From an uncultured virus (IMG/VR IMGVR_UViG_2061766007_004178) (taxonomy: Duplodnaviria > Heunggongvirae > Uroviricota > Caudoviricetes), in IMG/VR virus record IMGVR_UViG_2061766007_004178: 64,000 bases of DNA, one strand, 5' to 3'. Below are positions 1 to 64,000 of this stretch, in pieces. A program made the translations under genes and the position numbers. Position 1 is the stretch's first letter, and the number at the start of each line of letters is the position of its first letter. The notes beneath the pieces were generated by a model. It saw only the letters and a program-made list of their open reading frames with translations. It ran no database searches and was not told the origin of the DNA.

Positions 1-361
1 TGGATTTTTCGAACATCTCGTCTTTTGCCCAGACATGGTTTTCCCCGCTGACATGGGTACGATAGTTCTCGCCATTCCATTTGCAGTTGACGCAGACCCT
101 ATCGAAGTCTTTCAGCACGAACTTAGCGACGACTTTGCCGTTGAGCGCATAGCTTGGCCTAAAGTTTTTGTTGTATTCTTCGGCAAAATATTCGCCGGTC
201 GTACGCTCTTTGAAGAGCAATGAGCCTTTCTTGGCCACGTAAACGAGGACTTCGCAAGGCAGCTCGCAATCAGGTATGCTTTTGCGCACTTCGATCGTCG
301 CCTTGCCATTGAGCAACAATGCCGCGCGCTCTGGGCTGACCACTAATATAAGACGTCTCAT
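1..361 (-). CDS. ASCH/PUA-like domain protein (3' end runs off window)
   Basis: Manual translation from ATG at 361 (GGAG upstream): MRRLILVVSPERAALLLNGKATIEVRKSIP...VLVYVAK...NGKVVAKF. Matches the ASCH GxK(T)IEVR pattern. Not in ORF track. Confidence 0.65.
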   Translation of the reverse strand, partial: MRRLILVVSPERAALLLNGKATIEVRKSIPDCELPCEVLVYVAKKGSLLFKERTTGEYFAEEYNKNFRPSYALNGKVVAKFVLKDFDRVCVNCKWNGENYRTHVSGENHVWAKDEMFEKS

Positions 362-372
362 TCTAGCGCTCC

Positions 373-606
373 TTATGGCCTGACGTTTCCGTCAGGGTCG
401 AGCCTTTTGATCTCGAAGGCGTATCTGTTGGAGATCTTGGAAAGGTGCCTGGCATGCGTCCTTGCAGCCGTATCGCCTGTATGGTAATTGACGAAGTATT
501 CGTCGCCTCCGCAGACTCTTTTCACGATGCCTAATTCGACTTTGGTTCCGTTCGTGTAGATGACCGGTTCGCCGACGTCGTATTCAGGGTATTCTCTTTC
601 GTTCAT
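373..606 (-). CDS. small hypothetical protein (SH3/KOW-like beta fold possible)
   Basis: MNEREYPEYDVGEPVIY... AAGGAG RBS upstream, TAA stop, upstream sigma70-like promoter. Confidence 0.65.
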   Translation of the reverse strand: MNEREYPEYDVGEPVIYTNGTKVELGIVKRVCGGDEYFVNYHTGDTAARTHARHLSKISNRYAFEIKRLDPDGNVRP

Positions 607-636
607 TCTGAAGGCTCCTTTCTTTTGATTGGGTTT

Positions 637-665
637 ATTATGTCGTAATTCTGACATAAAGTAAA
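637..665 (-). promoter_or_regulatory. early sigma70-like promoter
   Basis: TTTACT-N17-CATAAT on minus strand. Confidence 0.6.
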
Positions 666-702
666 CGGCGAAATGCGATTATCGAAAAATCGCTTGCGTT
701 TC

Positions 703-1218
703 TTAAGCGGAATATCTTTCTAAGACCGTTCCGAACGGCACATAGATATTGTAATAGTAATTTTTTGGGTCTGTGAATTCGCTTTTGCATCTATAGATTG
801 ACGGATCGATTTGGTCTGTCTCGACCAAATAAATTGTATGGCTGNNNNNNNNNNNNNNNNNNNTGTTCTCGCCGACTTCGCGATAGTAATAGTAGACCGG
901 TCTTTCGCTTACCGTGCCGTAGCCGATGCGGAATCTGCCGTAAACGCCGGTATCTCGATCGAGCGATGCGATTTTAGAGACCAGGGTTTCGTAGCCGGCA
1001 TCGAATTGCTCTTGCCATTGCGCATGCGATTTCCATGCAAAGACTATTGTTAAGATTGAGATGGCGACGGCTCCGACGCAGCCAACCGCGCCGAGTATAT
1101 ATTTCCATTCGCGTTCGTCCATGAAGGTGGCGATAGCGACCAAAGCCAATACGATAAACGCGAGTATTACAGCTGCTAAACAAACAGTGCAAATGACTGT
1201 GCTTGTTAAATCGTTCAT
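703..1218 (-). CDS. membrane protein, two N-terminal TM helices
   Basis: Two hydrophobic stretches, GGAG RBS, short N gap. Confidence 0.7.
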   Translation of the reverse strand: MNDLTSTVICTVCLAAVILAFIVLALVAIATFMDEREWKYILGAVGCVGAVAISILTIVFAWKSHAQWQEQFDAGYETLVSKIASLDRDTGVYGRFRIGYGTVSERPVYYYYREVGENXXXXXXXSHTIYLVETDQIDPSIYRCKSEFTDPKNYYYNIYVPFGTVLERYSA

Positions 1219-1234
1219 AGTATCTCCTTATATT

Positions 1235-1678
1235 TTATTGCCACGAAATGTGGAGGTCGTCCCAGTCGTCGTTGGTCCTGACCTGTTTGACGGTGTATTT
1301 GTGCTTTGCGTTCAAATCGAAGGCGACTTCGGCGCAAAGACGTTTGCCGAGCTTTCGAGGCCAGCGATATATGAGCGCCTGCTCATTTTTCTCTTTCGCG
1401 AAATCGATGCAGAGCAAGATGTCTTCGATTGCTTTGTCGTAATCCGATTTGCGGTCATGGGCCTCTTTGATGGCCTGGAAGTAGGACATAGGGTCGCATT
1501 CTTTTTCGAGCGCGCTTTCCCCGACGTCCCACTGGGCTATGCTAGCGACTTCTTCGGTCAGGCAGTCTAAGCTGCATTTTTCCGGATAGAGAAGCTCAAG
1601 CCTGTATTCTGTCGGGGATATCTGGTAGAAATCGTCGCAGATGTGCTTCTGCTTGTCGGTCAATTCGATGATGTACAT
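1235..1678 (-). CDS. hypothetical protein
   Basis: 147 aa ORF co-oriented with neighbours, TAA stop. Confidence 0.65.
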   Translation of the reverse strand: MYIIELTDKQKHICDDFYQISPTEYRLELLYPEKCSLDCLTEEVASIAQWDVGESALEKECDPMSYFQAIKEAHDRKSDYDKAIEDILLCIDFAKEKNEQALIYRWPRKLGKRLCAEVAFDLNAKHKYTVKQVRTNDDWDDLHISWQ

Positions 1679-1709
1679 ATTGTCGTCTCGTCTTTCCGCC
1701 TTGATTGGG

Positions 1710-1991
1710 CTAATTTTCTTTTGAGCTGTTGATCTTTAACAATACCTCATCGTAGTGCTTTTCGCGCACTTTAGAGCGTATTTGGCAAAGGTTGAACGTG
1801 ATATTGCAGACAAACGTTATAAGAAGGATATACAAGATTTCCCAAGCATCTGAGTGCTTTTCGATGAATGTGGCAAGGCATATGCCAATTACGACGGCCG
1901 CGACGAAAAGGATGCCGCAGGTGACCCAGCTGGCGAAAATGCTCGCTTCGCTGTCTTTGATTCTTTGTTTAAGGTAATCGTTGAATGTCAT
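1710..1991 (-). CDS. small two-TM membrane protein
   Basis: Two hydrophobic segments, GGAGG RBS. Confidence 0.65.
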   Translation of the reverse strand: MTFNDYLKQRIKDSEASIFASWVTCGILFVAAVVIGICLATFIEKHSDAWEILYILLITFVCNITFNLCQIRSKVREKHYDEVLLKINSSKEN

Positions 1992-2005
1992 GACGTTCCC
2001 TCCGT

Positions 2006-2371
2006 TTACTTATCGCCGATCAATCCATATGCGGCGACGTATTCGGCGTTCACCTTTTTGGAAAGCTCGTATGAAAGGCCTTGCTCATAGCGATAGACGA
2101 CGTCATCGTTCTCAAGCTGAAGCTCGAGACCGACCCAGTTGCCGAGCTCGCCGGCCGACATATCAAGGCCCTCAGGACCGTATTCGGCCCAGCCTTTGAT
2201 ATGGTAGTATTTGGTGTCGGTGATTTTGGAATAGACCAAAGCATAGTAATATGCCTGGCTGCCGGTGACCATTCGGTTGCCGCCGATTCCTTTGACGTTT
2301 TCGCATGATGCCATGCAGAGCAAGCTAGCCGCTAATGCGCAGCCTAAGAATAATTTTTTGAGGTTCTTCAT
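2006..2371 (-). CDS. predicted lipoprotein
   Basis: MKNLKKLFLGCALAASLLCMASC: basic N-region, hydrophobic core, lipobox-like MASC. Confidence 0.7.
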   Translation of the reverse strand: MKNLKKLFLGCALAASLLCMASCENVKGIGGNRMVTGSQAYYYALVYSKITDTKYYHIKGWAEYGPEGLDMSAGELGNWVGLELQLENDDVVYRYEQGLSYELSKKVNAEYVAAYGLIGDK

Positions 2372-2383
2372 CGTTCTGTCTCC

Positions 2384-2734
2384 TTAATTCTGATTGATTA
2401 GGTCTTCTTTCTTCAAAGCCCAGCTCTTCTTGAAGTCCTTTAAGAAGTAGCAGCCGGTCGGCGTATGGAGGAAGTATTCTCTGCGGCCTCTCGCCGATGT
2501 GACGCATAGGCTTGGCTTCGCGACGATTACGTTGTCGTGGTCGCCATCAGCGCCGGGCTGAAAGAGCAAGTCATGCTCTTCGTCATAATTGCAGCTGTTC
2601 TTCCATTTGAAGCGCTCGAGCTCATTCGGGTTCAAAAACGTTTCGCTGGCTTTATGCCAAAAGCCATGGGTCATCGCATTGATTGGGATTTCTGGGTCTA
2701 AGCCGATTAATTCGGTTACGTATGTATTTTTCAT
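2384..2734 (-). CDS. hypothetical protein
   Basis: Likely start MKNTYV at 2734 after AAGGAG and a promoter at 2760-2788. Confidence 0.65.
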   Translation of the reverse strand: MKNTYVTELIGLDPEIPINAMTHGFWHKASETFLNPNELERFKWKNSCNYDEEHDLLFQPGADGDHDNVIVAKPSLCVTSARGRREYFLHTPTGCYFLKDFKKSWALKKEDLINQN

Positions 2735-2759
2735 TGAGGTTCTCCTTTTCGCATTATTA

Positions 2760-2788
2760 ATAATAACGCGATAGAAATCTGACGTAAA
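2760..2788 (-). promoter_or_regulatory. early sigma70-like promoter
   Basis: TTTACG-N17-TATTAT. Confidence 0.55.
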
Positions 2789-2799
2789 TGGCTTTTGCG

Positions 2800-3303
2800 C
2801 TATTTTCCTATGGTGTATTCCAAAGACGCGAGCATTTCGTCTGAGACGCTTGCGTAGCCGTCTGAGACGAACCAGCTGATCCAAGGATTGGACTTGTTGT
2901 ACTGCGCGGATTTGACTTCGCATTTGAATTCATAGAGCTCGCTGTTGTAGTCTTTGACCATCTGATAGTATTGCGTAGTCGAGACGACGTCGAGTGTGAT
3001 GTCGCTGGTGAATTCGGTTTTGTTACTGCCGTCGGTAATCGGATGATAGCTTTCTAAAATCTGTTTGTCGAAGGCATATAAGCGCATCCTTTCGGCGAGC
3101 TCGTATTCTTTCGTAGCCACCGAGGCTGGTTGGTTCACGCCGATGCAGACGGCGCCGCAGATAATCAAGGCCAAAAGCAATGGTCCGCTGACTATGCCGA
3201 GGAACATGGCGCCGACTTCTTCGTCTCCGTCAGTGGCGAGATAGATGACGCCACCGGCGATTGTGAGTACGGTCAAGGCGATTAGGATAATCATTATGAT
3301 CAT
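2800..3303 (-). CDS. membrane protein, two N-terminal TM helices
   Basis: Hydrophobic N-terminus, AGGAGG RBS. Confidence 0.7.
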   Translation of the reverse strand: MIIMIILIALTVLTIAGGVIYLATDGDEEVGAMFLGIVSGPLLLALIICGAVCIGVNQPASVATKEYELAERMRLYAFDKQILESYHPITDGSNKTEFTSDITLDVVSTTQYYQMVKDYNSELYEFKCEVKSAQYNKSNPWISWFVSDGYASVSDEMLASLEYTIGK

Positions 3304-3318
3304 GGTACAGGTTCCTCC

Positions 3319-3594
3319 TTATTTCAATTTCATGCCGATCCAATAGATATCATAGGCTCTGTCTAATTGGAGGAGTTGGCAGTCTTGCTTATAGCAGAGC
3401 GTTCCGGCGTCTACGCCTTGGTAAAGCCTGACGAACTGCAATTCGTGAGGAGGGGGCGTCGTTGCGTTGATGATGATGGCGTTCATTCCGTATTCGCCTG
3501 CGAATTCATAGGCTTCGTCATAGCCCATGCGTATCATCTCCAAGCCATCATAGGTTTTGCTGCGGATGTATTTTTCGTAGTCTTCTCTGGTCAT
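3319..3594 (-). CDS. hypothetical protein
   Basis: 91 aa ORF with GGAG RBS. Confidence 0.6.
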   Translation of the reverse strand: MTREDYEKYIRSKTYDGLEMIRMGYDEAYEFAGEYGMNAIIINATTPPPHELQFVRLYQGVDAGTLCYKQDCQLLQLDRAYDIYWIGMKLK

Positions 3595-3603
3595 GGCTTT
3601 CTC

Positions 3604-4258
3604 CTATTTGGTATTCAAGCCGGATCTGCGTAAATCGCGGTATTTGCATTTGCATTTGATGAGGTGGCGTTTCTTGTCGTAAAGCTGGACGTCGCGAGGC
3701 ACTAAGACCAAGCCTTCCATTTCATGGGCTCCGTTGCAGAGCGTCGACATAGGATGATCGGCGACGAAGGCCTGCGCTTGTTCGAGCGTTCCTTCGAAGC
3801 AGACCGGAACGAACGGCAAGCCGAGCTTGCTGGCGACGTCGTTGACGTTGGTGCGGTTGAGGTCCCAGCCGTCGATTTGGACGTCGAAGACGATGAATGA
3901 GCAGCCGCGTCCGCCGAGCACATAATTGCCGCCGTTGTTGATGCCTTCGCCGAATCCTTCGCCGAAGACGTACGCTTCGGATTCGCCGAAGACCTGCTCG
4001 AAGATGTATTCCATCTCTTGCGTTTTGAAGGTCTTTTCGAGGTGATCGAGAAGCTTAGGCGGAATTTCCGCCGTATCTGTGCGTCCGCCNNNNNNNNNNN
4101 NNNNNNNNNNNNACGCGGATGTTCGTGCCGTCGATCTTCTCGGTGCCTTGCCAGATGAGATCCTTTAAGGATGCGTATGGCTGCATCATGCCGACGATGC
4201 GATGGGTCTTTTCGTCGAATTCGAACATGTTTCCGATTTTCTGATATTCTTTTTCCAT
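3604..4258 (-). CDS. ATP-dependent RNA ligase (Rnl2-like adenylyltransferase domain)
   Basis: Ligase motifs I EKIDGTN, III VFGE, IIIa FIVFDV, IV EGLVL, V IKCK. The two ORF-track pieces are joined across the N gap at 4090-4112. Confidence 0.8.
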
Positions 4259-4282
4259 GGTTGTTCTCCCGTTTCTGATAAG

Positions 4283-4311
4283 ATTATGCCGCTGATTTCC
4301 GCGGTTGTAAA
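4283..4311 (-). promoter_or_regulatory. early sigma70-like promoter
   Basis: TTTACA-N17-CATAAT. Confidence 0.6.
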
Positions 4312-4321
4312 TAGATTTCCG

Positions 4322-4729
4322 TTAGATTTCGTTGTTGAAATCGTCGTGGGTTATATAATAGTCCTGGCATTCAGAGCAATTATAGTAACAGCAGTCTACG
4401 TATTTCAATTTAGATGCGTCGATATCCGGGAGCACTTGCTCGAAGATCTTTTTGTATTTGACCTGCTCCGTAGGGGTCAGCGGTCTGTTTCTGCCGAAGT
4501 CCTCTCGCGTCTTGCCGTACTCGCTGTCCAATCTGAAGCTCAGATAATAGCTAAGCTTATCAGTCTCATAGTCGAGCAACGCGTCTATGTCAAAATAAGG
4601 GTACTCGCCATCCCAGTGATCTTTTAGCGCGTCTGGAATTCTTTCCTCCAAGTCATAGCCGTCTTCGATGCCCAACGCTTCGCAGTCGATTGGGTACATC
4701 ACTGATTTGTTTCTAACGTAATCGCTCAT
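4322..4729 (-). CDS. hypothetical acidic protein
   Basis: 135 aa ORF, GGGAG RBS, C-terminal YYNCSEC. Confidence 0.65.
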   Translation of the reverse strand: MSDYVRNKSVMYPIDCEALGIEDGYDLEERIPDALKDHWDGEYPYFDIDALLDYETDKLSYYLSFRLDSEYGKTREDFGRNRPLTPTEQVKYKKIFEQVLPDIDASKLKYVDCCYYNCSECQDYYITHDDFNNEI

Positions 4730-4753
4730 ATTATGGGTCTCCCTTGCTAGTCA

Positions 4754-5242
4754 TTACATATGTTTCAGACGGTCGACGATGTCTTCGACTACGGCAACGT
4801 CGGCAGCAGCATATCCAGTAAGGCGTTCGCGGATGTAATTGAAGGTGTTGAGATATTCATTCTCGAAGTCGAAGGCGTCGAAGGCGCCGCTTTTACGGCG
4901 AAGGATTTCCGTCGTTTTCAGTTTTTGCCAGATTTCGGCGACCAATCGCGCCAATATGCGTTCTTCGGAGCGGAAGTTGGCTATTCCGTGCGCTTCGTCG
5001 CCATCGATTTCGAAATTAGAGAAAAACGCCGGGCAAAGCTTCACTGTGACGCTGACGCTGCGCTCTCGTACCTCAAGCTTATAGGTGTCGGCGAAGTAAT
5101 TGTCTTTATCGAATTCTCGTGTGAGATCCACGAATTCGATTACGCGATGCTTCACTTTGTTGAGCTTGTCGATCGCGACTCGGCAACGCATTTTGTTTTC
5201 TGAGTTGACAAAGCGTTTTTTGGTATCATTTGTAGCGTTCAT
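4754..5242 (-). CDS. paralogue-array protein 1 (unknown function)
   Basis: AIDKLNKVKH...ERILARLVAEIW shared family motifs. Confidence 0.65.
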   Translation of the reverse strand: MNATNDTKKRFVNSENKMRCRVAIDKLNKVKHRVIEFVDLTREFDKDNYFADTYKLEVRERSVSVTVKLCPAFFSNFEIDGDEAHGIANFRSEERILARLVAEIWQKLKTTEILRRKSGAFDAFDFENEYLNTFNYIRERLTGYAAADVAVVEDIVDRLKHM

Positions 5243-5669
5243 AGATATATTTCCCGTTTCTTATGCTTACGCCGTAGGTGTTAAATATAAGGTTCTTTGC
5301 GTCTTTTCTGATAAGAGATGTGTCAACGGCGGTTTTATAGAAATCCCAGACCAATCTTGCGAGCCTTGCAGTGATGCGTGGTTCGACGTCCAGCGTTTCA
5401 AGCCCTTCGGTGTCAGTCGGTTCAGCATCTGTCGAGAAAAGCTCTTTAGGGACTACGAGAACGACTTTTGATTTGCGTATGCGGAATGTGATTTCATAGC
5501 GGATTTTGCTGAACTGAATAAAGCGGTTTACCGCCACGAATTCGATTTCGCAGCCTTTGAGCTGACTGAGCTTCTTGAAGGCCTCGACGCAGCAGCGCTT
5601 ATCCGGCCCTTTAAGGTTTATGTAAATCTTTTGGCTTAATTCGGCCATGATATCATCTGCGATGCTCAT
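5226..5669 (-). CDS. paralogue-array protein 2 (ends in TGA; end ambiguous)
   Basis: AFKKLSQLKG...ITARLARLVW. Confidence 0.65.
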   Translation of the reverse strand: MSIADDIMAELSQKIYINLKGPDKRCCVEAFKKLSQLKGCEIEFVAVNRFIQFSKIRYEITFRIRKSKVVLVVPKELFSTDAEPTDTEGLETLDVEPRITARLARLVWDFYKTAVDTSLIRKDAKNLIFNTYGVSIRNGKYIYERYK

Positions 5670-5700
5670 AAGGCTCCATTCGTATATACTTCATGATTTT

Positions 5701-5729
5701 ATTATAGCAAAACGGTTCCGCTACGTAAA
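5701..5729 (-). promoter_or_regulatory. early sigma70-like promoter
   Basis: TTTACG-N17-TATAAT. Confidence 0.65.
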
Positions 5730-5735
5730 TGGTTT

Positions 5736-6067
5736 TTATTTGCCTGCTTGCTTTCTTACCCTTCTCCAGACATAATACGCTATTCTGGCTAGGACGCGTT
5801 CGAGCGGCGGCAGTATCNNNNNNNNNNNNNNNNNNNNNNNNNNNNNNNNNNNNNNNNGTTTTTGGCGAATACCCAAGGCGAAAGCAAAACCTTCAGCTCG
5901 GCGCCGTCTAAGCTGAAGATAAGCTTGATCGTCAAATGGCCGGCGAGATGCATTTTCTCGAAGTCGATATAATGAAAATCCCTGCCCTTCTTTTTGGCGA
6001 GCAGGCTAAGCGCGTTGCAGCAGCAGGCCTCTATCGAATTGTCGGTGTCATAGAATTCTTCACTCAT
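5736..6067 (-). CDS. paralogue-array protein 3
   Basis: ALSLLAKKKG...; after the N gap the frame reads LERVLARIAYYVWRRVRKQAGK-TAA at 5736. Confidence 0.6.
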
Positions 6068-6075
6068 ACGGTTAG

Positions 6076-6104
6076 ATTATATCGTCGTCTCTTTCTTTCG
6101 TAAA
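6076..6104 (-). promoter_or_regulatory. early sigma70-like promoter
   Basis: TTTACG-N17-TATAAT. Confidence 0.65.
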
Positions 6105-6115
6105 CGCTTTTTTGA

Positions 6116-6246
6116 CAAAATAAAAAGCCAGCCCGAGAAAAGAGAGGAGGAATAATGCGTACAGGCTGGCCGTCTTGTGGTCTATGTTGCTGTGCGAATA
6201 TCGCGCCGAAAGCCCAGAAGAAAGTCAGGCTTTCGACGTAATATCT
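6116..6246 (-). ncRNA. candidate small RNA with anti-Shine-Dalgarno loop
   Basis: Own promoter (6253-6282); 5' hairpin CGTCGAAAGCCTG/TGGGCTTTCGGCG; terminator stem GCCAGCCTG/CGGGCTGGC plus U-tract enclosing CATTATTCCTCCTCTC; no ATG-started minus-strand ORF. Confidence 0.5.
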
Positions 6247-6252
6247 GTTTAT

Positions 6253-6282
6253 ATTATAGCTGCGATATATCGGTTTTGTAAA
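6253..6282 (-). promoter_or_regulatory. early sigma70-like promoter
   Basis: TTTACA-N18-TATAAT. Confidence 0.55.
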
Positions 6283-6290
6283 CGATTTTT

Positions 6291-6704
6291 TTAAAATACG
6301 TAAGATACGCTGAGCGTCCCGCCGTGTAATGTCGGAGCGATGTCTTCTTCGCCGCTTTTATGCGTGACATGCCTATAAAGCGCGTACAGCAGCCAGCTGA
6401 TCCTGGCGACTGCCTTATCGGCTTCTGGAAGCCCTGCAGGTATCTTGGCGACTTTATCTATCCAGCTTCCTGCGGCGAACGCATCGGCATAGCTGCTGTA
6501 TTTGCACTCGGCCCAGCACCCTTCAAGCTTATATGAGACCTTCAAAGAAAGCTCAGGTCTGCTGAAAGCTGCAGCATGGGATCCGCCCCAGCTTGCTGAT
6601 GTCATCATTGGATTGTAGATTTGAACGCTGTCGAGGAGCAGTTCAATGCCCTTCAGCTTGTGCAGCTTATTGGCGGCATCTAGAAATATACTTTGATTAC
6701 TCAT
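6291..6704 (-). CDS. paralogue-array protein 4
   Basis: AANKLHKLKG...AVARISWLLY. Confidence 0.65.
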   Translation of the reverse strand: MSNQSIFLDAANKLHKLKGIELLLDSVQIYNPMMTSASWGGSHAAAFSRPELSLKVSYKLEGCWAECKYSSYADAFAAGSWIDKVAKIPAGLPEADKAVARISWLLYALYRHVTHKSGEEDIAPTLHGGTLSVSYVF

Positions 6705-7386
6705 CTGTTTGTCCCATGATTTCGTGCAGCATATCCAGCGGCACGTTCATCCGTCTGTTGCCTGACAAAATGATTGTGGCTATGTTCAGCATGGCGTTCG
6801 CTTTGTAATCTATGCCTTCTCGCAGCTTTCTTTTCGGTATGTCTTCGATGATCTGCTGTTCGGTGAGCTTGAGGAACGGCGACGCGTATATCGGTGCGTC
6901 TGGTTTCGTCTGAAGGCTCGCGTATTCTTTGAACCCTCGCATAATAACGTTCGCCATGCGCAAGACGGCCAGCTCCTCGGTCGGCAGGGCGGCGCCATTT
7001 TCAGGTCCATTCGGCCACCATTTATCGTCATCTGTCTGAAGATATCCGTCATAGAATATGCTGCCTATCGTTCTGTAGATGCGGAAATCGCCGGAATGGA
7101 AGCAAGGCGAAGGATCGACTCCGATGAGCACATCGAAAGCCAGATTGAGCGCTAAGATATTCGGATCGTTCTGGTTGCTGAGATACTTTTGGCTGCCTTC
7201 GAACATCTTAGAGCGATCTGGCTGATCCCAGACGGTCAGATTATAGAACTTTAAAGGCAGGTATCTCAGCGTGACGAGTTTCTCTATCGCTTTGCAGGCG
7301 CAATCGGCGAGCTTGCTCTGCAGCGCTTTGACAGGCTTCAATGGGTCATCCCAAGGGAATATAGGTTTATCGAAGAAGTTATACAT
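6697..7386 (-). CDS. paralogue-array protein 5
   Basis: AIEKLVTLRY...AVLRMANVIM. Confidence 0.65.
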   Translation of the reverse strand: MYNFFDKPIFPWDDPLKPVKALQSKLADCACKAIEKLVTLRYLPLKFYNLTVWDQPDRSKMFEGSQKYLSNQNDPNILALNLAFDVLIGVDPSPCFHSGDFRIYRTIGSIFYDGYLQTDDDKWWPNGPENGAALPTEELAVLRMANVIMRGFKEYASLQTKPDAPIYASPFLKLTEQQIIEDIPKRKLREGIDYKANAMLNIATIILSGNRRMNVPLDMLHEIMGQTDE

Positions 7387-7391
7387 ATCGT

Positions 7392-8066
7392 CTAGTCGCC
7401 GACCTTCATGTCAGATAAACCGAATCCGAGACTGGCGTCTTTTTTGTTCGTCAGCTTTTCCAGCTTTTGGACGAGCTGATCCGTCTGTTGGGCCTGCGTC
7501 GCCAAATGGCTGACCATGGCCCGCAGATAGGAGAGCTCTCCTTCGAGCGCGTTTATCTTGCTTTGTTTATCGTCGAGCGTATCACGCAGGTCTTGCAGTT
7601 CTCGGTCGAGCGTGCCGTTGTTGCAGGTTATGCGGTCAGCGGCGAGGACCATATGCGGGTTTGGGTTGACCGCGCCGACCAGTGTCGCATTAGAAACGTT
7701 ATGGTTGTTATGACCGCTTAGTCGCATACGCTCTTTATAAATTCCCCAAATGAATTTCGTAAGCCTGGCGACGACGTTCTCTTCGAAAGAGGCATTCGGC
7801 AGGTCAGTCCAGTTGTCCAAATATGCTGAGCCTCCGTAAAAATAATCGAAAGGCAGGCTAAAATTAGGATAAGTCGAAAGGTGTTCATTAAGGCCGATGC
7901 GAATGCTCACTTTGGCTTGGTGGTCGTTTGGTTCAGTATATGAATCTAACCGCAAGTCGATGCCTTTTGAGGCGCTTAATTTGAAAATGGCTTCAGCAAG
8001 GTATAGCTGACGCTTATCTTTGGAGCTGCCTGGGCCGCATATATCTTGGCCGGTGTGTAGTTTCAT
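7392..8066 (-). CDS. paralogue-array protein 6 with C-terminal coiled coil
   Basis: AIFKLSASKG...VVARLTKFIW; heptad-rich C-terminus. Confidence 0.65.
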   Translation of the reverse strand: MKLHTGQDICGPGSSKDKRQLYLAEAIFKLSASKGIDLRLDSYTEPNDHQAKVSIRIGLNEHLSTYPNFSLPFDYFYGGSAYLDNWTDLPNASFEENVVARLTKFIWGIYKERMRLSGHNNHNVSNATLVGAVNPNPHMVLAADRITCNNGTLDRELQDLRDTLDDKQSKINALEGELSYLRAMVSHLATQAQQTDQLVQKLEKLTNKKDASLGFGLSDMKVGD

Positions 8067-8098
8067 ATTATATTATACGGTCGCATATTGGCCGGAAT

Positions 8099-8130
8099 AT
8101 AAAAAAACAGCTTTTTTCAAGCTGCTTTTT
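8099..8130 (-). terminator. intrinsic terminator
   Basis: CAGCTT-loop-AAGCTG stem followed by T-run on minus strand. Confidence 0.55.
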
Positions 8131-8138
8131 GGTTATCG

Positions 8139-8909
8139 TTAGTTTAATCCGCGTTCTTTCAGGGCTGCGGCCGCCGCCTGACCGAGAAGCGTGGCCACTC
8201 TGAAGTATATCTTGTCTTCCAGCTTCATGCTCGATAGGTCTTTGCCGAGCTGCAGCACGACGCTGTCTAGGCTGGATTTTTCTTCGAATAGCTCTTGTAT
8301 GAGCGCGCATTTGCATAAGAATCCAGGTCCTTTGCGACGGGTGTCGTCAAGCGTGATGATCAGCGCTCCATTGTAGCCGTTATCCCAGTCTTTCGCGAAT
8401 AGCTGCCAATGCTTGTTCTTGTTCAGCAGGTCTATCGTTTTGAGCGCATACGGCAGCTTGAAGATGTCCGCCGGCTCATCATGCCTCTTTTTCACCCAGC
8501 TGAGATCGTTATAATCGGTAGCAAGCTGCCACTCGACTCTTTTCCGCGCTTTTACCGAAAGGCTGTCTAACGGGTCGATGTTCAGATTGTCATCAAGGCC
8601 AGAGATAAAATTTTCGTTGAAATAGTCGAGATCGAATGTTATTATGAAACTGCTTTTAGCTTCCGCGGCGGTGGCTGGAAGCCCTTGCGAGACAAGCTCG
8701 GCTTTATATGTCAGGTCTACGATCGTGGCTTCGATGCCGGTTTCATCGGCGGCCATCGCAAGGTACATGAGCGCAGCCCTAGTGAAATTGTGGACCGCTT
8801 CGTCGATGATGCGGCCTACTTCTGTCATAGTGAATTTCAGTATCATATGCTTAGCAATATTTTTTGAGTTCAGGTATCTTTTTCGAGATGTATCGCTTTC
8901 ATCCGCCAT
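8139..8909 (-). CDS. hypothetical protein, probable divergent member of paralogue array
   Basis: 256 aa ORF; C-terminal KIYFRVATLLG resembles the family motif; start uncertain. Confidence 0.6.
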   Translation of the reverse strand: MADESDTSRKRYLNSKNIAKHMILKFTMTEVGRIIDEAVHNFTRAALMYLAMAADETGIEATIVDLTYKAELVSQGLPATAAEAKSSFIITFDLDYFNENFISGLDDNLNIDPLDSLSVKARKRVEWQLATDYNDLSWVKKRHDEPADIFKLPYALKTIDLLNKNKHWQLFAKDWDNGYNGALIITLDDTRRKGPGFLCKCALIQELFEEKSSLDSVVLQLGKDLSSMKLEDKIYFRVATLLGQAAAAALKERGLN

Positions 8910-9300
8910 ATAGGAAGTTGAGGAGCTTGCATGTCCTAAAAAGGGCGCGTGCGTTCAAAGGCAGCACATCCCAATTTGAGACTGTCGCGGATATTTCGTC
9001 GTCGTCACTGCAAGAAGACATGTCGAAATAATAATCAGGAACGTTGAACGCCATTGTGGCTACCGCGCAAAGGCTGAGCTTTTCATTGAAGGGCAGGCTT
9101 GCGTCTTTTGTGATTTTGCCTTGAACTTCGTCATCGGCTATCAAAAAACACGTATAGCCTGGCAAAGCGGTATGCTTGACCGTGCCGCTCTCCGATGTTG
9201 ACAAGCCCTGGATGCCAACGAATCTGATCGGCAGCCGCTTCAGGCTTTTCAGCTTATCGACGGCTTTGCGCACGATGCTCGATTTTTCCATTAATTCCAT
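8899..9300 (-). CDS. paralogue-array protein 7 (TGA at 8899 may be Trp, extending it by about 15 codons to a TAA)
   Basis: AVDKLKSLKR...ALFRTCKLLNFLY. Confidence 0.65.
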   Translation of the reverse strand: MELMEKSSIVRKAVDKLKSLKRLPIRFVGIQGLSTSESGTVKHTALPGYTCFLIADDEVQGKITKDASLPFNEKLSLCAVATMAFNVPDYYFDMSSCSDDDEISATVSNWDVLPLNARALFRTCKLLNFLYGG

Positions 9301-9308
9301 AATACATA

Positions 9309-9317
9309 TAATTTAGC
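9309..9317 (-). promoter_or_regulatory. putative late promoter motif GCTAAATTA
   Basis: Exact copy of the motif found upstream of structural genes. Confidence 0.5.
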
Positions 9318-9342
9318 GATTCGCCGCGAGTTCATGGCTATG

Positions 9343-9567
9343 TAAAATAAAAGGTCTGGCNNNNNNNNNNNNNNNNNNNNNTTAGGCTCCAAACTACGAC
9401 GTAGGACCTTACATGCCTTGCCAGACCATCTATCGCGCATCGTTCGTCGGACTCGAACCGCCTTTGCCTCTCTAGCATATCAGCTTGCTTGACGAGGGGC
9501 TCTTACTCTCTAAGGAGCTGACTTTTACCAATTGCGCCTGCTCTGTCTTGGATGATGCGATAGACTG
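9343..9567 (-). ncRNA. candidate structured tRNA-like ncRNA
   Basis: Own promoter at 9574-9602; closing stem TCTATCGC/GCGATAGA; D-loop-like GCGCAATTGGTA; T-loop GGTTCGAGTCC; 3' stem GGTCTGGC/GCCAGACC plus U-tract. Not a canonical cloverleaf. Confidence 0.5.
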
Positions 9568-9573
9568 TATTTT

Positions 9574-9602
9574 ATTATACGATTCCGCTTAGGATTTGTA
9601 AG
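9574..9602 (-). promoter_or_regulatory. early sigma70-like promoter
   Basis: CTTACA-N17-TATAAT. Confidence 0.55.
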
Positions 9603-9614
9603 CGGTTTTTCGAT

Positions 9615-10169
9615 TTATTCGCTTTCTTTGTAGCGCCTTACGTCGATTTGGCAGCTTCTCATGACGTCCAATGCAGCGGCGTGTTTCTCAGGAGTGAGGC
9701 CAGCGCAAAGGTCAGCATAGACCGCGACAGGCGTCTCTGGGTCGAACGCTTTGAACAATAAGGCGTTGCTGACGACGCAGATGTCCGTGCAGGTTCCGAC
9801 GAATACGACTTCGTCAGGACTGTCGACCGAAAGGCATTTTGCGAGCATAATGGAGCCGAAAGTGTCTTTCTTTATGCTTTGGTATGTGACGCGGCGTTTC
9901 GCGGCCAATGCTTCTGAGATGCTTTTTGAGATCTCCCATCCAGCTGAGTTTTCGATGCAATGCTCAATAGGGAGTTTTCTGCCTTCTTGTGTCTGCAAGT
10001 AGTTAGGCTGATGCGTGTCTTGCGTGCAGTAAATCTGACCTTCCCAATTTTTGATGAGGTCGCAGATGCCTGGCACGATGGCCTGGGCTTCTTTGTTCGC
10101 AAGGCTTCCGTCGATGAAGTCATTCTGCATGTCGACGATGACTAGGATTTTGTTTTTGGTGTTTTCCAT
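9615..10169 (-). CDS. pncA: nicotinamidase (isochorismatase-family cysteine hydrolase)
   Basis: VIVDMQNDFIDGSL, DTH, EHC, KDTFGS, GTCTDICV motifs; context with nadE and pncB. Confidence 0.85.
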   Translation of the reverse strand: MENTKNKILVIVDMQNDFIDGSLANKEAQAIVPGICDLIKNWEGQIYCTQDTHQPNYLQTQEGRKLPIEHCIENSAGWEISKSISEALAAKRRVTYQSIKKDTFGSIMLAKCLSVDSPDEVVFVGTCTDICVVSNALLFKAFDPETPVAVYADLCAGLTPEKHAAALDVMRSCQIDVRRYKESE

Positions 10170-10187
10170 TCTTTCGCCTCCTGATAT

Positions 10188-10216
10188 ATTATAGCTTCGT
10201 TCGGTTTGAAAGTAAA
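10188..10216 (-). promoter_or_regulatory. early sigma70-like promoter for pncA
   Basis: TTTACT-N17-TATAAT. Confidence 0.6.
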
Positions 10217-10223
10217 CGTTATT

Positions 10224-10955
10224 TTATTTGGAAAAGCATGGCATAGGCTCAAGCTTGTGCAGATTAGCTTTATGTCTGCGCTCGATGTTCGCCAACGTGC
10301 TTTCGTCAGGCTCTTTGCCTTCTAATAGGTATTCGTCGAGGGTTTCGTATGAGAAGCCGAGGTTGTCCTCATCGGTCTTGCCGCTGAGGCCGTCTTCAGG
10401 TTTCTTTTCGATGAATTCGGCTGGGATGCCTAATTCGTATCCGAGGGCTTTGACTTCTCTGACCGTGAGGTTGCAGAGGATGCTGAAGTCGCCCGCGTCG
10501 TCTCCGAACTTGGTCGCATAGCCGACGTAATCCTCAGAGCGGTTGCAGGTGTTGACGACGCGGCTGTCGCCTTCTAATGCGGCGATTCCGTAAAGGGTCA
10601 TCATCCTTACCCTCGCTGGCGTATTCGAATAGTAGACCGAGCATTCCGACGTGGTTTTGCCGGTGCTTTTCTCGATTTCTTCTTTTAAGGCGTCGCAGGT
10701 CGATCCGATGTTGACCTCGTATGATTTGATGCCTAGATAGTCGCAGACCTTTTTCGAGACGTCGATGTCGTGTTGGACATGCTGCGGCATCCTGACGCCG
10801 ATGACTCTGTCTGCCCCGACTGCCTCTACGCAGATTTTCGCCGCGATGGTAGAGTCTTTGCCGCCGGAGATTCCGATGACCGCTTTGGTGTTTCCGCCGA
10901 AGCTGTTGAGGTAGCTGCGGACCCATTCAATGATTTTATTCTTCAGGGATTTCAT
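10224..10955 (-). CDS. nadE: NH3-dependent NAD+ synthetase
   Basis: IGISGGKDS PP-loop, GVRMP, NTPARVRM, NTCNRSEDYVGYATKFGD, PEDGL; no glutaminase domain. Confidence 0.93.
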   Translation of the reverse strand: MKSLKNKIIEWVRSYLNSFGGNTKAVIGISGGKDSTIAAKICVEAVGADRVIGVRMPQHVQHDIDVSKKVCDYLGIKSYEVNIGSTCDALKEEIEKSTGKTTSECSVYYSNTPARVRMMTLYGIAALEGDSRVVNTCNRSEDYVGYATKFGDDAGDFSILCNLTVREVKALGYELGIPAEFIEKKPEDGLSGKTDEDNLGFSYETLDEYLLEGKEPDESTLANIERRHKANLHKLEPMPCFSK

Positions 10956-11508
10956 GGTAGATTCCTTTCAGCATTTCGTATGTGCCGACCAATTCGGCTG
11001 GGACGAATTTGGCCCATTTGTCTATTCCGGCGTCGTATTGAAGGATGGCCCTGCAGTCGCCGCCGCCTACGATAAGGTTTTTGCGCGATAGCCTCAGCTC
11101 GTCCATATGCGGTGCAATGTCTGCCGTGAACCAGCTTGTGCGGTATTTGTCACAGCCGGTGATATACAGATCAGGCGAGACGCCGAAATCGGCGCTCATT
11201 GTATTGAGGACATACTGACCCCATTCCACGCAATCGCCGTAGCCCTTGTCTGGAAGCGGCCTGATGAATAGCCTTCCGGCCGCGATTTCTTTGGCGAACA
11301 CTATTTCGATAAGCCGTTTTCTCTCATTATATGAGAATGGGTTTCTTTTCGTCCTCGGGCTTGAGGCTGACCCGATATAGACATATACATATTCGCAAAG
11401 GCTCAAAGCGGTTCTGATCAGATATTCGTGGCCTTTATGGAAGCACTGGAATCTTCCGATGACTAGTCCGTTTTGCGGTCTGTATGTCTTATTCTTTGAA
11501 GCTTTCAT
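10936..11508 (-). CDS. nadM: NMN/NaMN adenylyltransferase (NadM-like, HxGH cytidylyltransferase fold)
   Basis: IGRFQCFHKGH, YIGSA, NPFSYNER; overlaps nadE start. Confidence 0.8.
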   Translation of the reverse strand: MKASKNKTYRPQNGLVIGRFQCFHKGHEYLIRTALSLCEYVYVYIGSASSPRTKRNPFSYNERKRLIEIVFAKEIAAGRLFIRPLPDKGYGDCVEWGQYVLNTMSADFGVSPDLYITGCDKYRTSWFTADIAPHMDELRLSRKNLIVGGGDCRAILQYDAGIDKWAKFVPAELVGTYEMLKGIYHEIPEE

Positions 11509-11514
11509 ATTTGG

Positions 11515-11871
11515 TTATTCTAGCTCTTCTTTCGTAAGCACCCATCCGTCAGGGCCTTTTTTGCCATAGTCGCGCAATCTGAAGAATTGATAGTCGCTTA
11601 GGGCGTTTCCGATAATCCATCCTTCTTTGGATGTTCCAGACAATTCAGGGCATTCAATGAACTTGCCGCAGCCGTCATAGAAGCCGTTTTTCAATGCTTT
11701 AAAAACAGTTTCGAGCGGGCAGCCGAGCTCATCCTCGATGTCTTCGAGCGCGCCGAGCTTGTTGTTCACGTCGATGACGTATTGGATTCCGTCATCAAGC
11801 GTGGTCTCATACTGGTCACCCATGTCGTAGTGCATCTCGTCGTTGTCGAATTTCATGGTTAGTCTGTTCAT
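11515..11871 (-). CDS. hypothetical protein
   Basis: 118 aa ORF with GAGGT RBS; KLGALEDIED and WVLTKEELE resemble common phage small proteins. Confidence 0.65.
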   Translation of the reverse strand: MNRLTMKFDNDEMHYDMGDQYETTLDDGIQYVIDVNNKLGALEDIEDELGCPLETVFKALKNGFYDGCGKFIECPELSGTSKEGWIIGNALSDYQFFRLRDYGKKGPDGWVLTKEELE

Positions 11872-11883
11872 GTTTTTACCTCT

Positions 11884-12494
11884 TTAATTTTGTTTGTCGT
11901 TCTTCTGGTCTTTGTCTGGATAGACAGGCGTTTCGACGGCAGCGAAGTAGCCGAGATTGTAATTGCTGACGGTGCCGTCCCAATCGCAGTCNNNNNNNNN
12001 NNTGTTCCGGCTGGGCCGACATTGAGATTCATGCCGCGCTTAAGGAGAGTGCATAAGATTCTGCCTTGAGGCGTGTCTAAGATATCGAAGTCAGCATACA
12101 GTCCGTCTTCGGTTTTGCGAAGGTCAGATACTGCGAATGCGACTTTTGAGATATCTATCTTATCGCTATCGGCATAGCCGAGTCTGCCGAAAAGCGTATG
12201 CGTAGCTAAGCGCTCTTTAATGGTTGGGTCTTCGAGATCGATGCAGCTCGCGGTATATCGTCTGCCGTTTATCGTAGGCTTATCGAAGCGCATTACGCAG
12301 ACGTTTTTTATGGTTTGCAGGATGCCTTTGGAATAGTCCTTATATTCGGCGAATAATAGATCTGAGAGCTTTTTTGATACACGCTTCAGCTGTATGTAGT
12401 TTTCTAAGACCTGCTTAGCCTGATCTTCTGGGAGCCTTTTGGCTGCGTCGAGGATAGTTGTGAGCTCTTCACAAGATAAGTCTAATTCTTCCAT
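11884..12494 (-). CDS. inactive paralogue of prohead (gp21-like) protease
   Basis: INGRRY, LFGRLGY, FDILDTPQGRILCTLL align with the protease at 54508-56299; after the N gap reads DGTVSNYNLGYFAAVETP...-TAA at 11884. Confidence 0.7.
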
Positions 12495-12500
12495 TACTTA

Positions 12501-12719
12501 TTATTTTCCTCCGTATTTAAAGGTCATCGTTAACATCTGGCCTCGGTCATTGTCGCTTAAGCTGACTAAAGCGCAGTTCTTGTATTCGGTGATTGTGTCT
12601 ACGTAGTCTTCGGCTTTGTTCGCTTTCAGCGCCCTTTTCAGGTCGCGGTAGTCTAAGCCGATATAGCAGTCGCCGCCTTCTAGCCTGGCGACGAAAATAT
12701 CGTGGGTGAATTGCTTCAT
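12501..12719 (-). CDS. hypothetical protein
   Basis: 72 aa ORF with AAGGA RBS. Confidence 0.55.
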   Translation of the reverse strand: MKQFTHDIFVARLEGGDCYIGLDYRDLKRALKANKAEDYVDTITEYKNCALVSLSDNDRGQMLTMTFKYGGK

Positions 12720-12732
12720 GCGTTTTCCTTTC

Positions 12733-13279
12733 TTATATCGTCGGCGAATAGCTTCTGGAAAGCCATTTGTTGATGTATTTGATGTCTTTGTTTATCTGGC
12801 GTTTGTTGAATTTGTCGTCGGATTTCCTGTAATGGTCTAAGAAGCTTTTCATGACGTAATAGCCATATTTCTGTTTCATGCAATACTCGAAGACTGGAAG
12901 CTGGCGGAGTTTGATACATAGCTCATAGGCCTCTTTGGCCTCCTCGTATGTCTTTCTTGGGATATTGACGCCTTTTAGATAGAATTTATGCTGCGGCTCG
13001 GTTACANNNNNNNNNNNNNNNNNNNNNNNNNNNNNNNNNNNNNNNNNNNNNNNNNNNNNNNNNNNNNNNNNNNNNNNNNNNNNNNNNNNNNNNNNNNNNN
13101 NNNNNNNNNNNNNNNNNNNNNNNNNNNNNNNNNNNNNNNNNNNNNNNNNNNNNNNNNNNNNNNNNNAGCCCATGGTCGCATAAAAGGACTTTGGCGAGCT
13201 CTTTGCGCTTCTCTGCGTTTGCGGCTATTTCTTCGTCTGTCTTTTTGAACGCTTTTCTGATCTTATCGAACAAACTCAT
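12733..13279 (-). CDS. hypothetical protein (interrupted by N gap)
   Basis: Start MSLFDKIRK at 13279; C-terminal half ends in TAA at 12733; middle is unknown sequence. Confidence 0.55.
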
Positions 13280-13886
13280 TTATTTGCCCCCCCTTTCGAT
13301 TCTTTTGAAGGGTTATTTTATGGTCCATCATGACCCATTCCCCGCTGATTCCGTCCATCTTCCTGAAGATGCAGTTCTCCGCCGGTTTGAAGTCTTCCTG
13401 CCATTTCCTTTCGATGCTTTTGAATCTAGACATATCTTTGGGCATCAACTTGCAGAATACATATACTAAATTGCTTGGCAAATTAGCCAATTCCTCATCG
13501 GATGCTAAATACTCTTCGAAGGCGATTTTGTCTAGGCTATTCTTTATTGAGATCGAGAAGCCATCGATGCAATCGATAGGCTCATGCAGCACCTTGCGCA
13601 CATAAGCAAGTTCTGCCGCATTGGCATATACGTATACTTTTTTTATATTGCTATAAGTTGCCTTTAAATCTTTGGCAATCTTATTTACCTCCGAGAACAG
13701 TACCGGTTCTCCGCCGGTTAAAAGGACTTCTTCAACTGTCTCAAGTTCTTCTTTGGTAACGGTGGGAACTTGGGTATCAAGGTCGTATTGTCTGTTGCAG
13801 CAATATTTACAATTTCGGGCGCATTCCTTGGTGGTTACGAGGTGCAGAACGGGTGGCACTGTTTTCTTTTGATTGTTTGTCTTCAT
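13263..13886 (-). CDS. small radical SAM protein
   Basis: CARNCKYC (CxxxCxxC) and LTGGEP motifs; start overlaps pncB stop (TAATG). Confidence 0.85.
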   Translation of the reverse strand: MKTNNQKKTVPPVLHLVTTKECARNCKYCCNRQYDLDTQVPTVTKEELETVEEVLLTGGEPVLFSEVNKIAKDLKATYSNIKKVYVYANAAELAYVRKVLHEPIDCIDGFSISIKNSLDKIAFEEYLASDEELANLPSNLVYVFCKLMPKDMSRFKSIERKWQEDFKPAENCIFRKMDGISGEWVMMDHKITLQKNRKGGQINEFVR

Positions 13887-15098
13887 TATTTCTTTTCTCT
13901 TTCAAGCCTGAAATTGATTGCTTCTTTTAGGTGCTTGACGTAGTTTTCGTCTCTGCACATGGTTTTGCCATCGCAGTCTGAGAGCTTGGCGACAGGCTTT
14001 CCGTTGACGGTCTGGAGCTTGATGACGATATTGAGCGGCTCGGTCAATCCGCCTGTGTCATTGGAGACGTATGTGCCGATGCCGAAAGAGACTTTGGTTC
14101 TGTTTCTGAACGCGTTGTAAAGCCTTTGCGCTTTCGCGAAGTCGAGGCTGTCGCTGAAGAGCAAGGTCTTGGTTTTCGGGTCGATGCCGTATTTTTCGTA
14201 ATGCTTGATGATCTTCTCGGCCCAGGCGTATGGGTCGCCGCTGTCGTGTCTGACGCCGGTGTAGTTATTGCAGTTCGCCCTGTCGAAATCGAGCAAGAAC
14301 ACGTCAGTAGTGATGGTATCGGTCAAAGCAGTTCCGTTATCGCCTTTGTATACGTCATACCAATCTTTCATGGCGTAATAATTGGAATAGGCCAATGGGA
14401 TGTTGTCGATGCCCTGGTACATCTGGACGTATTCATGGGCGTAGGTTCCGATTGGGGTGAGGCCGTATTTCATGGCGAGATAGACGTTCGAGGTTCCGAC
14501 CATGTTATTGGTTTCGGCGGCGAACCTGCTGACGACTTTGTCCTGCCATTCTCTGCTGAGTCTTCTTCTGCATCCGAATTCGGCGAATTTGAAGTCGTAT
14601 GTATGGTCTTTGAATTGGGCGATTTTCTTGTCTAAGGCTTGCTGCGCCCAGGCTTCTAACGCCTCATACTGGTATTCAGGGTGCATCCTGAAATAGACTT
14701 CGTTGACGATTTCGAGGAGGTAGATTTCGAACGGAGAGACGATGAAGAGCGGTCCCGAGACCTTGATGTCGAGCTGGCCGTCATGCAATTCGGTGTGAAC
14801 ATAATCTCGAATAGGACGCCAGAGCCTTAAAAATTCGACATAATCTTTCTTTATAAAGCGAATTGAACGAAGGTAGTCTAATTCATTGTCTTTGAANNNN
14901 NNNNNNNNNNNNNNNNNNNNNNNNNNNNNNNNNNNNAATCTCGTTAAACTGTTCTTCTGTGAACTTAACGCCGACGTTTCTGCATTTGAAATAGTATTCG
15001 CCCCATAGGTCGGTGTGTTTGTAAAACATAACCTGGCCCATTCCGAATTTATAAAGATCCGTATCCAGCAATGATTCGATGATTGGTTTTAAGAGCAT
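13886..15098 (-). CDS. pncB: nicotinate phosphoribosyltransferase
   Basis: SLLDTDLYKF, FKCRN, EFGCRRR, GTSNV, GTYAHE, RHDSGDP, FSDSLD, FGIGT, KLSD. One gene across the N gap at 14897-14936. Confidence 0.92.
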
Positions 15099-15099
15099 T

Positions 15100-15942
15100 T
15101 TAATTTTCCTCCTCTAAAAGTTGTTTATGCTTATTTATATAATACAGCATTTCTTTTTGTATGTAAGCAATAAAATAGTCATAAACGCTAGTATGCTTAA
15201 ATTGGCTGTATTTAGCATCACGGCCCAACAGTATCCTTAGCTTGCAAGGAGTTGTAAGTTTGTTGGTTAGCGGGTCTATGACGATAAGCTCTTTGGAATA
15301 GCGATATTTTCTGCCAAAGGCTATTTTAGGGTCTTCTAAGTCTAAGAGATAAAAATTGCCACAGCGAAATTCTCCAACGATAGACGCACGTTTTAATTCG
15401 ACTGTTGTTACATTTAGGCTTTTTGCCAGCTTTGCAACAGAATCAGTTGTCTTCTTTATTGTACCATCTTTATATAATAACGTATGTAAAGTTTTTAAAT
15501 GATGGTGTTCGCTTAAATGTTTTTTATGCTCTGCAGATTTTGGCTTACCTTTGTTTGCCAGTGATATCTTGCGACGTGTTTCTTCTGTCATTTTTCGGCC
15601 CTTACGCTTAGCGGCGCCAGCTAATAGCCTTTCATATGCAACATTTCCTTGCCCACCATATGCACAGTTATATCCGACAGCAGTATTTAAGGTTTGGAGC
15701 GTAGTTATCCAATATTGTTCTTTTTGATTGAGCTCATTTCTTGAGCTTGCTGAATCAATTTGTTCAATGTTAAAGGCTTGTGGGCCATATTGTCTAATCG
15801 CAGCATAAAGATGTATATGGCTTAAATTTGGTAAGTTACGCAAAGCCATGCTAATATGCTGCTTAAATCTTCTTTGGAGTGGCTGGACTGTTTGGCCGAT
15901 ATAGATTTTGCCATTNNNNNNNNNNNNNNNNNNNNNNNNNAT
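15100..15942 (-). CDS. free-standing GIY-YIG homing endonuclease with NUMOD3-like repeats
   Basis: NGKIYIGQT...RRFKQH...LYAAIRQYG...EQYWI...GYN; MTEETRRKISLANKGKPKSAEHKKHLS; AT-rich; start lies at the N gap after GAGGTG. Confidence 0.85.
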   Translation of the reverse strand, partial: XXXXXXXXXNGKIYIGQTVQPLQRRFKQHISMALRNLPNLSHIHLYAAIRQYGPQAFNIEQIDSASSRNELNQKEQYWITTLQTLNTAVGYNCAYGGQGNVAYERLLAGAAKRKGRKMTEETRRKISLANKGKPKSAEHKKHLSEHHHLKTLHTLLYKDGTIKKTTDSVAKLAKSLNVTTVELKRASIVGEFRCGNFYLLDLEDPKIAFGRKYRYSKELIVIDPLTNKLTTPCKLRILLGRDAKYSQFKHTSVYDYFIAYIQKEMLYYINKHKQLLEEEN

Positions 15943-15955
15943 TAAACACCTCAAA

Positions 15956-15964
15956 TAATTTAGC
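15956..15964 (-). promoter_or_regulatory. putative late promoter motif GCTAAATTA
   Basis: Exact motif immediately upstream of the endonuclease RBS. Confidence 0.6.
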
Positions 15965-16027
15965 TTTAATTTGTACAGGTCACTGTCAAGTCTATGTGAA
16001 AAAAGACGACTTTTTATCGCGTCGTCT

Positions 16028-17050
16028 TTAGTCCTCAAACTCACGCTTGACCTGACCTTCGTAAACGGTGCCGTCATCTTTGAGGCAATACAAGACTTCG
16101 TTGTTCTTGATGGCGTCTTTGAGGCACTGCTTGAATTTAGGCGGATCGAGGACGAGGCAAGATGATGAGAATGGGTTGCCGTAAAAGTACCTTCCGCCGC
16201 AGCCTGCTCGTTTGGAGCATTCTTTATAGGTTTTGTCATGAAGTTTCTTCGCTTCTTTAGGGAAGAAACTAAGCAAGTCGTAGCAATAGCCAGCTTGGTC
16301 GACGAGCGGTTTGCCGTCGTTGAGGATGACGTTCTTGATGACCGTCTCATATCTAGGCGAGCAGCTTGGTCCATCGTCGCGAATGAAGATCGTGCCGTTT
16401 TTGATTTCTTCGCCGATGATTTGCTTATAGGCTTCGAACATGGCTTTGGCATTGGCGGTTTCGGCCTGCTCGGTTCTCTCGGCCTCTTTCCAATGACGGG
16501 TCCAGAAACGCTTGGCCTGGGCGCGGCTGACGTATTCATGGTTGAAGTCTGTGCAATGCATCTCTTTATAAAACGCGAGATACGGCTCATTAATCACGAA
16601 TTCGAATTCGTTGTATGCGTCGATCCATTCGCTGTTGGTATAGGCATCGCCTAAAGAGAACTCGATTTCATGGCTGAAGACGGACGCCGATGGCTTGAAC
16701 TTGTCGATTTCCTTCTCGAACTGGAAGAAGAACTGGCAGCTGAGCGCGTCGGTTCTGTATTTCTTGCGCTTCTTGCCCTTTGAGCTTTCCTCGGCGAGCG
16801 GAGCCCACCAAACGCCGAAAAGCCAGCCTGGCGCCTCTTTGACGTGGAAATGGACGACTGAGTTGGTTCCGTGTCCGAAGATGAAATATCCGTCAAGATA
16901 TTCGACGTCTTCGAAATGGAGGTCCATGCAGGTGTCTTCCTTAAGGCGCTTGAAGAAGAGCTTGGTCGCTTTCTCATAGGTTTCGGCGAAGCCCTTTTTG
17001 TCGTTTTCTTTGACGCCTTTGTTATAGATATCGATTAATGATTTTGGCAT
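16028..17050 (-). CDS. hypothetical protein
   Basis: 340 aa ORF, GAGGTG RBS, upstream promoter. Confidence 0.75.
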   Translation of the reverse strand: MPKSLIDIYNKGVKENDKKGFAETYEKATKLFFKRLKEDTCMDLHFEDVEYLDGYFIFGHGTNSVVHFHVKEAPGWLFGVWWAPLAEESSKGKKRKKYRTDALSCQFFFQFEKEIDKFKPSASVFSHEIEFSLGDAYTNSEWIDAYNEFEFVINEPYLAFYKEMHCTDFNHEYVSRAQAKRFWTRHWKEAERTEQAETANAKAMFEAYKQIIGEEIKNGTIFIRDDGPSCSPRYETVIKNVILNDGKPLVDQAGYCYDLLSFFPKEAKKLHDKTYKECSKRAGCGGRYFYGNPFSSSCLVLDPPKFKQCLKDAIKNNEVLYCLKDDGTVYEGQVKREFED

Positions 17051-17072
17051 ATTCTGTCACCTCACTGCGATT

Positions 17073-17101
17073 ATATTAACGCGGCGTCGGACGTTCGTAA
17101 A
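17073..17101 (-). promoter_or_regulatory. early sigma70-like promoter
   Basis: TTTACG-N17-TAATAT. Confidence 0.55.
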
Positions 17102-17115
17102 CGATATTTTCGCGA

Positions 17116-17144
17116 AAAATAAAAAAGCGGCTTTTCGCCGCTTT
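17116..17144 (-). terminator. intrinsic terminator
   Basis: AAAGCGGC-GAAAA-GCCGCTTT followed by T-run. Confidence 0.7.
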
Positions 17145-17167
17145 GAAGCCCCAGTCAAGTCGATTGA

Positions 17168-17644
17168 CTAGAAGCGTTGGATTATGTTAGAGAATAGGTC
17201 AAGCATGTCGTCGAAATAGCTGGACGCTGGCTTGTAGTCGAACGGATCGCTCGTGATTGTCGCGACGTTGTCTCCGTCCTTGAGGCAAAGCCTGTATCCT
17301 TCTGGATGGGCCTTCTGGAATTCGCTGAGCTTTTTATCGTAGTCGTCTTCGGCGACATCCTTGGCTTCACGGACTTCCTTAAGGCCGGTTCTGAACGCTT
17401 CTTCGGCGGCTCTGACCGTTTGGTCGTAGGTTTTCCTGAGCTCGATGAGCTTTTCGTTGTAAGTACGTCTTGCGGCGTTGCGGGCTTTGAATGCCTCTTC
17501 GACGCCTTTCGATTCTTTAGCGACGAGCGCTTTGGCTTCCGCTTTGGCGGCCTCGGCTCTCTTGTGCTCTGCTTCGGCTTTGACGCATTCGTCTTCGCTG
17601 TCAAAGTACTTGTTTAGAATTTCTGAGTAATACATTTGTTTCAT
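17168..17644 (-). CDS. coiled-coil hypothetical protein
   Basis: AGGAG RBS; YYSEILNKYFDSEDECVKAE then long helical region. Confidence 0.7.
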   Translation of the reverse strand: MKQMYYSEILNKYFDSEDECVKAEAEHKRAEAAKAEAKALVAKESKGVEEAFKARNAARRTYNEKLIELRKTYDQTVRAAEEAFRTGLKEVREAKDVAEDDYDKKLSEFQKAHPEGYRLCLKDGDNVATITSDPFDYKPASSYFDDMLDLFSNIIQRF

Positions 17645-17806
17645 TTTTAATATCTCCTAATTCTGTATTAGTTTTTTAACAGCCTCCACCGTTTCTCTCC
17701 GGCTCTTGGCTGCCTCTATTAAAATAAGTTCGCATCAAGTATCAAGCTGGGGCTTGGCTCCTCGACGCTTTATGTTCGCTCGTTATTAATATACGATGTT
17801 TTCTGT

Positions 17807-20800
17807 CTATTTTTCTTCGTCAGGGCGTCTTTCGGCGTCGATTTTCTCGATGTTTCCGTCTTTATAATATATAACGGCTTTCTTCCCGTCGGTCCTGATG
17901 AAGTTGATGTTGCTGCTAGGTAAGCCGGTCCTGATCTCCTCCTCAGGTTGCTTATCGCTTTCTTTGAGGGATTCATCGCATTCGGCGCAGATCCAGCTGC
18001 CGTCGTCGGCNNNNNNNNNNNNNNNNNNNNNNNNNNNNNNNNNNNNNNNNNNNNNNTTCGTAGTCTTCGTCGTGCTCGACGTCGTCTTCGACGCTTTCGA
18101 CGACCGTAAGGGTCTCGCCGCGGGATTTGAGATCGGCGACGCATCTGCTGCAAAGCCAGCCGAAGTTGAGCTCGTGCTTCATCTCGCCAGCCGTTTCGAC
18201 GTCGCCGCACCAGGCGCAGTGATGGAGCGTGTCGAATCCTTCTAGGCTGTTTCCGTCTTCGTCGCAGTTGTATTCGGCCTGCTCTTCGGGAGTGAAGCGC
18301 TCTGGCTTATCATCGGCGCCTTCGGTCAGCTTGAGGCCTTCCGCGAAGCTTCTGTTAGGGTAAGCGACATAGACCGTGCCGCAGGATTTGTACTGGGCTT
18401 TGAATTTCTTGGTCTCGTCGAAGACGCTGTCGCAGACGATAGGATCCTTCAGCTCGAAGAATTTTCCGTCGTACGATTTGTTCGAATAGCCGTAGATGAC
18501 CGGTTTGTTTTTGGATTTGGCGACGGCGAGCGCTTTGTTGTAGCTGACTTCCTTATCGCCTTCTTCTTTGGCTTCCGTCAGGCTTTCGCTGATGATTTCG
18601 AATTTATCGGATTCAGGGATGATCGCGAGCCCTCCCCAAGTGCCGTGCAGCTGGCCGAGGTCATCGATGTGGTCAATGACGCCTTCTTTGCCGAAATAGG
18701 ATTCGTCTTCATCGGCTAAGGATATGATTCTTATCTTATCGCCGACTTTAGCATGTAATTCAGCAGCAGCTTCTTGAAGAGCGTTATGCTCACTTACTGG
18801 AAAATCTTGATCAAATGAACTTTTTTGTAAAGATTCATTTAAGCCAAGAGCTTTTCTAATGGGCTTTTCATATTCTGGGTAGTCAGAAGCAGTTCTTTCT
18901 TCTTGTTCTTCACTTGGGTCATAGACAGAGCAAATTAGATCGCCTTCATCTTTTTCTTCAAATGGTGGAAACATTTGTATTCAATTTAATCCGACTTTAT
19001 CTTTATCTTCTTGACTAAGCTTATTAATATAATCTAAAATTTCTTTTAAGGCATCATCAGCTAGTGGATGATTATTATTTTCTACTTCGTTACGATGAGT
19101 GCCATTATCATCAAGCCAAATACTATAATTACCATAAAGAGGATATTCATCTTCATAGTCTGACCAATCAGGCTCTATATCACCTTGATAGATAAGCTCA
19201 AATCCTGGACATTCACCAGCATATAGTTTACGATAGCCATTATAGCCAAGGTTTTTTAAGGTTCAAAGAGTAAGTTCTTTATTTTTAGACTGCTCAACTA
19301 AATCATCAAAAATGGCTTGCTCTTTTTCACTTGGGGCAGTGTATTTAATAACACCTGGCGCAGTGTCTCCACCACCTAAACCAAAGTCTAATCAATCTGG
19401 ATAGCAATCATCTACTGCTTTTTTGGCTTCACTTTCATCGTAGCCAATGTAATAAATATCATCACCACCATCACCAATAACAGCAGCAATATAATTTGGT
19501 TTAGAAATAGCTTCTGTTAATTGTTCTTTAACCACTGGCTCTTCAATAGATTTTTCAATAACAGGCTCTTCAATGACAGGGGTCTCTTCTTTGTGCTCGC
19601 CGCCGAACGGTATCTCGGAAGTGGCGTCGATAAGCTCATCGATATGCTCTTTCTCTTCAGCTTCTATATGATTGATTGTATCGATTAAGTCGTCTTTGTG
19701 CTCGATTGGCTTGTCTAAGATGTCCGCTTTGGCAGTCTCATAGTTGTCTATCGCGCTGATCTCGTCGTTAACGAGGTTGTTCAGCTCCTGATGGACTTCG
19801 AGTTTGACCGCCTCTGGGTCTGGCGGAAGCTCGTCTTCGTCTTTCTTTTTGGCGGCTTCTTCTAGGGTCTCAATCATTCGGCCATGCCTGTCGGTGACGG
19901 TGCCGTCGTCGCAGACTATGAAATCTTCGCCGCAGTCTCTGCAGATGTATTTAGAACTGTCGTCATCAGAATCTATGAGGTCGATATTGTCGCCGTGGCA
20001 GTATGGGCAAGTGCCGTCGTCTTCTTTGGCTTCAGTCAGCTCTTCATTGATTTTAATATCGACTTTTTCGCCGGCCAGCGGTTTTTCTAAGGCTGGCTTT
20101 TTCATCTTGCAGTCCAAAGGCTTCTCGTCTTCAGAATGAGCGATGACCTTAGCGACGTCGCATTTGACGACCGCGTTATCGGTTCCTTGCAGCTTCTGGT
20201 CGCTTTCGATGGCTGCAGGTCTGTCATTAATGTGTTCTCTCAGGCTTTCTTCGATAATCTCAAGAGAATCATCGAATTTGTCGTGGCCGCCAACTAATTC
20301 GAATTCAATGGCGTCATCTTCGACTTTGGCGTCCTTCGGCAGCGTTTTCCAGTAAGCAAGTTTATGGCTTAAATCCAAAATCTCTTTATCATCTGGATAA
20401 GTTTCTTCGCCTCTGTAAGCAAATTGAACGTAACCGATATCTTTTCCTTTATAAGAAATTTTATAAAGGAGCGGGTCATGGTCTGATCAATTCATTGGAT
20501 CATCGTCTTCCCACCAGTACTCGTCTAGTTTTTTCTCTTCGATGCCGGCTTCGTGCTTTCTGACTTCATCGGCGTCGAGAGGCTCNNNNNNNNNNNNNNN
20601 NNNNNNNNNNNNNNNNNNNNNNNNNNTCTTGGGTCTTCGTACTCCAAGTCAAACGGATCGGCGTCGATCAAGTCGAGGTTGGTTCCCTGATGGCTGTGGC
20701 GCTCTTGGTCGCATTTGACGCAAAGGTAGCCGTCGTCTGTCTTGACGCATTCGGCTTTCGGGAAAAGCTCGAAGCAGCATTTGCACTCGACGGTGTCTTC

Positions 20801-21016
20801 GTGCTCTTCGAGGTTTCTGACCGCCTCTTTGATGTCCAGCTCTTCGCATTGGGCCGGTCTGTCTGGCTCATCCCAATCCGCGGGGGCTTCTGGGATGCCG
20901 TTATACAAATCGGCGAGCTCGGCGTATTCCTTGTCGTCGGTCTCTTTCAGGCCCTCTATGTCAGACGCAGGGAAATCCTGGTCCAATTCGTTGATTTCTT
21001 TTTCGATCACTGTCAT
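17807..21016 (-). CDS. about 1070 aa acidic multidomain protein (several CxxC zinc ribbons, DUF4314-like domain); putative protease-processed head cargo
   Basis: ORF-track pieces join into one frame when TGA at 20487, 19392, 19263 and 18981 is read as Trp and two N gaps are bridged; late promoter upstream; repeated L-x-E motifs. Confidence 0.7.
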
Positions 21017-21048
21017 GGGTTTTTCTCCTTAAAAGCAGCTTTATCAAA

Positions 21049-21057
21049 TAATTTAGC
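21049..21057 (-). promoter_or_regulatory. putative late promoter motif GCTAAATTA
   Basis: Exact motif upstream of the 21016 start. Confidence 0.65.
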
Positions 21058-21073
21058 AAATTTAAGGGCGCAT

Positions 21074-21107
21074 AAAAAAAGAAGCGCATGCTATTACGCT
21101 TCTTTTT
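21074..21107 (-). terminator. intrinsic terminator (bidirectional-looking)
   Basis: AAAGAAGCG/CGCTTCTTT stem with A/T runs on both sides. Confidence 0.6.
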
Positions 21108-21461
21108 ATGCTTTGTGGTAATCGTCGTCCGGCACGAGCGGGTCAAGCTCGCTCGGCTCGTCTTCTGGCAGTACGGGAATGGCTGTCCCATCTGGGGCGT
21201 CGGTTTGCGCCGCTCGAAGGCGGTTCGCTTGCTCTAGGACGCTTTCGGCGTATTTGCGTGTGAGCTGATCTTTGAAGTAGCTGATAGATGAATCGAAGTC
21301 GTCGTTAGTCACCAAGCNNNNNNNNNNNNNNTGACGACTTTCTTGAACGCGAGGTCGTCGATGTTCGCCTGATATAGTTCGGTGTTATTCACGTAATCTA
21401 TGGCTTCCTCTAGGGTTTCCGGCAGTTTGCAGAACTCGCCGAATATGTTGCGTAGTTTCAT
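21106..21461 (-). CDS. hypothetical protein
   Basis: Start MKLRNIFGEF at 21461, short N gap, TAA at 21106. Confidence 0.55.
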
Positions 21462-21477
21462 GTATTATTATACGATA

Positions 21478-23042
21478 TTAATAATACAAAGCCACACAGC
21501 TATTGCCGCCGTCGCCACCGAGTTTGATGGCTGNNNNNNNNNNNNNNNNNNNNNNNNNNNNNNNNNNNNNNNNNNNNNNNNNNNNNNNNNNNNNNNNNNN
21601 NNNNNNNNNNNNNNNNNNNNNNNNNNNNNNNNNNNNNCATAGTAAGATGCGCCTCCTCCGCTGGCGAACATCTTATCAGGGCCCCATACTTCGCCTGATG
21701 CTCCGCCTCCGAAGCCTCCGACGACTTTCGATAGGCCTGGCTTGATGTAATACCCTTCATCGCGGACCGCTCGCAGCGTATGCGCTTCTGAGCTTTCTCC
21801 GGGGCGGCCGTCGCTGCCGCCGGCTTTGCCGCTGATGAATGCATCCGACAATTTGTTGCCGTTTTTGAATTTGATCGGCCAGAATATCGGTTCATGCTGG
21901 TCTGTGTATTGGTCGTTCGTGATTGAGGCTTTGCCGCCTGCTCCGCCTTGGGCCGGAATTGAAGGAATGTGCGGCGTATCGGCTACGATTNNNNNNNNNN
22001 NNNNNNNNNNNNNNNNNNNNNNNNNNNNNNNNNNNNNNNNNNNNNNNNNNNNNNNNNNNNNNNNNNNNNNNNNNNNNNNNNNNNNNNNNNNNNNNNNNNN
22101 NNNNNNNNNNNNNNNNNNNNNNNNNNNNNNNNNNNNNNNNNNNNNNNNNNNNNNNNNNNNNNNNNNNNNNNNNNNNNNNNNNNNNNNNNNNNNNNNNNNN
22201 NNNNNNNNNNNNNNNNNNNNNNNNNNNNNNNNNNNNNNNNNNNNNNNNNNNNNNNNNNNNNNNNNNNNNNNNNNNNNNNNNNNNNNNNNNNNNNNNNNNN
22301 NNNNNNNNNNNNNNNNNNNNNNNNNNNNNNNNNNNNNNNNNNNNNNNNNNNNNNNNNNNNNNNNNNNNNNNNNNNNNNNNNNNNNNNNNNNNNNNNNNNN
22401 NNNNNNNNNNNNNNNNNNNNNNNNNNNNNNNNNNNNNNNNNNNNNNNNNNNNNNNNNNNNNNNNNNNNNNNNNNNNNNNNNNNNNNNNNNNNNNNNNNNN
22501 NNNNNNNNNNNNNNNNNNNNNNNNNNNNNNNNNNNNNNNNNNNNNNNNNNNNNNNNNNNNNNNNNNNNNNNNNNNNNAGTGCTTCCGCTGCCGCCTCCGC
22601 CGGCGCCTTGCATGACCATGAATATCCTGTCTGGGATTACGCCGTCTCGGAAATCTGACGCGACTAAAAAACGCCTTCCGCCAGGATATTCTATGACGAG
22701 CGTTTCGGCGTCGTCGATTGTCTCTATGCTTAATGTGCAGGTCTGCTCAGCGTTTGCGCCAGTATGGTCGAACGAGAAAAATTCATTGTCAAAACTAGGC
22801 TTATAGCCTGGCAGGACCACATAGCCTGCGTCATGCTTCGAGCTGTCATCTTCGAAGCCGGCGAATTCGAACTCCATGGCGTCTTGTCAAGGTTCCGTCT
22901 TGAGAACGCCAGATATGCGCTTTCCGTCGGAATAATAATAGTTTTTGAATTCGATTGCCGGGAATTTGATGCGATCAGTGTTGACGAGGTATGGATAGGC
23001 CTGGTTGCCGTGATAATACTGTTTGTTTACGTCTGAACCCAT
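21478..23042 (-). CDS. glycine-rich tail fibre tip/adhesin-like protein
   Basis: QGAGGGGSG, AQGGAGG, ASGGGAS and terminal GGDGGNSCVALYY; TGA at 22887 read as Trp; large N gaps. Confidence 0.6.
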
Positions 23043-23059
23043 ANNNNNNNNNNNNNTTA

Positions 23060-25938
23060 TTATTTGCTTTCGAGTTTTTTCTTGAGGTCTCTGACTTCTT
23101 CGAGCAGCAGATAGACCAGCTTGGTCTCTTGGATGCTCAGATAGCCGTCGTTTTCGACAGAGACAAGCTCTGGGCAGATCTTCTGAAGGTCCTGCGCCAG
23201 GCATCCGATTTGGCCTTTGCTGCCGTTAATGAAATCATATTTGTAGATAGGCAGGTCTAAGATAGAGCCATTTGGCTTGTATTCGGCGAAGTTTTCTTTC
23301 AGGCGGCTGTCTGAGGTCGCATGGAAGCTGTCTGCCGTGATTCTGCCTGTCGTTGTGATGTCGCCGGTAGTAGTCAGATGGCACTCATCGTCAATCGTCA
23401 TGTTGCCGTAATCGGTATGGATGTAGGCCGCTTTGGAATTGAGATAGTCACCGAGCTCGACCCATGCGTGTCCGTCATGTTTGATCGTCACTTTTCCGCC
23501 GGTCTCGGCATCGTTTTTGACGACGAGCTTATCGGCTACCGTTTTNNNNNNNNNNNNNNNNNNNNNNNNNNNNNNTGCCCCAGCTCGCTATATTGCCTGA
23601 AGGCGATTGCGGCTTTCTTTGAAGCGCCATTGCGCCAAGTGGCGAATTCGGCTTCGGTCAGCTTATTGCTGCTGGCGCTTAAGTCGAGTTTGAATAGCGG
23701 CCTTGAGGCGGTTAAGCCAGCTTTGAAGACGCTGCTTGTATCATTCTGTTCGATGATCGTGCTCAATGAGTGTTCGATTTCGATGTCTGGGGCTTTGATT
23801 GGGTTCTTGGCCTCTATTCCGTTTGTCGCCGACAGCAATATCTTATTCTGAGCGGCGAGATAGAGGCAGTTGTCGGTCCAGCTTGAGATGCTCGGTGTAT
23901 TTCCTGCCGATATCCTTGTGGTTGAGCCGCTGACGCCGTTTCCGATCGACATGACGTGGTCGTCGAATTTTATGACGCTGGTATCGTTGTATTTGATGTT
24001 GACGGTCTTGTTCTGTTCGAGAGGATCTCTTTCGAACTTGAGGTTGTCGTATAATGTGGTAAGGCCAGATATCGCGGTTTCGCCGTTGATGTCGGTGCTG
24101 CCTATGAGGACGATCGCCTCATCTTCGCCTCCGAGCGTGACGCTGCCTTCGATATTGGCGTCGCCGGCGACGTCGAGGTCATTTCCGACGCTAAGTTTAT
24201 CGGTTATCTCGGTCTCGCCGTCTATCGTCGTTTCGCCGGTCAGGTTTATATGTTCGCTCGCCAGGCTCAGTATATCGCCTGTTTTGCTGTATTGTATCTT
24301 GCTGGCATCGCCCTGTTTGATGTCGAGGTTGTTCAGCTTGATGTTGACCGTCTGGGCGGCCAGGTCGGCTTTGTACGTATTGGCCGAGGCGTCTTTCTCC
24401 AGGCTGAATTTTCCGTAGGTGCTGCTGGCCGAGGTGAGGGTCATGCTGATTTTGCCTGGGACGCCGGATGCGTTGCTCTGAAGCAGGATCTGCTCGGCGC
24501 CGTTGCCGAGGAGCCTGATTTTGTCGGTGGCTTTGATTTTCGTCTCGCTTTCGCGCATGTCGACGAAATCGGCGTCGTGTCTGTTGACACGCAGCCTATC
24601 TAAGGCGATGACATCGGCGGAATGCTCGNNNNNNNNNNNNNNNNNNNNNNNNNNNNNNNNNNNNNNNNNNNNNNNNNNNNNNNNNNNNNNNNNNNNNNNN
24701 NNNNNNNNNNNNNNNNNNNNNNNNNNNNNNNNNNNNNNNNNNNNNNNNNNNNNNNNNNNNNNNNNNNNNNNNNNNNNNNNNNNNNNNNNNNNNNNNNNNN
24801 NNNNNNNNNNNNNNNNNNNNNNNNNNNNNNNNNNNNNNNNNNNNNNNNNNNNNNNNNNNNNNNNNNNNNNNNNNNNNNNNNNNNNNNNNNNNNNNNNNNN
24901 NNNNNNNNNNNNNNNNNNNNNNNNNNNNNNNNNNNNNNNNNNNNNNNNNNNNNNNNNNNNNNNNNNNNNNNNNNNNNNNNNNNNNNNNNNNNNNNNNNNN
25001 NNNNNNNNNNNNNNNNNNNNNNNNNNNNNNNNNNNNNNNNNNNNNNNNNNNNNNNNNNNNNNNNNNNNNNNNNNNNNNNNNNNNNNNNNNNNNNNNNNNN
25101 NNNNNNNNNNNNNNNNNNNNNNNNNNNNNNNNNNNNNNNNNNNNNNNNNNNNNNNNNNNNNNNNNNNNNNNNNNNNNNNNNNNNNNNNNNNNNNNNNNNN
25201 NNNNNNNNNNNNNNNNNNNNNNNNNNNNNNNNNNNNNNNNNNNNNNNNNNNNNNNNNNNNNNNNNNNNNNNNNNNNNNNNNNNNNNNNNNNNNNNNNNNN
25301 NNNNNNNNNNNNNNNNNNNNNNNNNNNNNNNNNNAGCTTGGTTTGTCTTGCTGCCCAAGATGATCGAGGTCACGATTTTTCCGCTACTGTCGGTTTTGTA
25401 TCCTGAGCCTGATTTTATATTAGGCAGATAATTGCTGCAGACGGTTTGTCCTGCAGCNNNNNNNNNNNNNNNNNNNNNNNNNNNGGGATATCCGCCGCGA
25501 TGCCGATGCCAGCGAAGTAGTAATCCGTTCCGCCTGGAGCGACTAACGCATCCAACTCGTTTGAGCTGCCGCCGTCGCATCTGGCAAGGACTTTGGTGAC
25601 CCTTACGCTTTCAGGAACCAAATTGTCCGCGATATCGGATCCAACCAATTCGATGCCCCTGAGCATTATATATAAATATTTGTCTTTGAGTTCTTCTACG
25701 GTGGCGGAATCGATATCGGATAACTCGAAATAGTAGCCGCCGATTACGCNNNNNNNNNNAGGAGATAGCTGCCATTGCCGTTCAAAAGGCCGCCGGTTCT
25801 GACTGTGTTGTATTCAGACGGTATGCGGGATTCTGGGTCGAACGTGTATTCGCCTCAATGGCCTCTGAATGAGACTGGGTAGGCTTTTACGTCGCCGCTC
25901 TTGAAGTATTTGTTTCCATCGACAGTAAGTAAGCTCAT
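23060..25938 (-). CDS. tail fibre protein with C-terminal intramolecular chaperone (peptidase S74-like); may be more than one gene
   Basis: Start MSLLTVDGNK at 25938 (TGA at 25855 as Trp); beta-rich repeats; C-terminal ATSDSRLKENF...IGCLAQDLQKICPELV...coiled coil; about 700 bp N gap inside. Confidence 0.6.
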
Positions 25939-25941
25939 GGT

Positions 25942-26553
25942 TTAGTTCTCCTTGTTTGAAATCGAAAGCGTCCAGCTGATTATCAGGCTGAAGTCGCCTG
26001 TGGCGTCGCCGATTGAGATGGCATCCCATTCGGTTTTCTGCTCATTCGCGAACAGATAATACGCATAGACGTCGCCTGTAGTGCTGATTGCGTTGTTAGG
26101 ATATAGGCCGACGGCGTGAATCTTGGCGCCTGCTATGTAGGCGAACGGCACGTTGAAGTGGAAGCTCACCTCATAGTAGTCGCCATCGTCGTTTCCGCCG
26201 CTAGCGTTCGGGTCATGCTTCAGCCTGATCGTCGGCGCCGTATCGTATAGAATATACGGCGAAACCTCCGTCAAATAGGCGCTGTCGTCATGCCAGCTGA
26301 ATTCGTTTGGCATGCGAAGCTCGCCTGGGTAGCTGAACAGCTTGATTTTGACCGGCTTGNNNNNNNNNNNNNNNNNNNNNNNNNNNNNNNNNNNNNNNNN
26401 NNNNNNNNNNNCGCTGTTGCTGAAGCTTTTGTTTATTATCGTCCTGTTTCCGTGCTTGACGCTGAGGTTGATCTTGCCTTGGTAGCCGATGTTCTGCGTG
26501 CCGGAAACGGTCGACGTCTTCGTTACCGTTTTCTTCTTTCTTCCTCTTGCCAT
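25942..26553 (-). CDS. virion/baseplate-associated protein
   Basis: 203 aa ORF between baseplate and fibre genes. Confidence 0.6.
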   Translation of the reverse strand: MARGRKKKTVTKTSTVSGTQNIGYQGKINLSVKHGNRTIINKSFSNSXXXXXXXXXXXXXXXXXXKPVKIKLFSYPGELRMPNEFSWHDDSAYLTEVSPYILYDTAPTIRLKHDPNASGGNDDGDYYEVSFHFNVPFAYIAGAKIHAVGLYPNNAISTTGDVYAYYLFANEQKTEWDAISIGDATGDFSLIISWTLSISNKEN

Positions 26554-26555
26554 GT

Positions 26556-27278
26556 TTAATCCTCGCTGTTGTCTTTAAATATCATAGTATTGGCCAAAAT
26601 GCCTTGCGTATCGCTGGCATCCGCGCTCCTGAGATCCTGTACGTTGACCACGCCTTCGCCTCTGTCGGTCGCGTCGGTCTCGCTGATCTGCGGGATGACC
26701 GCCATGCCGCTGCCGGCGTAGAAGGCTTGTTTCGCGTCTGGGTTTGCCTCATTGGTCAATAGCGTGAACGTGTCTTTCGCGCCGACGGCCGTCGTGGCAG
26801 GCTCATNNNNNNNNNNNNNNNNNNNNNNNNNNNNNNNNNNNGCTGGCATGATATAGGTGAACAAGTCAGTTAATAAAGTCGTGTTCGAGACGCCGACCGG
26901 CAGATATAGCGTGAATTCCGAATTGTCGCCGCTCAGCGCGTATTCGACCGGGTCGGTGATGCCTTCTGCGTGGAAAATCGCCGTGCAAGCCAAAACGATC
27001 GCCTTTATCGAGCCCTTGTTCCTCAGGATTTCGGACAGGCAGGCGCAGATGGCCCTGAGCTGTTTGGATACGTATTTATGCCTTGGCTTGAAGCCTAAGG
27101 TAAGCGCCAGCAGCTCGACGAACTGGTCGTCCGAATTGTCGCTCAGAGGGAGGGAATAGATGAGGTCGGCGTTCGTTTTGGCGTAGTTCAAAACGAGGTC
27201 GAACAGCCTTCCTATGAACTGGAAGTCGCGGGATTCGGCGTAGTATACGTCAGGTGTGTAATCTTGCAGCCTTATCAT
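26556..27278 (-). CDS. baseplate wedge subunit (gp7/P2 gpI-like)
   Basis: TPDVYYAESRDF...LLALTLGF...KGSIKAI pattern; follows gp6-like gene. Confidence 0.65.
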   Translation of the reverse strand: MIRLQDYTPDVYYAESRDFQFIGRLFDLVLNYAKTNADLIYSLPLSDNSDDQFVELLALTLGFKPRHKYVSKQLRAICACLSEILRNKGSIKAIVLACTAIFHAEGITDPVEYALSGDNSEFTLYLPVGVSNTTLLTDLFTYIMPXXXXXXXXXXXXXEPATTAVGAKDTFTLLTNEANPDAKQAFYAGSGMAVIPQISETDATDRGEGVVNVQDLRSADASDTQGILANTMIFKDNSED

Positions 27279-27287
27279 ATTCTATCC

Positions 27288-30200
27288 TTATGCCTTTGAA
27301 TTCTTGGCGATGACGATGTGGTCTTTCAGGTAATCCGCGTCTATCTCGCTGATGACGAATTTATTGTCGACGTTGTTGTAGTTGTACCAGTTGAGCGGGT
27401 TGTCCCTCAATGTGTCTTCGGCGTCGGCCGCGTTCAGATCGAGCGCGCTTTCGTTGTCGATTTTCGCGTTGTAGTAGAAGTTGAAGTTCGGGTCGACGGC
27501 TTTGATGTCGCTTAAAATCTGCTCATAAGCGGTGGTTTTGTCGATCGCGTTGTAGCAAAGCTTGTCGTTGAGCGGATGCGCCGCGTCGACGATATCGAGC
27601 TTGCCGAAGATGATTGTGGCGCTCTTCGATGACGCATTGTCGATCGAGTACTGGATTTCCGCGCAGTCGTCCCCTATCTTGATGATATTGAGGCCTTTGC
27701 GCAAGCGTCCCGTGTCTTCTGACCACCATTCGCCGCCGTTGTTGAAGATCTCCAGCGAGGCGTCTGTGCCGTCGGCCTTTTTGGCCGCGACCAAAGGATT
27801 AGGGCTCGTGGGCGAGTTGATGCAGTAGACCATGATCAAGCCGAAATAATCGTCAGGCATGATCGTGCTCAGCTTCAGGTACGGTCCGCTCGTGGTGGCG
27901 TCTTCGAACGTGATCTTCGTGTACTCTCCGTCTCCGAAGTTGTTCATGTTTAGCGTCGTCAGGCCGCTGCCTGAGGCGTCTTCGTTGTATTTCAGCTCGA
28001 CGCTCTTGTAGATTTTGAGCTGGGTGTCATATTGAGGCACGCTTCCTCCGGTCGTCTCGTACTCTTCGACCAAGAAGGTCCTGTTGCAGCCGCTTTGGAT
28101 GAGCTTATTGGCTTTGACAGAAATCGGCTCGCCAGGGNNNNNNNNNNNNNNNNNNNNNNNNNNNNNNNNNNNNNNNTTGTCCCAAATCTCAATTACGTCT
28201 TTCGACTGCGTATCGCCGTTGAGTTTGCTTATGTTGAGTATCTGCGGGGTCGATGGGCTGATGTTGAGGTTGAGCCTCGTCCTGACCTCCCAGTTGATGC
28301 CGCTGCCCAGATTGATGATGTCGAGGTGTTCGGATTGGCCGGCTTCCTCGTATTTGTATACCGTGTTTTCCGGGTCGGTGATAGGCTGCCACTCATTGGT
28401 GAGCTGGTGGTCGATGACGCTTGGGCTGTCGAGCGTGATCAAAATGCTGCCCTCCGTCAGCGTGATGTATTTGTATTCGTGGAATTCGAGGTTGTGGTTC
28501 TCTCCGCCGAAGTTATACGATCTCCATGGGATCGCCGCGCTCAGGCCGAGCGTGATGATATCTTCGGCCGATACGGATTGCTCGTTTTTCGTCTTGTAGA
28601 TGGTCGGCGTAGAATTCTGCTTTCTGATCTTCGTTCCGGCGCCGTAGTACGCGAGGTCGTTCTTATCTTTGTTGGTGTAGAAGAAATACTCGCCGTCTTT
28701 CAGCGTGTAGCTCGTCTCTCCGTCTTCGTCGAATTCGAAGATTATCCTGCCATAGGCGTCTGCGTTGGCCGCNNNNNNNNNNNNNNNNNNNTGTTGGTCT
28801 GAGGTTCGTCTAAGACGACTGAGATAAATTTGCGCTCTTCGATCTGCTCATTGGCGCCGAGCGTGAACATGCCGGCGACGTCGATAGGGACGACGTTTCC
28901 AGAATCGTCTCTGAAATCGCCAAAGCCCGACGTCTTCGTATAGGAGTGCGTCGATCTGTATTCTTGGCTGTCGGCCAAGGCGAAGCTAGGCCTGATGATG
29001 TGTCCTGGGCCGATATATCTGTTCACCACGGTCTTGCCGGTGCCTTCGGTCGAAGTGGCATGAGTGTAGTTGATCAGCAGGTATTCGTTCTGGCCGAGAA
29101 GGTGCTCTTCGTTCGGCGAGAGCATCGTGATGTCGGCGTTCTGTCCTAAGCCGTCTTTCGTGTACCAGGTCTCTGGGCTCGTGCCTGCTGGGCAATAGTC
29201 TTCGTCATGCGTCTCTTGGACGTAGAACGCGGTGAATGGGTCGGCCTCGCTCCTTCAGGTCTCCGTCTCGACGTATTTGACGTGGTTGCGGTCGACGTAT
29301 TTGCCGTAGCTGAGGCTATAGTCGGACGGTTTCGCGTAGAATATGCCGGATAATTTATCGTGGGCCTCGTCATAGTCCCTAGACTTGACCCAGCCTACCC
29401 ATGCGGCGAATGTGCTGCTGCTCAATGGTAGATAATAGTAGCTTTCGTTCGCGGTGTACGCTTCGGCGTAATGGTATATATAAGAATTGGAATTCTCGAC
29501 TTGCGTCCTTGTGAACAGCGCCTTGCGCTCTTGCTTCTTGCTGAGGAAGTTGGTCGCGTTTACTGTCGCGTCTCTGACAGCCTGAACGGCCGTCGTCGCC
29601 GATTCCCAGATGGCGCCATGGGCGGCTGGGTCATCGTCGTTGATATCGGAATTGAGATAATTCAATAAATTACGCATCGTGGCTGGGATGCCTACTTTGG
29701 AGCCGGTTTTCTTCTGGCCCTTGAAGTAATAGTTGACATACGCCGGATAGGTGCATTCCGTCTTGAGGTTAGGCATCCTGAACTGAACGACTTCGTTGGC
29801 TGTCAGTTTAACATTGCTCGAATCGCGGTAGATGACGTAGTTCGATTCTATTTTATAGATGCCGTTCGTCTTGTCGGCGTTTATCTCGGCAGGGTAAAGA
29901 AGGTCGTAATGCTCCTGCGCTCCGCCGGATTCCCATTCGCTCAGCGCGGCCTCGTTGTAGTCTGACGTGAAGCTGCTGTTGTAATTGAAAAGCGGGATCC
30001 TGCCGGCCAAGACGTTGTTCAGGACCAATTTGTTGAAGTATATGTCGCCGGAAAGGTTTTCCATGATGGATCTCGCGGTTTCGCCTGAGATAGGGTATTC
30101 CTCTCCGCTGACGGTGCATGCGTAAGTCGCTATCTCGACTGGGTCGAGCGGACAAGACTTGATTCTGGCGTCAGCGTTCTGGATGACGCTTTCGATGTCT

Positions 30201-31901
30201 TCTTCGACGAGCTCTTCGCCGAAATCGACCTTGCGCATATTGAAGTTCTCATAGAGCTTCGAATAGATGTTGGCGAGGATATCGAGCTGCTCGATCGCGT
30301 TCACTTTCTTGTTCGTGACGACTTTCGCGCTCAATCTGTAGTAGTTTTTGATGCACGCGATATCGGAGCCTGAAGGCGAGACGATGTTATGGGACAGCGT
30401 CTTGTTCTCCTCGATGTCCTGCTTTATGTCCAGAAGGTTGACGTCGTCGTATTTGAACGATTTCTGGTATTCGGTCTTGGTGTTGAGGTTGTATACGGTC
30501 GAGAACGGATAGAACACGAGGTCGAAGCGTTCGAGCGGCCTGTTGGCCTCAAGCTGCCTGANNNNNNNNNNNNNNNNNNNNNNNNNNNNNNNNNNNNNNN
30601 NNNNNNNNNNNNNNNNNNNNNACTTTGCCGAGCTGCGCTCTGAGCAGCTCTTCCTGATCCGCAGGCGCCGCGCTGTTGATGTTGTCGGCGATGGCTTGGA
30701 GATCCGCCAGGTCGTGCGTGGCATCCGCGGAGGCGAATGGGTTTCTGGCGGCGTTTCTGTATTCGATGCCGTGAGGGCCGAAAGTGCAGAGCGTGAACGN
30801 NNNNNNNNNNNNNNNNNNNNNNNAGAGACGATTATGTTCGAGACGAGCGGCGTGGTGTCGGTCTGGCTCATCGTCAGCTGGTAGATCTTGTTCATGTAAT
30901 CCCTGCAGGCGACGAGCGTGTCGAAAGTGCCGATGGTCTTTTTGTAATTGTTGTACGCATCGGTCAACGTCTCTATGTTGGCGCCGTTCTTGGCGGCTGA
31001 CGCGTTCGTGACGGCGTAGTTGTCAGGGTTCAGGTATGGGGCGTCGGTATTGGCCTCTTCGTCTCCGTTGGCGGTCTGCCAGCTTACAGGCTTCTCCATT
31101 TTGTAGAGGGTTCTGGCGGAGATGTTGCCGTTTGCGCCGTTCGTCCTTATGTATCTGATCCTCAGGCCGTCCTCGATGATGTTCGAGATGTCGTCTGGGA
31201 ACTGTATGTACGGCAGATTCTCCTTGGAATCGTAGCCGAACTTATAGCAATGCTTGCCGAGAGGCTGGGTATTNNNNNNNNNNCTCCTGGCCGTCGTTGA
31301 CGTTGAAGATTATGACGCCGTTCTCGGCTATCTGGGTCTCAGGCAGGTAATATCTGTTGTTGTCGTCGAGCTGCATGATCGAGACGATGTTGTCGTTGTC
31401 GGTCTCGCATTCGATGAGCTCGCCTTCGATGCAAGGGACCTCGACCGAATACGAATTCTCGTTGACGAACCTGTCTTCGAGCATGACGTAGTTGATTGTG
31501 TCGTCGACGTCTTTTATGTTGGTGAACCTGTCGATTTTCCATACGCCTTGGATAGGGCTGGACGAATTCAGCGTGTAGGTTATCTTGACGTTCGTGGTCG
31601 CGGATAGGTAATACTTGATGTTGTAGCCGAGCATCTCGGTTATCTTCCTCATGGATTCCATCTGCGCCGCGCTCGGCATGAACGCCTCCAGCGCGCTGAT
31701 GTCGACGTTGTAGTTTATCTTGTCGGCGACCGCCGTGAGCACTTTCAAAAGGACGATGCCAGGATCGCTCTCGTTGGTGTTCGCCGGATCTCAGATATCG
31801 CTTATCTTGCTGGCGAGATCCATGAGCTCGTTCCAAATCTGGTAGAAATCCTTTTTGGTCGCGCTCAGCCTGACGGCGTTAAGCTCTTCTTGTGTTATCA
31901 T
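27288..31901 (-). CDS. large baseplate wedge protein (gp6/baseplate J-like N-terminus), about 1500 aa
   Basis: MITQEELNAV...SDI[TGA=W]DPANTNESDPGIVLLKVL...; YIRTNGANGN, DTLVACRDY; TGA at 31791 and 29255; several N gaps. Confidence 0.75.
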
Positions 31902-31912
31902 TATGCGGTCTC

Positions 31913-32296
31913 CTATTCGTTTTCGTTGAGCAGCAGAAGCTCGAAGGTGTTAAGTCTGTAGTCTATCTGGTTTATGCCGGAGAAACGGCAGTACAGAGCG
32001 CCTTTTTGCCTGTCCTGCACGATGTCGACGTCCTCTCGCCTGACCTTCACCTGAGGGATGAAGAGGGCGAGCTGCGTGTATATTATGTCGATCACCTGAT
32101 CTTTTAGTATGTAATCGTTCTGGTCGAACATGAGCTTTCTGAGCATCAGGCCGAAATAAGGGTCGCCGAAAAGCTCTCCGCGGGTCGTATGGAACACGAG
32201 CCTGACGTTCTGCTTCGTGGCTTCCAGGTATTCGTCGGACTTCCATACATTCGTGCTGTTCGATCTGAACATCTTCGGGAACTTGATGCTTCTCAT
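31913..32296 (-). CDS. baseplate gp25-like protein
   Basis: TTRGELFGDPYFG signature; precedes gp6-like gene. Confidence 0.8.
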   Translation of the reverse strand: MRSIKFPKMFRSNSTNVWKSDEYLEATKQNVRLVFHTTRGELFGDPYFGLMLRKLMFDQNDYILKDQVIDIIYTQLALFIPQVKVRREDVDIVQDRQKGALYCRFSGINQIDYRLNTFELLLLNENE

Positions 32297-32314
32297 TCGT
32301 TAAAATCCTCAGTA

Positions 32315-32323
32315 TAATTTAGC
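32315..32323 (-). promoter_or_regulatory. putative late promoter motif GCTAAATTA
   Basis: Exact motif. Confidence 0.65.
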
Positions 32324-32351
32324 AATTTATTAAAGAACATGCGCTTGAATG

Positions 32352-35300
32352 CTAACCATTGCTTGGGTAATCCGGGTCNNNNNNNNNNNNNNNNNNNNCG
32401 TAGTGCGTCCTCAGATTATATAAGCCCAGCGGCCGGCGCCTTGGTCATTGCCTATGAAGAGCGATCGTCTTTTCTTTGAGAATACTGTCAATGGGTGCAC
32501 TACGGTGTGAAGACCAGTCAAATCAAAGCTGTGCACGTTGCCTTGTGGGTCAGTTCACGAAAGCACTCTTCCAGATACCGTGATCAGGCTATCATCATTG
32601 ACATTTATGGCTCCNNNNNNNNNNNNNNNNNNNNNNNNNNNTCAGCCTTCGATATAAAAATCTGTGTCGATTCTAAGTCAGGCGTCTTCTGCTATTCAGC
32701 CAGTTACGCCGCTGATAATCTTACGATAAGACCCACGCGGCGATTCAGCATCTCACTCTGCGCCACAAACAGGATAGTTTTTATAGCCATTTACTCAATT
32801 TAAATTGACTTGTGAGGCAGAAAGTACGTTTACGTGCGCGATATTATGCGAATTCATTTCGATATTATCAGCAAAACTAACCGGGTTTAGGCCACTAGCG
32901 TAATCGCCATATATTGTCTGTGTATGAAGAGAATTACTATAGGTGCTTTGCCATCAGTAATCTTGGTCACCAAGATTGATATACGTTAGACGATCTTTGG
33001 CGCTGTATTTTGGCAATAATGCGCCCATAGAATAAACGCCGGCTGGAAAGCTCTGTGTGGCGCTCGCTTTTATATTGTAGTCGTAAAAAACGCCAGGGCT
33101 GATTCTATCAGGATGTACGAGATACTGGGCGCCTAAGCTACTTCTAATCAACCAGCCAGTATTAGTTATATCTGAATAATCGGCCCATTCCGGAATTTGG
33201 CCTTGGCTGCTGTCAAATATAGCTGTATCTGAAAATGTTATGCCAGCCTGTATTTCTTGGTCTGTATAATCGTCTGGGTCAAGGATGCCGGATATTTCGA
33301 GCCAAGTCGAAGGGCTTTCGCCATGGGTGTAGCTGTACGGCCAAAGCCTAAAGCTGAATGGCAGCTTGATTCCAGAGCTTTTCCAGTCATCTGGCAGCGT
33401 CTGAGTCAGGAATTTGATGGTATAATTCAGTTTTATGCTCACTCAGCCTGAGTCGGTCCACATATAACCCGGACTGTCTCAGCTAATCTGTGAACCAACA
33501 GACCAAAGCATTGAATTGGTGCGATTGAACCAAAAACCTGAAGCATCCGTATCACGCAATTTAATTGTAAGGTCTTTGTTGACAATAAATCTTCCAGATC
33601 CAGCATTGTCGCTGTCGATTCGCACACCATAGCTGTTATTGACATTGCCGAGTTGCATGGCTCCATCGCTGAGTTTTATTGTATCACCGAGTTTAATTGC
33701 GCTGCCGCTGAGCTCTATATTAATGTCGCCAGTTGATGGGTCAGTTGAATAAAGTCTATCGGTGTCTATAGTAAAACCGCCGATGTGGCCGCCTGAGGCA
33801 TTTATCGTTCCGGAAATGTCTGCGTTATTCGCATATAGCTTACCGTCATCGATCTTTACTTCATTAACTTCGCCGGCCTGTTCGCCGTTTTCGCGCAAAA
33901 GAAGCCCGTCATTGCCGATGTATACTCCTGTATCCGTAGTATCTGATAAGCTATCAAGTGAGTTGGTATATAGACTACTATCTGTAACCGTAAAGCCGCC
34001 TATGCTGACTTTATTCGTATCGCTGTTTGCATCCGCGTCTGCCTTGAAGAGCACGTGATGCGAGCTGTCTTCGACTGTGATTTTGTTTGCCGTGATGTCC
34101 AGAGCGCTGATGTAGCTCGAGGTCAGCTTGCTCAAGACTAATTCGCCGCCGATGTCGGTCCAGGTGCCTACATGCGTTGTCGGATTGACGTATACGCATT
34201 GCTGCATTTCGCCGTGGGTATAGCAAGATGTACTGCCGGCCGTTATGTCTAGTGTTTCGTAGTTATCCGCGGTGACTTGTGTTTTTACGTTGTCGACGTC
34301 GACATAGAAGCCGATATAGCCGTTTTTTGTCGTAGGTTTTGGCAGATGCTCAGTATAGCCTGAATTGACCCAGATATCACCGACTTTCAAAGTATCGCCG
34401 GTAGGTGCGGTGTCAGTATAATATGTTGTTGATTTCGCGTTTGCGGTCTCTTGGGCCGCGTTGGCGTTTGCGAAAGCGTCCAAACCGGATGTGCAGGTAA
34501 TGCCACTTAACGCATCCGTATAGTTCCACGTTCCGCCGGTGCTGTCATATTCGTAGGTTCTGGTTCTGACGGCAGACCATATGTAATTGGCGTCGTTATG
34601 GGCCGGCATAGATGTAGATCAGTCAGCTGGATCCGTGCTAGGCTGCTGCTGCTCTTTCGCCATCGACAGATAAACGGTTTCGACAGTCGTCGGATATCCG
34701 GCGAGTTTGACCGTAGGCGTGTTTATTTCGACGCTCTCTCGATCGATTTTGAAGATGTTGAGGCCGGCTTCTGGCAGCCCTTGCGTGCCGTCCTGGTCAT
34801 AGGCTTTTATGGTTCAGCTGTCGACGTCTAAATTCCAGCCGAAGCCGCGTCTGGTATGCGTTTCTGGGTCGACGGGGTCGGCATTGACCTTATCGACTTT
34901 CGCATGCACTTCTGTGGCGGTCTGTTCGATCGTGGTCGAAAGCTCTCCTTCTTTTTGGGTGGCGCGACTGACCTCGCTGCGGATGCTTGAGGCATTTTGG
35001 TTTATTCTGGAATTCTGCAGGGTGTTTTCTTCGTCGAGTCTCGCGATTTCCGCGCCGATGTTTTCGCCGTCGTCTATCAATCTGATGTTGATGGCGCCTA
35101 TCTGGGTTTCCTGCTTTTTGATGCCTCTGACGATGTCCGCGATGCTCTTGTAGCTCGCCAGATCGCCGTCGACCTCGACTTTGTCCAGGTTGGTCGGGTC
35201 GTTGTTCAGGGTGAGCTCCGTGTCGATAGGGATGGAGATAGGCGAGGACGATTTGACGTTCGCCGCATTGACGGCGCCTCTCGGGTCCTTGCTCTCGACG

Positions 35301-35520
35301 TCGGCGCCGAGGTACAGCTTGCCCATGACTATAGGCATGTCTATGTCGTTGTTCTCGAAGCTGACTATTACGACGTCTCCGACCTTATATCCGTTGTAGA
35401 TGCCCGGCTGATTGGAGAAAGTGGCGGTCACGACTGTCTCTTTGTCGCTCGCGGCGCTTTCGAAAACAGGCAGCCTNNNNNNNNNNNNNNNNNNNNNNNN
35501 NNNNNNNNNNNNNNNNNNNT
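32352..35520 (-). CDS. baseplate central spike (OB-fold-like N-terminus) fused to fibre/receptor-binding region, about 1050 aa
   Basis: YKVGDVVIVSFENNDIDMPIVMG (gp5/gpV-like OB pattern), coiled coil, D[W]STSMP...YIWS, IGGFT repeats; continuous only if 11 TGA are Trp; ends in TAG at 32352. Confidence 0.7.
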
Positions 35521-35568
35521 AGTGTTCTCCGAATGAAAAAATCCGCCAAATGTTTTCGATTTCTCGAA

Positions 35569-35577
35569 TAATTTAGC
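35569..35577 (-). promoter_or_regulatory. putative late promoter motif GCTAAATTA
   Basis: Exact motif. Confidence 0.65.
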
Positions 35578-35617
35578 AGATTTACGGAAATAGATTTAAT
35601 AAATTTATTTTTCTTTT

Positions 35618-36913
35618 TTAGACTTTTATCGTGTTATCGCCGGCGATTTTCGTCAACGACAGCGTCGTTCTGTAGCCGCTTTCGTTGNNNNNNNNNNNNN
35701 NNNNNNCGATATACAGACCGGACGCTATATGCTTGTGCCCGCCTGGGAATATAACGTTGAGCCTAAGATACTGCATGAGCGTCGCAGGCCTGAGCAATCC
35801 CTGTATGGTGAGCGTAGCGCTGATTGGGTATTTTGTGAGCTTCGTATACCAGACGATGTCCTTGGTGGTCGGCGTGTAGTATTCGTTGCCGGAGATGAAC
35901 GTCGGGGCGTAGACGTCCTCCCATTGGCCTTTGTTGTTGAGGCGCCTGACGTATTCCTCAGGATACAGCTTTCCGGCGTAATCGTAGAATATGGAATAGT
36001 TCTCGTCCGCATCGATGCGGAAATTCGTGACGATGGTCTTCGTGTTGTAGCCGACGTCGACCTCATAGGCGTCGGTCTGCTCAGACGTGTAATCGGTCCT
36101 GGTGACCTTGAAATACGGCCCGTTGAGCTCATTGCCGTCCTTAAGCTGATCTTCGAACACGGTGTCGTCGTGCAGCGTCAGGATGTATATGCCTTTGCTC
36201 GTCGAGTCGAGCGTCGATCCGGCGGGGACCATGCAGCTCACCAGATAGGATATGTAATCTATAGGCGAGATATTGGTCTTGGTCTGGATGTTGACCCTCT
36301 TGTCCGTGCTGTCGATGAGCTTGTCGATATTCGACCTGTTCATGCCGGTGAAGATGCTCTGCAATCCATACATCGGGTTGAGGAACACCTTTTTGATCTC
36401 CTCGCTTGGGATCTTCGGCTCCGAATTGACGAACGTGAAATTGCCCACACGGCCTTTGATGGCGGTTGAGACGGCGCTGACCACGTACGATATCGCCGAA
36501 TTCTCGAGGTCGAATTGCTGGGTGACTTTGGTTATCAGGGCCTCTTCGTCTTTGTAGCAGTACGCAGGCTGCATGGAATCGCCGTAGCTGAACACTATCT
36601 TACGCGACGTGCTGACGCTCGAGAATACCTTCTCGAAGAAGTTGGGGTCGTCCTGCGGTCTGATAGGGTATTTGATGTTGAGGGTGTATTGGTTGACTTG
36701 CCCGTTTATCTTGACTATCGAGAGCGATTGGATGTAATTCGGATATTGAATATGGTAAAGCGTGTAGAAGTCGCCTTCGCTGGTCTTCTTCTGCTTCGTG
36801 GCGCGATCAAAAACGCCGAAGGTATAGTCGCCTATGGTGACTTTGACCCACGGCGCCTGTATCCTCGCCTGGCTTGAAAGCAGCGATTTTCTCTCTCTCG
36901 TGTAAACAGCCAT
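35618..36913 (-). CDS. baseplate hub protein (gp27/gpD-like)
   Basis: Position between LysM and spike genes; C-terminal ATLTIQG...SGLYI...GYRTTLSL. Confidence 0.65.
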   Translation of the reverse strand: MAVYTRERKSLLSSQARIQAPWVKVTIGDYTFGVFDRATKQKKTSEGDFYTLYHIQYPNYIQSLSIVKINGQVNQYTLNIKYPIRPQDDPNFFEKVFSSVSTSRKIVFSYGDSMQPAYCYKDEEALITKVTQQFDLENSAISYVVSAVSTAIKGRVGNFTFVNSEPKIPSEEIKKVFLNPMYGLQSIFTGMNRSNIDKLIDSTDKRVNIQTKTNISPIDYISYLVSCMVPAGSTLDSTSKGIYILTLHDDTVFEDQLKDGNELNGPYFKVTRTDYTSEQTDAYEVDVGYNTKTIVTNFRIDADENYSIFYDYAGKLYPEEYVRRLNNKGQWEDVYAPTFISGNEYYTPTTKDIVWYTKLTKYPISATLTIQGLLRPATLMQYLRLNVIFPGGHKHIASGLYIXXXXXXXNESGYRTTLSLTKIAGDNTIKV

Positions 36914-37206
36914 TATCTGAGGTCTCCGAATTCTATGCTGGAAATGCTAGGGATTTTCAAAATATCGAAATGATCTTTGAGGTTTATGAAAGGGTCCGTG
37001 ATGTCATTGAAAGCGGCGATGACCCACCAAAGCGTCGGATTGTTGTAGTAAGTCAGCGCCAAGGCGTCCAGATTGTCGTCCTGCTTGACTTCGTGGGCGA
37101 CCCAAGCCGTTTTCTTGAGCATCGGCTTNNNNNNNNNNNNNNNNNNNNNNNNNNNNNNNNNNNNNNNNNNNNNNNNNNNNNNNNNNNNNNNNNNNNNNNT
37201 GTCCAT
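36913..37206 (-). CDS. LysM-like baseplate protein (gp53/gpX-like)
   Basis: HEVKQDDNLDALALTYYNNPTLWWVIAAFN...LKIP. Confidence 0.8.
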   Translation of the reverse strand: MDXXXXXXXXXXXXXXXXXXXXXXXXKPMLKKTAWVAHEVKQDDNLDALALTYYNNPTLWWVIAAFNDITDPFINLKDHFDILKIPSISSIEFGDLR

Positions 37207-37209
37207 ACG

Positions 37210-37801
37210 CTAATCCTCGATGTTCATGCCTTTCTTCAATGTCTGGACGACGCCTCTGAATGAGCCGTTCTTGAATACGGTCGAAGCGTCGTAAGGGTCG
37301 ACTTCCGTGATGGCCAAGCTCATGTGGATCTCGGCGTATTTGCCGTTCGACAGGATAGGGAGCTTGTACGTGATGGCGATAGGCGCGTTGACGATGCCTT
37401 TGATGAATACTTCATTGCTGAGCCTCATCGCGACCAAAGGCGGCTCGATGGCTTTGTTCGATAGATTGTATTTAGGCACGGCGATGGNNNNNNNNNNNNN
37501 NNNNNNNGTAGTCTTCGCCGTCCTTCAGGTCGGCGTTGCTTACGCCGTAGTTGATGTCGTCCATCATGTCTCTGTGGAATTTGAGCTCGACCTGAACGGT
37601 CCTCGGGCCTGATTTGCTGTAAGTGAAAACAGGCGCAGAGCGTCCTAACGCCGAGGTCTCTCCGAACGTGGAGCCCATGCTGTCCGCGATGGTCTCTGGG
37701 CATGTCGGCAGGCGCCAGAATCTGAAGTCTTCGTCCAAGTGCGATATGTAGATATAGTTCTCAGGCAGGATGTTCTTATCCGACAATCTTATCTGCGGCA
37801 T
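37210..37801 (-). CDS. tail tube initiator/baseplate protein
   Basis: PETIADSMGSTF...LGRSAPVFTYSKSGPRTV...PPLV; two track ORFs joined over N gap. Confidence 0.6.
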
Positions 37802-37802
37802 G

Positions 37803-39236
37803 CTATTCGTTCTCCTCCAATTCGGCGTCCATGATGCTTATGTTCCTTTTGACTGTGCTGTCGTAATAGCTCACGTATTTCTCGGCGTCTTTGTCGACGT
37901 ACCCGAGCGTGTCGTGGCTGATGAAAAGCGTATTGGTCCTCGCGTTCGACGTCATGTAATCGTAAACGGCGTATCTGAGCTGGTTGTCCCAGAACCCAGG
38001 GATGCTTGGGACGTATCTGTAAGTATAGACTTCGTCGCCGCGCGTTTTGTCGCGTCCGTTGTTCGTGGAATGCGTGGCGTTCTCGATGACCTTCTGGACG
38101 CGCTTGACGTCGTTTCCGATCTCATCGGTGTGCGTGATGGCGTTGCCGACGAGGTACTCGACCAGCCTGTCCNNNNNNNNNNNNNNNNNNNNNNNNNNGT
38201 TGAAGCACAGAAGCTGCAGAGGCGTCTTGAGCTCTATGTCCGCGTCTTCCGGCAGGTTCTCGAAGTTTATGGCGACCGAATTGTCCAATGTCGCTGGGCT
38301 TCCGTCTTCGAATTTGGCAACGCCGCAGCTCGCGTTGGAATCGTTCCAGCCGCGGTAATCGCCTTCGAGTATGACGATGGTCGAATCATTCAGATAAGGC
38401 ACTTTTATGAACAGCTTGAGGCTGTCTTCGTTCTGCGCCAGCTCGTTTTTGTCGACTCCAAGGCTGTTGATGGACATCAGCTTGTCGTAAATGAAAGGCT
38501 GTGAGAAGAACGCGTGTCTCTCTTTCTGATAGGTTTTGATAGGGATTTCCCTGAAAATGGGGTTGTCGTTCTGATATAGGCCGTACATTCCGCAGCACAT
38601 TTCGACAGGTTCGGTCGAGTCGATGGCGATGGTGTACTTCTGGAACAGCTTGACCGGCACCATATATATCTTATATTTGGAATCTTTCGTGTTGAACGCG
38701 ATGTCGATCCTTTCGGCGTCGCCGGCTCCTTGGCTGACTACCGACCATTTCAAGTCGAGTTTGTCGCATGCTCTGTTGCTGAAGCAGTTGTACAGAGGCA
38801 TGAGGTCGAGGCCGTTGTAGTCTCTTTGGAACCTCAGGTACTCGCCGAGGTATTCATGCGTGTATGAATCGTATGTGTTGTTCGTTATCTTTAGGTTTTT
38901 GGTCGCGTTCAGAAGCTTCTTATTCTCGAAATAATAATGCTCGTGGGCGAAATTCTTGTTTCTGATGCCTACTGGCACCCATTCGCCGTCCACGTATTCC
39001 TGAAGCTTGCCGTCTTTGATATACGGAACGTAATGTAAAGCATTAGGATATATAGTCGCGCCTGACGCGTCTGTCCGGACGGTTATCGTCTCGAAGACCT
39101 CATCGCTCTCTTTTCCGTTCGCTTTGCGGTAATCAGCGAGCCTTTTCGTGTAGACTTTGCACTTCGGAAGGTTGTAATTATGCAATAATTGCTTGAGATA
39201 TCCGGTGAAAACCGTCGTATTGTTGAATTTCTCCAT
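37803..39236 (-). CDS. virion structural protein (unknown)
   Basis: Long ORF directly after tape measure gene; start MEKFNN at 39236. Confidence 0.65.
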   Translation of the reverse strand: MEKFNNTTVFTGYLKQLLHNYNLPKCKVYTKRLADYRKANGKESDEVFETITVRTDASGATIYPNALHYVPYIKDGKLQEYVDGEWVPVGIRNKNFAHEHYYFENKKLLNATKNLKITNNTYDSYTHEYLGEYLRFQRDYNGLDLMPLYNCFSNRACDKLDLKWSVVSQGAGDAERIDIAFNTKDSKYKIYMVPVKLFQKYTIAIDSTEPVEMCCGMYGLYQNDNPIFREIPIKTYQKERHAFFSQPFIYDKLMSINSLGVDKNELAQNEDSLKLFIKVPYLNDSTIVILEGDYRGWNDSNASCGVAKFEDGSPATLDNSVAINFENLPEDADIELKTPLQLLCFNXXXXXXXXXDRLVEYLVGNAITHTDEIGNDVKRVQKVIENATHSTNNGRDKTRGDEVYTYRYVPSIPGFWDNQLRYAVYDYMTSNARTNTLFISHDTLGYVDKDAEKYVSYYDSTVKRNISIMDAELEENE

Positions 39237-41448
39237 TATATTCTTCCTCCGTCCATGACGTCTTTCCAAGCCTGCATGTTGCCGACTTCGACATGAAGCG
39301 CGCTATTGCCGTCGATGACATCCTGCAATAGGCTGTGTATGAGCAGAATATGCTCATCGACCGTGCTGAGCTTGGTTTCATTGCTTTCGTCGTTGACGGC
39401 TTCGACCTGCTGCTGGGCGCTTTCGCTCGCGTCGCCGATGGTCTTGCTTTCGACGTCGCTGGCGCTGGCGTTTCCGATATAGCCTGATTCTGACAGCGTC
39501 GTTCCGCTGGTGAGCGCGGCGATGCCGGTTCCCGTGCCTCTGGTCAATACCTTGAGTTGGGAATCGTTTATGCCGAACCCTCTGAGCATGGCTGAGCCGG
39601 TGCCGTTCTGGCCTAATCCGGCGAGCATTGTTCCGATGCCTCCGAGCAAGCCGGCTCCGACCGTTCCGACTCTCATGAGGTCGGCGACAGTGGTCTCTAA
39701 ATCGAAGCCTGTGCCCATCGTCATTATCGACGGTATGGATATTCCGCCGACGGTGTCGTCGAGCATGCTGGCTACGGTATAGACGGCGTACAACACAGGG
39801 TCGTTGGCCATCGTGCTTGCCGTGGCGTATTTGAGGTTATCGTACAGGTTGTTCATCATCTCGCCTGTGCCTATCCTCGTCCACATGCTGCTGGCCATAT
39901 CCTGCAGACGCTTCATCATGCCGCCGTATTGCAAGGCGTTTCCGCCTATCGTATTAGTCGAGCCGAATAGATTTGCCGCGGCTTTCAGGTCCGATGCGGT
40001 CAAGCCGAAAACGTTGGCGAACTGCTGCTGGACTACCTTGCTGCCTTTGGTTTCGGCGTATATGTCGCCGAGGTATTCCACCATGGCCTGCAATAAGCTG
40101 TTTGTCTCCGAATCATCCAATCCGTTAGCCAATATATCGGCTATCGACAGATTGGCTCTGTTGGCGGCCATTATCAATANNNNNNNNNNNNNNNNNNNNN
40201 NNNNNNNNNNNNNNNNNNNNNNNNNNNNNNNNNNNNNNNNNNNNNNNNNNNNNNNNNNNNNNNNNNNNNNNNNNNNNNNNNNNNNNNNNNNNACCATTTC
40301 TGGACCTGATATTCGAACGCGGTTCCTTCCGCGGCTCCCATTAAGGCGCTCGCTTCGTATAGCTGGCTTCTTATCGAGCTAGCCGCGTCGGTCATGTACT
40401 CAGTCGTTTCGTACATGTTGTTCAGGAACGCGGTTAAGGCGGACTCCATGCCTAATCTGGCGGCCGTGGTGTCTGCCTGCTGGATGCGGACCAGTTTGAG
40501 CAACGTCGCGTCGGTCGCTTCGAACGTGTCGGCTATCCTGTCGCTTATGGTCTCTAAGAAGGCTCTCTGCTCTATATTGAACGCGATGCCTTTTCCGACC
40601 AACGTTTTCAAATTATTTACGACGTCTGCCTGTTTGACGAACGGCGACATGCCGACGTATCTGGTGACGTCTTGGCCCATCTGCTTCCAGTATGAGCCGG
40701 CCAGGCGCTGCAGGCCTGAGCCTTGCAGCCTGGTGTCTATCGTGCCTTGTGCCGTTCCGATGTCGTTGATGGTGCCTTCGAGCTGCTTGGCGAAATTGGC
40801 CAATGCCTGATAGGCTGCCTCTCTGACGGCGATTTCCTTATGCTCTTGGGCTTTCTTCTCGGCGGCCGCTTTCGCGTCGCCTTCCGACATGCCCTGATCC
40901 ATGAAGGTTTCGGTCAGGTCTTTTACGGCGTCTTCCCAGCGTTTGCTGCTGAATAAGGCGTTTCCGAGCGAATCGAAATGGTCTTTGCTTCGCTTATAAA
41001 GCTCTTCTTCTTGCTTTCTGTCGAGCTTGGCTTTCTCTTTTGCTCTCGCTGCGTTCGCCTTGTCGATGTCTTTCTGGAAGGCTTTTTCGGCGGCGCGCTT
41101 GGCTTCGTATTCTTTGCGGACCCTCGCGACCGCGCCTCCGCGCTTGCCGCTCAGTGCCGCTTTCTCTTCTTCGTCGATCGCCTTGAGCCTTTCTTGGAGC
41201 GACGCTTTCGCCATGACGGCGGCCGCGTCGTAGCCCATTTTTATCAGTCGTTCGTTGACGACTTGGTTCTGGCGCTCTTCGAAATCTTTCTTTTTCTTGA
41301 TCTGGTCTATCTGCAGATCGTATAGTTTCTGGGCGTTAGAAAGCTGCAGGCCTAATAGCTCATTGGCTGCCCGTTTCTCTGCATCGGTCTTGTCTGCAAC
41401 AAGCTTCAGTATCTTTTGCAGCTCTTTTGGATCATAGAACATGTCCAT
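39236..41448 (-). CDS. tape measure protein
   Basis: Long Ala/Leu/Gly-rich helical protein after tube and chaperone genes; joined across N gap at 40180-40292. Confidence 0.75.
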
Positions 41449-41467
41449 AATCTAACGCTCCTCCTGT

Positions 41468-41705
41468 TTATCTTCTTCTTCTGTTCTGGCGTTCTTGCTC
41501 TCTGGCTTCAAGGGCTTTCTGCGTCTCCTCTTTCTTCTCGTTTATCAGCTCGACTAGATAGAACCTCTCTTGGAAGCTCATGTCCAACACGTCGTTGTAT
41601 CCGATATGGAGGTTGTCGCAGATGTACCAGACCTCGCGCATGATCTCTTTGAATCGCTTAGGTCCGTACGGCTTGCCGTCGCTAGATGTTTGTTGGTCTA
41701 AAAAA
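41468..41705 (-). CDS. tail assembly chaperone C-terminal part (gp51-like), possibly expressed by frameshift
   Basis: IGYNDVLDMSFQERFYLVELI pattern; overlaps previous gene at a T6 run. Confidence 0.55.
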
Positions 41706-42440
41706 CTCGGGCCCGTAGCGAAAGGATGTACGTACCTCTCCTCCACACTTGCTGCAGTCAACAAATAATTTGTTGTCTATGCCTACCATGGCATTGAGTT
41801 CGTCGACGCTGTTGACGATTTTCGTCATATCCATCGCCGGGAGCGCGTTTATCCAAGTCTCGAGGTCCTTGCCTTCAAGCCTGTTGCCGTCGACGGTGTC
41901 TATCACGCTCTTGAGCAGGACCAATAGGTCGAACGCTATGTCGGCGGTGCCGAATCTGCGCTTCAGGTCTTTGACCTGCGCTTCGGCCTCATCGAGCATT
42001 CTAGGCGTCTGGAATCTGAGCCTTACGCTCTTGCCGCTCTTAGGCAATACGATGGTTCTCTTCTTTTCGAATTCGTCTATGTCGAAGTCTTTGACGGCGA
42101 GGCTGTCGAGGTGCGCGACGGTATCGACCAATTCGCCGCAATGCGGGCAGCGGATCGATATCTTGTATTCGTCGCCGTAGGTGATTACCCTCAGCTTATG
42201 CAAGAGGAATTCGTAGTCGCCGATGGCCATGTCGTATACATGGACCGCCGGTTTTTCGATCATGCATCCTTCGATGATCTCGGCGAGGTTTCTGAATTGT
42301 GTCGAAGAAGGGTTCTGCCTCTTCATCTCGTCTCTCGCCGTCATGCTGCGGAGCGAGATATGCGGATCGATCTGCTTATCGTAGATAAGCCCTTTCGACG
42401 GCAATTCTACGGTCTCTCCGATAGTGTACTGTGTCTNNNN
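41682..42440 (-). CDS. baseplate hub assembly/tail chaperone (T4 gp26-like)
   Basis: VELPSKGLIY, SMTARDE, CPHCG and CSKCG zinc motifs, terminal EFFRP; start in N gap. Confidence 0.75.
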   Translation of the reverse strand, partial: XXTQYTIGETVELPSKGLIYDKQIDPHISLRSMTARDEMKRQNPSSTQFRNLAEIIEGCMIEKPAVHVYDMAIGDYEFLLHKLRVITYGDEYKISIRCPHCGELVDTVAHLDSLAVKDFDIDEFEKKRTIVLPKSGKSVRLRFQTPRMLDEAEAQVKDLKRRFGTADIAFDLLVLLKSVIDTVDGNRLEGKDLETWINALPAMDMTKIVNSVDELNAMVGIDNKLFVDCSKCGGEVRTSFRYGPEFFRPTNI

Positions 42441-42612
42441 NNNNNNNNNNNNNNNNNNNNNNNNNNNNNNATTGCTCTAAGATCTCGCGGATGACCGCTG
42501 AGACAGTCATGTCCCTCTTCTCGGCCAGCGCGGTCAAGCGGGCTTTCAGAGGCCTGGTCGTCTCGAATGTCTGCATGATCTTATTGCTTCGATCTACTTT
42601 TCGTCTTCCCAT
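42437..42612 (-). CDS. ribbon-helix-helix (CopG/Arc-like) DNA-binding protein
   Basis: MQTFETTRPLKARLTALAEKRDMTVSAVIREIL; stop in N gap. Confidence 0.65.
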
Positions 42613-42656
42613 ATCGTAATCCTTTCAATATGCAGTTACTTAGTTAAATCTCATAA

Positions 42657-42665
42657 TAATTTAGC
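42657..42665 (-). promoter_or_regulatory. putative late promoter motif GCTAAATTA
   Basis: Exact motif. Confidence 0.65.
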
Positions 42666-42694
42666 AGATTTAAAAATAGATTTATTAAATCTAT

Positions 42695-43319
42695 NNNNNN
42701 NNNNNNNNNNNNNNNNNNNNNNNNNNNNNNNNNNNNNNNNNNNNNNNNNNNNNNNNNNNNNNNNNNNNNNNNNGGCGCTGATCTGTCTCTTGCCGTCATT
42801 TTCTCTGTCGAACTCCTGTTCGTCGAGTTTCGTGAGGAACATGCCCTCGACTTGCCAGCTTCTGATCGGCACGTAGTCCTGGGTGTATTCGATAAGGGTA
42901 GCCTGATGCTTGTAGTCGGCCATTCTGCCGCCCTTGCGGGTATGCGGATTATAGGCTTTGTAAAGCCAAGCCATGAGAACGGATTTGGTATCGAGGCCGA
43001 CGACGTCGTCGACGACGATAGTTCCGCCGTTCCACGTCGGGACGCCTGCGAAGTGGACAACGTCGTTGCCGCGTCTGTAGGTCAATGTCTCGACTTCGAA
43101 GTGAGGCACAGGGCACTTGATTACGTTAAGCCTTAAGGTCTCGCCTGCGTTGGTGAGGTAATCCTCAGGTCTCGCCGCGGCAGGATCCCCGGTGTAATCA
43201 GGTCTGAGCAGATTGGTCAGGCCGTGGACTTCGAGGACGAAGAACCCGGTTCTGCCGGCCTCATAGTTGCTGAGGTTGGTGCTAATGTGTCTGGTATTTA
43301 AGCTTTCATCAAATGACAT
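42695..43319 (-). CDS. tail tube protein (gp19-like)
   Basis: YRRGNDVVHFAGVPTWNGGTIVVDD...W...YKHQATL; follows sheath; stop in N gap. Confidence 0.8.
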
Positions 43320-43336
43320 ATCTTATTCCCTCCAGT

Positions 43337-44946
43337 TTATTCCTCTTCGACAGTAGCGGTTACGCCGGCGACTGAATTCTCGAGGTAGATGTCGATATAG
43401 AAATCTTCGACGGCTTCGATAGGAACGATCCTGATTTTGGCCGTGACGGTCGCTTTGCGATTGGACTTCACTCTGATGATCTTATAATCGTCAAGACCTT
43501 GGTCGGCCTTCATCTTCTCCAATAAAGGTCTGATTCTGGCGCAGAAGCCTTCCCAAAGGATGTCGCTGTTCGGATCGAACGTCATGCTGTCGCAGACTTG
43601 GCGAGCATGTTTCTTGATGGTCGTGCAGAGCTGCCTGATGTTCAGGAAGTGCGATGCCATCAAATCGCCGCCGTCTTCTTTGCTGAGAAGCATCTCGGCG
43701 GTTCTGTTGCCCCAGAGATAGTAGTTGTTTTTGACGGTCTTGATGATATTCAAGGCGAAGTTCATGCCGGTTTGCTGGGCTGAATTCCAGGTCAGCCAAC
43801 GAGGCTCGAACGCGTCGACGGCTTCGGCGCCGAATCTGCAGCCGATGCCTTTGATCTTATATTTGCTGATGCCGCGNNNNNNNNNNNNNTCGCTGTAATT
43901 CTCAGCGGCTTTGGCGGCGCAGGCCAGGTAATGGAATGAGCATGGGAACGTCTGGTCTGTGTAGCAGCCTTTGTACTTGCCGTTCGTGACTGGGAGATCA
44001 TAGTTGACCCATGGGGCGAAATAGCCGGCGTATTTGCTGCTTGGGCAGCTGCCAAGCCATTTTTGGATGCTCTTGATGGNNNNNNNNNNNNNNCATAAGT
44101 CGTTTTATCGACGTCGATTAAGGCAGTGCAGTCGCCTCTTCCGTTATCGGTTGGGAGAGTATTGTAGGCATGCGCCAGTTTTATCATGTTCGCGGCGATT
44201 GGGCCGATATCGGTCAAGAAGCCGGAAACGATGTATCTGAAGTCATATAAATCTTTGTCGGTCAGGCAGGCCCAGAACTTATTGTAGTCGAGGATGTCGG
44301 CTGAATGCTCTGGGGCGCTTTCTATCTTTTTATATAAGACGGTGTAGCCCAATCCGAGGAGCTCGTAAGCGATTAAGTTGCCGTATTGGTCGCAGCGGGC
44401 CTCATCGGCGCCTTTTTTAGCATCTTTGATGACAGCGAAGTCGGTCTCTGTTGACCAGTGCTCGGAATCCCAGACGTACTCGCCTTCGTCGTTTTTGGCG
44501 GAGACATAGATATAATCTGAGTCGCGAAGCTCGCCGATATCTCTTGGGTTGTCGTTCTGTTTGGCTAAATAGAGCTGTTCGTCGTCTTCGAGCGCGGCGC
44601 AGAATTCAGCGAAGACATCTTCGATAGGCTTAGCAGCTTTGGTTTCATCGATATCCTGGGTCTCAGGATTGTCTTCTATCGCGTCTTCAGCCTCGAAATT
44701 TATGATATCGCCATCTCTTTCGGCCGCGACGGCAGGCGTCACTAAGTAAGCGTCTTTGACGTCTACCAAGCCGACATTGAGCTCGAAATCCTTCTGAGAA
44801 GAGACTTCGTATACGCCATTCTCGTCGGCGACTAGCCCGAAAGCCTCAGTGTTCAAGACGAGGCCAGGAACTACGACGGAAAAGTTGGCGTAGGCGCCAG
44901 TGACAGGCTTTGTATTATCGTACTCACGAGTAATAGTTTTTGGCAT
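43337..44946 (-). CDS. contractile tail sheath protein (gp18-like)
   Basis: C-terminal LWGNRT...FLNIRQL...FDPNS...VPIEAVEDF; track breaks are at N gaps. Confidence 0.85.
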
Positions 44947-44989
44947 GTCGATTCTCCTTTAAAATCATTATTAAATCTAAACGATCAAT

Positions 44990-44998
44990 TAATTTAGC
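44990..44998 (-). promoter_or_regulatory. putative late promoter motif GCTAAATTA
   Basis: Exact motif upstream of sheath gene. Confidence 0.7.
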
Positions 44999-45008
44999 AG
45001 ATTAATTT

Positions 45009-45685
45009 CTAATCCTTTTTGAACCGTATTTCCGGTATCGGCTCTATTTCGCCAGGCTCGCTTATCGTCTTCGAGACCTCAAGGCCCCAGCAGTCCTTCT
45101 CGTCGTCCGGCAGCAGATCGTCGTCGTCGAGATAGAGCTTCCAGTTTTTCCTGTATGGGACGCTGAATAGGAACGCGTCCTGTATCTCGAGCTGGATGGT
45201 GTATCTGGTGAATTGGCCGCTGAATATCCTCTCGCTTATCGCGCTCGTGTCCGAGACGGTGCTCAGGACTCTGATATTGGCGATATGCTCGATATGCGAA
45301 TCGTTGTAAGGTATCTCTATCTTGATCGTCGGGTTGTTTATCAGCTTGAACAGGAACGACCTCACGTATTCGTCGCCTTCATTGAGCGTCTTGGTGTAGA
45401 TGTCGAGGCTGTATTGCAGGCGGATCGGAATGACGTTCATCTGATAGGTGCCTTCTTCGTCAGAGGCTACCTTAAGGCCGTCGTAGGACCTAGGGTTCTT
45501 GATATTAAGCAGCAGCTCTATGTCGTTGTTCCTGCTCACCGCGAGCAGCGGGAGCTTGAACGGCTTGTCTTTGCCGTCGTCTGCGGTCAGCTCGAACAGC
45601 TTTTTGGTCTCATCTGGTTTGAGGACCCTCAGCGTCGAGTTGTCGGGAAGNNNNNNNNNNNNTCGTCATAATATCTGCAAGCCAT
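45009..45685 (-). CDS. tail terminator/sheath stabiliser (gp15-like)
   Basis: KLPLLAVSR...IPIRLQYSLDIYTK pattern; position before sheath; start MACRYYD at 45685. Confidence 0.65.
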
Positions 45686-45699
45686 GAGCGGCCTCCTTT

Positions 45700-46026
45700 C
45701 TATAATTGCCCGAAGGCGTTCCTAAGGATGTTGCTTCCTTGGACTTTGCCGGTCCCATACGTTATNNNNNNNNNNNNNNNNNNNNNNNNTTTCTTGTCGA
45801 CGATCGTGATCACGACGTCGCCGTCTGAATCGAAGCTGTATGTCGCGTTCGCTATGATTTTCAGGCATACTGGAACCAAAGGCGCGCCGAACCGTTCCGT
45901 CATGTATTTGTCGAGGGTTTTCTCGGCGGCGTTCTTCCTGCTCAGCAGCACGAAGGCCCTGGCATGGGCTTTGGCCGTCATGGCGGCCAGCTCGCTGTGA
46001 TTCGCGTCTTTGATTCTGAATACCAT
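45700..46026 (-). CDS. hypothetical virion protein
   Basis: 108 aa ORF in neck/tail operon. Confidence 0.55.
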   Translation of the reverse strand: MVFRIKDANHSELAAMTAKAHARAFVLLSRKNAAEKTLDKYMTERFGAPLVPVCLKIIANATYSFDSDGDVVITIVDKKXXXXXXXXITYGTGKVQGSNILRNAFGQL

Positions 46027-46036
46027 ATTAGATTGA

Positions 46037-47827
46037 TTATTTGGCCGTATACAATCCGGTCTTTTCGGCGAGCTTGACGAGAAGCTCTTCTAATTGTTTC
46101 TTGTTGTAGGTCAGGTTGTCCAGTCTGAGCTTGGACTCGATGGCCCTGAACCTGCCGATAGGCAACGGCGTCGTATCGTGGATGTTGTACAGGACGCCTG
46201 TTTTGCTCTGGGCGTTCGCGATGCCCATCTGAAGCTGCCTGTCGAGCCTGAAGGCGTCGATGATGTATCTGATTATCTCTTTCGCCTCTTGCTTGTCGGT
46301 GACGTTCTGAAGGACTCTCGCGACGTCGCGATCGGTGGCGATGTTCTTGTCATCTATCTCGCCTCCGACCAAAAGCTCTAATGTCTGCCTGATAGGGGTG
46401 ATGTTGCGCAGCCTGCCTCCTGGGGTCAGGGTCGCGTCGAACGTCCTGAGGTTGCCGTCCGCGAGCATCAGGTTGTTCAGGACCTGGGCTCTGCCCATCT
46501 GGTCGCCGTTGACGTAGATGTTGCGGGCGTTCGGGCTGAGTTGGTCATGATGGTCTCTCAGATAGGCCTGAAGCCTCAGATAGTCTTTCGTATCGCGGTC
46601 GTAGACGTTGGGGTTGAATATGAGGTTGCTCTTGCCGAACGTGCTTCTGTCGCCGCCTCTGAAATCCTCTTTCTTCAGCTCGCCGTTCGCCAAGGCGTTA
46701 TGCAGCCTGACGTACGCCGATTTGTCGAATTTGGTTCCGAGTATCGCGTTTATCTCAGGCGTTTTCATGAAGCTCAGTATCGGGTTCGTGATATCGTCCC
46801 AGCCGATGTCTTTGAGGTCTGACGTGAACGCGGCGCCGAGATCCTCGACGGCCTGCGCTTTCTTCCCTCATTCGGCTTTGAAGTAGCCGGCTTGGAGTAT
46901 CCTCTTCGCGGCGTTCGGTTTGCCGTGCCAGAACATCTCGAATTCCTCAGGCGTATTGCATTCGCTGTACAAAGCCTCCCAATCGGCTTTCTGAGACGTT
47001 TGGTAGGCGTCTTTGTCTGAATTCTGCTCCGCGATCAGCGTCGCGCCGAGCGCGTCCGACAAAGACATGAATTTATCGAAAAGCGCGATGCGAGCGTCTA
47101 TTTTGGAGTCCTCTTTCACGCTCTTCAGCTTGGATATGGTCGAGATGTTGGCCGTAAGGTTCTTGACGGCGTTGAAGTATTCCTGCGCGTCGGCGTCTTC
47201 GGCGGCCTTCAATATGTCGCCTGAGACGAAATACTTGGCAGGTATCTTATCGGACAGCATGCGCTCTATCTTGGCGCATTTGTCCACGATGGAGTTGAGC
47301 GAGCCTATCTTCTGGTCGAGTCTGACTTTGTTCTTGAAGAGGGTCAGGTTGTCATGGACCCTCTGAAGCTCGTCGAGAAGGTATTTTTTGGATACGTTCT
47401 GGTCTTTGGCGTCGTTTTCGAAAGTCGTCAGAGCCCTTTTGAAATCCTGAGCCTCGTGGGTGTTCATGATGTTTTTGTATTTATCTATGGCCTGCAGGAA
47501 TTTATTGACGTGCTCGATATAGCCATCTGTGCCGGTTATGAGCTTCTTGATATCAAGCAAGCCGCCGCCTAATTTCGTCTTGGCGGTATCGATGGCTTTC
47601 TTCGAATTCTCGATTTCCTTCAAAGCCGACTCTATGTTCCTGATGGACGTGAAAGTGTTCACGGAGCTCTCTGTATCCGCTATGACGGCTGGGAACCTGC
47701 CTTTGAGGTTGGCCCTGGCGTTCTGGATATACTGGAGGATATTCGAAACAAGGCCATTGTCGGCCTCGTCTAAGACGAACCTCTCGTTGAGTATGTGCTT
47801 GACGCTTTCTTCTAAAACGAATTTCAT
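46037..47827 (-). CDS. about 596 aa helical protein, probable head-internal protein
   Basis: Two track ORFs are in frame across TGA at 46868 (FKAE-W-GKKAQ); N-terminus MKFVLEESVKHILNERFVLDEA has tandem L-x-E motifs. Confidence 0.7.
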
Positions 47828-47828
47828 A

Positions 47829-48338
47829 TTAATCGTCTTCCTCGTTGTCGACTAAGACCGTGAAATTGCTCTGGGCGAAATCGGTCGTTACGGTCTTCTC
47901 GTCTGTATCGATGTATTCAGGCGCGATTTCGCATGCGATTGAGGCCGGATATATCATGATGTTCTTCATGCTGATGACGCGGAATACGCGCCCTTCGGCG
48001 TTATCCAGGCCGCTTGGGATGATGAATAAAGCCCCGACCTGCAGATGAGGCAGATCATATCTGACGTGGATGAGCGACGATCCTTCCTGAAGTTCGGCGA
48101 CCCAGCCCATTTTCTTAAGGGTCTTCTGGTCAGGATGCTCTTGGAATATGACGCCTTCAACGGAGCCTGGGTAATAGTCTGCGTCCAGGTCGCCGTGCCC
48201 ATCGAACGTCTTGTCAGGGAGAGGCGCCTTGTAGATGCAGTTGATGCCTAAAAGCTTCACCATCTCTTTGAAATATCCGCGGTGCAGCTTCGCGTCTTTG
48301 CTGATCAATATGCCGTAGTCGTTCAGTTTGTCGGACAT
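47829..48338 (-). CDS. neck/head-closure protein (gp14-like)
   Basis: FKEMVKLLGINCIY...TLKKMGW...LQVGALFIIP; position after neck gene. Confidence 0.6.
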   Translation of the reverse strand: MSDKLNDYGILISKDAKLHRGYFKEMVKLLGINCIYKAPLPDKTFDGHGDLDADYYPGSVEGVIFQEHPDQKTLKKMGWVAELQEGSSLIHVRYDLPHLQVGALFIIPSGLDNAEGRVFRVISMKNIMIYPASIACEIAPEYIDTDEKTVTTDFAQSNFTVLVDNEEDD

Positions 48339-48361
48339 TCTGGCTCCTTTCTCTCTCGAAA

Positions 48362-48391
48362 ATAAGGGCTGGCTATACGTCTAACCAGCCC
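48362..48391 (-). terminator. intrinsic terminator
   Basis: GGGCTGG/CCAGCCC stem followed by TTATTTT. Confidence 0.5.
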
Positions 48392-48408
48392 ATTTAATTT
48401 AGTTTATG

Positions 48409-51203
48409 TTATTTAAGGCCTTCGACGAGGGTCTCGCCGATGGAATAGCTGTAGCCGACGCTCTCGACCACGAGCTTCTTGGACTCGTCGATTGAGCAGC
48501 CGAGCTTGAACGCTTTGCCCTCTGCGAAATCTTTGTTGCAGCCTTCGAAGAACAGCTTGCCTTCATTATGCGCTGGCATGAACTCGAAGACGGTCTTCTT
48601 GCTCTTGCCGCTGGCGAAGTTGATGCAGCCTTCGACGAACAGCTTGCCGTCGGCGAACCTGCAGCCTTCGGTGACGAACGATTTGACGTTGGAATAGACT
48701 TCGGTGAGGTATCCGCCGATATGCTCGTTCATCGAGCTTTCGTCGAGATCTTCGATGTCGTCTTCGCTGAATTCGAATTCGCTTTCGGAATCTTCGGCGG
48801 CTTCTGGCTCTTCCGTTGTTTCGTCTGAAGCGGCTTCGCCTAAATTCTTTTCGACGACCTCATCGACGACTTCGTCGATTTTAGCCTCGATTTCCTCTTG
48901 GGTGTCATCCTGCGATGATTCTTCGAAAGACTTTTCAACCGCTTCTTTGGCAATGTCTTTGACCTCTCCGATGGTGGTTTCGACAGGAGTCTCTTCGCTT
49001 GGGGCTTCTTCGGTCGCAGGCTCTTCTGTTTCCGCAGGCTCTTCGGTTGGGGTCTCTTCCGCAGCCTCATCGGTTTCTGCTTCGGCAGCTTCTTTGAGGC
49101 TTTCGGTATTTAATTTATTTTTGATTATATATTCGGCGAAACCTTTGATCGTGGCCGTTTTGCCTGCGCGATCGTAGAACTCATCCTCATTCTGGATGTT
49201 GTCTTCGAGGAATTCGGCCATGTCTTCGGCATTGGTTATTTTATAAAACTTATCCATAGCCTCTGGCTCATCGGTCATGAAGCGGTCCATTTTGCTATAT
49301 GCATCAGCATAGGTTTCGGTCAAAGCTTCTTCAGTCTTGGTTTCATCTTCGGCCGCAGGTTCGTCTGGGATATCTTCGCCGGCATGCTCGATTTCATCGG
49401 CGATTTGCCTGGTGAATGACTCTGGCGGGAGGTCTTCGTTGAACGTGACGCTATCAACCATCTTCTTGAACTCAGCGTCTGAAACGTCGAGGTCACCGGC
49501 TTTAGCCTCTTCCAGGCTTTCTGGGAGGCTCTTGATATATTCGTCTAACGCCGCGGCGATGTCTGGGGACTCAGTAAGGCTTTCTGGAAGGTTCTTGACG
49601 AATTCGTCGAGCTCTGGGCTGACTGTCGGGGATTCAGTAAGGCTTTCGGCCTGCAGGCTGGCTTCGGCGTCATCGAGCTTTTGCGCAACCTCGCGAGGCG
49701 TGAGCGCCTCATCGGTGGTTTCGATGTCTCCGCCTTTGTGGAGCGTGTAGGAATCCAGTGCGATTACGACTTCTTCGCCAGTCTTGATATTCTGGTATCT
49801 TCTGCTGACGAATACGTTGGCGACGTCTGGCGTGGTATCCAGGAATTCCTGGGCCATCTGCTTGATCTCTTTAGGTTTGCCGTGGAATCTTCCGGTCCTG
49901 ATGATCTTGGCGTGTTTGTCGCCAGCCTGGATGATATAGCCGTCGGTGGCTTTCAAGTCAGGATTGGCGTCCGCGTCTTTGGAAGTGGCTTCGCAGAGCG
50001 TGTTGTTTTCCGATTTGTGCTCGGTCTCGTGCTCAGAGGCGGCTGCCTCGGATTTATTGAGGCTCTCGTCGACAGGGGCTTCGGTCTCGGCGGATTCTTC
50101 CGCGGAGGCTTCTTNNNNNNNNNNNNNNNNNNNNNNNNNNNNNNNNNNNNNNNNNNNNNNNCCTCTAAATCGGCCTGGAGGCTTTCGATGCGCTTCTGGA
50201 TGAGATCTTTGACCTCTTTGTTGTCGGTCTTCTCGGCGGCCTCTTCTTCTTTGGCGATTTCGCTTCTGATGTATTCTATGTAATCGTTGTGGTCTTTTAT
50301 CTTCTTATCGAGGTCTTTGTCGACGTCCTCTGTCAGTTTTGCCGCAAAAGCATCCAGCGCAGCTTCGTTGTTTTCTTTGTCCGCTTCATTTGTCTCAGCC
50401 GCTTGCGCTTCACTGTCTATAGAGCATGCGTCTGGTTCGCTTTCCTCGTTCAGCGTGAGGTTTTCGGATTTATGTTCGGTTTCGTTTTCTGAGGTTTCTT
50501 TGGAAAGATTTAAGGATTCTTCTTTCTTCTCCTCTTTTTCTTTCTCTTCGGTCTCATCTTCTGGGATTTCCTTGAGGTCGAGGTCAGCGTCGGCTTCTTC
50601 GGCCGCAGGCTCTTCGGATGTCTCTTCGGCTGGCGTTGTCTCTTCGGCTGGGGCGGCTTCGGTATCGAAGTCGAGGTTGAGCTCGTTTTCTTCGGCCGGC
50701 GTCTCTTCCGCCTGATAATCGCCGGTTTCGTCTGGCTGGACGGAATCGACTTTGCCGATGACGGTGTATCCAGACGCGTTGCCGCAGTGCTGGCAGATCT
50801 CATTGACGTTGACGACGTCAGGGTTCTCTTCGCTCTTCTCGATGTCTTCTGGGTTCTTATAGAAAAGCGTCATGCATTGCGGGCACTGTACTATGACCTT
50901 GCCGACGTATGACGGGAGCAGGTCTTCCGGGCTGTCTGCGTCGAGGTCGACGATTTTCTCGATCCTGGCGAGCTTAGCCTGGGCGATTTCATTGTCTCTT
51001 TCTTCTTTCGCCTCGCCGAGGTCCTCTCTGTCCATGACGTCGTAATAGTCTTCGACGAGGGTATCGGTCCCAGGCTTATGGGAGAACCTCTCTTTGAGGT
51101 CGACTCTGTTCGCCGTGAGGCCATGTGTCTCAGGGGTCTCGATTTCATCAAGGGCCTTGAACGCGGCCTCTAAATCGAATTTCTTTACGGATTCTTTTTC
51201 CAT
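48409..51203 (-). CDS. about 930 aa highly acidic head-associated protein with zinc ribbon and internal repeats
   Basis: Two track ORFs join across N gap at 50115-50161; CPQC...CQHC; ESLTESP repeats; many ESLxE motifs. Confidence 0.7.
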
Positions 51204-51213
51204 TTGCTTCTCC

Positions 51214-51936
51214 TTAGTTGATAGGGTAGACCATATTGCTGTTGGCCCTCAATGTTTCCCTTAGTTCTTTCAGTTCTTCTGTGCCTTCTTGGAGCAGCTT
51301 GTCGCCGTCCAATGTCCATAAGGCGTTTGTCTGGGTGAATTTCGTTCTTATTCTGCCCAATTGTATCTTAACGAGCGCTAGGCTCATTCGTACCAATATG
51401 TCTTTCCAGTAGTCGCTCTTGATATCCTCTACTTTGGTGAGCTTCGGGATATACGCGATCGACACGTGTCCTGGGTTCGAGATATTGTTGTTGATGTACA
51501 GCCGGCATGCGTGCTTGTCCTCGACGTAACTCATATCCGTAGATATGGTGTTCCTTATCTGCGTCAAGGTGCTCCAGGAGGCGTAGTTCAGGACGTAATC
51601 CTGCAGGTTGAACATCGTGCCTGCGTTGCTGAACACCATCCATTGCTGCGCGTACAGCGGGTCCATCGTCAGCGAATTGCTCGCGTCTTCCGAATTGCCC
51701 GTTCCGACCACTCTGTAGACGCCGACGATCGAGCTCGATTCCTCGAGCGGGGTGCCTTTGTAATTGATGCATGACGCGAACGGGATCGTGACGTACGTGG
51801 CCTCGTCCCAGTATCTCGTCAGCTCGCGCAGGGCCTTGTTGATCGTCAGCTCGATGACGGAGTCGTCGATCTCGATATCCAAAACGCGTCCGGTAAGCTC
51901 TAATTTGATTTCTTCTACGACGTCGTTTTTGGTCAT
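51214..51936 (-). CDS. neck protein (gp13-like head-tail adaptor)
   Basis: IKLELTG...IEIDD...ALVKIQLGRIRTKF...LDGDKLLQEG pattern. Confidence 0.75.
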   Translation of the reverse strand: MTKNDVVEEIKLELTGRVLDIEIDDSVIELTINKALRELTRYWDEATYVTIPFASCINYKGTPLEESSSIVGVYRVVGTGNSEDASNSLTMDPLYAQQWMVFSNAGTMFNLQDYVLNYASWSTLTQIRNTISTDMSYVEDKHACRLYINNNISNPGHVSIAYIPKLTKVEDIKSDYWKDILVRMSLALVKIQLGRIRTKFTQTNALWTLDGDKLLQEGTEELKELRETLRANSNMVYPIN

Positions 51937-51973
51937 GAATTCTTCATTTCCCTCCTGTTCGCAAATTGTCAAT

Positions 51974-51982
51974 TAATTTAGC
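51974..51982 (-). promoter_or_regulatory. putative late promoter motif GCTAAATTA
   Basis: Exact motif. Confidence 0.65.
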
Positions 51983-52005
51983 AGATAATAATGGCTTTAT
52001 ATAAT

Positions 52006-52031
52006 AAAAAGTCTAGCTTAACTAGACTTTT
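52006..52031 (-). terminator. intrinsic terminator
   Basis: AAAAGTCTAG/CTAGACTTTT stem plus T-run. Confidence 0.6.
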
Positions 52032-52060
52032 GACGAATAGAACGCAGCTATAAATATCGC

Positions 52061-53007
52061 TTAAAAGTATAAGAAACAGCCCGGGCGACCGTCAGCTTTG
52101 AGCTCTTTTGATTCAGCTTCGGAAATGAAGCTTATGTTAGACACGTGTAACGGTTCTAAATTCAGCTTAAAATATTTTAGCGCCTCATTGATATTTCGAA
52201 GTCAGCTTACAACATGCACCCATTTTGAATATCTATAGTTGGACTCATTGACTGCATATAATTTCTGCCTGAATNNNNNNNNNNNNNNNNNGATACATAA
52301 TGTATCGCTTTCGCTTTACCATACAGCTCATTAAATTTTTCTATGGTGAAATTGTCGTTCATGACGCCGTAAGTGGCCGAAAGCTGCAACTCTGGCTTGT
52401 TTTGCCAGTCTTTATAATAGAAATTCAAGACCGCTTGATCATGCCAACCAACAGTTTTGTCGAGTTTGCCTAAATTTTCTAAAATAGACTGACCGATGCC
52501 TGGATTGTGCTCGAAGTCTCAGACGAAAAGCCCGCTGCAGAAGATAGAATCGCCTATATGATACTTAGTGGCTATTTTGTTCTTCGACGGCCATTCGTCT
52601 GCGATTGCGCTCATATGTGGGCAATCCATCAGCTCATCGATGTTGTCGAAGAACTGCATATCAGAATCTAAGTAGACTATTTTATTGAATTTCTGCTCGA
52701 TTTTAGCTCCTATAATAGCCAGCTTAGCGAAAGCGGCTTTATAATGCGGAACGTTTGCGAGACTGGTCTTTTTTGAGATCACGGAAGTCGAAATTTTTAT
52801 GATATTTAGACCAATTTGCTTTAGAATTGCTAGCGTTTTTTCAGAAACCTCTTCTGTTACGGCGCAGTACATAGGGTATTTCGTCTTAAATTTCAGCATG
52901 TCGTAATACGCGCCGATCAGCATATATACGTAATAATTGTTCGAGCTCAAAAAGAACATCCATGCTCGGTCTATTTTATTTGCTTTGTTATAGCTTACTT
53001 TCGCCAT
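52061..53007 (-). CDS. GT8-family glycosyltransferase
   Basis: KIVYLDSD (DxD), NIDEL, FCSGLFV-[TGA=W], HDQAVLN, KAIHY; TGA at 52519 and probably 52202 read as Trp; end inferred across N gap. Confidence 0.8.
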
Positions 53008-53027
53008 GACTGCGCTTAACTCCTAGC

Positions 53028-53036
53028 TAATTTAGC
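53028..53036 (-). promoter_or_regulatory. putative late promoter motif GCTAAATTA
   Basis: Exact motif upstream of GT8 gene. Confidence 0.6.
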
Positions 53037-53055
53037 TTATCAACGCGACAATTAT

Positions 53056-53081
53056 AAAAAAGACGCCCCTTACGGGGCGCC
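53056..53081 (-). terminator. intrinsic terminator after capsid gene
   Basis: GGCGCCCC-GTAA-GGGGCGTC followed by T6. Confidence 0.75.
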
Positions 53082-53112
53082 TTAGATATCGTTTGCTTAA
53101 GAGTCGCTTAGA

Positions 53113-54471
53113 CTATTCGGCGTGGGTGTGAACAACAGTGTAGGTGTTGGAATCACCACTGATGTGACCGGCGATTAAGAGGCTCTTGTTGAGAAGGGCT
53201 TTAGCGTACCAGGTGGAGAAGCCTTGGGCAAGGCCGCCATCTGGAGTGCCGAGCAACTGGGTTGGAACGATGGCCATGTATGGAGCATAGACACCGGCGG
53301 AGCTCATCATGTCGGAGCCGTTGAGACCGAAGAAGAAGTCTCCGGAATCGAGGGCTGGGGAGACGTAGATGCCCATGCCGCTGAGTTCGCCGACCTTGTA
53401 AGGTCCGTTCATCTTAGCGTTCTTGACAGCGGTGAAGCCGTTGACGAAGCTTAAGACTGGGAGAACGTCGGCAGAGATGACCATGTAGTTCGGGTGGAAT
53501 TTCTTGGTTCTCTTGTAGATGATGGCTTTGGCAGCTTCAACGACCTCTAAGAAGCCATTGTAGTGCTCGAACTTGCTGACGCCAACTGGAAGGGTCTTGG
53601 ACCACTCGAGGGTGTCACCATTTTCTTTGGCAGCCTTGTAAAGCATGTCGACGATTTCGGTGTCGATTTCGAGAGCGAGCTCGCCACAGGCTTGCTCAGC
53701 AATCTGTTTGTCAAGGCTGAAGCCATAGTCGGTCTTAGCCTGGAAAGCGGTGATCTGGTCGTAGCGGACGGCGATACGTCTTGGCTCGGCGACGAGAGCG
53801 ATTCTCTCCATTTTTGGACCGATGGTTGGAATGTCCTGAGCTGGGACGTGCTCCATCTGGAATTCTTCGCTGAAGTAAGCGACCTTAGAACCAGCGGTGA
53901 CGCCAGTGCCGGCCTTTAATTCATCAGCGGTGACGTAGGTAATGTCGCCGTTTGGAGCGATGACCTTAGCATCTTTGTGCTCGCCTTCTTTACCGAAGCG
54001 GTTGGTGGCCATTGGGGTAAGGGCGACTTTACCATCGGAACCGGCGGTCTCGATGATGACCTGAGAGGTGAAAGCAGTTCTGGCTGGGGTGATGTCGCCA
54101 AGACCGAAGACGCTGTTGAATTCGTCGCCTTTCTTGACGTCGCCTTTATCAGTCTTGCTGACGTATTTCAGGTAAGCGACAGAGCCGCTGTAAGAGGTCA
54201 TTGGGTGAACGATGACGAGATCGTTGGCGATCAATGATGGAACAGCGATGTTGGTGAGGTTTAAGCAGAATTTCTTCCAATCGCCGAGGTCAGCTCTTTC
54301 GGTGGCCTGGGTGTTCATGGATTCAGTCATCCATCTGTTGGTGTTGTCCAAGAGGACGGCAGTGGTGAGCTGGGTGTTAGCAGAGATTGTCTTGCCGTCG
54401 AAGTTTTTGGCAACGTAGGCTTCTGCGACCTTTAATTGACGACCATAGGTCTCAAGTAAATTTTGTCTCAT
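53113..54471 (-). CDS. major capsid protein (T4 gp23-like)
   Basis: VPSLIANDLVIVHPMTSYSGSVAYL, ELALEIDTEI, AGVYAPYM; strongly biased codon usage. Confidence 0.92.
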   Translation of the reverse strand: MRQNLLETYGRQLKVAEAYVAKNFDGKTISANTQLTTAVLLDNTNRWMTESMNTQATERADLGDWKKFCLNLTNIAVPSLIANDLVIVHPMTSYSGSVAYLKYVSKTDKGDVKKGDEFNSVFGLGDITPARTAFTSQVIIETAGSDGKVALTPMATNRFGKEGEHKDAKVIAPNGDITYVTADELKAGTGVTAGSKVAYFSEEFQMEHVPAQDIPTIGPKMERIALVAEPRRIAVRYDQITAFQAKTDYGFSLDKQIAEQACGELALEIDTEIVDMLYKAAKENGDTLEWSKTLPVGVSKFEHYNGFLEVVEAAKAIIYKRTKKFHPNYMVISADVLPVLSFVNGFTAVKNAKMNGPYKVGELSGMGIYVSPALDSGDFFFGLNGSDMMSSAGVYAPYMAIVPTQLLGTPDGGLAQGFSTWYAKALLNKSLLIAGHISGDSNTYTVVHTHAE

Positions 54472-54507
54472 TGTTTTCTCCTAAGAATTGTGGCAGTAAG
54501 ATGCCGG

Positions 54508-56299
54508 CTATTTGATGTCAGAATAGTCAAGGCCAGCAAGATTCAACAGATCGTCGAACGCGTCGTCCTTAACGCGAGGCTGGACGGCTTCGTTGACCTT
54601 AGCTCTTGTGCCGAAACCTAAACTGAACTGCGGTCTGCCTTCGTTGAGCAGATCGTCGCAAACATTGTCGATATCATCTAACGAGTAGCTTTCGGCAAGT
54701 TTGCTAGTGATATCTTGAGGTCTGACGCCGAGCATTTTGGCTTTGTTGGCAATATACTTCTCAATGACTGAGTCGTACTTGGCTTTGTACGTCTTGGCGA
54801 GCGTCGTCCTATCTTGGACTTTCTTTCTCGCGACGGCAAGCTCTTCGGTCAGTTTCTTCTCCGTCTCATCGGCCTCCGTCTGGGCGGCGGCTAATTGTTC
54901 GGTGAGCTCTTTGACCTTCGCCTTATCGGCGTTGATGCTTTCTGTCAGGCTGACGTGGTTTTCAACTTTCGTTTTAAGATCGTTTATCTCGGTATCTTTC
55001 GAGATGAGCTGCTCATTGAGGGACTTGATGTCTTTCTCAAGGGCAATCGATTTCGATGCAAGCTCGCTTATCCTCATGAAGCCGCTCTTGTATTTCGCAA
55101 GTTCCTCTTCCAACTTCTTAACCTCGGCATCGCTAACTGTCTTCTGGTTTTTGAGTTCCTTGTTCTCGGCTTCGAGCATGTCTTTCTGGCGAATGGCTTC
55201 CTTCAGGCTTTCGATCACCTCGTCGTCTCCGGCATCGCCGGCCTCTTCTGCGGCCTCTTCCGCGCTGGCCTCTGCGGCTTCGTCAGTGCTTTCATCATTT
55301 ATAGTCTCGTCTTCTTTTGGAAGATCGTTACTATCGTCTTTTTCCTCGCTGAATTCGGTTTCCAGGATTGCTTTCTCTTCCTCAGTGGCCTCGACTTCGA
55401 TTTTCGGGGCGTCTGGGTTGTCTTCCTGGCCTTTTTCGGCGATTACGATTTTATCATCGGATTCCTCCGATGGCGCGACGTCGATTTTGTCTTTGATGAC
55501 GTCGAGCGGAGTTTTCTCTCCTTCTTCTTCTTTCGTTTCCTCATCGGCGGCCTCTGGCTCAGGGGTCTCGATTTCGGCGGTATCTATCTCAGCGGTCTCT
55601 TCGCTCTCTTCGGTCAGGCTCTCTTGAGCGGCCTCAGGATCCTCGACTGGGATGTCTTCGAGCGCAGGGGCTGCGGATTCATCTAATTTGATGTCCATCT
55701 TATCTAATGATTCTTTCATGATTTTCTTGTCTTCGTCGCTAGCGGCGTCATAGCTTTCTTGCAAGGCGACTTTCAATGGCTTCTTGCCGTCGAATGATTC
55801 GCAGACTTGCAATCTGGCTTTCTTTACGGCAGGAAGGGCGACGATGTCCCAGGTCTCCAAGAAGAACGTATCAGGGTCGACCTCATCGTTGGCCATGATG
55901 TCCCCTGAGCCTCTCGATGAGATGCCAGGGACGAAGCCGTAGTCGCAGAAAGTCTTGAGGAGCTTTCCGTTAGGGGTATCTAATATATCGATGTAGGCGT
56001 AAAGGTCCTCATTGACGATTTTAGGCATCTCTGGGATGCAGGCGCAGACCATCTTCATGTCGGTCTCTTCCCTGTCGGCAGGATGTCCTAATTCCAAGAA
56101 CAAGCTTTTAGTCGCTAATTTCTCTTTGAAGATGTCGTCGGCCAAAGCCTTCTCCCACAGCTCCTTGTTGTATCTGCGGCCGTTTCTCGTGCTCTCTTTG
56201 CAAGTGGCGATAGGGCCATATAATCTGCCAAGGATGTGGNNNNNNNNNNNNNNNNNNNNNNNNNNNNNNNNNNNNNNNNNNNNNNNNNTCAGCGTCCAT
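54508..56299 (-). CDS. prohead core protease (gp21-like) fused to acidic and coiled-coil scaffold region
   Basis: TRNGRRY, ELGHP, ILDTPNG, GISSRGSG, WDIVALP; then long acidic linker and coiled coil. Confidence 0.88.
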
Positions 56300-56390
56300 T
56301 TCTCGGTCTCCTTTAAAATTTAGCAATCGCGTTTTTAATAAATTATTAAATTATTAAAAAGTCATGCTTGCGATCTTGTCAGTTGTCAAT

Positions 56391-56399
56391 TAATTTAGC
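56391..56399 (-). promoter_or_regulatory. putative late promoter motif GCTAAATTA
   Basis: Exact motif; a variant GCTAAATTT lies near 56317. Confidence 0.65.
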
Positions 56400-56427
56400 G
56401 AATAAAATGGAAATAGTTTAATAAAAT

Positions 56428-56453
56428 AATAAAAAGCCCCGATAAGGGGCTTT
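56428..56453 (-). terminator. intrinsic terminator
   Basis: AAAGCCCC-TTATC-GGGGCTTT plus T-run. Confidence 0.7.
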
Positions 56454-56476
56454 CTGTCGTTTTGCTTGAATTTCGA

Positions 56477-56950
56477 TTAGGCCAGCATATCACGCCTTCC
56501 GGCGATGTATTCTAGCACTAAGAGGTCTGATTTGATCAGTCGGATCAAGCTCAGGCATTCCTCATAAAGGCCGGTCTTGAAGTAGCCGTTCAAGACTCTG
56601 GTGAGCTCTTCCGCCCTGACCTCTCTGAAGAACTGGTCTTTGTTGTCCAGCTTTTTGCCGTAAAGCAAGACCTGGGTCAGAAGGCAGGACAGCGTGGTTA
56701 TCACGTCCTGAGGGTCGTCGATGTCCTTCAATATATTGGTATACAGAGGCGATTTGTTTTTGTTGTGGCTTTTGCGGAGCATTTCATAGAAATGGCTCAC
56801 TTCGAGGCCGCGGTTGTCGGAGATGAATTTGAGGACGTCGAGCGGGATGTCGCGCGATACCACGAGCTTCCTCATGTATGGGTTGACGCCCGAGACGCCG
56901 CTTTCGTCTAGCTTAGTCAATATCGACAAGCAATCGTTTTTTGTGATCAT
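56477..56950 (-). CDS. hypothetical helical protein in head module
   Basis: 157 aa ORF with AAGGA RBS between portal and protease. Confidence 0.7.
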   Translation of the reverse strand: MITKNDCLSILTKLDESGVSGVNPYMRKLVVSRDIPLDVLKFISDNRGLEVSHFYEMLRKSHNKNKSPLYTNILKDIDDPQDVITTLSCLLTQVLLYGKKLDNKDQFFREVRAEELTRVLNGYFKTGLYEECLSLIRLIKSDLLVLEYIAGRRDMLA

Positions 56951-56974
56951 GATGGTGTTTCCTTTCGAATTCCG

Positions 56975-58984
56975 TTAGTTGTTCTCTGAGAAGTCGCGGT
57001 CTGCGTCGGCTTCCTCAGGGGTCGGGAGATCGTCTTCGTCTTCGAAGAGCTGGTCTTCGGTCAGAGACGACGTTCCGGCTGCCGGCTTGAAGTTCTCTTC
57101 CTTGATCTCTTCGTCCGGCATCGGCGCGAGGTCTAAATCCTCTTCTTCGCCGCTGGTCTCCTCTGGCTCAGGAGAGCCGAGGTTGAGGTCGGTTCCGCCG
57201 CTGCCGTTGTCTGAGCTTCCGGAGTTTCCTCCGCCGAGGTCGACGTCCGCACTCTTTGCCTCTTCTTCTTTAGCTGCTTTCTTCTTCTCGGCTTCGGCGG
57301 CGTCGATTTCCTTCTGGATTTCGGCGCTGACTTCGTCGCCTAAGTGTAAAGTAGTGACCAATGATTTGAGAATGGCCAATCTTCTGGCCTTGTCTTCGAT
57401 ATCGGTGAACAGGCTGTTGACGTTGCTGACGGCGTTGATCTTGTCGCCGAAGTTGGAGCGGTATTCTTTCTCTTCGCTGGTCAATGGGGCTCTCATTCTG
57501 AGGACGAAGTTGTTGAGGTAGGCTTTGCAGCCTTTATTCAATAATATGAGGTTGATCGCGTCGGTGATGGTCTGCAGGATCGTGTTCTGGATTCTTTCGA
57601 CGCCTTTGGCGTAGACGCTTGAGATTACGCTCAACGCGGATCCGCCGTTGAAGCCAGCGCCGTCTTCGGTCCAGCCGAAATACTGTTTCGGGACGCCGTA
57701 AGACGAATAGAACTTCGTATTCCACCAATCTAAGTCGGTGAGCTGCTTAGGGTCGTAATCGCCGCCGACGGATTCGACGGAGATGGCGCCCTGGCCATTA
57801 TGCGTGGCGTAGTAGATGAAGTTCTCTACTGGGCTTGGGTTCGTGTATTCTGAGAACGATTTGCCTTCGTTGAGCGCGTCGTGCTGCTCGAATAAGGCTT
57901 TGACCCTTCTTAAGGTCTGCGTGACCTGCTCTTTAGGCATGTCGCCGACTTCTACGGCGACTTTCCTGACTATGCCGGAACGGGTGATGCGGCTCAATAA
58001 GATGGCCGATTCGAGCAAGGCTTTCTCTCGCCAGATCTTATATGAATCGTATAACAGCGATTTGCCGCGCCTGACCGTGTAGCTTTGGCTGCCGCTTGTG
58101 TTGGTCGCCGAGCCTGTCTTTCTCTTGGCCGTCTTGGTGTCGACGTCGTCTATGAACAGGTTCACCGTCTCTGGGAAGCGTCCGATGTTGTCTTCGAGCG
58201 CGCCATGGACGAAATCGTCGGCCTGATAGACGTTGACGTCGCTGGTCTTGAATGCGAACGCGTAGCCGTTCTGCCCGTTGGCGGACATCATGCCAGTCGT
58301 TCCGCCGATGTACGAGGTCTGGTCGAACATGACCGGGTTGTTAGGCGTTTCGATGTATCCGAAAGTCTGGCCGTGTCTGGTCAGCTCGTACATGGTCGAT
58401 GGGTCTGGGACCATCTCGATGTAGTAGCTGTAATTGTCGTCGCTGCTGTGCAAGACGACGTTGACTGATTCATCGAGCGATTCATGCAGCTTCTGCCTGC
58501 TTTCAGTTTTGAACAGCGCGTCCTGATACTCGGATTCTCTGTAAAGCCTGAGGTAGACGTCGCCGTATTTGATGAGGCAGTATACCCATTTGCCGATGTT
58601 TTTGTCGACGTTCATGACGTTGAGCAGGTAGTTGACGAATTTGCTGATGCTCGGGTTCTCCGATTCGCACCAGACTATGTGCTCATTGTCCGATTTGCAG
58701 CAGACGTCATCGGTGTATGTCCTGACGATCGCGGAAACCGCAGAATCGTTGCACATCGTGTCTATCATCTGATAGATTTGGTCTCTCGCGTTCGAGATGG
58801 TCGTGAACCTGTCGAGCGCCGAGATGTCGAGCCTGCTGGTCAACCCCGCTTCGATGATGTTGTCAACCAGCGTTTTCTTGGTGTCGATGTCTAATTTAGT
58901 AGTGTCATCCAGTACCACTGGTTTGGCCTGATTACCGATCAGGGAGCTTTTTGGCTTCTTTGATGATTTCTTTGTTTCAGCCAT
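56975..58984 (-). CDS. portal protein (T4 gp20-like)
   Basis: LIKYGDVYLRL, RGKSLL...LESAILLSRITR, VEVGDMPK, YGVPKQYFG; follows terminase. Confidence 0.88.
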   Translation of the reverse strand: MAETKKSSKKPKSSLIGNQAKPVVLDDTTKLDIDTKKTLVDNIIEAGLTSRLDISALDRFTTISNARDQIYQMIDTMCNDSAVSAIVRTYTDDVCCKSDNEHIVWCESENPSISKFVNYLLNVMNVDKNIGKWVYCLIKYGDVYLRLYRESEYQDALFKTESRQKLHESLDESVNVVLHSSDDNYSYYIEMVPDPSTMYELTRHGQTFGYIETPNNPVMFDQTSYIGGTTGMMSANGQNGYAFAFKTSDVNVYQADDFVHGALEDNIGRFPETVNLFIDDVDTKTAKRKTGSATNTSGSQSYTVRRGKSLLYDSYKIWREKALLESAILLSRITRSGIVRKVAVEVGDMPKEQVTQTLRRVKALFEQHDALNEGKSFSEYTNPSPVENFIYYATHNGQGAISVESVGGDYDPKQLTDLDWWNTKFYSSYGVPKQYFGWTEDGAGFNGGSALSVISSVYAKGVERIQNTILQTITDAINLILLNKGCKAYLNNFVLRMRAPLTSEEKEYRSNFGDKINAVSNVNSLFTDIEDKARRLAILKSLVTTLHLGDEVSAEIQKEIDAAEAEKKKAAKEEEAKSADVDLGGGNSGSSDNGSGGTDLNLGSPEPEETSGEEEDLDLAPMPDEEIKEENFKPAAGTSSLTEDQLFEDEDDLPTPEEADADRDFSENN

Positions 58985-59001
58985 TTTCAATCTCCTTTAA
59001 T

Positions 59002-61091
59002 TTATATAACTATGATGCCGTCTGCGATGTCTTTCCAGGTCTCATACTCGGCTTTCTCAGCTTGGGTCCTTTCGTCGTCGCAGTCTTTCAGCTCAGCGTA
59101 GATTTTCTGCAGCTCGGCCTGATAATCGGCCATGAGCTGCTTCTTGTCTTTCGAATCTTCCGTCTTCATGCTGACGCTGAGCGAAGCATCGATGTTATCT
59201 CCGTAGTTATATGCGTATTCCTCCGCATGCTTGCTGGCGTTCCATAAGGCGCCGACGACGGCGTCTATCTGGTCTTTTGAACCGGATCTGCCCGCGTCAG
59301 GGTGTTCGATATGGCCGTCTGACAGCCTTTCGAGGCCCAAGACCTCTTCGGTCAGGAATTTGCATTCTTTGTATATCTTCAATCGCATATCCGTCATGGT
59401 GGTTTTGAAATATGCGTATTGATCTTGCTGCTGCGTTCTTGCGTTGACGCGGTCGACTGATATCTGCGTATAGGCGAATCCGTCGGACTCAAGATCCTGT
59501 CCCATTATTGATCCGCTTCAAGAGTCGGTCGAAACGCCTTTGATGTTGAAGCCCTGGTCTCTCAGCCATCTGAGGAAATTCCTGTGCTTCATGAAGCTGA
59601 TGGAGTATCCTTTAGGCGCTTTGATCGAAATGGAGAACGCGAGCCTGTAATACATCTCTCGCGTGATGTCTTCACCTTCGATGCTCGGTCGCTTGCCTTC
59701 TATCCAAACGCCTGCGATGCCGGTTTTGTCACCCTTGCCTTTTTGGCCTGACGACATATCTAAGTGGATGAACAGCGGCCTGGCTTTCCATTTGTCTGGG
59801 ATTTTCGACAAATCGAAGAAATTGGCGTACTGCGCATGATCTTCTGGATTGGTACCGACCTCAATATATCCGGTATCGGTCATCGCGAATGGGTTTTCGT
59901 AATTGTCTTTTATGCGGTTCCAGATGGCGCCTGATATATATTTAACAGCGGAAGCCGTCGATTTGCCGGCGATTTCCATCAAGGCCAATTCNNNNNNNNN
60001 NNNNNNNNNNNNNNNNNNNCGCTAGGAATGCTGAGTATTTCGGTATAGCCTTTCGCTCTGTAGACGCTTTCGTCTACGTCGTCCGGGATCAGCTCGTTAG
60101 GCAAATATCTGTCGCCGACGGCGACTTTGAACCATTTGCCTGTCTGCTTTCTGCTGTCGACGATCCATTGAGGCTCATCGACGATGAGGGTCGTCTTGGA
60201 TTCATTTTTCTTCTTCATCTCGATATAGTCGTCCAAGAACGACTGATCGCTCGTTTTCGAAGATGCGATTATGTTCAATGTAGGCAGGTAGTCTCCGCGC
60301 AAGAAACGGGAAGCCATACGTGAATCGACTTGCGAGATGATCTGCTTAAGCCTTTCTTTCTGCCTTTCGACGTTCGTGCTTCTGGCGTCGAAGTTGACCT
60401 CATCCTCGAAGGACGCGAACAGAGCGCGGCCTATGATTTGGTTGTTGGATGAGGCGCATACGAATTCGATGTGCTTCTCAGGGCGGTAAATCAGGTTCGT
60501 CGTGCCATGCATCTCGCCGTGGGCCATGAATCAGTCGCTGGCCAATATCAGCTGATTGAGTTTGTCCAAAGCGACGCCTTTGGCGTTCTCGATGGTGATG
60601 TTCATCAGGGAGATCGTGATTTTGTCGATGGCCTGCATGCCGTAATATGTGTATGGGTCATGGAGGCAAAGCAGTCTGTAGAGCATGTATAGCAAACAGA
60701 CGACCGCGAAGGTCGATTTGCCGATACCGATGGCGCCGGTCAATATGATCGTGTTGTATTTGGTCGAGATGTTGTCGGGGAATACGTCCTCGAGCACTTT
60801 CTCTCAGTATGGGAAAAGCGTGAACCTTCCGTCTCTGTCGTATAAGCCGTTGCCGAGATAGGTCCTGTCATGCAAGAACGTATGGATGTCGACCGGTATC
60901 TCGTCGAANNNNNNNNNNNNNNNNNNNNNNNNNNNNNNNNNNNNNNNNNNNGATTTGCCGTCGTTCGCCAAAACCTCTTTGAAGATCTTCATGACCGCTT
61001 CCCTCTCTTCGCGGGAAAGCGGCCCCATGATCTCGTCGTATCCTGGGACGTTCGCTTCTGATATGTTAAGGTCCTTTAAATCGTCTGACAT
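59002..61091 (-). CDS. terL: terminase large subunit
   Basis: Walker A GAIGIGKST, Walker B-like FEDEV, IASS, nuclease IHLDMS, SKDQIDA; five track ORFs join via TGA at 60804, 60531, 59518 and one N gap. Confidence 0.9.
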
Positions 61092-61141
61092 ATTATGTTA
61101 TAATATTATACATTAATCGGCGTCGTATCTGAGTTTTCGCG

Positions 61142-62044
61142 CTATTCCTCGGATTCCTCGCCTTCTTCTTTCTCTTCTGGTTCGGTTTTTTCGGCCTTAG
61201 GCTCTTCCTTCTTCCTAGGTCCGCCGGTTCCCGTGACCGGGTTCTTGTTGCTGCCTGGCTTGTATCTGCCGCGCGTCTTTCCGTAATCGTTGATGGCGTC
61301 GATCAGGCCTGCAGACGAATCGAGGAATTTCTCGTCGTCGATGAGGTCCTGTTCGACCATCTCACTGGCCGGTATTCCGTAAAGCTTAGGGAAGATGAGC
61401 TTGAGGAACGGTTTTTGCAGATGCTCTTCGGCGTAGTGGACGTAGTTGTTTACGACCGAAGCCACTTTCAGCACCCAATCTCCGTTGGCCAGCACGAGCA
61501 GAACGTGCTTGCATCCGCGGCCCATATCGTCTTTAGGGTTCCTGATTCCATGTCCTGGGCCTGGGTCGCTGGCTGAATCGTCTACCGATACGTTGTTCAC
61601 GATATTCCAATGGGCGAAGCGATATTTGTAGTCGTCGCAGTTGCACTTGACGTAGATGTCTTTCGTATTGAATATCCTCGTGATGGCCTGGATGACCGTT
61701 CTGTATTCGAATTGGTTTTTGTTGTTTTTGATGTTCCTCGCCATCTCGGCGACGATTCCTTCCATCTTGACGGACACAGTATAGCTGTCCGTCTCTCCCT
61801 GGACCGGGATATGGACTATGAGCGTGTCCTCTTTGAACAGCTTGTTCATGTCGATCTGGTTATACTGCTTGACGGTCTTGGCGATTTGGGAGTATTTCTT
61901 CCTCTCGAACCTGTTCTTGCCTTTGACCGGATTCATATACGGGCCGACGTTCCTTGAATTGGAAACGAGCATATTTCTTGTAGCTTCTGTCAATTTAGTC
62001 CACATGGCTTGCTCCTTTGGTGCAGTCTCAGTATAATTTAGCAA
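61142..62044 (-). CDS. SWIM zinc-finger domain protein
   Basis: VKCNCDDY...RGCKH (CxC...CxH); real start probably MWTKLTEA at about 62005 after AAGGAG. Confidence 0.7.
   Translation of the reverse strand: MLNYTETAPKEQAMWTKLTEATRNMLVSNSRNVGPYMNPVKGKNRFERKKYSQIAKTVKQYNQIDMNKLFKEDTLIVHIPVQGETDSYTVSVKMEGIVAEMARNIKNNKNQFEYRTVIQAITRIFNTKDIYVKCNCDDYKYRFAHWNIVNNVSVDDSASDPGPGHGIRNPKDDMGRGCKHVLLVLANGDWVLKVASVVNNYVHYAEEHLQKPFLKLIFPKLYGIPASEMVEQDLIDDEKFLDSSAGLIDAINDYGKTRGRYKPGSNKNPVTGTGGPRKKEEPKAEKTEPEEKEEGEESEE
62034..62042 (-). promoter_or_regulatory. putative late promoter motif GCTAAATTA
   Basis: Exact motif. Confidence 0.65.
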
Positions 62045-62061
62045 ATAGATTTATTAAAAAT

Positions 62062-62091
62062 AAAGAAAAAGCCCGCGTTTAAGCGAGCTTT
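62062..62091 (-). terminator. intrinsic terminator
   Basis: AAAGCTCGC/GCGGGCTTT stem plus T-run. Confidence 0.6.
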
Positions 62092-62106
62092 GGTTTCAGC
62101 CATGTT

Positions 62107-64000
62107 TTAATTCAGTTTGATTCTGCCGCAGATATTCTGGTATCTCGGAGGTATGCCGCCGTTGGCGATCGTCCTGCTCCAATTGCCGAATTCGTATCTG
62201 CCGCTGGTCTGCTGGACCCATTCGACCCAGCTTGCCCTTCTGAGCGCGTCTACGATCCTCATGGCGTCGTTCGAGCTTATGTTATAGAACTCGAATACGC
62301 CGTTCGAGCGCAGGATAGGCTGCGCGCCCGCCAATCTGGCGAGCTTCGTCAGATATTCGCGCCTCTCCGGCTCAGTGAGCTCGAAGGCTTCGAGAAGCGA
62401 TTCCTGCAGCAATTCGCCGATGGTTTTCTGCGCGTCGGCGTCTTGGATGACCATGACCGGGAAATCGATGTCCCAGCCGAACATCTCGCCTAACGCGTAC
62501 ATCCTATGCCTGCCCTCGATGCCACCGATGTCCTCGATCGAGCTGAAGCTCACGTATGGGAGCGGAAGCTTTTTGTTGAACTTGAGTATGACGTCTTTGA
62601 TATGGGCTATCTGCCTTTCGTCTTTCGATATGAAATCGATTATCTCGTCAGGCGACGTATCCTGGGCTTTGCCACAGAGCTCGAAATACTGGGTCGGCGT
62701 GATCTGGGCGATCGTGTACATCGCGCTTCTGTAGCGGCCGTCGTCGCTGCCGTCGAGCAGGTCTTGCGTCTGAAGCGTGCTGGCTTTGCGCGTGTCTATG
62801 ACGTCTTGGCCATTCGCCTCTTCGGTTCCGTAATCCTTGAACTCATGGTCGTCGTCAAGATACTTGATGCCTTCCTCTAATGACAGCTTTTTGCTGGCGA
62901 TTTTCAGCTTGAGGTCTTTCAGTTTGTCGAGCAGACCGGCGTTCCTGACTTCCTTGAAGATGAGGTTTTCGGTAGAGAATTCGCTGCCGGTGGCGCTGTG
63001 CAGGCCTTGCTGCCTCAGCTCATACAATCTGTTTATGTAGTCGTCTATCTCTTCGTCTCCGTCGGCGATGTTGTCGCTCGCGGATTTCACGAGCGCTTTC
63101 GCCTCTTCTATCCAAGGCGCGGCTGCTTTGTCGATGGCTTTCTGGTCGATATCGGGGACATAGCTTTCAGTCGGCTCTTTTATCCACCTGTCGTACATGA
63201 TGGAATAGACGCCGTTGCTGATGAGGTTGCTGTTGTCGGCCATTTCGATATAGGTCTCGACGGGGATGCCGTAGAAGGAGATGTCGTATCTGCTTTCGAA
63301 TATCCTGCGGTACGCGTTATATAATTTCTGGTACAGCTCGGATTGTTCTATGCCTTCTGGCGTCTCTGCCACGAGATGCACGTCGAGGTCGCTGTCTTTC
63401 GTGTAATTGTAGCTGGCGTTCGAGCCTGCCAAAATGACGTCTCTGATTTTCAGGCGGACGCCGTCTTCGAAGAGCATTTTGATGTATTCGTTGGCGATAT
63501 CCTGCACTTTCTGCCTGACTTCAGGCTTAAGCTCGTCGCCGTCGAATATCTTCTGGTTTAGTTCGTTGTGTTTCTCGATTGCTTCGTTCATATCGCTTCC
63601 CTCTAGGCTTTCGGCGTAATGCTTGCTTTTGTTATGCAGATAAGCTCCGCCGCATGTCGTATAGACTTTACGCGTGTTTTTCAGGTCCCTTATCTCTGGC
63701 TCTGGGTCGCCATAATGCCAGTCAGGGTCGTTTTTGATTTTGATCGGCTCATCGGTGATGGTATAGCTCCAATCACTGAGGTTCGGCGTTCTCGTCTGCG
63801 CACGCCCGCTCATGAAATTGGCTGCGAAATTGAATGCCTTGCTTCTATCGTCGAACAATGGCGTATCGTATCAGCTGTGCCCGCCGGCGGTTNNNNNNNN
63901 NNNNNNNNNNNNNNNNNNNNNNNNGCGATTTTTGCCGATGAGAATATGGCGTCTGATGCCGTCTGGTCTATAAGCTACTATTCGGTAAAACTGATCGGTC
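62107..64000 (-). CDS. multidomain protein with Pol-beta-type nucleotidyltransferase and ParB/Srx-like domains (5' end outside window)
   Basis: ILAGSNASYNYTKDSDLDVH (GS...DxD), IEGRHRMYAL; frame continues upstream through TGA at 63871 (GGHS-W-YDTPLF). Confidence 0.75.

Follow-up and report, generated by a model that had tools for sequence, protein, structure and literature searches.

The window, by which we mean the whole stretch of 64,000 nucleotides analyzed here, carries a T4-like virion module whose portal, capsid, protease, tail tube and baseplate proteins were recognized by Pfam (Portal_T4, Gp23, Peptidase_S77, T4_baseplate). It is interrupted by 45 runs of N (2,887 bases), and the frame is lost across several of them. 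We cite each in-frame TGA by its first base, which on the minus strand is its highest coordinate (the first-pass annotation of this DNA had cited the lowest). The features that matter for the analysis are:

2..17158, minus strand: non-structural region with NAD salvage genes, an RNA ligase, a GIY-YIG-like ORF and small ORFs (Pfam); no credible in-frame TGA
18057..20585, minus strand: 843-codon acidic protein with DUF4314 (Pfam); TGA first bases 20489, 19394, 19265 and 18983
22578..23042, minus strand: start of a tail-fibre-region protein; TGA at 22887-22889
25762..25938, minus strand: small ORF in the tail-fibre region; TGA at 25855-25857
28793..30559, minus strand: large baseplate wedge protein; TGA at 29255-29257
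31284..31901, minus strand: baseplate wedge subunit (match to phrog_219 in PHROG); TGA at 31791-31793
32399..32614, minus strand: probably continues the fibre towards its C terminus, beyond a run of N; TGA at 32555-32557 and 32411-32413
32642..35476, minus strand: spike/fibre protein, a stretch of 945 codons free of N; in-frame TGA at ten sites, with first bases 34816, 34621, 33481, 33445, 32956, 32797, 32755, 32698, 32680 and 32644
46040..47827, minus strand: 596-aa virion-module protein, family unknown; TGA at 46868-46870
52064..52273, minus strand: short piece after a run of N, probable end of the GT8 gene; TGA at 52202-52204
52294..53007, minus strand: glycosyltransferase family 8 (GT8; Pfam PF01501); TGA at 52519-52521
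59005..59991, minus strand: terminase large subunit, nuclease part; TGA at 59518-59520
60021..60908, minus strand: terminase large subunit, ATPase part; TGA at 60804-60806 and 60531-60533
62110..63891, minus strand: phrog_36119-type protein (PHROG match), upstream of the terminase; TGA at 63871-63873

By our count the window has 27 credible in-frame TGA codons. All of them lie above 18.9 kb, on the minus strand. Every site that the first-pass annotation had named individually is where it was placed (60806, 60533, 59520, 31793, 29257, 52521, 52204, 46870, 63873, 25857, 22889, 20489, 19394, 19265, 18983). Its total of 26 has to be raised by one, because the fibre gene holds 12 such codons (ten in 35476-32642 and two in 32614-32399) rather than the eleven it had given. 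It had also stated that late genes with a visible end stop in TAA or TAG, and this holds for all 50 coding pieces whose stop can be seen (36 TAA, 14 TAG, 0 TGA). TGA is found in frame 1.6 times per 1000 codons versus 21.5 times per 1000 off frame. For about 17 of the 27 sites, which have no readable homologue column, the basis is frame continuity together with coding score.

Other candidates were rejected. TGA codons at 17059 and 8957 fall inside code-4 ORFs, upstream of the likely starts and with a negative coding score. About 18 extra TGA codons in a naive table-4 ORF list (e.g., 59981, 45668, a cluster at 43794-43470, 42653 and 40176, and further 20870, 20651, 17975 and 11870) are artifacts, because runs of N do not always preserve the frame. 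Coding density, which had been proposed as a check, does not favor code 4: greedy density, a crude global measure, is 0.846 under table 11 versus 0.798 under table 4. On long-ORF cover, another crude measure, the gain from reading TAA as sense equals that from reading TGA as sense.

The residue for which TGA stands was read from homologue columns. In the ATPase part of the terminase, the column of 60806 holds W in 120 of 120 homologues and that of 60533 in 119 of 120. The nuclease part lies in a different frame, with a run of N between the two, and its column 59520 is aromatic: F in 69, Y in 36 and W in 13 of the 118 homologues (of 120) that cover it. Among 80 viral terminase loci of the clade, column 60806 is TGG in 59 and TGA in 19 (78 loci), and column 60533 is TGG in 68 and TGA in 12 (all 80), with no other codon at either; at 59520, three close relatives have TGG and one has TGA. 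In all, 22 of the 80 loci contain TGA in the terminase and 58 do not.

The fibre gene holds the most TGA codons. Its 945 codons run without a TAA or TAG, against an off-frame rate of 21 per 1000 codons. Of 63 homologues aligned at 34816, 44 have W, as do 24 of 68 at 34621, and 32956 faces W in the closest homologue; beyond these three sites, reliable alignment to homologues was not obtained. At 33445 there is no W among 11 aligned homologues, and 32797 faces G in a single weak alignment. The closest homologue aligns up to residue 896 and extends 90 residues beyond, and the viral collection holds no close relative of the gene. Over the last ~180 fibre codons seen, 7 of 8 Trp codons are TGA. The last six fibre TGA are the weakest of the 27 sites; the two in 32399..32614, a piece placed here because its frame is open and its coding score weak (6.4), are the least certain. 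A fragment of this gene (33479-34609) sits in a public protein library as a separate 376-aa "protein" (P0156).

The remaining late genes vary in what their columns tell. At wedge site 31793 one relative (G002) has TGG and another (G001) has TGA, and GT8 site 52521 is also TGA in both of these relatives and F in glycogenin-2 (a weak match). Site 46870 lies inside a conserved motif and is W in both of the homologues found. The column of 29257, covered by 9 of 33 homologues, reads W in 3, Y in 3, and A, D and L in 1 each. The 843-codon protein aligns to G002 in a single tblastn alignment (20582-18093, 31% identity) and is therefore one protein, with the TGA columns themselves poorly aligned. At 63873 the sole aligned relative codon is TTA in poor context (3 of 12 identical), which shows no residue; the frame there is open, with a high coding score downstream of the TGA. 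The small ORF 25762..25938 and the protein start 22578..23042 have no homologue column, and their TGA are flanked by coding scores of 16.4 and 16.5, and of 22.8 and 22.5, respectively. The assignment of the short piece 52064..52273 rests on its open frame and a coding score that is weak. Readthrough across TGA aligns the terminase, the wedge, the fibre and the 596-aa protein with full-length homologues.

The same exchange is seen from the side of the relatives. In G001-G003, 71 in-frame TGA codons in good context face TGG in the window 46 times, TGA 10 times, an aromatic codon 7 times and another codon 8 times. At every readable homologue column the TGA stands for Trp or an aromatic residue, and TGA and TGG swap freely among relatives, in support of the reading of TGA as tryptophan in the first-pass annotation. 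Table 25, in which phages of Absconditabacteria/Gracilibacteria read TGA as Gly, also makes TGA sense, and open frames by themselves are compatible with it. The columns speak against it: Gly occurs in 0 of 120 and 0 of 120 homologues at the terminase sites, 2 of 63 and 1 of 68 at the fibre sites 34816 and 34621, 0 of 2 at 46870 and 0 of 9 at 29257, and none of the relatives' 71 TGA faces a GGN codon. We regard Gly as excluded for practical purposes.

The TGA codons are not assembly errors. The sample was run a second time, and the independently assembled contig of that run is identical over 32642-35372, including all ten TGA of that fibre piece. Two further studies supplied partial relatives; of the 40 differences listed for them, 37 fall at third codon positions of the fibre frame, and this variation is present on either side of TGA 34621. 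The idea that the TGA are true stops or artifacts (genome decay, errors in the consensus, selenocysteine or readthrough at a low level) can point to the imperfect assembly, with its runs of N and lost frames, and to the label "SeC" that ARAGORN gives to the relatives' tRNA(UCA). It has to contend with the identical second assembly, with the same TGA columns being kept in relatives from other records, and with third-position variation that carries on past the TGAs. tRNA-Sec is marked by a long variable arm; the tRNA(UCA) of G005 and G007 are ordinary 75-nt cloverleaves without one, and the columns are W, with none dominated by Cys. These readings are, in our view, extremely improbable.

Only the structural part of the window uses TGA in frame. 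Below 17.8 kb, the Trp codons are 57 TGG and 0 TGA (4,509 codons), versus 125 TGG and 27 TGA above it (Fisher P = 1.2e-4 for the split). Below this boundary there is no internal TGA even in ORFs missed by the coding-score filter, and no TGA close to the 3′ end of any ORF. Lysis genes were not identified in the window. The split is paralleled in G002, where crude gene calls give 139 TGG and 156 TGA over 1-80 kb versus 71 and 11 over 80-100 kb. The "code 4" label of the first-pass annotation therefore survives in part: TGA is Trp, but an organism-wide, Mycoplasma-type code does not fit, since none of the 57 non-structural Trp codons is TGA.

This count also bears on the host. Were the host itself a Mollicutes-type bacterium on table 4, the phage would simply share its code, with no stage-specific switch. 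TGA as Trp and the lack of TGA-ended genes in the window agree with such a host, and neither separates it from late-gene recoding. Known table-4 bacteria are AT-rich and use TGA for Trp genome-wide; the 57 non-structural Trp codons without TGA argue against a host of this kind, as does the coding GC of the window (~0.50-0.53, with GC3 ~0.7). It would, moreover, make the tRNA(UCA) and the two tryptophanyl-tRNA synthetases (TrpRS) of the relatives unnecessary, and it sits poorly with the 58 of 80 terminase loci that lack TGA. We consider a table-4 host very unlikely. A search for the host, with the NAD synthase against bacterial genomes, gave one weak match.

The decoding machinery was sought in the window and in the relatives. 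The first-pass annotation had seen no suppressor tRNA or release factor here, and we agree: ARAGORN finds 0 tRNAs, Pfam (76 pieces) finds no release factor and no aminoacyl-tRNA synthetase, Rfam gives no match, whether at gathering score or at E<=1, and the window contains no group I intron. Of the complete relatives, all 3 recoded genomes (G005-G007) encode tRNA(UCA) and neither of the 2 standard-code genomes (G008, G009) does. These tRNAs are canonical or near-canonical; their anticodon loop differs from that of the relatives' own tRNA-Trp solely at position 34, and the discriminator is G in both. A TrpRS gene (TIGR00233; 304 and 317 bits, cut-off 177), open under the standard code, occurs only in G005 and G007; G008 and G009 have neither TrpRS nor tRNA(UCA). 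An RF-1 domain was found in 0 of 9 relatives searched.

TGA could also be read as Trp by something other than a phage tRNA(UCA), i.e., by a host suppressor, by a near-cognate tRNA-Trp(CCA) with special features, or by an intron-hidden suppressor elsewhere. The window has no tRNA, and neither do the fragments of the closest relatives (G001-G003, G010 and G012; 23-46% complete). G011, which is 83% complete and whose terminase segment contains one TGA, encodes three tRNAs; they include tRNA-Trp(CCA), and none has the anticodon UCA. According to the available text of Borges et al., just 35% of genomes with TGA recoding carry a TGA suppressor (10.1101/2021.08.26.457843), and the available part of a 2026 paper describes a tRNA-Trp(CCA) with 4-bp anticodon stems that reads UGA (PMC13092985). 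Against this stand the three complete recoded relatives, all of which carry tRNA(UCA), and the tRNA-less fragments, which lack the whole tRNA array. We judge such decoding unlikely, if somewhat less so than a table-4 host.

Partial recoding, standard-code members of the clade and the relatives' own tRNA(UCA) together fit late-gene recoding on a standard-code host. We think it very likely that the ~64 kb window is a piece of a T4-like jumbo phage of the ruminant gut, with TGA as Trp at the 27 virion-module sites, none in the non-structural genes and none as a stop; the relatives judged complete measure 220-237 kb. Judging from these relatives, the decoder would be a phage tRNA that descends from tRNA-Trp and bears the anticodon UCA, joined in some of them by a phage TrpRS, and both would sit in a tRNA array outside the window. 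The literature suggests that the host uses the standard code and that TGA-bearing genes would be finished only after the suppressor is expressed, which would tie virion production to late infection.

The phenomenon itself is not new: TGA recoding has already been described for gut and rumen phages, the window fits the published late-gene opal recoding, and it opens no question beyond those already in the literature. It adds a T4-like, relatively GC-rich member from the ruminant gut to the opal-recoded phages, and what is odd about this phage is limited to its ~51% coding GC. Recoded phages share one terminase clade with standard-code ones, and within a small set the presence of tRNA(UCA) tracks recoding. 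The standard code cuts the terminase, fibre, wedge and other virion genes into fragments, so gene calling in this clade needs TGA as Trp for the late module. A more speculative reading, which we find doubtful, is that TGA was kept at ancestral terminase columns and gained many times in the fast-evolving fibre despite the shift to ~51% GC, through active selection in host-range genes; this holds only if the fibre is not a low-GC3 cassette imported from an AT-rich recoded relative. If true, TGA would be selected against mutational pressure, and recoding would be a functional lock on late or host-range genes rather than a by-product of AT drift.

The window differs from its own relatives in composition, with coding GC of ~0.51 versus a GC of 0.28-0.37 in 79 of the 80 related terminase loci, and in the TGA share of late Trp codons, 18% versus about half in the closest relatives. 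As far as the available text of Borges et al. describes them (10.1101/2021.08.26.457843), TGA-recoded "code 4" phages of gut and rumen resemble it in their in-frame TGA at terminase Trp columns, the concentration in structural genes, the loss of TGA as a stop, the mix of recoded and standard-code members in one clade, and the animal gut habitat. Their ~200-kb Jade clade, which we liken to our complete relatives (~220-237 kb) by features and not by sequence, carries TrpRS and tRNA(UCA), and so do G005 and G007, where the TrpRS is written in the standard code; the two Jade genomes described have RF1, unlike the nine relatives searched here.

The crAss-like phages described by Yutin et al. in 2021 (PMC7886860) have TGA as Trp or TAG as Gln in late genes and, in the part of that study available, show a suppressor tRNA that tracks recoding imperfectly and code switches at short phylogenetic distance. 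They are a separate lineage with a podovirus module, while the virion module here is T4-like. Mycoplasma and Spiroplasma share the reading of UGA as Trp through a tRNA with anticodon UCA, but apply table 4 genome-wide in AT-rich genomes, in contrast to the partial recoding and ~51% coding GC seen here. Phages of Absconditabacteria/Gracilibacteria (10.1101/2021.08.26.457843; PMC10746230), in the portions of those sources available, likewise use TGA as a sense codon, but it encodes Gly there, whereas the columns in this phage are Trp or aromatic.

The minus strand carries every gene of the window. Matches to PHROGs and Pfam outline a T4-like virion module at ~18-64 kb, and below 17.8 kb Pfam identifies four proteins that form a complete-looking Preiss-Handler NAD salvage set (9618-14896, minus strand), together with an RNA ligase and small ORFs:

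56978-58990, minus strand: Portal_T4 (PHROGs/Pfam)
54511-56238, minus strand: prohead protease (PHROGs/Pfam)
53116-54471, minus strand: Gp23-type capsid protein (PHROGs/Pfam)
within ~18-64 kb, minus strand: tail sheath C-terminal domain; tail tube (PHROGs/Pfam)
within ~18-64 kb, minus strand: T4 baseplate hub, gp25-like protein and wedge proteins (PHROGs/Pfam)
within ~18-64 kb, minus strand: fibre, with an S74 chaperone close by (PHROGs/Pfam)
9618-10169, minus strand: isochorismatase/nicotinamidase-like protein (Pfam)
10227-10955, minus strand: NAD synthase (Pfam)
10939-11508, minus strand: cytidylyltransferase-like protein (Pfam)
13889-14896, minus strand: NAPRTase (Pfam)

A possible role of the salvage set is to replenish NAD+ during infection. 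Neither PHROGs nor Pfam matches the split terminase itself, and its homologue search returned 974 proteins at E ≤ 0.001, the best 120 of which carry PF27249. The phage collection gave no megablast match to 46000-64000, and a search for the fibre in viral contigs gave three pattern matches, none of them confirmed.

The window contains 45 runs of N, summing to 2,887 bases, across which the reading frame is not always preserved. For instance, the terminase is split between two frames in the window, while in four relatives' loci (L001-L004) its halves share one frame and lie 30-36 bases apart. Three regions (61091-59005, the terminase; 41448-39239; 31273-28793) are continuous genes in relatives and fall into two or three frames here. 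This makes naive ORF lists misleading, and any ORF-based statistic requires analysis per N-free stretch; we accordingly analyzed coding in each such stretch separately. Coding pieces were chosen by a codon-usage score trained on 26 long standard-code ORFs, yielding 88 pieces and 18,465 codons with 182 TGG and 29 in-frame TGA. Two of these TGAs (17059 and 8957) lie upstream of likely starts and were not counted. The remaining 27 credible TGAs match the sites listed in a first-pass annotation, which had put the total at 26 and the number in the fibre at 11; we find 12 in the fibre. Its statement that the late genes end in TAA or TAG is borne out by every one of the 50 coding pieces whose stop is visible (TAA 36, TAG 14). 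Two ORFs of atypical composition (13263-13886 and 15100-15915, both minus strand) were passed over by the coding-score filter; labeled by eye, one has a CxxxCxxC motif as in radical-SAM enzymes and the other, in a 37% GC stretch, is GIY-YIG-like and possibly a homing endonuclease. Neither these nor the other ORFs missed by the score have an internal TGA.

The presence of in-frame TGA in late genes is confirmed, and at the fibre it is not a sequence error. Over 32642-35372, a stretch with all ten TGAs of that fibre piece, the window agrees base for base with a contig from another run of the same sample, and also with a contig from a possible source run. Parts of the fibre are uncovered in two runs, X4 and X5, and these gaps are uninformative. 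None of the sequencing runs listed as containing this sequence is an RNA run. Goat-gut and bovine-gut runs from two other studies contain partial relatives; 37 of the 40 listed differences from the window (42 more fall outside the listing) are at third positions of the fibre frame, and the differences flank TGA 34621 on both sides. An internal fibre fragment (33479-34609, minus strand) appears in a public protein library as a separate 376-aa protein (P0156), identical to the window, which shows that standard-code gene calling was applied to the source contig.

The residue encoded by TGA is tryptophan, as the first-pass annotation had proposed. Among the 120 best terminase homologues, the column of the TGA at 60806 has W in all 120, and that at 60533 has W in 119 and L in one; the column at 59520 is aromatic, with F in 69, Y in 36 and W in 13. 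In 80 related viral terminase loci, nothing but TGG and TGA occupies the first two columns (TGG 59 and TGA 19 of 78 at 60806; TGG 68 and TGA 12 of 80 at 60533), and a third terminase column, TGG in the window, has TGA in 3 of 79 loci. We also aligned the window with the contigs of four relatives, keeping 116 of 152 alignments after off-frame ones were removed and then requiring ≥ 30% identity and ≥ 80 bits. In what remained, 71 in-frame TGAs of the relatives stand opposite TGG of the window 46 times, TGA 10 times, an aromatic codon 7 times and other codons 8 times.

Columns were also read at several sites outside the terminase. W is found in both homologues at 46870, in 44 of 63 at fibre site 34816, in 24 of 68 at 34621 and in the closest homologue at 32956; 31793 is TGG in relative G002. 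Site 29257, covered by 9 of 33 homologues, is mixed (W 3, Y 3, A 1, D 1, L 1), and the GT8 site 52521 is TGA in two relatives and opposite F in glycogenin-2. Three sites are contrary: 63873 lies opposite TTA in a poorly aligned context, W is seen in 0 of 11 homologues at 33445, and 32797 is opposite G in a single weak alignment. About 17 of the 27 sites lack a readable homologue column, among them 63873, 25857, 22889 and 52204, the four within 20585-18057, and eight at the end of the fibre. As no readable column is dominated by Gly, the glycine reading was rejected; the selenocysteine and pseudogene readings were rejected as well.

Global comparisons do not discriminate between codes. Stop-to-stop ORF cover (≥ 200 aa) rises from 0.662 to 0.833 with TGA as sense and to 0.825 with TAA as sense. 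Coding density, which the first-pass annotation had suggested comparing, shows no advantage for table 4 in a greedy gene set (0.798, versus 0.846 for table 11), a measure that is uninformative because the sites number just 27 and N runs break frames. Coding on both sides of a stop occurs for 21 TGA, 22 TAA and 10 TAG, and is likewise uninformative because adjacent genes are often in the same frame.

The reassignment is confined to part of the window. Below 17.8 kb, Trp codons are 57 TGG and 0 TGA, and above it 125 TGG and 27 TGA (Fisher P = 1.2e-4); the four NAD salvage genes are TGA-free. Trp codons divide likewise in the closest relatives, where TGA is far more abundant: over the first 80 kb of G002 there are 139 TGG and 156 TGA, versus 71 and 11 over its last 20 kb, by crude gene calls that include pre-start TGAs. 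Across the clade, the ATPase segment has at least one TGA in 22 of 80 terminase loci and none in 58, and none of the aligned genes of another relative, G004, has one. "Genetic code 4," as first annotated, therefore stands for TGA as Trp and fails as an organism-wide table, given 0 TGA among the 57 Trp codons of the non-structural genes; the data support late-gene recoding by the phage. TGA is concentrated in the genes with the lowest GC3 (fibre 0.54, 843-codon protein 0.46, GT8 0.50). Composition is a slightly unusual feature of this phage: its coding GC is 0.50-0.53 (GC3 ~0.7), and 79 of the 80 related terminase loci are at 0.28-0.37 GC, the exception (L053, 0.49 GC) being TGA-free.

The window yielded neither a tRNA nor an intron, and no gene for a release factor or aaRS, in agreement with the first-pass annotation on suppressor tRNA and release factor, and Rfam gave nothing at gathering score or at E ≤ 1. 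A search for a 7-base anticodon-loop motif was uninformative, with all 19 matches in coding sequence. The nearest relatives' fragments are tRNA-free, and G011 has three tRNAs, none with a UCA anticodon. tRNA arrays are present in five relatives judged 96-100% complete. All three of these with terminase TGA (G005, G006, G007) encode a tRNA whose anticodon is UCA, and neither of the two without terminase TGA (G008, G009) does. These tRNAs differ from the phages' tRNA-Trp in the anticodon loop at position 34 only and share the discriminator G. We therefore infer, rather than see, a suppressor tRNA that probably reads TGA in this phage.

G005 and G007 have ordinary 75-nt tRNA(UCA) cloverleaves and a tryptophan-tRNA ligase (TIGR00233, 304 and 317 bits) that lies inside the tRNA array, adjoins a Lon protease and has an uninterrupted frame in the standard code. 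G006 lacks the ligase; its tRNA(UCA) (L135:2900-2995, minus strand) is 96 nt long with an extra arm whose loop repeats 6 of 7 bases of the tRNA-Trp anticodon loop. With n = 3 only, these phages may have two alternative routes to charging of the suppressor. ARAGORN also reports a tmRNA gene in G006 (L136:2756-3129, minus strand) and, in the standard-code relative G009, a tRNA-like gene of 89 nt whose anticodon has four bases, tcac (L140:9167-9255, minus strand). As a host hint, NAD synthase gave a single weak match of 33 residues against bacterial genomes, which was set aside.

The phenomenon is already known. In their preprint, Borges et al. (10.1101/2021.08.26.457843) infer TGA as Trp from terminase columns and describe recoded structural and lysis genes, loss of TGA as a stop, codes mixed within clades, and suppressor tRNAs encoded by a minority of the genomes. 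Their two ~200-kb Jade phages have both TrpRS and RF1, whereas an RF-1 domain was found in none of the nine relatives searched here. Yutin et al. (PMC7886860) describe TGA or TAG reassigned in late genes of crAss-like phages, and a 2026 jumbo phage survey again reports hallmark-gene recoding. This phage shares with those of Borges et al. the use of TGA as Trp, the recoding of structural genes, the loss of TGA as a stop and a clade of mixed codes, and is a further case.
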